Of a stretch of DNA of 13,358 bases, positions 1 through 13,358 are shown one piece after another. A program made the translations under genes and the position numbers. How positions within the stretch are numbered: the stretch's first letter is position 1; each line of letters starts with the position of its first letter. This DNA is from a virus. The notes beneath the pieces were generated by a model. The model did not search any database and had not been told where the DNA came from. It saw nothing but the letters and a program-made list of their open reading frames with translations. The stretch is from positions 1 through 13,358 of the IMG/VR virus record IMGVR_UViG_3300045988_053599; one strand, 5' to 3'.

Positions 1-120
1 GGGACACGTAATAGCATTTTGCACAAAATTTTTCCCCCAATCGCATATATTTTTGTGCAATCTGCTAGTGCCCGCATATAACAGTACCCACACCCCTGCC
101 GGGTAGGGGAGTGGGTATGA
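1..120. repeat. Left inverted terminal repeat (ITR), 120 bp
   Basis: Bases 1..120 are the exact reverse complement of 13239..13358. Identity breaks at base 121 (tctag..) versus the mirrored acaca... The terminus begins GGG. Confidence 0.97.
85..117 (-). terminator. Imperfect hairpin at the inner edge of the left ITR; possible terminator for the last late gene
   Basis: tacccacacccct (85..97) pairs with aggggagtgggta (105..117), a 13-bp stem with one A/A mismatch and a 7-nt loop. It lies 34 nt downstream of the stop at 151 on the minus strand and is followed by CTGTTATAT, only a weak U-tract. Confidence 0.3.
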
Positions 121-150
121 TCTAGTAATGATTATGAAATATAAACGCTA

Positions 151-1422
151 TTACACAAACAACGAACACATTGTAAACGTTGGAATCTGAAGGGCGATCT
201 GTGTTACTCCTGTTAAATTGACATATGCACCCGTGTCGGGCAGTGTAACGTTTTGAATGGAGAGGTCCGTACCTTTAACCATCATTTGGCAGTTGATCTT
301 GTGGAATCCTCCATCACCCACGACATACCCTGTCGTCATAGTTTGGCAAGCCATAGCGATATCATACGGGCGACCGTATTTTGTCGAAAGCGTACCAATA
401 CTATACTTTGTGTCACCCTTAATTGTTTGTGATGCACAAGTAACGGTTAGTCGCTGGTCGTCTGCTTTTGCCAGTGTCCAGGTATTTGCATAAATGCACT
501 CAGAAAATCCACCCCATGAATATTTTGTGGCAATGCCAGCGGGTGCAAGCTCAATGCTGTTGTATGCAAATTGCGCGGCATAGGTGCCCGTTTTAATAGC
601 GCTTACAATAGCGCCCGCAAGTAACTGATACCCTGCATCATTGGGGTGAATGTTGTCGGACGAAAACAGTGTATAATTGTGCATGATCTGCTCACATCCC
701 GGCAGGTATGCACAGTTACTCTCACCACATGCGGCATATGCGGGCAGTACGTTATTGGCAATGTTGGCTCTGGCTTGCCTGTCCGGGCTCCATGCAATCA
801 TACCAATATGCACAATGGCATTAGGAAAATTTGTTTTGCAGAGCCCTGCAAAAGACGCAATGTCTGCCGTGATTGTGTTGCCGCTGTAGTTGTTATCATT
901 GTACCCACCGAAAACATAAATATCGGTGATTTCAGCCGGGGCCGGGATTGTGGGTAATACGGACGTTACAAGATCGGCAAATTTGTAGCCAACTCTGGAA
1001 AAACCATACCCTCCTTGACATGCTTTATAATAATCGCCCGTTGCAAGGCCCAGAATTTGCGGCACTTTTTGGGACCACCCCATACCAGGACTTACACCGG
1101 CCCCCTCTCCCATTGAATAGCTGTCACCGACAAATAGGTACTTTTTCGGGCGGGCGATGCTATGCAGGCCGTCAATCTCGTTTTGGAGCTTTTTGTCCGC
1201 CTGCTCGCGGGCGTTCTGCTCTGCTGTGATAGCCTGCTTGCGGGCGTTCTGCTCTGCCGTAATAGCCTGCTCGCGGGCGTTCTGCTCTGCTGTGATGGCC
1301 TGCTGCAGCTGTGTATCTGCATGCTCACGGGCGGTAATTTCGTCAGCAATCTGCTGCCGGGCGGTGGTGTCCTTAACATGGTAGGGGACCGCGTCAATGT
1401 TCATTTTGTCGAAATCTGCCAT
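151..1422 (-). CDS. Tail fibre/appendage protein with SGNH (GDSL) hydrolase domain
   Basis: ATG at 1422 preceded by GGAGG. SGNH blocks are visible: FVGDSYSMG (block I GDS), GGYNDN (block III GxND) and DNIHPN (block V DxxH). The N-terminus has three 11-aa repeats AITAEQNAR(E/K)Q, stalk-like. A C-terminal domain of about 150 aa is of unknown fold. Confidence 0.8.
   Translation of the reverse strand: MADFDKMNIDAVPYHVKDTTARQQIADEITAREHADTQLQQAITAEQNAREQAITAEQNARKQAITAEQNAREQADKKLQNEIDGLHSIARPKKYLFVGDSYSMGEGAGVSPGMGWSQKVPQILGLATGDYYKACQGGYGFSRVGYKFADLVTSVLPTIPAPAEITDIYVFGGYNDNNYSGNTITADIASFAGLCKTNFPNAIVHIGMIAWSPDRQARANIANNVLPAYAACGESNCAYLPGCEQIMHNYTLFSSDNIHPNDAGYQLLAGAIVSAIKTGTYAAQFAYNSIELAPAGIATKYSWGGFSECIYANTWTLAKADDQRLTVTCASQTIKGDTKYSIGTLSTKYGRPYDIAMACQTMTTGYVVGDGGFHKINCQMMVKGTDLSIQNVTLPDTGAYVNLTGVTQIALQIPTFTMCSLFV
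1199..1304. repeat. Tandem repeat, 33 bp x 3.2 copies, inside the SGNH fibre gene
   Basis: Units at 1199..1231, 1232..1264 and 1265..1297. Units 1 and 3 differ only at the last base and unit 2 has 3 substitutions. A 7-bp partial fourth copy follows. Each unit encodes AITAEQNAR(E/K)Q. Confidence 0.95.
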
Positions 1423-1433
1423 TGTTGACCTCC

Positions 1434-1673
1434 TTACTTAGAAGAAGCTGTGGCGTGTGTTGCGGTCGTAATTGTAATGGTTTCCGTCGAGGGGGTATAT
1501 TCTACAGTCACGCGGGAAAGCTTTTCAACCTCCTTAACTTTTTTCAGTGCCTCATTTGCCGTGGTTGCGGCATTAGAGGCTGCTGTGTTGGCGCTCTGTG
1601 CGTTGCTGCGGGCAGTGGGGTCTTTAACGGTAATATCCTGGCCGCCCAGATTAAAAGTAGTTACATCAGGCAT
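1434..1673 (-). CDS. Small fibre-like structural protein (Ala/Thr/Ser-rich), function unknown
   Basis: ATG at 1673 preceded by GGGAGG. The N-terminal motif VKDPTAR at residues 16-22 is in the same register as VKDTTAR in the 423-aa fibre. The gene sits between two fibre genes. Confidence 0.55.
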   Translation of the reverse strand: MPDVTTFNLGGQDITVKDPTARSNAQSANTAASNAATTANEALKKVKEVEKLSRVTVEYTPSTETITITTATHATASSK

Positions 1674-1678
1674 AATAG

Positions 1679-2320
1679 TTACCTCCCTGTAATGGTGATG
1701 GTTTGGTCCTCGGGGCTGTACACATGTACATCCCCGCCGTATATGGTGCTTGCCGCACTGGGCGGGAATCCTAGGTTAATACTTGTATCGCTGGCCCGGT
1801 ACCACGCAGTGGGCATATTGAACAGTCGGGAAATAAGGTCAACCACAGATACTTCGATGCAGTTTGTGCCAATAACCACAAGCGACGTCTGCGGGATGGG
1901 TTGGGGGTTTGTGCAAAGGACATCACCGACAAAAAACACGCTATTAGCAGGTAATTGTTCAGTAGCGGCCTGCCCGTTTTCCTGTTGCGGCACTGCCGTG
2001 ATAGCATTTTTAAGCGGGTTAATAAAATTTTGTAACGTGAATACGGGGGTCCAGTAGTCAGTATTTGTGATCTGCACCCCCTGGGGGACGGGCTGAACGG
2101 AAAGATATGCAGTGCCGTCCTGCGGGTCCAGAACCAGGGTGTTTTGCGCGTACTGGCTGGTGATGTCCCACTTAATGGGATCCGCATACTTAATTGTATT
2201 GAGGTTAACAAAATTTGCAAGTTTCCGATTGAATTCATTAAGCGCCTCAATAATCCAATCTAGGTTCATATCGTGGAAATTGGTATAGGGTGCTTTGTGA
2301 ATCGGATAAATGTCATTCAT
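1679..2320 (-). CDS. Putative tail fibre / receptor-binding (appendage-position) protein
   Basis: ATG at 2320 preceded by GGAGA. Its position just after the lower-collar candidate matches phi29 gene 12. The N-terminus (DMNLDWII...YWTPVF) resembles N-termini I recall from Firmicute phage fibre proteins, but this is unverified. Confidence 0.45.
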   Translation of the reverse strand: MNDIYPIHKAPYTNFHDMNLDWIIEALNEFNRKLANFVNLNTIKYADPIKWDITSQYAQNTLVLDPQDGTAYLSVQPVPQGVQITNTDYWTPVFTLQNFINPLKNAITAVPQQENGQAATEQLPANSVFFVGDVLCTNPQPIPQTSLVVIGTNCIEVSVVDLISRLFNMPTAWYRASDTSINLGFPPSAASTIYGGDVHVYSPEDQTITITGR

Positions 2321-2334
2321 TCGCTGTCATCTCC

Positions 2335-3024
2335 TTAATATACCAGCAGGCAAAAGTTTGCCTGAATATCTGCAACGATCTTATTCACCGCGTTTTTGGC
2401 GGCCAGGGTCAGCTCCTTGGCAATCAGGTCTTGCGGGTCTTTGCCCGCCCGGCCCTTTTCGGTCACGGTGTCTTTGTACCTATCCTGCGCTTTGGTGGTC
2501 CCGTCATTGGTAGTTGTCTGGTCGTCGGTGGTTGTGTCGGTGCCGGTGCTGGTGATCTTGTTACCGGTGCCCAGGGTGGTGGTACTCTTTTCGGCGGGCA
2601 CAAAGGTCCCGCTGTCAAAACCCGTCACATCCCTGGTAGTGTTGTCGCTGCCATTATTCTGGCCGATGGTGGTAAGGTCAGGGGTGCGGGTGGTTTTGCC
2701 TGCCACCACGTTTTTGCTGCTGTTGGTGCCGCTGTTGGTCCCCTTGTGCTCCACGGTCCTGGTGCGATCATCGGAGGCCAACACGTCATAGTCAAGGCCC
2801 AGGGCTTTTGCATACCGGGTCCAGCTGGGCAGCATGGTTTCCGAAAACACGCCCAAGGCCCTTTGCATGGTGGGGCCATCGGTATAAAGTACCTCCAGCT
2901 CCAACGTATCAAATAGCAGCTGGTTACATACCGTCTCTTTTGATACGCTGTCAGGGACTTTAAGGTCATCGAATAGTGGGGGGTATCCTGCTAGTAACCC
3001 GTTAAAGCTTAGTGTTGCGTGCAT
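2335..3024 (-). CDS. Putative lower collar / tail tube protein (phi29 gp11 position)
   Basis: ATG at 3024 preceded by GGAGG, overlapping the portal 3' end by 23 nt. It lies immediately downstream of the portal as in phi29. The central Thr/Gly/Asp/Asn-rich region is compatible with extended beta-hairpins. No sequence motif was verified. Confidence 0.45.
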   Translation of the reverse strand: MHATLSFNGLLAGYPPLFDDLKVPDSVSKETVCNQLLFDTLELEVLYTDGPTMQRALGVFSETMLPSWTRYAKALGLDYDVLASDDRTRTVEHKGTNSGTNSSKNVVAGKTTRTPDLTTIGQNNGSDNTTRDVTGFDSGTFVPAEKSTTTLGTGNKITSTGTDTTTDDQTTTNDGTTKAQDRYKDTVTEKGRAGKDPQDLIAKELTLAAKNAVNKIVADIQANFCLLVY

Positions 3025-3943
3025 TGTTGGTCACCTCCTGCATGCCGGTGTCGGGTGGGAATCTCCAATCAACCCACAGCTGCGATCTGTCAATCCCAAA
3101 AAGCTTGTGGACCCGCTCGCAGCTGCGCTGCAAGCTGTCCAGCCACAGCGACGCTTTTGCAGCCGTCTCCACGTTGTTGGAATTGACCTCATCGGTCAGC
3201 ATGCGCTCTTTTTTGCTTGTGTTGGTGTTGGGGATACCGACTTCGGTATCAAAAAGCGCCTTGATGGTTTTAAGGGCCGTCAACAGCTCGTTGGTGATGA
3301 AATTGCCTTTGAGGTCCGCTGAAAAGTACATCCACGGGGATTGACCGGAGGCCCCGGTCTTAGACGCTTTAAGCAAAGAGGAATCGACAAAAACAGCTGG
3401 GTCCCCCTGCATGATCTGATCAAACATTTTCTTAAAAGATTCCGCGCCCGCCTTGTTGCCTGCCGCGAACACATATGCCAAACGGCTGTTGATTAAATTG
3501 CTCTGGATGGTCTGGGCGGCAAGGGCCATTAGGTCCCCATAATATGCCACAATATCCACCATGCCCCTGTAATCAGGCTGCAGGTTGATGATCTCGCACT
3601 GCCTGCCAATCTGCAGATACGGGGAACCCTTGATAAAGGGATTTGCCACGATGGAGTGTGTGGGATTGTAAAAGATATTGATGCCGGTCAGTCCCATGCG
3701 ATCATATACCAGGCCGTACCGGTCGGTATCAAATACTGTTACACCGCCGGACCCGAATACCAGGTATTGCAAGCGGTTACTGGGCCAGGTTTCGGGCAGT
3801 GTCCACCGGACCATAGACACGGCTTCCAAAAACAGGTATTTTCGGAAATAGTATGACAGGTTGTTGCCCTTGGTGTGCATGACAGACGGTGTTACCGGTG
3901 ATACATGGGCATTGATCTGATCATAGCTATAGGGTGCACTCAC
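3002..3943 (-). CDS. Portal (connector / upper collar) protein, phi29 gp10-like
   Basis: 313 aa against 309 aa for phi29 gp10. The C-terminal block KKERMLTDEVNSN matches phi29 KKERMVTDEVSSN as recalled. A GTG start at 3943 overlaps the upstream stop (GTGA). An alternative ATG lies at 3880. Confidence 0.85.
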   Translation of the reverse strand: MSAPYSYDQINAHVSPVTPSVMHTKGNNLSYYFRKYLFLEAVSMVRWTLPETWPSNRLQYLVFGSGGVTVFDTDRYGLVYDRMGLTGINIFYNPTHSIVANPFIKGSPYLQIGRQCEIINLQPDYRGMVDIVAYYGDLMALAAQTIQSNLINSRLAYVFAAGNKAGAESFKKMFDQIMQGDPAVFVDSSLLKASKTGASGQSPWMYFSADLKGNFITNELLTALKTIKALFDTEVGIPNTNTSKKERMLTDEVNSNNVETAAKASLWLDSLQRSCERVHKLFGIDRSQLWVDWRFPPDTGMQEVTNNARNTKL

Positions 3944-4494
3944 AGCAGCTTGCCCCCCTTTGCCATCTTAAACAGCAGCCACACCGGCAGCTTGCCGGTG
4001 GGCCACGGGCCCGGCCCAGGACCCGGCCCCGGGGGATTGCTTGCATCCCATTCCACTTCCCAGGTCCCGACCTGGTTCGGGATTCCCAGAATCGCGGAGG
4101 GGTCCGTTCTGTTGGCGGTGCCATAGCCGCCTACCCAATATTCCCAGTGCGTGTGGATTCCGCTTGCGTTGCCGGTCTGGCCTTGCTGCCCAATAAATTG
4201 GCCGCGCGTGATCGTCTCGCCAACGCTGTGAATCTGCTTGGCAAAATGAGCTGCAAGCCAATAGCTGTTGTCGCTCATCTTGATCACGATATAATTGCCC
4301 CAGGAATCGTTGCCAGTTGTGCCGCCCTGCCACTTATGGGCTGTTACGACCGTACCGGCCATTGGTGCATATGCCTTGTGATCTTTATGCACTGTGTCAA
4401 TGCCACCATGGGGGCTGCCGTCAGAGTATGCGGGATATGCTGCAGATACTCTAATGGGTGACACTCCTGTGATACATTGCTTATATACTGCCAT
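3940..4494 (-). CDS. Peptidase M23 (LytM-type) peptidoglycan endopeptidase; tail-associated lysin and/or endolysin
   Basis: Zn-ligand motifs HGGID (HxxxD) and GIHTHWE (HxH), plus GQTGNASG. The ATG at 4494 has GGAGG 8 nt upstream. The track start at 4503 is GTG and lies inside that RBS. The C-terminus has a PPGPGPGPGP linker and a 21-aa hydrophobic-cationic tail. Confidence 0.85.
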   Translation of the reverse strand: MAVYKQCITGVSPIRVSAAYPAYSDGSPHGGIDTVHKDHKAYAPMAGTVVTAHKWQGGTTGNDSWGNYIVIKMSDNSYWLAAHFAKQIHSVGETITRGQFIGQQGQTGNASGIHTHWEYWVGGYGTANRTDPSAILGIPNQVGTWEVEWDASNPPGPGPGPGPWPTGKLPVWLLFKMAKGGKLL

Positions 4495-4506
4495 TATAAA
4501 CACCTC

Positions 4507-5919
4507 CTACTCAAGGAAAAATCCATTGCGCAAAAAGCTTTTGACGCTGTCGATCTCGGCAGCCGTCGCCGGTAAAGCAAGATCCGGGTCGTCGACCATG
4601 ATAAAGCCCGGAATCGTGGACAGCTGCACACGCTGGCACAGTGGCCGACCATGGTCCTCGTTGTTGTCGTCCACGATCTCATAAAATGCACCGGTCAAAT
4701 ATGGGGTGATACCGTATTTTGCGACGCTGGCCCCTCCGCCTTTGGACTGGCTGGTGACGGTGGTTTGCTGGGCACCGGAGGCTATGCCGTTGGCAATGTC
4801 GCCGTTTCCGAAAAAGGACGCAATGCCGCCAGCCACAGCACCCACCGCCGTTTGAATCAGGCCGCCAACGCTGGCCAGCTCATTGACGTTAGTCGCGATC
4901 TGCGCCAGCTGCACCGGCACTGCCACGTTGCTGGACGTGGAAAAGACGATGGTACTAAAATCTTGCTTAAATGACACATCCAGGACCGCATCGCCGGTGC
5001 GGTAGTCAACCGTCAAACGGCAGTGTAATGTGCTTTGCCGCACAAACAAGTTAGCATTTAACTTGATCTCGCCAAAGGGCGGGCAGTACAGCGTGTACTC
5101 GGAATATGGTGCCCCGTCTGTGTACGCGCCTCTTGTGTTGAGCTGCGGGTGGTGTGGGGTCGCAATACTAAATGTAAATACCTGTTTGTCGTTGCTGTTT
5201 TGTATAACATAAGCGTTCCCGACGTTCTGCAGTTTCCACCAACCGACGGGGATGTCGGTAATGGGGGTGCCGATACCGGCGTTGCCGCACGGAATCCAAA
5301 ACGCTTTGGAGATATACTGGATGGGATTAAACAGCGCTTTAGTAAGGTTGCTGCTGATCTCCTCCGAACTAATATTAAGATAGTCGGTATTCTGCAGGAG
5401 GGCGGCCATGAGCTTTTGAAATGAGGTACCGCTCATTGCCAGATAAATGGCCCCGCCAAAAGACACATATCCAGGGGCGTTGACCACCACAACAAAAAAA
5501 CCAATATTGCCCTCAGGGTCATCGGAAAACGGTGTGGTACTTGCCTTTACGGTCTTGAGGGTCAGGGGTGCTTTGGTCGGGTACAAACTATCTGTAATAT
5601 TGCCGTCATACTTGGCGGACGATCTCACAACGTACTCTGTAGCGCTGCTGATCTCGTCCCGGTAACTTGCAAGGGTGTCGACGGTCAAGGATGCAATCCA
5701 GCGCGCGTCCGAATATGTCCAGTTTTTAATCCAGTAGTACCGGCCAAAAATGGGGATATTGCAATAATTGTACCCGGTGGGGTTGCTCTCTGTAGCAATC
5801 TTAATTTCAGGGTCGATGATGGTACACGGGGATTTTAGGTTGATCTCAAACGTTCGCCCGCCGGTGGGCAGCTTGGTACTGTTTGAGCGCTTGGTGATCT
5901 GGTAAAATACTGCTTGCAT
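4507..5919 (-). CDS. Tail knob / distal tube protein, phi29 gp9-like
   Basis: ATG at 5919 preceded by AAGGAGGTG. Its position follows the capsid gene as gene 9 does in phi29. The N-terminal domain pattern (GRYYWIKNWTY...LTVDTLASY) resembles the gp9 N-terminus (NKWFYAFVTELEF...EIDVLQTW, as recalled). Residues 348-400 form a Gly/Ala-rich hydrophobic segment. Confidence 0.65.
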   Translation of the reverse strand: MQAVFYQITKRSNSTKLPTGGRTFEINLKSPCTIIDPEIKIATESNPTGYNYCNIPIFGRYYWIKNWTYSDARWIASLTVDTLASYRDEISSATEYVVRSSAKYDGNITDSLYPTKAPLTLKTVKASTTPFSDDPEGNIGFFVVVVNAPGYVSFGGAIYLAMSGTSFQKLMAALLQNTDYLNISSEEISSNLTKALFNPIQYISKAFWIPCGNAGIGTPITDIPVGWWKLQNVGNAYVIQNSNDKQVFTFSIATPHHPQLNTRGAYTDGAPYSEYTLYCPPFGEIKLNANLFVRQSTLHCRLTVDYRTGDAVLDVSFKQDFSTIVFSTSSNVAVPVQLAQIATNVNELASVGGLIQTAVGAVAGGIASFFGNGDIANGIASGAQQTTVTSQSKGGGASVAKYGITPYLTGAFYEIVDDNNEDHGRPLCQRVQLSTIPGFIMVDDPDLALPATAAEIDSVKSFLRNGFFLE

Positions 5920-5936
5920 GTTGCATACACCTCCTT

Positions 5937-5971
5937 ATAAAATAACCGGCGGGAGCAAATGCCCCGCCGGT
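5937..5971 (-). terminator. Rho-independent terminator after the capsid gene
   Basis: Minus strand reads ACCGGCGGG-gcatttgct-CCCGCCGGT, a 9-bp GC stem with a 9-nt loop, followed by TATTTTAT. It starts 6 nt after the capsid stop codon. Confidence 0.7.
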
Positions 5972-5976
5972 GCCGG

Positions 5977-7251
5977 TCAGGACTTAGAGGGGTCTGCGTC
6001 CTTGTGCATGGTGGTTTTGAGGGTGGAGGCTTTGGCCGCGCGGCCCGTGCTGGGCGCGGTCACGTCGCCCGCCGTCATCAAAAACAGGACGGCGTTTTCG
6101 GTAAAATCGTCGTACCAGCTCCAGCCGTAATGATACCAGAAATTGGTATACAGGCCGCGCGCGTTCATCGGCGTGGGGACGACGCGGGACAGCTTCGGAG
6201 TGTAGCCGATTGCGTCCCAGTCAAGCAGACAGCCAAACACGTTGGTCAGCTGCACGGCTGCATTTTTGGTTGCCACGCCGGCGGTACTGGTAACAACAGG
6301 GGTTGCGGCGATCGTTTCGCGGTCGTCGATGTCCTGCCAAAACGTGACCTGTTCCGCGTCACGGTACCGGAGCATGTCATCGTGGAATACCTCCGGAATA
6401 ACGCGGGCATCAATCTGGCTCTGAGTGCCGCTGTACAGATACAGGTGCTGGCGATCATACGGGGTATGCCGCATAATGTTGTAAGTCTTGCTGCCGATCG
6501 TCCAGTTCTGGTGCCAGTTGATCGTGCGTTCTTTCATCAAGCGGGAAATGTCGTTGATACGCCCGTATGCAAACTTAGCAAATCCGGGGAAATTGGCCTC
6601 TTTGTACACGTCGGCAACCGTGAGCTTGGTGCCCTGCTGGGCGTTGTACTCATCCAGCAGGTAAATAACGCTTTTGGGGCTGGTGACAGTCATGCCGGTC
6701 AGGTGGTTGGCCATCAGGTTGTTGGCCAGGTTGCGCCGGTCGGCCTCGATCTGGTTGGACAGATGGAGGACAAACGAGGACCAAAACTGTGCCAGCTCTT
6801 CGGGCCCCTTAAATGCCGCCTGCATTTGAGTGTCAGCCTGGGTGTACACGCGGCTATAGTTGGTCTGACCATAATAGTTGGTCTGCAGGACCTGGGGCTT
6901 GTGTACCTCGTACATGTCGACGCTATCGCCATCTTCCAGGGCCCAGGCTTTATCCGTCACGGGGTCAGAATCGCAAAAATTGATCTTGCGAACGTGGTTG
7001 GTCCAGTCGTCGCCGGTAACCTGCAGGCGCTTCATCGGCGCGTCATAGGGCCGGACCGCAAAAATAGTGCGGCCCAGCACCTGGCTGATTGCCTTGGTGT
7101 AGTTGTCGGGGCCGGTCAGCAAAGTGGCCTGCGCGACAGATACAAAACTTGAGGTGTCCACGATGGGAGACGTGGGCTCCTGGCCAGTTGCCATCTTGTT
7201 GATCTCGGTCAAAATTGCGGCAATGTCCGCAAAACTCATACCAAGCGGCAT
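5977..7251 (-). CDS. Major capsid protein, phi29 gp8-like (HK97 fold family)
   Basis: ATG at 7251 preceded by GGAGG. The C-terminal block ARGLYTNFWYHYGWSWYDDFTENAVLFL aligns with phi29 gp8 [28 protein letters not shown] as recalled. The 424-aa protein has no C-terminal Ig-like extension. Confidence 0.85.
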   Translation of the reverse strand: MPLGMSFADIAAILTEINKMATGQEPTSPIVDTSSFVSVAQATLLTGPDNYTKAISQVLGRTIFAVRPYDAPMKRLQVTGDDWTNHVRKINFCDSDPVTDKAWALEDGDSVDMYEVHKPQVLQTNYYGQTNYSRVYTQADTQMQAAFKGPEELAQFWSSFVLHLSNQIEADRRNLANNLMANHLTGMTVTSPKSVIYLLDEYNAQQGTKLTVADVYKEANFPGFAKFAYGRINDISRLMKERTINWHQNWTIGSKTYNIMRHTPYDRQHLYLYSGTQSQIDARVIPEVFHDDMLRYRDAEQVTFWQDIDDRETIAATPVVTSTAGVATKNAAVQLTNVFGCLLDWDAIGYTPKLSRVVPTPMNARGLYTNFWYHYGWSWYDDFTENAVLFLMTAGDVTAPSTGRAAKASTLKTTMHKDADPSKS

Positions 7252-7252
7252 C

Positions 7253-7636
7253 TTATTTCACCTCCTGCCCAAAAGTGGGGTCAATAATCCGGGCCGTCAC
7301 CGTGCTTGCATCGGCTGCGGGCTGCTGCTGGATACCAAGGCCCAGCGCGTTGGCCTGCATGGTCTGGGTCATGGTCTGCATTGCCTGGGTGGTGGACTGC
7401 TGACCCTGCAAAATCTGCTGCAGCAGAGCTTCAAGGCCATCATACTGGCCGACGGGCTGCGGGGCGGGCTGCGGTGCGATCTGCTTGGCGGGCGGAGCCG
7501 CCAACGGCGGGACCTGCTGCGGGATAGCAGGATTCTGCACAGCTGCGGGGGCCGTCTGCGTGGGCTTGTCCATGGCCTCAATCTCGGCTTTGGTGTACCC
7601 GGCCATGGCAAGGGCCGCTTTTTCACTGATTTTCAA
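7253..7636 (-). CDS. Putative scaffolding protein
   Basis: Immediately upstream of the capsid gene. Composition is Gln/Pro/Ala-rich with helical ends. The best start is TTG at 7636, with GGAGG 9 nt upstream. The track start at 7669 has no RBS. Confidence 0.55.
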   Translation of the reverse strand: MKISEKAALAMAGYTKAEIEAMDKPTQTAPAAVQNPAIPQQVPPLAAPPAKQIAPQPAPQPVGQYDGLEALLQQILQGQQSTTQAMQTMTQTMQANALGLGIQQQPAADASTVTARIIDPTFGQEVK

Positions 7637-7856
7637 CTTTTTTCGCCTCCATAATAACGTACATGTCATGTGCCAGGCACTTAACTACCTGGTCTTTGTC
7701 GCCTTTGGTGACAGGACCCACGGCGCAACACTGCCGCGTGCGGGCATCGTTGGCCCAGTCACTGTAGTAGCCGATACCCAAACGAGTGCACAAGTCAGCC
7801 AGCAAGTATGCACGTTCGTTCGTAATCGACTGGGCAAAAATAATATAGCATCCCAT
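7623..7856 (-). CDS. Hypothetical protein (77 aa)
   Basis: ORF in the operon frame series. The ATG at 7856 follows a weak AAGGGTG RBS. The track start at 7865 is GTG. No recognisable motif. Confidence 0.5.
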   Translation of the reverse strand: MGCYIIFAQSITNERAYLLADLCTRLGIGYYSDWANDARTRQCCAVGPVTKGDKDQVVKCLAHDMYVIMEAKKVENQ

Positions 7857-7861
7857 GGCGA

Positions 7862-8017
7862 TCACCCTTTTTTAATGTCGTCCAAGGCCACACGCATTTC
7901 AGTAATAGCTGCCGTGTTTTCTTTGACGACCGTGTTGCACTGATACCACATCAGCAAAAATGCCGCGATCGGAAAACCCACGTTAGAAATAGCCTGTAAA
8001 ACAGTGTTAGCATCCAT
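7862..8017 (-). CDS. YvrJ-like small membrane protein (51 aa); holin candidate
   Basis: ATG at 8017 with GGAGG 8 nt upstream. It has one hydrophobic helix, and the motif SNVGFPIAAFLLMWY resembles the N(V/Y)GFPI core of the YvrJ family (PF12841) as I recall it. It is the first gene after the non-coding gap. The 83-aa track ORF is an upstream GTG extension through structured RNA. Confidence 0.45.
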   Translation of the reverse strand: MDANTVLQAISNVGFPIAAFLLMWYQCNTVVKENTAAITEMRVALDDIKKG

Positions 8018-8040
8018 TTTGTGCACCTCCGTAAAAATAT

Positions 8041-8122
8041 GAATAGAATAAAATCCCCGGTTCTTGCGCTGGCTGACGCCTGCCCGCCCCTTCTGGGGGC
8101 TGCCTTTGGGCACCGGGGATTA
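8041..8122 (-). ncRNA. Structured RNA element (9-bp closing stem around three small hairpins) ending in a U-tract; candidate small RNA, leader attenuator or terminator
   Basis: On the minus strand, AAUCCCCGG (8121..8113) pairs with CCGGGGAUU (8060..8052). The stem encloses UGCC-CAAA-GGCA, GCCCC-CAGAA-GGGGC and GCAGGC-GUCA-GCCAGC, and is followed by UUUAUUCUAUUC. It starts about 6 nt after the -10 box. Confidence 0.45.
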
Positions 8123-8127
8123 TCTTT

Positions 8128-8155
8128 ATTATATTCGATTGTTGGATAAAGTCAA
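8128..8155 (-). promoter_or_regulatory. Near-consensus sigma-A/sigma-70 type promoter
   Basis: Minus strand reads TTGACT (8155..8150), a 16-nt spacer, then TATAAT (8133..8128). The -35 box overlaps the ATPase TGA stop codon. Confidence 0.6.
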
Positions 8156-9216
8156 GTGGCGCTGCAGTATTCCCGAAAAAATATTTCATCCGAATACCGC
8201 TCAAACTCAATTTGCCGCTGCAGATATGCGGGCCAGATATACCCATAAGCGGCCCGGAATCGTTTCCGCTCATAGTCGCCGGAGCCGTACATTGGCATTT
8301 CGCCGGAGCGGTGCCGACATACATAATATATGGGCTTGCTTTTATGCTCATAGATACAGCACCGACCGATCTGCACAAGTGGGTAATATTCGCGCAAGGG
8401 ACGGGATACCACCAGGCTTTTTTCCTCGGCGCTGTACTGGTTTTCAATGGCCGACCGGTAAAAGTCGGTCCCGCTCATGGACCGGTACAGGGCCGTATTT
8501 GCTTTTTCTTTGGCGATGGGGCTGTCCACCAAGTCAATCAGCAATATGCCCTTGTCTTTTAACAGCTTCACGCGCTCTTTTTTGCCGATCATCCGTTCCA
8601 CGGTGTCGGTAATATCCCATTGCATATAGTAGGGGTTTGCCATGCCCACGGCATTCGACATGCACAACAGCGTGATGGGTTTTTGTCCTTGCAATTCTCG
8701 GTTACGGTTGACCGTTTCGTATATATTCGCAAGGCCCACGCCCTCACCGCGCCGGTAATAGTCGGATTCTTCTTTTTGGTATTCATCCAGGATTATAATG
8801 TCAGTATTGGGGCTCGAAAAGCCACGGGTGCGGGCCATGGTGACAACATTGCCCAGCACACCCGACATCTGCGCCGGTCGAATAGGGACCCCGGTGTCAG
8901 TATAGGCCCCGGCGTTGCCCACCTCGTACATGCCAGCAATTTTGGACATTTTGAAAGGTGCATAATGTGTTTGCAGGTCATTATTTAAGGGGGACCACGG
9001 CCACATGAGCGGCGACGAACATATCAACTCTGCCTGCTGTGGCGTGCGACGCAAGTACAAAAACTCTTCCTCTTTTTCGTGCACGTGCTTGAGGGCTCCA
9101 TACGTTTTGCCGGTGCCGCGCCCGCCCCAGATAAAAATGATGGGGGCACCGGTGGATAGAATGCCGTCATCCTCTGAAAAGTTGGGCCAGCCCTCGTCTG
9201 TATAAAGCTTAATCAT
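8152..9216 (-). CDS. DNA packaging (encapsidation) ATPase, phi29 gp16-like
   Basis: Walker A GGRGTGKT and Walker B DIIILDE. The protein is 354 aa against 332 aa for gp16. The ATG at 9216 has GGAGG 7 nt upstream and overlaps the polymerase stop (TGATG). The track start at 9219 is TTG. Confidence 0.85.
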   Translation of the reverse strand: MIKLYTDEGWPNFSEDDGILSTGAPIIFIWGGRGTGKTYGALKHVHEKEEEFLYLRRTPQQAELICSSPLMWPWSPLNNDLQTHYAPFKMSKIAGMYEVGNAGAYTDTGVPIRPAQMSGVLGNVVTMARTRGFSSPNTDIIILDEYQKEESDYYRRGEGVGLANIYETVNRNRELQGQKPITLLCMSNAVGMANPYYMQWDITDTVERMIGKKERVKLLKDKGILLIDLVDSPIAKEKANTALYRSMSGTDFYRSAIENQYSAEEKSLVVSRPLREYYPLVQIGRCCIYEHKSKPIYYVCRHRSGEMPMYGSGDYERKRFRAAYGYIWPAYLQRQIEFERYSDEIFFREYCSAT

Positions 9217-11210
9217 CAAACTACCTCCATGATCTTGTACCCCAGTATCCTGGCGTACTCGTCGGTAATGCCCAGAGTGTATGTATTATCACAAATACAT
9301 AGGTTGCGGGTTATGTGGACCTTGTGGCCGTCAACTACAAAATCTGGGACCTTTGGCCGATCATTATAAATGACCTGGTTGCCAGCAGCCAGGCAAAACG
9401 TAAAGCCTGGCTTAAAGGCATCAAACCCACCCCAGAGGGCCAGTTCAAGGCCGCCTTTGCGCTTGCTAACTCCAGCTATTGTGGTTGTAATCCTGCCGCC
9501 TTTGGTGTAGGTGGTCGCGTATTTTTTCGCACCCCATGTCATAAACTCGGCGTAACTGCGTTCCTGCTCGTACACGCCCATATAGTGCACATGCCCTTTG
9601 GGGTCTGTAGCACAGGCACCATTATCTTTTGCAAGCTGTTTCACGGCCTTGTTAAATTCCGTCAAGTCAATGTCACCCATGTACTTGACGCTGTCAGTAT
9701 CACAGTACACGCCATTTTTGCCTGCGGCCCATTGTGCGATCTTGAGGCGCTTGCGCGTGTGGGCCGTGGTCCAAACTCCCCATTGATACGGCAAAAACAG
9801 GTGTGGGCAGTGATCGTTATAGCTGCCCTCCGGGTCGTCGGTGCACTCACTCCACAGGTTGTCGGGGTCGTCCTCGTCAAAAAGCGTATCCAGCTGCAGG
9901 GGGTCTTGTGCTGTCATGCCGTAATAACTATTAAGGTCGCCTTTGGATTTGACATAGTACAACTCTTGACCGGCCACGCCTTTTAAAGATGTCTTGCCGG
10001 TGTAGCTCTCTTTGACGCAATCTGTCAAGGGCTTTGGCAGCTTGCCATAGTCGGACGTGTACAAGTCCAGCACATTAAGAGCATCCCAGTCGTACTCCTT
10101 GGCGATAATCCTAAAATCAATATCGGTGATAGTAATTTCAAAATGATCGGCAGACAGCAAGCGGCCGTTGTCGTTTACATACCCCTCGCAGTGTCGCACC
10201 TTTGCAAGGGGAATGTAGGGGAATCCCCACCACTTAAACCGCTGACGTAATCCTTTGATCTGCAAGCGCATCAAGCATGCCTTGCTGTGCCGCATACATT
10301 GCATGAGACGCTGCACCGTGGCCGGTTCCTGCCGAAATGGTGTCATGGGGAAATAGCACTCGCATTGCACTGCAGGATAAGCGCTTGACATATCGACAGA
10401 CCCAACGTTTTCCAGATGGAGACCGACATAATAACGATTGGCATGTGTGTCACCGCCCCGGAATGCCTCGCGCAACATCTGGTACAGTTCCCAGGACGGC
10501 AGCAGGCGCTTAACTCGGTTAATGCCCCATTTGTACATCGCCTGCCGCGCCATGCGTCGGACGTATCCGGTTCGCGTCAACGGCAAAGTGTACAGATCAT
10601 CTCCATCGCGCTCCATCTCAATCAGCAGGCACTCCACAATGCACCGCACGTCATTGATACAATACGCCAATTCTGTGGATGACAGCGGGGTCCAGGGATA
10701 CCGGACTTTGGAGTAGTCAAGGGCCCCTGTTAATTTTGCATGAGGCGCTCCCAGCTGTTTGCCCCATGCGTCAAGGGACAGATTGCTGTGTCGCATACTG
10801 CACCGGTATTCTATGGCGCGGTTGTCACATTTCAAAACTCGCCGGGGTTTGCTGGCAAACACTTCACCGGGGCCAAAAGTCATGACCCCGGAAAGGTACT
10901 GAAACTCATGAGCAAGGTTATGCACATACATGCAGAGATACCAGGTACCTTGTGGCCCACTATTGGCCCGCAAGTAGTCGCTGATCGTGTCGGTAAAATG
11001 TAGCCATTCGTCCCACGTCCTGCCGATGATCGTAACATCCAAACCAAGCTGACACTGCCAGATATACATGATAGTATGGGGGTTACCGTCAACGTCAGTA
11101 CAAACTCGGCTGGTTTCAATGTCAAACGCACACGGCATATTAACGTACAGCCGCTTTTTGTTCGTTTTGCGCTTTTTGCCCTTGGTGTGCTTGCAATCCA
11201 AGTGCTCCAT
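9216..11210 (-). CDS. Protein-primed family B DNA polymerase
   Basis: Motifs seen are Exo I FDIET, Exo II-like HNLAHEF, Exo III YCINDVRCI, motif A DMSSAYP, motif B KGDLNSYYG, motif C YCDTDS and KKY. The start is uncertain. ATG at 11210 is the first ATG after the upstream stop at 11233. The track start at 11486 is TTG and overlaps the upstream gene by 254 nt. ATG at 11138 is also possible. Confidence 0.93.
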   Translation of the reverse strand: MEHLDCKHTKGKKRKTNKKRLYVNMPCAFDIETSRVCTDVDGNPHTIMYIWQCQLGLDVTIIGRTWDEWLHFTDTISDYLRANSGPQGTWYLCMYVHNLAHEFQYLSGVMTFGPGEVFASKPRRVLKCDNRAIEYRCSMRHSNLSLDAWGKQLGAPHAKLTGALDYSKVRYPWTPLSSTELAYCINDVRCIVECLLIEMERDGDDLYTLPLTRTGYVRRMARQAMYKWGINRVKRLLPSWELYQMLREAFRGGDTHANRYYVGLHLENVGSVDMSSAYPAVQCECYFPMTPFRQEPATVQRLMQCMRHSKACLMRLQIKGLRQRFKWWGFPYIPLAKVRHCEGYVNDNGRLLSADHFEITITDIDFRIIAKEYDWDALNVLDLYTSDYGKLPKPLTDCVKESYTGKTSLKGVAGQELYYVKSKGDLNSYYGMTAQDPLQLDTLFDEDDPDNLWSECTDDPEGSYNDHCPHLFLPYQWGVWTTAHTRKRLKIAQWAAGKNGVYCDTDSVKYMGDIDLTEFNKAVKQLAKDNGACATDPKGHVHYMGVYEQERSYAEFMTWGAKKYATTYTKGGRITTTIAGVSKRKGGLELALWGGFDAFKPGFTFCLAAGNQVIYNDRPKVPDFVVDGHKVHITRNLCICDNTYTLGITDEYARILGYKIMEVV

Positions 11211-11232
11211 GAGCCACGGCACGGGGTTGTAA

Positions 11233-11832
11233 TTACAAGCCTCCACCAAAACCTCCGCGCAAGTCGGCGGAGCTGCTGCCGTCGCTATAGTCCCAGTCTT
11301 TGCCATAACTGACCTCACCTTGCTGCCATTTGACAAAATCGTCAATGCTGACATTATAACCGCCTTTTTCGCGCCAGTACATGACGGGCTGATCTGACGG
11401 ATAATAGTACACACCGGAGGCCTTGACGATCTCCCACCATTCGGACAGGGCCGTGTACTGATCTTCGGGGACCTCCGACACGTCAATGCCGCCGACTTTC
11501 ATTTTTTCGGTAAATTCCTCACGGGCACCGCCCACCGTGGACCCTTTGGAGCGGACAAACCGCGCAACATCGGCAAGGGCTTGTTCAAGCGCTTTGCGAT
11601 CTCCGCGCATTGCTTTGATGGTAGGGAAGCCTCCGGCAAATTCTTTATAAATGTCGCTCGTGCTGCTGATGGGGTCCTTTGACAGTCGCTTGATACGTTT
11701 CTGGGCAATGTCACGCAATCGCGTGTATTCCTTGCGCATCTCGCGGTCAGGCCATGATTCTAGGGCATACGGGGTATATAGTTCCGCGTCATATTTAAGT
11801 GTTGCGCTTGCTTTGGCTGCACCTACGGCCAT
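11233..11832 (-). CDS. Putative terminal protein (replication primer)
   Basis: Directly upstream of the polymerase, as phi29 gene 3 is. The basic N-terminal block RKEYTRLRDIAQKRIKRLSK resembles phi29 TP KAEYARLVKNTKAKIARTKKK. The C-terminal DWDYSDG resembles the phi29 priming-serine context EFDSEG. Both phi29 sequences are recalled from memory. ATG at 11832; the track start at 11841 is GTG. Confidence 0.55.
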   Translation of the reverse strand: MAVGAAKASATLKYDAELYTPYALESWPDREMRKEYTRLRDIAQKRIKRLSKDPISSTSDIYKEFAGGFPTIKAMRGDRKALEQALADVARFVRSKGSTVGGAREEFTEKMKVGGIDVSEVPEDQYTALSEWWEIVKASGVYYYPSDQPVMYWREKGGYNVSIDDFVKWQQGEVSYGKDWDYSDGSSSADLRGGFGGGL

Positions 11833-12040
11833 GCTTCTCACGTTCCTTTCTTTCCAATATCATCAGATACCAGTCTAGGGGATCTGTTTCAATGCCAAGA
11901 TACCGAAACAGGGACCGGGCCCAGTCGGAACAAAAAAACTTCACGTCCTTTTCGATCACTCCGCTGTATACAATGGCCATTGCAAGGGCCTCTATAGGGT
12001 CTTCACTTTCCAGCAGTACGGACCTGTTAATGCTTTTCAT
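11795..12040 (-). CDS. Hypothetical early protein (81 aa), in the phi29 gene 4 position
   Basis: ATG at 12040 preceded by GGAGA, immediately after a terminator. It has a basic C-terminal tail and overlaps the terminal-protein gene start by about 38 nt. No motif recognised. Confidence 0.5.
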   Translation of the reverse strand: MKSINRSVLLESEDPIEALAMAIVYSGVIEKDVKFFCSDWARSLFRYLGIETDPLDWYLMILERKEREKHGRRCSQSKRNT

Positions 12041-12051
12041 GATGATCTCCT

Positions 12052-12084
12052 AACAAAAAGGCCACAGCACTTAGTGCTGTGGCC
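12052..12084 (-). terminator. Strong rho-independent terminator inside the early gene block
   Basis: Perfect 11-bp stem, ggccacagcac (12060..12070) with gtgctgtggcc (12074..12084), and a 3-nt loop. On the minus strand it is followed by TTTTTGTT. It starts 10 nt after the stop of the 145-aa gene. Confidence 0.8.
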
Positions 12085-12094
12085 ACCGGTCAAA

Positions 12095-12532
12095 TTAAAC
12101 CAGGTACAGGGACAGGACCTGACCCTTCTTGGTGCTGATCAGCACGGGCTTGATCTTCACAGGTTCGGCCCAGGTGTCCGGGGTGCCCAGCAGCGTAAAC
12201 ATGCGTTTGAGCGACTGGTAAACACCGACGGACACACACGCGTACGACTGGCCGTCCTCCGTGATGAGGACAATACGCGGGGCGATCACCTTGTCCTCCG
12301 GTGCATCCTCCTTGCTGACCTCCACGCATTCCACAGACACATGCACCAAGGACAGTACCTCGTTGACGTGCTCTTTCAGCTTGTTGACGGGGTTGCTTGT
12401 CGCGTTATAAAACGCAACTGCTGCAGAGCGGTCAGTAAGATTCATGTCGGTGTACCCAAGACCGGTATTCATCACATCAGCCACCGTCATAGCGGTACCA
12501 GTGTTTTCGGATTTGGTCATTGCTTCAGACAT
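12095..12532 (-). CDS. Putative ssDNA-binding protein, phi29 p5-like
   Basis: ATG at 12532 preceded by AAAGGAG. The C-terminal half resembles phi29 p5 as recalled: EDGQSYACVS versus ADGSLYSAIS, and VKIKPVLISTKKGQVLSLYLV versus FKVKVVQGTSSKGNVFFSLQLSL. Its position upstream of the TP and polymerase genes matches phi29 gene 5. Confidence 0.45.
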   Translation of the reverse strand: MSEAMTKSENTGTAMTVADVMNTGLGYTDMNLTDRSAAVAFYNATSNPVNKLKEHVNEVLSLVHVSVECVEVSKEDAPEDKVIAPRIVLITEDGQSYACVSVGVYQSLKRMFTLLGTPDTWAEPVKIKPVLISTKKGQVLSLYLV

Positions 12533-12570
12533 AATACAAAACTCCTTTCATTTGGCCCTGTCATCATCAG

Positions 12571-12610
12571 TACCGGGCGGGCGGTCCCGGTAGACGGCCC
12601 GGAGGGCCGT
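12571..12610 (-). other. Two adjacent GC-rich hairpins in the 5' leader of the SSB-like gene
   Basis: acggccc/gggccgt (12594..12610) forms a 7-bp stem with a 3-nt loop. taccggg/cccggta (12571..12592) forms a 7-bp stem with an 8-nt loop. They are separated by 1 nt and no U-tract follows. Confidence 0.5.
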
Positions 12611-12615
12611 TTCGA

Positions 12616-12882
12616 CTAATGCTGAAAAATTTGTGCATATTTTCTGTACATCTTTTCGGCCCCATCTCGTACAAGGGTAGCACCCCGACGCATTAAACAT
12701 ACCTCTGCACTGTTGCCTTTAAGCAATTCAACTTGTTCAGCGCAATGACTAAGAGCTTGCCGGTACCCAGACAGCCACGAGCGATCATTAGCAACTCTAA
12801 TAGCGTTCTCGGAATCCTCATACTCGCAGCACGTCACATGACCATCCGGGTGGATTTCAACGATAAACTTGCGCATTTCCAT
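12616..12882 (-). CDS. Hypothetical early protein (88 aa)
   Basis: ATG at 12882 preceded by GGAGA, 4 nt after the upstream stop. No motif recognised. Confidence 0.55.
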   Translation of the reverse strand: MEMRKFIVEIHPDGHVTCCEYEDSENAIRVANDRSWLSGYRQALSHCAEQVELLKGNSAEVCLMRRGATLVRDGAEKMYRKYAQIFQH

Positions 12883-12885
12883 CTG

Positions 12886-13122
12886 TCACATCTCCTTAAA
12901 GCTCCATTCGGCATTCAAAGCCTCTTCAAAATCGGGGTTGCTGCCGTTACATGCTTCGGTGGCATAGTCGTCAATGTAGTGGACATCTTCCACCAAGTAG
13001 GCACCATCAGCATCACGGTCAAGGGACCCGGCATTCAGGTACTCTTCGACGAAATCCATGCCGGTGTTATTGTCATACATATGGACCTCTGCAGTATGGC
13101 CCAGTGCGTCTTTAATAATCAT
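12886..13122 (-). CDS. Hypothetical strongly acidic early protein (78 aa)
   Basis: ATG at 13122 preceded by AAAGGAGA. It is the first gene downstream of the right-end promoter. It has 19 Asp/Glu against 3 Lys/Arg. Confidence 0.6.
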   Translation of the reverse strand: MIIKDALGHTAEVHMYDNNTGMDFVEEYLNAGSLDRDADGAYLVEDVHYIDDYATEACNGSNPDFEEALNAEWSFKEM

Positions 13123-13160
13123 GGTAATTATCTCCTTTCATCCGGTGTGGCCTCTTTCTT

Positions 13161-13179
13161 GGTACAATTATAGTGTACC
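13161..13179 (-). promoter_or_regulatory. Candidate early promoter -10 box embedded in an operator-like palindrome
   Basis: Minus strand reads GGTACAC-TATAAT-TGTACC. The perfect TATAAT (13172..13167) sits between the inverted arms ggtaca (13161..13166) and tgtacc (13174..13179). It lies about 45 nt upstream of the first ATG. No good -35 box was found (ATGTAC at 17-nt spacing). Confidence 0.4.
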
Positions 13180-13238
13180 ACATTCTATAGTACATATGTT
13201 GCTATAAACACTACAAAACCGTACAAAAATTGCTGTGT

Positions 13239-13358
13239 TCATACCCACTCCCCTACCCGGCAGGGGTGTGGGTACTGTTATATGCGGGCACTAGCAGATT
13301 GCACAAAAATATATGCGATTGGGGGAAAAATTTTGTGCAAAATGCTATTACGTGTCCC
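13239..13358. repeat. Right inverted terminal repeat (ITR), 120 bp
   Basis: Exact reverse complement of 1..120. Confidence 0.97.

Follow-up and report, generated by a model that had tools for sequence, protein, structure and literature searches.

A 13.4-kb human-gut phi29-like podophage genome, very probably complete, with a type II hammerhead ribozyme and a conserved 70-nt structured RNA

The 13,358-bp stretch of viral DNA analysed here (the window) begins and ends with the same sequence in opposite orientation, which raises the question of whether it is an entire replicon or a fragment. The evidence as a whole is best explained by a complete linear dsDNA genome of a virulent phi29-like podophage from a very common uncultured human-gut lineage, a reading in which we have high confidence. 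The core of the preliminary description, a whole phi29-like linear replicon, protein-primed and flanked by inverted terminal repeats (ITRs), is supported. The GC content is 52.2% (0.46-0.58 per kb), and all 18 genes are located on the minus strand (Table 1). This single-strand layout and two conserved structured RNAs were missed in the preliminary description.

Table 1. Features of the window, from left to right
Feature	Position	Strand	Evidence or remark
Left ITR	1..120	.	Self-comparison; alignment of 22 contig ends; folding z -4.5
Tail fibre / receptor-binding protein, SGNH (GDSL) esterase domain, 423 aa	151..1422	-	PF13472 (Lipase_GDSL_2) 6e-8; tail-fibre PHROGs
Small coiled-coil protein, 79 aa	1434..1673	-	Weak Alanine_zipper match, 8.5e-4
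Tail-associated protein, 213 aa	1679..2320	-	No match in family searches
Lower-collar (gp11) candidate, 229 aa	2335..3024	-	Position after portal gene; pairwise match to equivalent AD70P2 protein, 8e-9; no family or PDB match
Portal / upper collar connector, phi29 gp10 type, 313 aa	3002..3943	-	PF05352 (Phage_connector) 1.9e-16; phrog_2038 6.6e-26
M23 metallopeptidase, cell-wall hydrolase, 184 aa, PG-repeat linker	3940..4494	-	PF01551 (Peptidase_M23) 3.4e-13
Tail knob protein, phi29 gp9-like, 470 aa	4507..5919	-	Fold match of AF2 model (pLDDT 60)
Terminator-like hairpin, 10 pairs, then TATTTTAT	5945..5971	-	Directly 3' of capsid gene
Major capsid protein, phi29 gp8 type, 424 aa	5977..7251	-	PF25622 (Phi29_MCP) 3.5e-16; phrog_2006 1.3e-10
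Scaffold candidate, 127 aa, Q-, A- and P-rich	7253..7636	-	Position (directly upstream of capsid gene) and composition only
ORF, 77 aa, without clear SD	7623..7856	-	Open reading frame
Small membrane protein, holin-like, weakly YvrJ-like, 51 aa	7862..8017	-	phrog_4898 holin 1.7e-5; SD before ATG 8017
70-nt structured RNA: 10-bp closing stem around three hairpins, then U-rich stretch	8052..8121	-	88/88 loci examined
Best sigma-70-like promoter site in window, TTGACT-16-TATAAT	8128..8155	-	11/12 consensus matches
gp16-like DNA packaging ATPase, 354 aa	8152..9216	-	PF05894 (Podovirus_Gp16) 2.7e-14; phrog_2150 7.5e-26
Protein-primed family-B DNA polymerase (PolB)	9216..11306	-	PF03175 (DNA_pol_B_2) 8e-8; phrog_1907 1.3e-40
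Terminal-protein candidate, 199 aa from ATG 11832	11233..11832	-	Directly upstream of and overlapping PolB
ORF, 81 aa	11795..12040	-	Open reading frame
Intrinsic-terminator-like hairpin, 11 pairs, then TTTTTGTT	12060..12084	-	Directly 3' of SSB gene
Single-stranded DNA-binding protein (SSB), phi29 p5-like, 145 aa	12095..12532	-	Pfam Phi29_Phage_SSB 3.5e-9; phrog_6243 1.1e-18
Type II hammerhead ribozyme	12552..12617	-	Rfam RF02276, 45.9 bits vs gathering 37, full-length match
Early ORF, 88 aa	12616..12882	-	UAG stop overlaps first bases of hammerhead
Early ORF, 78 aa, SD motif, in variable module	12886..13122	-	No family match
Right ITR	13239..13358	.	Exact reverse complement of 1-120

The PolB translation, starting at ATG 11306 or TTG 11249, shows the Exo I-III and YCDTDS motifs, and its sole PDB sequence match is the phi29 DNA polymerase (1XHX, 1.3e-5). 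The start of the packaging ATPase gene overlaps the PolB stop. Rfam searches found no match to pRNA in the window, and packaging may therefore differ from that of phi29. The 199-aa product encoded upstream of PolB is probably the terminal protein (TP), judged by position only. It is predicted to be all-helical with a disordered C-tail (AF2 pLDDT 74), in which S189 and S191 are invariant (counted along the 202-aa ORF 11233-11841), and its homologs, of about 199 aa, are all encoded on contigs of at most 15 kb. No Pfam, PHROG, PDB-sequence or fold match was obtained for this protein, nor any profile match to the phi29 TP.

Among the virion and lysis genes, the knob protein had no match at the sequence level. 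The top four Foldseek hits of its model are all phi29 gp9 (5fb5/5fb4/5fei; E 2e-6, probability 1.0), and the next match has an E of 0.04. The M23 peptidase resembles the peptidase domain of phi29 gp13, and the 51-aa version of the holin-like protein was called in three of four assemblies. The fibre gene, the most divergent module relative to other members of the lineage, contains a 33-nt repeat (3.2 copies, 1199-1304; TRF) encoding the N-terminal region of the protein. BLAST matched the hairpin behind the capsid gene in 75 relatives and that behind the SSB gene in 26, the latter including a stem variant changed on both arms (GGCCGCAGC/GCTGCGGCC). PolB, the gp16-like ATPase, the gp8-like capsid, the gp9-like knob (by fold match), gp10 and the fibre of the gene set claimed in the preliminary description were recovered, whereas its terminal protein and scaffold are positional assignments only. 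The GGAGG sites it cited are borne out by SD-like motifs (GGAGG/AGGAG/AAGGA) upstream of 16 of the 18 chosen starts, and for the YvrJ-like gene the Pfam match (0.008) is weak, at 16 bits where the cutoff is 29.5.

The hammerhead ribozyme closely precedes the SSB gene, is predicted to cleave after C17, between 12593 and 12592, and is present at 77 of the related loci examined. In the alignment 99.2% of cells are paired and five pairs show compensatory change, including C3-G8, which occurs as CG (29), UA (14) or UG (4) and is never broken in 47 distinct sequences. Type II hammerheads of bacteria and prophages were described by Perreault et al. 2011 (PMC3088659), who already noted the natural C3-G8 to U3-A8 covariation and proposed that hammerheads between phage genes process long phage transcripts. 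The element shares with those ribozymes and RF02276 the topology, the core, the pseudoknot between loop I and the 3' tail, and the intergenic phage position; it differs in its fixed site upstream of the SSB gene and in belonging to a protein-primed 13-kb lytic-type phage lineage. A full-text literature search found no report of a hammerhead in protein-primed phages of the ~13-kb lytic type.

The 8128-8155 site is the presumed promoter of the structural operon from its sequence, and its TTGAC/TTGAT and TATAAT/TATATT elements recur in almost every one of the 88 related loci. For the early genes, the promoter is weakly defined. The 70-nt RNA begins about where a transcript from the 8128-8155 site should start. 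It folds with an MFE of -40.3 (z -4.0), and RNAalifold and counts gave 99.7% pairing and six pairs with compensatory change, a result matched by 0 of 500 shuffles. No Rfam match was found for it at E up to 10. Helices P2 and P4 never vary and are therefore without covariation evidence.

It is rather unlikely that both structures are non-functional, the hammerhead being a decaying relic and the 70-nt element a DNA-level or coding feature, or a mere terminator or stabiliser hairpin. Stem II of the hammerhead has only 3 bp, and about 40% of the examined relatives carry UUGAUAA in place of CUGAUGA and score below the Rfam threshold; yet UUGAUAA corresponds precisely to the double change C3U+G8A, by which the known tertiary pair is retained, and this core has been reported as active in vitro and naturally occurring (PMC3088659), while the C3-G8 pair remains unbroken as described above. 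The 70-nt element could encode the N-terminus of an 83-aa ORF (7862-8113), which one gene caller extends over it (L096), and its invariant helices P2 and P4 offer no covariation as counter-evidence. Against this, its stem substitutions are compensatory, at least nine G.U wobbles pair only in the minus-strand RNA sense, and GTG 8113 has no SD.

The lineage is abundant in public data, and this genome type is ordinary for its group. Relatives of the window PolB are encoded by at least 233 IMG/VR stretches, of which the 80 examined share at least 91%, and some protein clusters contain thousands of sequences. The IMG/VR UViGs L002-L081 share its gene order, terminal sequence, hammerhead and leader RNA. 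None of these 80 loci reaches the 95% species level, the nearest complete genome among them (L008) being 90.4% identical over 100%. GenBank record MT836263.1 shows 79.9% nucleotide identity across 76% of the window, with the same gene order and protein identities of 92% (PolB) and 91% (major capsid protein), but with another fibre module and other first two early genes; nucleotide similarity to it and to many relatives ends at the 3' end of the 88-aa ORF. This 13,058-bp unannotated record ('UNVERIFIED: Bacteriophage sp. clone scaffold_1796', human faeces, Mexico) lacks ITRs and is thus truncated. The window had been placed among the smallest tailed-phage genomes; its size is instead normal for the clade, given cultured relatives of 10.4-12.3 kb (Vibrio phage K58 g2, 10.4 kb; astrithr, 11.6 kb; Amedibacillus AD70P2/P3, 12.2-12.3 kb) and the many 12-15-kb gut phi29-like genomes catalogued by a 2024 review (PMC11476376).

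By sequence comparison, small phages of the Guelinviridae and astrithr types are nearer to the window than classical Salasmaviridae are. The closest cultured relatives found, Amedibacillus phages AD70P2 and AD70P3 (12.3 and 12.2 kb; Guelinviridae per NCBI), are similar in genome size, carry nearly all genes on one strand and have a colinear ~200-aa protein, PolB, ATPase, capsid, knob-size protein, portal, collar-size protein and fibre. Their PolB and capsid proteins are 36% and 27% identical to those of the window, and no similarity is detectable between the putative TPs. Neither the hammerhead nor the leader RNA was detected in them, and their GC content is 26.7% against 52.2% (PMC11476376). 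The Astrithrvirus group (Salmonella astrithr, Pectobacterium DU_PP_III, Acinetobacter Phanie, Vibrio K58 g2) likewise comprises small (10-12 kb) phi29-related podophages, with PolB 31-36% and capsid 23-25% identical, but has Gram-negative hosts and another gene arrangement. Bacillus phage phi29 and Salasmaviridae such as vB_BveP-Goe6 (19.1 kb) share protein-primed PolB, SSB, the gp16 ATPase, gp8, gp9, gp10, a gp13-type M23 domain and linear DNA with inverted ends; against the Bacillus phi29-likes, PolB is about 24% identical across half of its length. In phi29 the ITR measures 6 bp, the early and late operons diverge, and a pRNA gene, a head fibre and the p4 activator are present. In contrast, the window has a 120-nt ITR, no pRNA match, a single coding strand and no head fibre. 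Counted by organism, matches of the M23 lysin in the phage collection fall mostly in Gram-positive genera; these and the strong GGAGG sites would fit a Gram-positive host.

It is very improbable that the window represents, instead of a lytic phage, a gut bacterium's linear plasmid, phage-plasmid or prophage (excised or integrated). Phi29-like phage-plasmids are known in Enterococcus (PMC11476376), and contigs related to the window turn up in MAGs assigned to Collinsella, Prevotella, Butyricicoccus and others. However, these assignments disagree with each other, and each of the six matches in genome assemblies is a contig of its own, 4.8-13.8 kb long and in five cases 12.7-13.8 kb. Homologs of two window proteins were absent from contigs larger than ~15 kb, except for one fold-back chimera. 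Profile searches of the 18 ORFs found no integrase, partition, toxin-antitoxin or repressor-like genes, and the genome is filled by a full virion and lysis gene set.

Comparison of arms 1-120 and 13239-13358 confirmed the perfect 120-bp inverted repeat claimed for the ends (100% complementary). The sequences part company immediately inside position 120, and no second inverted pair in the window exceeds 34 nt at 71%. The left arm contains an inverted pair, TTGCACAAAA (19-28) and TTTTGTGCAA (51-60), and a GC-rich hairpin (88-116). The genome ends read GGGACACG. The terminal 16-mer, GGGACACGTAATAGCA, is almost invariant in 22 aligned contig ends, and its exact copy sits exactly at the contig end in 33 of 38 IMG/VR matches. 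In 41 contig ends ACGTAATAGCA occurs close to the terminus; 20 of these end precisely at GGGAC, and not one extends beyond it. An independent assembly (L095) stops 1 nt before the end of the window. ITRs are present in 36 of 81 relatives, with lengths of 55-173 nt, and are not assembler duplications, because several are imperfect (e.g. 129/140, 153/164). Overruns past the terminal motif amount to 78 nt of unrelated AT-rich DNA in L094, 25 nt in L099, 9 nt in L105 and 55 nt at both ends of L071.

That the assembler duplicated, in inverted orientation, the ends of a fragment or of a genome that is circular or concatemeric is an almost negligible prospect: such an error would also give a perfectly identical ITR, and the lineage does include an inverted duplication (the 18-kb parent contig of L063), the foreign DNA beyond the end of L094 and extra internal copies of the terminal motif (L115 and L122), but the same terminal base recurs across dozens of assemblies made independently, with different assemblers and from different samples, all assemblies are colinear and none circularly permuted, the ITR arms of relatives differ by substitutions and indels, the internal anatomy of the ITR is conserved, and a protein-primed PolB predicts exactly such ends. 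The ends are real, since the terminal base is the same in many unrelated assemblies, and this shared base, the ITRs of the relatives and the full gene set bear out the claim of an entire replicon rather than a fragment.

From knowledge of phi29, Cp-1 and PRD1, we infer a replication scheme for this complete genome in which the TP, probably the 199-aa product, would be covalently bound at each 5' end and a PolB-TP complex would initiate at the ITR, the 3'-CCC end permitting a start on an internal C and then a sliding-back step. Strand displacement would copy each strand while SSB coats the displaced one, and TP-DNA would be packaged by the gp16-like ATPase via the gp10 connector into the gp8-type capsid. 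The expression plan that we infer starts at the right end and runs leftwards. Its early unit would contain the hammerhead between the two small variable genes and the SSB gene, with a strong terminator closing it. Once the ribozyme had cut itself, the SSB message would carry a 5'-OH and a hairpin at one end and the terminator at the other, 3' end, so that SSB output would no longer be coupled to the variable genes. TP, PolB and ATPase would be expressed by read-through. The strong sigma-70-like promoter would then start the structural operon with the conserved 70-nt four-helix leader RNA, whose likeliest roles are attenuation/antitermination or 5'-end stabilisation, and the post-capsid terminator may reduce the dose of the tail genes.

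Comparison of the window with its own inverted sequence bore out the perfect 120-bp inverted terminal repeat (ITR) of the preliminary description: the two arms (1-120 and 13239-13358) are 120 nt long, 100% complementary and start with GGG, and the second-best inverted pair in the window is 34 nt at 71%. Both ends are identical over these 120 bases and diverge immediately inside them. Independent assemblies served as a stand-in for reads in judging the reality of the ends. An IMG/VR search with the protein-primed family-B DNA polymerase (PolB) returned at least 233 related stretches, the best 80 of which all share at least 91% PolB identity and lie on contigs whose lengths concentrate at 13.0-14.1 kb. 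Terminal inverted repeats of 55-173 nt were found in 36 of 81 related loci, and several have arms with mismatches and indels (e.g., 129/140 and 153/164), so these repeats are not a product of assembler duplication. Among 41 contig ends with ACGTAATAGCA near the end, the two of the window counted, 20 terminate exactly with GGGAC-ACGTAATAGCA; not one runs beyond. The 16-mer GGGACACGTAATAGCA had 38 matches on 31 contigs across all of IMG/VR, 33 of them exactly at a contig end, and it was present at both ends of six contigs. Seven contigs of different sample origin encode a fibre protein identical to that of the window; four are whole contigs of 13.2-13.5 kb, and one contig stops a single base before the terminus of the window.

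Relatives are never embedded in a large contig, either among the contigs of the listed protein clusters or among species-representative genomes. The longest contigs behind the clusters listed for two window proteins are about 15 kb or less. Species-representative genomes gave six matches, each a contig standing on its own with a length of 4.8-13.8 kb (12.7-13.8 kb for five of them); the MAGs to which these contigs had been assigned contradict one another. Just one relative, L063 (7101-12234 of IMGVR_UViG_3300045988_033841, 18,010 bp), lies in a contig above 15 kb; this contig is a fold-back inverted duplication, and hence an assembly artefact rather than a larger genome, since its knob and capsid genes are repeated on the opposite strand. 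Foreign DNA past the conserved terminus was seen in a single case, as 78 nt of unrelated AT-rich DNA at 11414-11491 of ENA contig ERZ27259813 k141_138470, which is probably a chimeric join. In a few other contigs the terminus is followed by 1-55 additional bases or the motif recurs internally, and these exceptions look like artefacts. In the IMG/VR relative L071, both ends extend 55 bases beyond the usual terminal motif, the ITR is ~161 nt long and the GGGAC-AC start is missing; these ends could be a real alternative terminus. Because the terminus is shared by independent assemblies and embedding in large contigs was not seen, we concluded that GGGACACG... is a physical end and that the window is a complete replicon. 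The earlier reading of an entire replicon is upheld by the ITR, the phi29-type gene set and the termini reproduced across assemblies.

Alignment of the ITRs from 22 complete ends revealed that the terminal 16-mer hardly varies, that TTGCACAAAA and TTTTGTGCAA form a conserved inverted pair with a spacing of 22 nt and that a GC-rich hairpin at the inner edge (88-116) stays paired through changes such as that from CCCAC/GTGGG to CCCAT/ATGGG. The ITR strand folds much better than its shuffles (z -4.5). By analogy with phi29, Cp-1 and PRD1, the terminal GGG would fit the reiterated end needed for sliding back in protein-primed systems. Bases 1-73 of the ITR are able to fold back on themselves in the clade of the window (L004, L013, L020, L039 and other IMG/VR relatives).

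The features of the window are collected in the table.

Features of the window; elements with coordinates come first, followed by the genes from the right end to the left
Feature	Location	Strand	Basis or remark
Type II hammerhead	12552-12617	minus	RF02276, 45.9 bits (gathering threshold 37), model positions 1-66 of 66
Terminator-like hairpin, strong	12084-12060	minus	Directly after the SSB gene; pattern scan
Best sigma-70-like site, TTGACT-16-TATAAT	8155-8128	minus	Between the ATPase gene and the structural genes; pattern scan
Structured leader RNA	8052-8121	minus	10-bp closing stem around three hairpins; RNAalifold
Terminator-like hairpin	5971-5945	minus	Directly after the capsid gene; pattern scan
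Two small early ORFs	right end	minus	No match in any family library searched
Single-stranded DNA-binding protein (SSB), phi29-type	after the hammerhead	minus	Pfam 3.5e-9, PHROG 1.1e-18
81-aa ORF	between SSB and the terminal-protein candidate	minus	
Terminal-protein candidate, 199 aa	overlaps the PolB start	minus	Chosen by position
PolB	after the terminal-protein candidate, whose gene overlaps its start	minus	PF03175 32 bits (cutoff 25.8); phrog_1907 1.3e-40
Packaging ATPase, gp16-type	directly after PolB	minus	PF05894 2.7e-14, above cutoff
Holin-like membrane protein, 51 aa	after the ATPase	minus	PHROG holin 1.7e-5
77-aa ORF	between the holin-like protein and the scaffold candidate	minus	
Scaffold candidate	before the capsid gene	minus	Q/A/P-rich; position
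Major capsid protein (MCP), phi29 type (p8)	after the scaffold candidate	minus	PF25622 3.5e-16, above cutoff
Tail knob, gp9-like, 470 aa	after MCP	minus	Fold match of the AF2 model (pLDDT 60) to phi29 gp9, E 2e-6
M23 peptidase	after the knob	minus	Domain match
Upper collar connector (portal), gp10 type	after M23	minus	PF05352 1.9e-16
Lower-collar (p11) candidate, 229 aa	after the portal gene	minus	Position and similarity to the equivalent AD70P2 protein only
Two small tail-region proteins	after the lower-collar candidate	minus	
Fibre with SGNH esterase domain, 423 aa	left end	minus	Domain match

The GC content is 52.2%, all plausible long ORFs lie on the minus strand, and no tRNA gene was found in the window. 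A tRNA gene is present at 8491-8563 of MT836587.1, a small phi29-like contig from the gut that is more distantly related (PolB 32%). Of the 18 chosen starts, 16 have a Shine-Dalgarno-like motif (GGAGG/AGGAG type) in front of them, in agreement with the GGAGG ribosome-binding sites noted previously. The gene list of the preliminary description was essentially right for PolB, ATPase, MCP, knob, portal and fibre, with the terminal protein and the scaffold being positional assignments only; its "YvrJ-like" gene scored just 16 bits against the Pfam YvrJ family, below the cutoff. The sole match of PolB among all PDB sequences was the phi29 DNA polymerase (1.3e-5), and the Exo I-III, Dx2SxYP, Kx3NSxYG and YCDTDS motifs are visible in its translation. 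The 470-aa knob protein had no useful match in the PDB sequence search, and apart from phi29 gp9 no fold matched its model convincingly (next match E 0.04). No Pfam, PHROG or PDB match was obtained for the 229-aa lower-collar candidate and no PADLOC match for the small early ORFs. The window has all of the following features of phi29-like podophages in the broad sense of Evseev et al. (2024): PolB, p8, p16, p10, p9 (by fold only) and a linear genome with an ITR and a reiterated terminal base.

The fibre end (151-2150) is the most divergent part of the window compared with its relatives, and the SGNH fibre has one weak relative only (32%) in the phage collection. A 33-nt tandem repeat at 1199-1304 (3.2 copies, 90% identity) encodes, in the N-terminal part of the fibre, repeats of QAITAEQNARE. 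The M23 peptidase contains a Pro-Gly linker, PGPGPGPGP (3955-3990); the same M23 region of MT836263.1 (3906-3996) holds a GGGCCC-type repeat in expanded form, which is scored as a large number of nested palindromes.

The 199-aa protein upstream of PolB is, by its position, the candidate for the covalently 5'-linked terminal protein. AF2 predicts it to be helical throughout, apart from a disordered C-tail in which the alignment of homologs shows an invariant Ser-x-Ser. Neither the PDB sequence search with the 202-aa form of this ORF (11233-11841) nor a fold search of the PDB with the AF2 model gave a useful match. Against the phi29-type terminal protein and the upstream protein of Amedibacillus phage AD70P2, hhalign gave only a 20-residue basic-helix resemblance at a probability of 1% or less; since sequence, profile and fold similarity to the phi29 terminal protein are all lacking, we do not claim homology. 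Replication and packaging would presumably follow the phi29 paradigm. The layout is unlike that of phi29, given the single coding strand and the ATPase gene directly after PolB.

No near-identity to a classified phage was found: the closest GenBank record, MT836263.1, is an unannotated, truncated faecal contig with 79.9% identity over 76%, and the closest complete IMG/VR genome among those examined has 90.4% identity over 100%. These identities define the window as a distinct species-level genome in a well-sampled genus-level cluster. Some clusters of its proteins hold thousands of sequences, one cluster of the terminal-protein candidate up to 4,426. The closest cultured phages, AD70P2 and AD70P3, have genomes of 12.2-12.3 kb, a PolB identity of 36% and almost all of their genes on a single strand, ordered as in the window; taken together with the Guelinviridae-type phage HM2, the identities to the window, as pairwise values only, are 33-36% for PolB and 27% for MCP. 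The astrithr group (10.4-11.9 kb) is next closest, and the Bacillus phi29-like phages are remote, with PolB ~24% identical over 52% of its length. Salasmaviridae genomes span about 18-20 kb and have their early and late operons in divergent orientation, in contrast to the 13.4 kb and single coding strand of the window. The record of Bacillus phage vB_BveP-Goe6 has an annotated pRNA, whereas Rfam searches gave no pRNA match at E up to 1 for the whole window or up to 10 for the leader RNA. Judged by these comparisons, the window is not Salasmaviridae-like in pRNA, size, operon layout or similarity to phi29 proteins. A 2024 review catalogued >2,000 phi29-related sequences in about 30 capsid clusters, including many 12-15-kb human-gut genomes such as one of 13,382 bp with 49.8% GC, for which Clostridia were the suggested host (Evseev et al., PMC11476376). 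Against this catalogue and the cultured relatives, the size, long ITR and mid GC of the window are unremarkable for this part of the group. The small size and long ITR, at first regarded as unusual, are ordinary beside relatives of 10.4-12.3 kb and relatives' ITRs of 55-173 nt, and novelty had been overstated for a member of a well-sampled cluster whose 12-15-kb gut genomes were already on record.

The host is likely Gram-positive, as suggested by the Shine-Dalgarno-like sites, the relatives and the M23 lysin domain, which matches mostly phages of Gram-positive hosts. A gut anaerobe of mid GC would be expected. The scan of genome contigs matched only phage contigs mis-binned into unrelated MAGs, and the fibre had almost no informative relatives among cultured phages.

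An Rfam scan of the window detected one family only, the type II hammerhead. The element fills the space from the second early ORF to the SSB gene and overlaps the UAG stop of that ORF. The sequence itself shows the conserved core, CUGAUGA ... GAAA ... GUC (the last being the cleavage triplet), together with three helices, of which stem II is the open-ended one; cleavage is predicted after C17, between 12593 and 12592. BLAST and covariance-model searches located the hammerhead at the same position in 77 of the loci examined, and a truncated copy lies at the start of a contig with PolB only 60% identical; it was not detected in relatives with PolB at 46% or below, in AD70P2 or in a Bacillus phi29-like phage. 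Across 47 distinct sequences, 99.2% of the cells are paired (99-100% for stems I-III), and five pairs show compensatory change (three in stem I, one in the pseudoknot and the core pair C3-G8), compared to 1.8 +/- 0.8 in shuffles. The tertiary pair C3-G8 is C-G in 29 sequences, U-A in 14 and U-G in four, and is broken in none of the 47. The pseudoknot between GCCC of loop I and GGGC of the 3'-tail is 97% paired with one compensatory change (C-G to U-A in the relative L030); with pairs that vary so little, it has thin evidence behind it. The U3-A8 form (UUGAUAA) accounts for the failure of Rfam to detect the hammerhead in MT836263.1 and in L033, an IMG/VR relative. Covariation between C3-G8 and U3-A8 has been reported from nature, and such ribozymes are stated to be active in vitro; the same work described the pseudoknot and proposed that phage hammerheads process long transcripts (Perreault et al., PMC3088659).

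Cleavage by the hammerhead would release an SSB mRNA with a 5'-OH and the stem I hairpin at its start and the strong terminator at its end. The protein required in the greatest quantity would in this way get a stable message whose dose is set separately. Cleavage could also insulate this message from the variable upstream genes. Consistent with such insulation, nucleotide similarity to MT836263.1 and many IMG/VR relatives ends exactly at the 5' edge of the hammerhead (12617/12618), making the two upstream early ORFs a swappable module and the ribozyme the marker of a mosaic junction. Full-text searches of a paper library turned up no hammerhead reported from a protein-primed phage.

In BLAST searches of related loci, all 83 had a match to the promoter region, 75 one to the capsid terminator and 26 one to the SSB terminator. 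Immediately downstream of the strong promoter, all 88 related loci examined share a conserved stretch that folds into the 70-nt leader RNA. Its 30 distinct sequences pair in 99.7% of cells, and six pairs in the closing stem P1 and in P3 show compensatory change (CCCCGG/CCGGGG to CCCAGG/CCUGGG, CCUCGG/CCGAGG or CUCAGG/CCUGAG, for example), a number reached in none of 500 shuffles, with slid controls giving 0-1; helices P2 and P4 are invariant. For the copy in the window, the minimum free energy fold equals the consensus structure (-40.3 kcal/mol, z -4.0, 42% of the ensemble). At least nine G.U wobbles, which pair only in the gene-sense RNA, were counted. The closing stem starts about 7 nt past the -10 hexamer, so that the leader would be the extreme 5' end of the transcript, and a short U-rich run follows the structure. 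Among the IMG/VR matches listed, the P4 motif was confined to contigs of this lineage, where its position does not change; the covariance model found no copy in more distant relatives (PolB at 46% or below), and the stretch alone had no Rfam match at E up to 10.

We rank first a role of the leader as a cis-acting attenuator/antiterminator or 5' stabiliser of the structural operon, and second that of a discrete small RNA. A pRNA substitute ranks last because of the lack of Rfam pRNA similarity and of a visible complementary loop pair. The leader could be a new functional RNA class, for instance an attenuator/antiterminator timing late expression instead of phi29 p4, or, less likely, a small packaging RNA replacing the missing pRNA. 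With rather low confidence, we tentatively suggest that this lineage runs its expression with two structured RNAs, an active hammerhead that cuts the early transcript to yield a stable SSB mRNA of separate dosage and a new 5' leader on the structural transcript.

The genome is one more complete species-level representative, with defined ends, of a very prevalent, uncultured and unclassified clade of very small, protein-primed gut phages, useful to taxonomy as a compact reference with exact termini. Alone it is of modest interest; somewhat more comes from the hammerhead at its fixed position and from the covarying leader RNA, which is undescribed. With its one constant location in a minimal phage operon, the hammerhead offers a clean natural system in which to ask what purpose bacterial and phage hammerheads serve. 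The leader RNA, unannotated and strongly covarying, could be submitted as a new RNA family and bears on late-gene timing or DNA packaging in phi29-like phages without p4 or pRNA.

Follow-up and report, generated by a model that had tools for sequence, protein, structure and literature searches.

Results

The window analyzed here, positions 1 to 13,358 of IMG/VR record IMGVR_UViG_3300045988_053599, is a complete linear phi29-like phage genome of 13,358 bp with perfect terminal inverted repeats of 120 nt and with all of its genes on the minus strand. Matches to Pfam and PHROG identify a type-B DNA polymerase (9216-11486), a phi29-type major capsid protein (5977-7251), a gp10-type connector (3002-3943), and a GDSL-hydrolase tail protein, and positions 8152-9219 encode a phi29 gp16-type DNA encapsidation ATPase (Pfam Podovirus_Gp16, E = 2.7e-14; PHROG terminase, E = 7.6e-26), for which the closest solved structure is that of phi29 gp16 (PDB: 7JQQ and 5HD9). 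The gp16 ATPase, gp10 connector, capsid, protein-primed PolB, and inverted repeats together make up a phi29-type packaging and replication module. The first late gene (7862-8017) encodes a holin-like membrane protein of 51 aa (phrog_4898 holin, E = 5.7e-06); its ATG (8015-8017) and its ribosome-binding site (RBS), GGAGGUG (8024-8030), are evident both from the sequence and from the alignment of close relatives. The nearest GenBank record is MT836263, an unannotated human-gut contig with 80% DNA identity, and cultured Guelinviridae are among the more distant relatives. Candidate hosts, from the binning of two MAG contigs, are Collinsella and Prevotella. Rfam places a type II hammerhead elsewhere in the genome, at 12552-12617.

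Between the ATPase gene and the first late gene lies a non-coding gap of 134 nt (8018-8151), the largest internal one in the genome. As a preliminary description of this DNA had it, the gap opens with the best promoter match of the genome: on the minus strand, the -35 hexamer TTGACT (8150-8155), which overlaps the ATPase stop codon TGA (8152-8154), is followed after a 16-nt spacer by the -10 hexamer TATAAT (8128-8133), and the combination TTGACT-N16-TATAAT is an 11/12 match of the sigma-70 type, with the top promoter score in the genome. The predicted transcription start, at ~8121, coincides with the first base of a 9-bp GC-rich closing stem, hereafter helix A, which begins 6 nt past the -10 box; in most members of the RNA family described below, this distance is 5-8 nt. 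Directly after the stem comes UUUAUUCUAUUC, and then the RBS and ATG of the first late gene, in the order and at the places previously described. The U-rich tail as a whole (UUUAUUCUAUUCAUAUUUUU; 8032-8051, minus strand) may serve as the U-tract of a terminator with helix A as its stem, or as a processing spacer; a simple terminator scan did not call the site, because the "loop" of the closing stem is 52 nt long. There is no space for another promoter between the RNA and the RBS, and the RNA is therefore physically the leader of the late operon as well.

The preliminary description had seen three short hairpins within the closing stem and, as an alternative, a pairing of UGCCC with GGGCA. The three hairpins do appear in the minimum-free-energy fold, which has an energy of -40.7 kcal/mol and stands out from shuffled controls (z = -2.8; 2/200 shuffles fold as well), a check that had been proposed together with the hairpins. 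They are not the conserved fold, however: the first of them is impossible in distant relatives, all of which form a helix in the place of UGCCC/GGGCA, and we therefore rejected the three-hairpin fold as the conserved structure. Because the comparison favors UGCCC/GGGCA as a real helix (helix C), borne out by covariation across clades, the interior of the stem consists of two arms rather than three hairpins. For the present sequence, the resulting fold has an energy of -35.4 kcal/mol, ~5 kcal/mol above the minimum-free-energy fold (-40.3 kcal/mol in the same comparison); despite its higher energy, it is the only fold common to the family.

As read from the aligned sequences, the conserved architecture is a three-way junction between helix A, an arm composed of helix C, a CE bulge, and hairpin E, and a second arm, hairpin D. 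The core, from the 5' to the 3' strand of helix A, is ~70 nt long and occupies positions 8052-8121 on the minus strand, as delimited by the covariance model (see below) and by conservation. Following the RNA from 5' to 3', the first strand of helix A (AAUCCCCGG; 8113-8121) pairs with the last (CCGGGGAUU; 8052-8060), with compensatory changes at all 9 pairs. Helix C is formed by UGCCC (8108-8112) and GGGCA (8081-8085), and the CE bulge, AAAGGCA (8101-8107), separates helix C from helix E on the 5' side. Hairpin E (8086-8100), in which compensatory changes are likewise seen, consists of GCCCC, the loop CAGAA (8091-8095), and GGGGC; hairpin D (8066-8079) consists of GCGU, the loop CAGCCA (8070-8075), and GCGC. 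The purine-rich strand AAGAA (8061-8065), which is 4-5 nt long in most members, leads from hairpin D back to helix A.

ARAGORN found no tRNA or tmRNA anywhere in the genome, and a tRNA-like cloverleaf was discarded as a candidate for the gap RNA on this result. A cmscan search of the whole genome against Rfam with permissive filters gave no match in 8018-8155 even at E ≤ 10, the pRNA model included, so that the search with this model suggested in the preliminary description turned out negative.

To see how the RNA is conserved at short range, we compared 80 IMG/VR loci from an ATPase scan, with ATPases 91-100% identical, plus MT836263, for a total of 81 close relatives. The RNA element is present in 81/81, and its core is the most conserved stretch of its neighborhood, with a per-column pairwise identity of 0.954 as compared to 0.83-0.88 in the ATPase gene, 0.67-0.80 in the spacer and -10 region, and 0.72-0.74 in the tail and downstream gene; the U-rich tail itself, at 0.72, is poorly conserved, and conservation drops sharply at both ends of the closing helix. 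The -35 (TTGAC) and -10 boxes are retained, and the spacer drifts. Compensatory changes are found even at this range, both in helix A, where CCCCGG/CCGGGG is replaced by CCCAGG/CCUGGG, CCUCGG/CCGAGG, or CUCAGG/CCUGAG, and in helix E, where GCCCC/GGGGC is replaced by GCUCC/GGAGC or GCCUC/GAGGC. The second position of the CE bulge can be A, C, G, or U. Helix C shows no variation within the close clade but covaries between clades.

Phages with a 26-40% identical ATPase mostly have a promoter, of the TTGACA-N17-TATAAT type, again after the ATPase stop codon, followed by an RNA of unrelated sequence with the same design and, mostly, at the same site. The shared design comprises the closing helix A, a short helix C, a CE bulge of 7-8 nt on the 5' side, a hairpin E of 4-5 bp with a C-N-G-A-A loop, hairpin D, 4-5 mostly purine nucleotides, and the return strand of helix A. 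Among 48 diverse representatives, the C-N-G-A-A loop is found in 46, and in 37 the CE bulge is exactly 7 nt on the 5' side with 0 nt opposite. When 170 sequences (960 kb per strand) were searched with a descriptor that scored the structure without using loop complementarity, 124 matches with scores of at least 50 were obtained on the ATPase strand versus 3 on the opposite strand, of which 2 are a tandem-repeat artifact and 1 is a genuine element.

It should be noted that the descriptor parser and the alignment of the 48 representatives (A3) were both fitted to the structure, and for this reason we also report the results of a sequence-only RNAalifold analysis, an Infernal alignment, and cross-pairing and permutation controls. 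When RNAalifold was given a MAFFT alignment of 37 diverse members made from sequence only, helix A, helix E, and part of D emerged, with compensatory changes at 16/16 predicted pairs (9/9 in helix A). A covariance model (R1) built from the sequence-only alignment matches the present genome at 8051-8122 (66.2 bits, E = 2.6e-17) and finds one copy each in 54/68 sources searched, always at the expected site; no other match outside the expected sites was seen in 342 kb on both strands. In the Infernal alignment, there are double changes at 21/21 pairs, 91.6% of the cells are paired (53.8% when shuffled), and the covariation score is 0.93, versus 0.22 for shuffled and 0.09-0.20 for slid partners; A3 gives the same picture for 36 pairs. 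The covariation in relatives that the preliminary description had asked after is thus present. On the cultured phages AD70P3, CI461P2, LE1-1, and Cp-1 and the Enterococcus phage, R1 gave no match; the model is too sequence-bound, and the RNAs of the cultured phages were therefore judged by folding and by eye. In other clades, an operator palindrome, TGTTTCACGTGAAACA, is seen near the RNA; it is absent from the 13,358-bp genome.

The defining signature of phi29 pRNA is complementarity between the CE bulge and the D loop. The preliminary description had seen no complementary loop pair here, but this caveat was wrong, because CE bulge and D loop are complementary in every lineage; in the present genome, GGC in the CE bulge (8102-8104) faces GCC in the D loop (8071-8073). 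Across the family, complementarity is realized by 30 different word pairs, for example, GUGC:GCAC, UGCAC:GUGCA, GGUCA:UGACC, AACCA:UGGUU, GAAAC:GUUUC, UCGCC:GGCGA, and AAAAGGAA:UUCCUUUU, and the sister genomes L129 and L133 have switched between UCUGA:UCAGA and UCCAA:UUGGA. When each CE bulge is matched to its own D loop, 93% form at least 3 bp, 48% at least 4 bp, and 29% at least 5 bp, whereas the corresponding values for cross-paired loops are 26%, 5%, and 1.3%. In a permutation test with one representative per word pair, own pairs have a mean of 4.23 bp versus 2.31 ± 0.15 bp for permuted D loops, and the own mean is reached in 0/20,000 permutations. The controls of both tests were given the same best-match optimization. 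Helices C and D are about equally long (4-5 bp), which makes a CE:D contact within one molecule conceivable, but their lengths do not co-vary (r = -0.02). The contact may be intermolecular or intramolecular; the sequences are compatible with both.

The position of the RNA relative to the ATPase gene had been taken as an argument for a packaging RNA, by synteny with phi29. In MT835998, however, the RNA is located on the other strand, ~8 kb from the ATPase gene, where it heads the late operon and has a promoter of its own; a homologue of the holin-like gene follows it, and the ATPase gene ends in a terminator that faces convergent late genes. Given this arrangement, the conserved linkage is to the start of the late genes and not to the ATPase gene, and the synteny argument is weak. 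In nearly every member of the compact subfamily, the late transcript begins with the RNA, and the gene that follows differs by clade (holin-like, scaffold-like, or endolysin-like). The tail after helix A is U-rich on average (5.2 T in the first 10 nt versus ~2.4 expected), but it lacks a U-tract in several clades. A canonical terminator, without a new promoter, lies between RNA and RBS in L136. In the L148-type gut phages, where the RNA is a long variant (L148/L083 type), it has a terminator of its own, and a new promoter comes behind it.

Among cultured phages, the compact RNA is present in Amedibacillus phage AD70P3 (OP172639, complement of ~6304-6365; L089, 5864-5925). Clostridium phage CI461P2 and Eggerthella phage LE1-1 have a pRNA-like three-way junction upstream of the ATPase gene, with CE:D pairs ACCA:UGGU and GGGGC:GCCCC, respectively, as judged by folding and by eye, and the Enterococcus Salasmaviridae phage vB_EfaP_2/Chl-5 has a classical RNA with a long helix A, its own promoter and terminator, and then a separate late promoter. 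Folding of the intergenic region of Cp-1 gives a long hairpin with no clear three-way junction.

Discussion

No RNA other than pRNA is known to be an indispensable component of a viral DNA-packaging motor, in which its role is still unresolved (PMC5066667). In domain I of pRNA, helix A is formed from both ends of the RNA and meets helices C and D in a three-way junction, with the CE bulge, hairpin E, and hairpin D completing the structure; contact with the prohead is made by the loops, and helix A reaches out to the ATPase (PMC5066667). The ring on the prohead is closed by Watson-Crick pairing of CE bulge and D loop between molecules, for which two G-C pairs can be enough, and pRNAs have conserved secondary structures although they share only ~12% sequence identity among themselves (PMC5066667). 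By current knowledge, as summarized in a 2024 review, pRNA is unique to phi29 and related Bacillus phages (PMC11476376).

Taken on the sequence comparisons presented above, the gap RNA of this gut phage lineage is probably a compact prohead (packaging) RNA that corresponds to domain I of phi29 pRNA. A discrete pRNA-like RNA was one of the two readings put forward in the preliminary description, and it has gained most from the comparison: helices A, C, E, and D are arranged as in phi29 domain I, the CE:D pair covaries, and the genome carries a phi29-type packaging module. The likeness to phi29 pRNA starts with the phage, which has a gp16-type ATPase, a gp10 connector, and protein-primed replication, and with the gene, which has its own sigma-70-type promoter and a start predicted at the first base of helix A. 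It extends to the order of the parts (A, C, a CE bulge on the 5' side, hairpin E, hairpin D), to their sizes (CE bulge 7-8 nt, helix E 4-5 bp, D loop 4-8 nt), and to a CE:D Watson-Crick complementarity of 3-8 bp that covaries while the primary sequence diverges. The RNA gene also moves between sites and strands among relatives, which speaks for an RNA with a function of its own.

There are clear differences as well. At ~70 nt, the core is shorter than the known pRNAs of 120-174 nt, as the preliminary description had remarked, and it lacks a domain II. Helix A is 9 bp long, without a CCA bulge, whereas packaging by phi29 needs a helix A of roughly 25 bp, CCA bulge included (PMC5066667). Helix C is 4-5 bp instead of about 9 bp, hairpin E carries the conserved C-N-G-A-A pentaloop, and the RNA is missed by the Rfam pRNA model. 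The single-stranded part of the junction is mainly between D and A, whereas in phi29 it is mainly between C and D: the junction strands in the compact family are 0-1, 0-3, and 4-5 nt, as compared to strands that we take to be 1, 3, and 0 nt in phi29 pRNA. The short helix A, the different junction strands, the similar lengths of helices C and D (which would allow a CE:D contact within one molecule), the lack of an Rfam match, the ~5 kcal/mol by which the pRNA-like fold lies above the minimum, and the fact that the RNA doubles as the late-operon leader all count against the packaging-RNA reading. We also count against it that no clear basic motif of the RKR type, as in phi29, is apparent at the N-terminus of the connector, an observation that we regard as uninformative at the same time.

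The Rfam pRNA model is narrow, as can be seen from its failure to match Cp-1, the Enterococcus phage, CI461P2, and LE1-1 as well; a Bacillus-based model likewise fails to find the Cp-1 pRNA proposed in 1996 by Martin et al. (as cited in PMC6266182). These four, with a pRNA that for Cp-1 is putative, are non-Bacillus phi29-like phages, and in all of them the RNA gene has replication genes on one side and late or packaging genes on the other and is oriented with the late genes. The Enterococcus, CI461P2, and LE1-1 RNAs further resemble the compact RNA in having a three-way junction with CE:D complementarity and in being missed by Bacillus-based models. The RNAs of the four differ from it in being longer (~95-120 nt), with long bulged A helices and other E loops, and the Enterococcus RNA in having its own terminator followed by a separate late promoter.

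The other reading put forward in the preliminary description was a terminator or attenuator, and the locus does look like one in several respects: the GC-rich 9-bp stem is followed at once by UUUAUUCUAUUC, and it stands between two operons. In its simplest version, the gap would be a plain early/late boundary, in which a promoter and an elaborate intrinsic terminator insulate the polymerase-ATPase operon and the RNA itself has no function. A terminator needs only a hairpin, however, yet constraint on the interior of the stem, a 52-nt covarying two-arm structure where a loop would be, exceeds that on the stem itself and on the U-tract. The E loop hardly varies, covariation is seen in helices C, E, and D and in the CE:D words, and the tail, missing from several clades, is conserved least of all. 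The terminator scan made no call. We therefore find it very improbable that a boundary is all there is. Attenuation by itself is not a sufficient reading either, because it leaves the covarying loop pair and the invariant E loop unexplained, and since several lineages have no U-tract after helix A it is not a family-wide function. What survives of it is a possible second role in this genome, where the tail is U-rich and there is no gap for a promoter: the RNA product would be the primary function, and helix A and the U-tract may also attenuate late transcription.

A broader form of cis action would keep the CE:D contact within one molecule. The RNA would then be a pseudoknotted three-way junction that stays on the late mRNA and acts in one of three ways: as an attenuator, by means of helix A plus U-tract; by modifying RNA polymerase in a put-like manner; or by binding a phage protein that determines how the late genes are transcribed or translated or how stable their mRNA is. 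Such a leader would account for the RNA always being oriented toward the late genes, for its place directly before the first late gene in the compact subfamily (including MT835998, with its ATPase gene elsewhere), for the absence of room for a promoter between RNA and RBS, for a tail that is U-rich on average, and for the canonical terminator of L136 with no new promoter behind it; the similar lengths of helices C and D would allow the intramolecular loop-loop contact. It fits poorly with a downstream gene that differs by clade, with the clades that have no U-tract, with the terminator and separate promoter after the L148-type and Enterococcus RNAs, with CI461P2 and LE1-1, where the RNA precedes the ATPase gene and not structural genes, and with the lack of co-variation between the lengths of helices C and D. 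Ligand-binding leaders have conserved junction nucleotides, of which there are none here outside the E loop, and the architecture coincides with that of pRNA in phages that have the pRNA-dependent type of ATPase. On balance, we consider a purely cis-acting leader unlikely, though well short of negligible.

Leaders of the purine-riboswitch type are three-way junctions with intramolecular loop-loop contacts, and the gap RNA resembles them in that a helix closes the structure at the 5' end of an mRNA, the two arms are similarly long, and nucleotides in the loops are complementary; the genome also contains a hammerhead. A riboswitch-like aptamer or small ribozyme in the late-operon leader is nonetheless the least probable of the explanations that we have weighed. 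Rfam has no family that matches at E ≤ 10, the junction nucleotides are not conserved between clades, there is no alternative pairing that could act as an expression platform, and one of the two "loops" is a bulge within an arm. The conserved element is instead an apical pentaloop, typical of a protein or tertiary contact.

If the gap RNA is a packaging RNA, it could work as follows. Host RNA polymerase would start at ~8121 from the conserved promoter, and the first ~70 nt of the transcript would fold into the three-way junction. By analogy with phi29, five or six copies would assemble on the portal vertex of the empty prohead, where the CE loop GGC of one copy would pair with the D loop GCC of the next to close the ring, and the invariant E loop would contact the capsid or the connector. 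Helix A would extend away from the prohead as the docking site of the gp16-type ATPase, the presumed protein partner of the RNA, which would pump the protein-primed DNA into the head. The 3' end of the RNA could arise from partial termination at helix A and the U-tail, or from nuclease trimming of the late-operon leader, and the late genes would be expressed from read-through transcripts. More specifically, the late transcript may begin with a minimal pRNA of ~70 nt, its first 70 nt, in which helix A serves both as spoke for the ATPase and as the stem of a leaky terminator; we put this idea forward tentatively, as a possibility that may well fail.

In terms of classification, we place the RNA as a probable variant of pRNA that lies outside the curated Rfam family. 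No description of a pRNA in Guelinviridae or gut phages came up in full-text literature searches, Rfam 15 has no family matching the compact RNA, and the GenBank records of relatives, where they are annotated, have no RNA feature at its site. As far as these sources show, the kind of RNA is known, and the compact class, its distribution, and its position are undescribed. A compact pRNA would also fill an annotation gap, as the RNA is unannotated in all these genomes.

pRNA is a widely used building block in RNA nanotechnology, for which the compact family, if it is what we propose, would supply dozens of natural orthogonal kissing-loop pairs. It would also represent a smaller natural pRNA, present in well over a hundred gut phage genomes, that shows which parts are indispensable, namely, the three-way junction, the CE:D contact, and the E loop, and not a long helix A; if the minimal-pRNA reading is correct, most of the long helix A of phi29 would be dispensable for motor function, and a single promoter would set the ratio of motor RNA to late mRNA. 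The interface between ATPase and RNA would become comparable across deep divergence, and cultured phages, Amedibacillus phage AD70P3 among them, would offer a test of whether all gp16-type motors need an RNA. On the minimal-pRNA reading, and together with the longer variants in Clostridium, Eggerthella, and Enterococcus phages, the compact RNA would make RNA-dependent packaging ancestral and general in the whole phi29-like lineage, including the Guelinviridae-like phages of the gut.

Related RNAs and the late operon

Unannotated pRNA-like three-way-junction RNAs were found in the intergenic gaps of cultured phi29-like phages outside the Bacillus group, namely at 4608-4730 in Enterococcus phage vB_EfaP_2/Chl-5 (L175; L-numbers denote loci of related phages), at 4672-4770 in Clostridium phage CI461P2 (L170), at about 12540-12635 in Eggerthella phage LE1-1 (L171), and at 5864-5925 in Amedibacillus phage AD70P3 (L089). 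The Rfam pRNA model detects none of these four. High-scoring false positives in the descriptor search, a structure-pattern scan of the relatives that makes no use of loop complementarity, came from a single source, the GGTGCT tandem repeat at about 3496-3637 in L122. The same RNA as in the window is carried by two contigs of ~13 kb (L176, CALDWI010000036.1; L177, CAAGKM010000040.1), with an ATPase that is 91% identical; the MAG bins holding them are named Collinsella sp. and Prevotella sp., and because these bins conflict, they give no reliable host.

In the mechanical ORF list, the holin-like first late gene spans 7862-8113 (minus strand) from a GTG start at 8113 and thus runs across the RNA. 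This start is ruled out by the conserved RBS and ATG at 8017; judged by this conservation, the real first late gene is 51 aa long and begins at that ATG. Farther along the late operon, a strong terminator-like hairpin (5945-5971, minus strand; ACCGGCGGGG...CCCGCCGGT, then UAUUUUAU) lies within the 57-nt gap immediately past the major capsid gene and may be an internal attenuator.

A perfect 16-bp palindrome, TGTTTCACNTGAAACA, adjoins promoters around the RNA gene and the late operon at 17 loci in total, which belong to several unrelated phi29-like clades and range from gut phages (e.g., 2728-2743 and 2762-2777 in L148, and 2518-2533 in L136) to the Enterococcus phage (L175, 4784-4799 and 1252-1267); the window is without it. 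The palindrome looks like an operator for a regulator common to these clades.

Genome ends and the early region

The window begins and ends with perfect 120-nt inverted terminal repeats (1-120 and 13239-13358), each with an internal 17-nt inverted repeat (12-28/51-67), and is therefore a complete linear genome, presumably a protein-primed one. Its early region holds a second strong hairpin (12060-12084). It also holds, on the minus strand, a stretch (12552-12617) that matches the type II hammerhead ribozyme model (RF02276) over its full length; at 45.9 bits the match clears the gathering score (37), with E = 6.9e-07. Homology to MT836263, the nearest GenBank relative, ends at 12617, and no hammerhead was found at the gathering score in MT836263 or in seven other related genomes. 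The predicted ribozyme sits between early ORFs 12616-12882 and 12095-12532, in a gap of 83 nt, and has the same orientation as the genes, so it would cut the early transcript.
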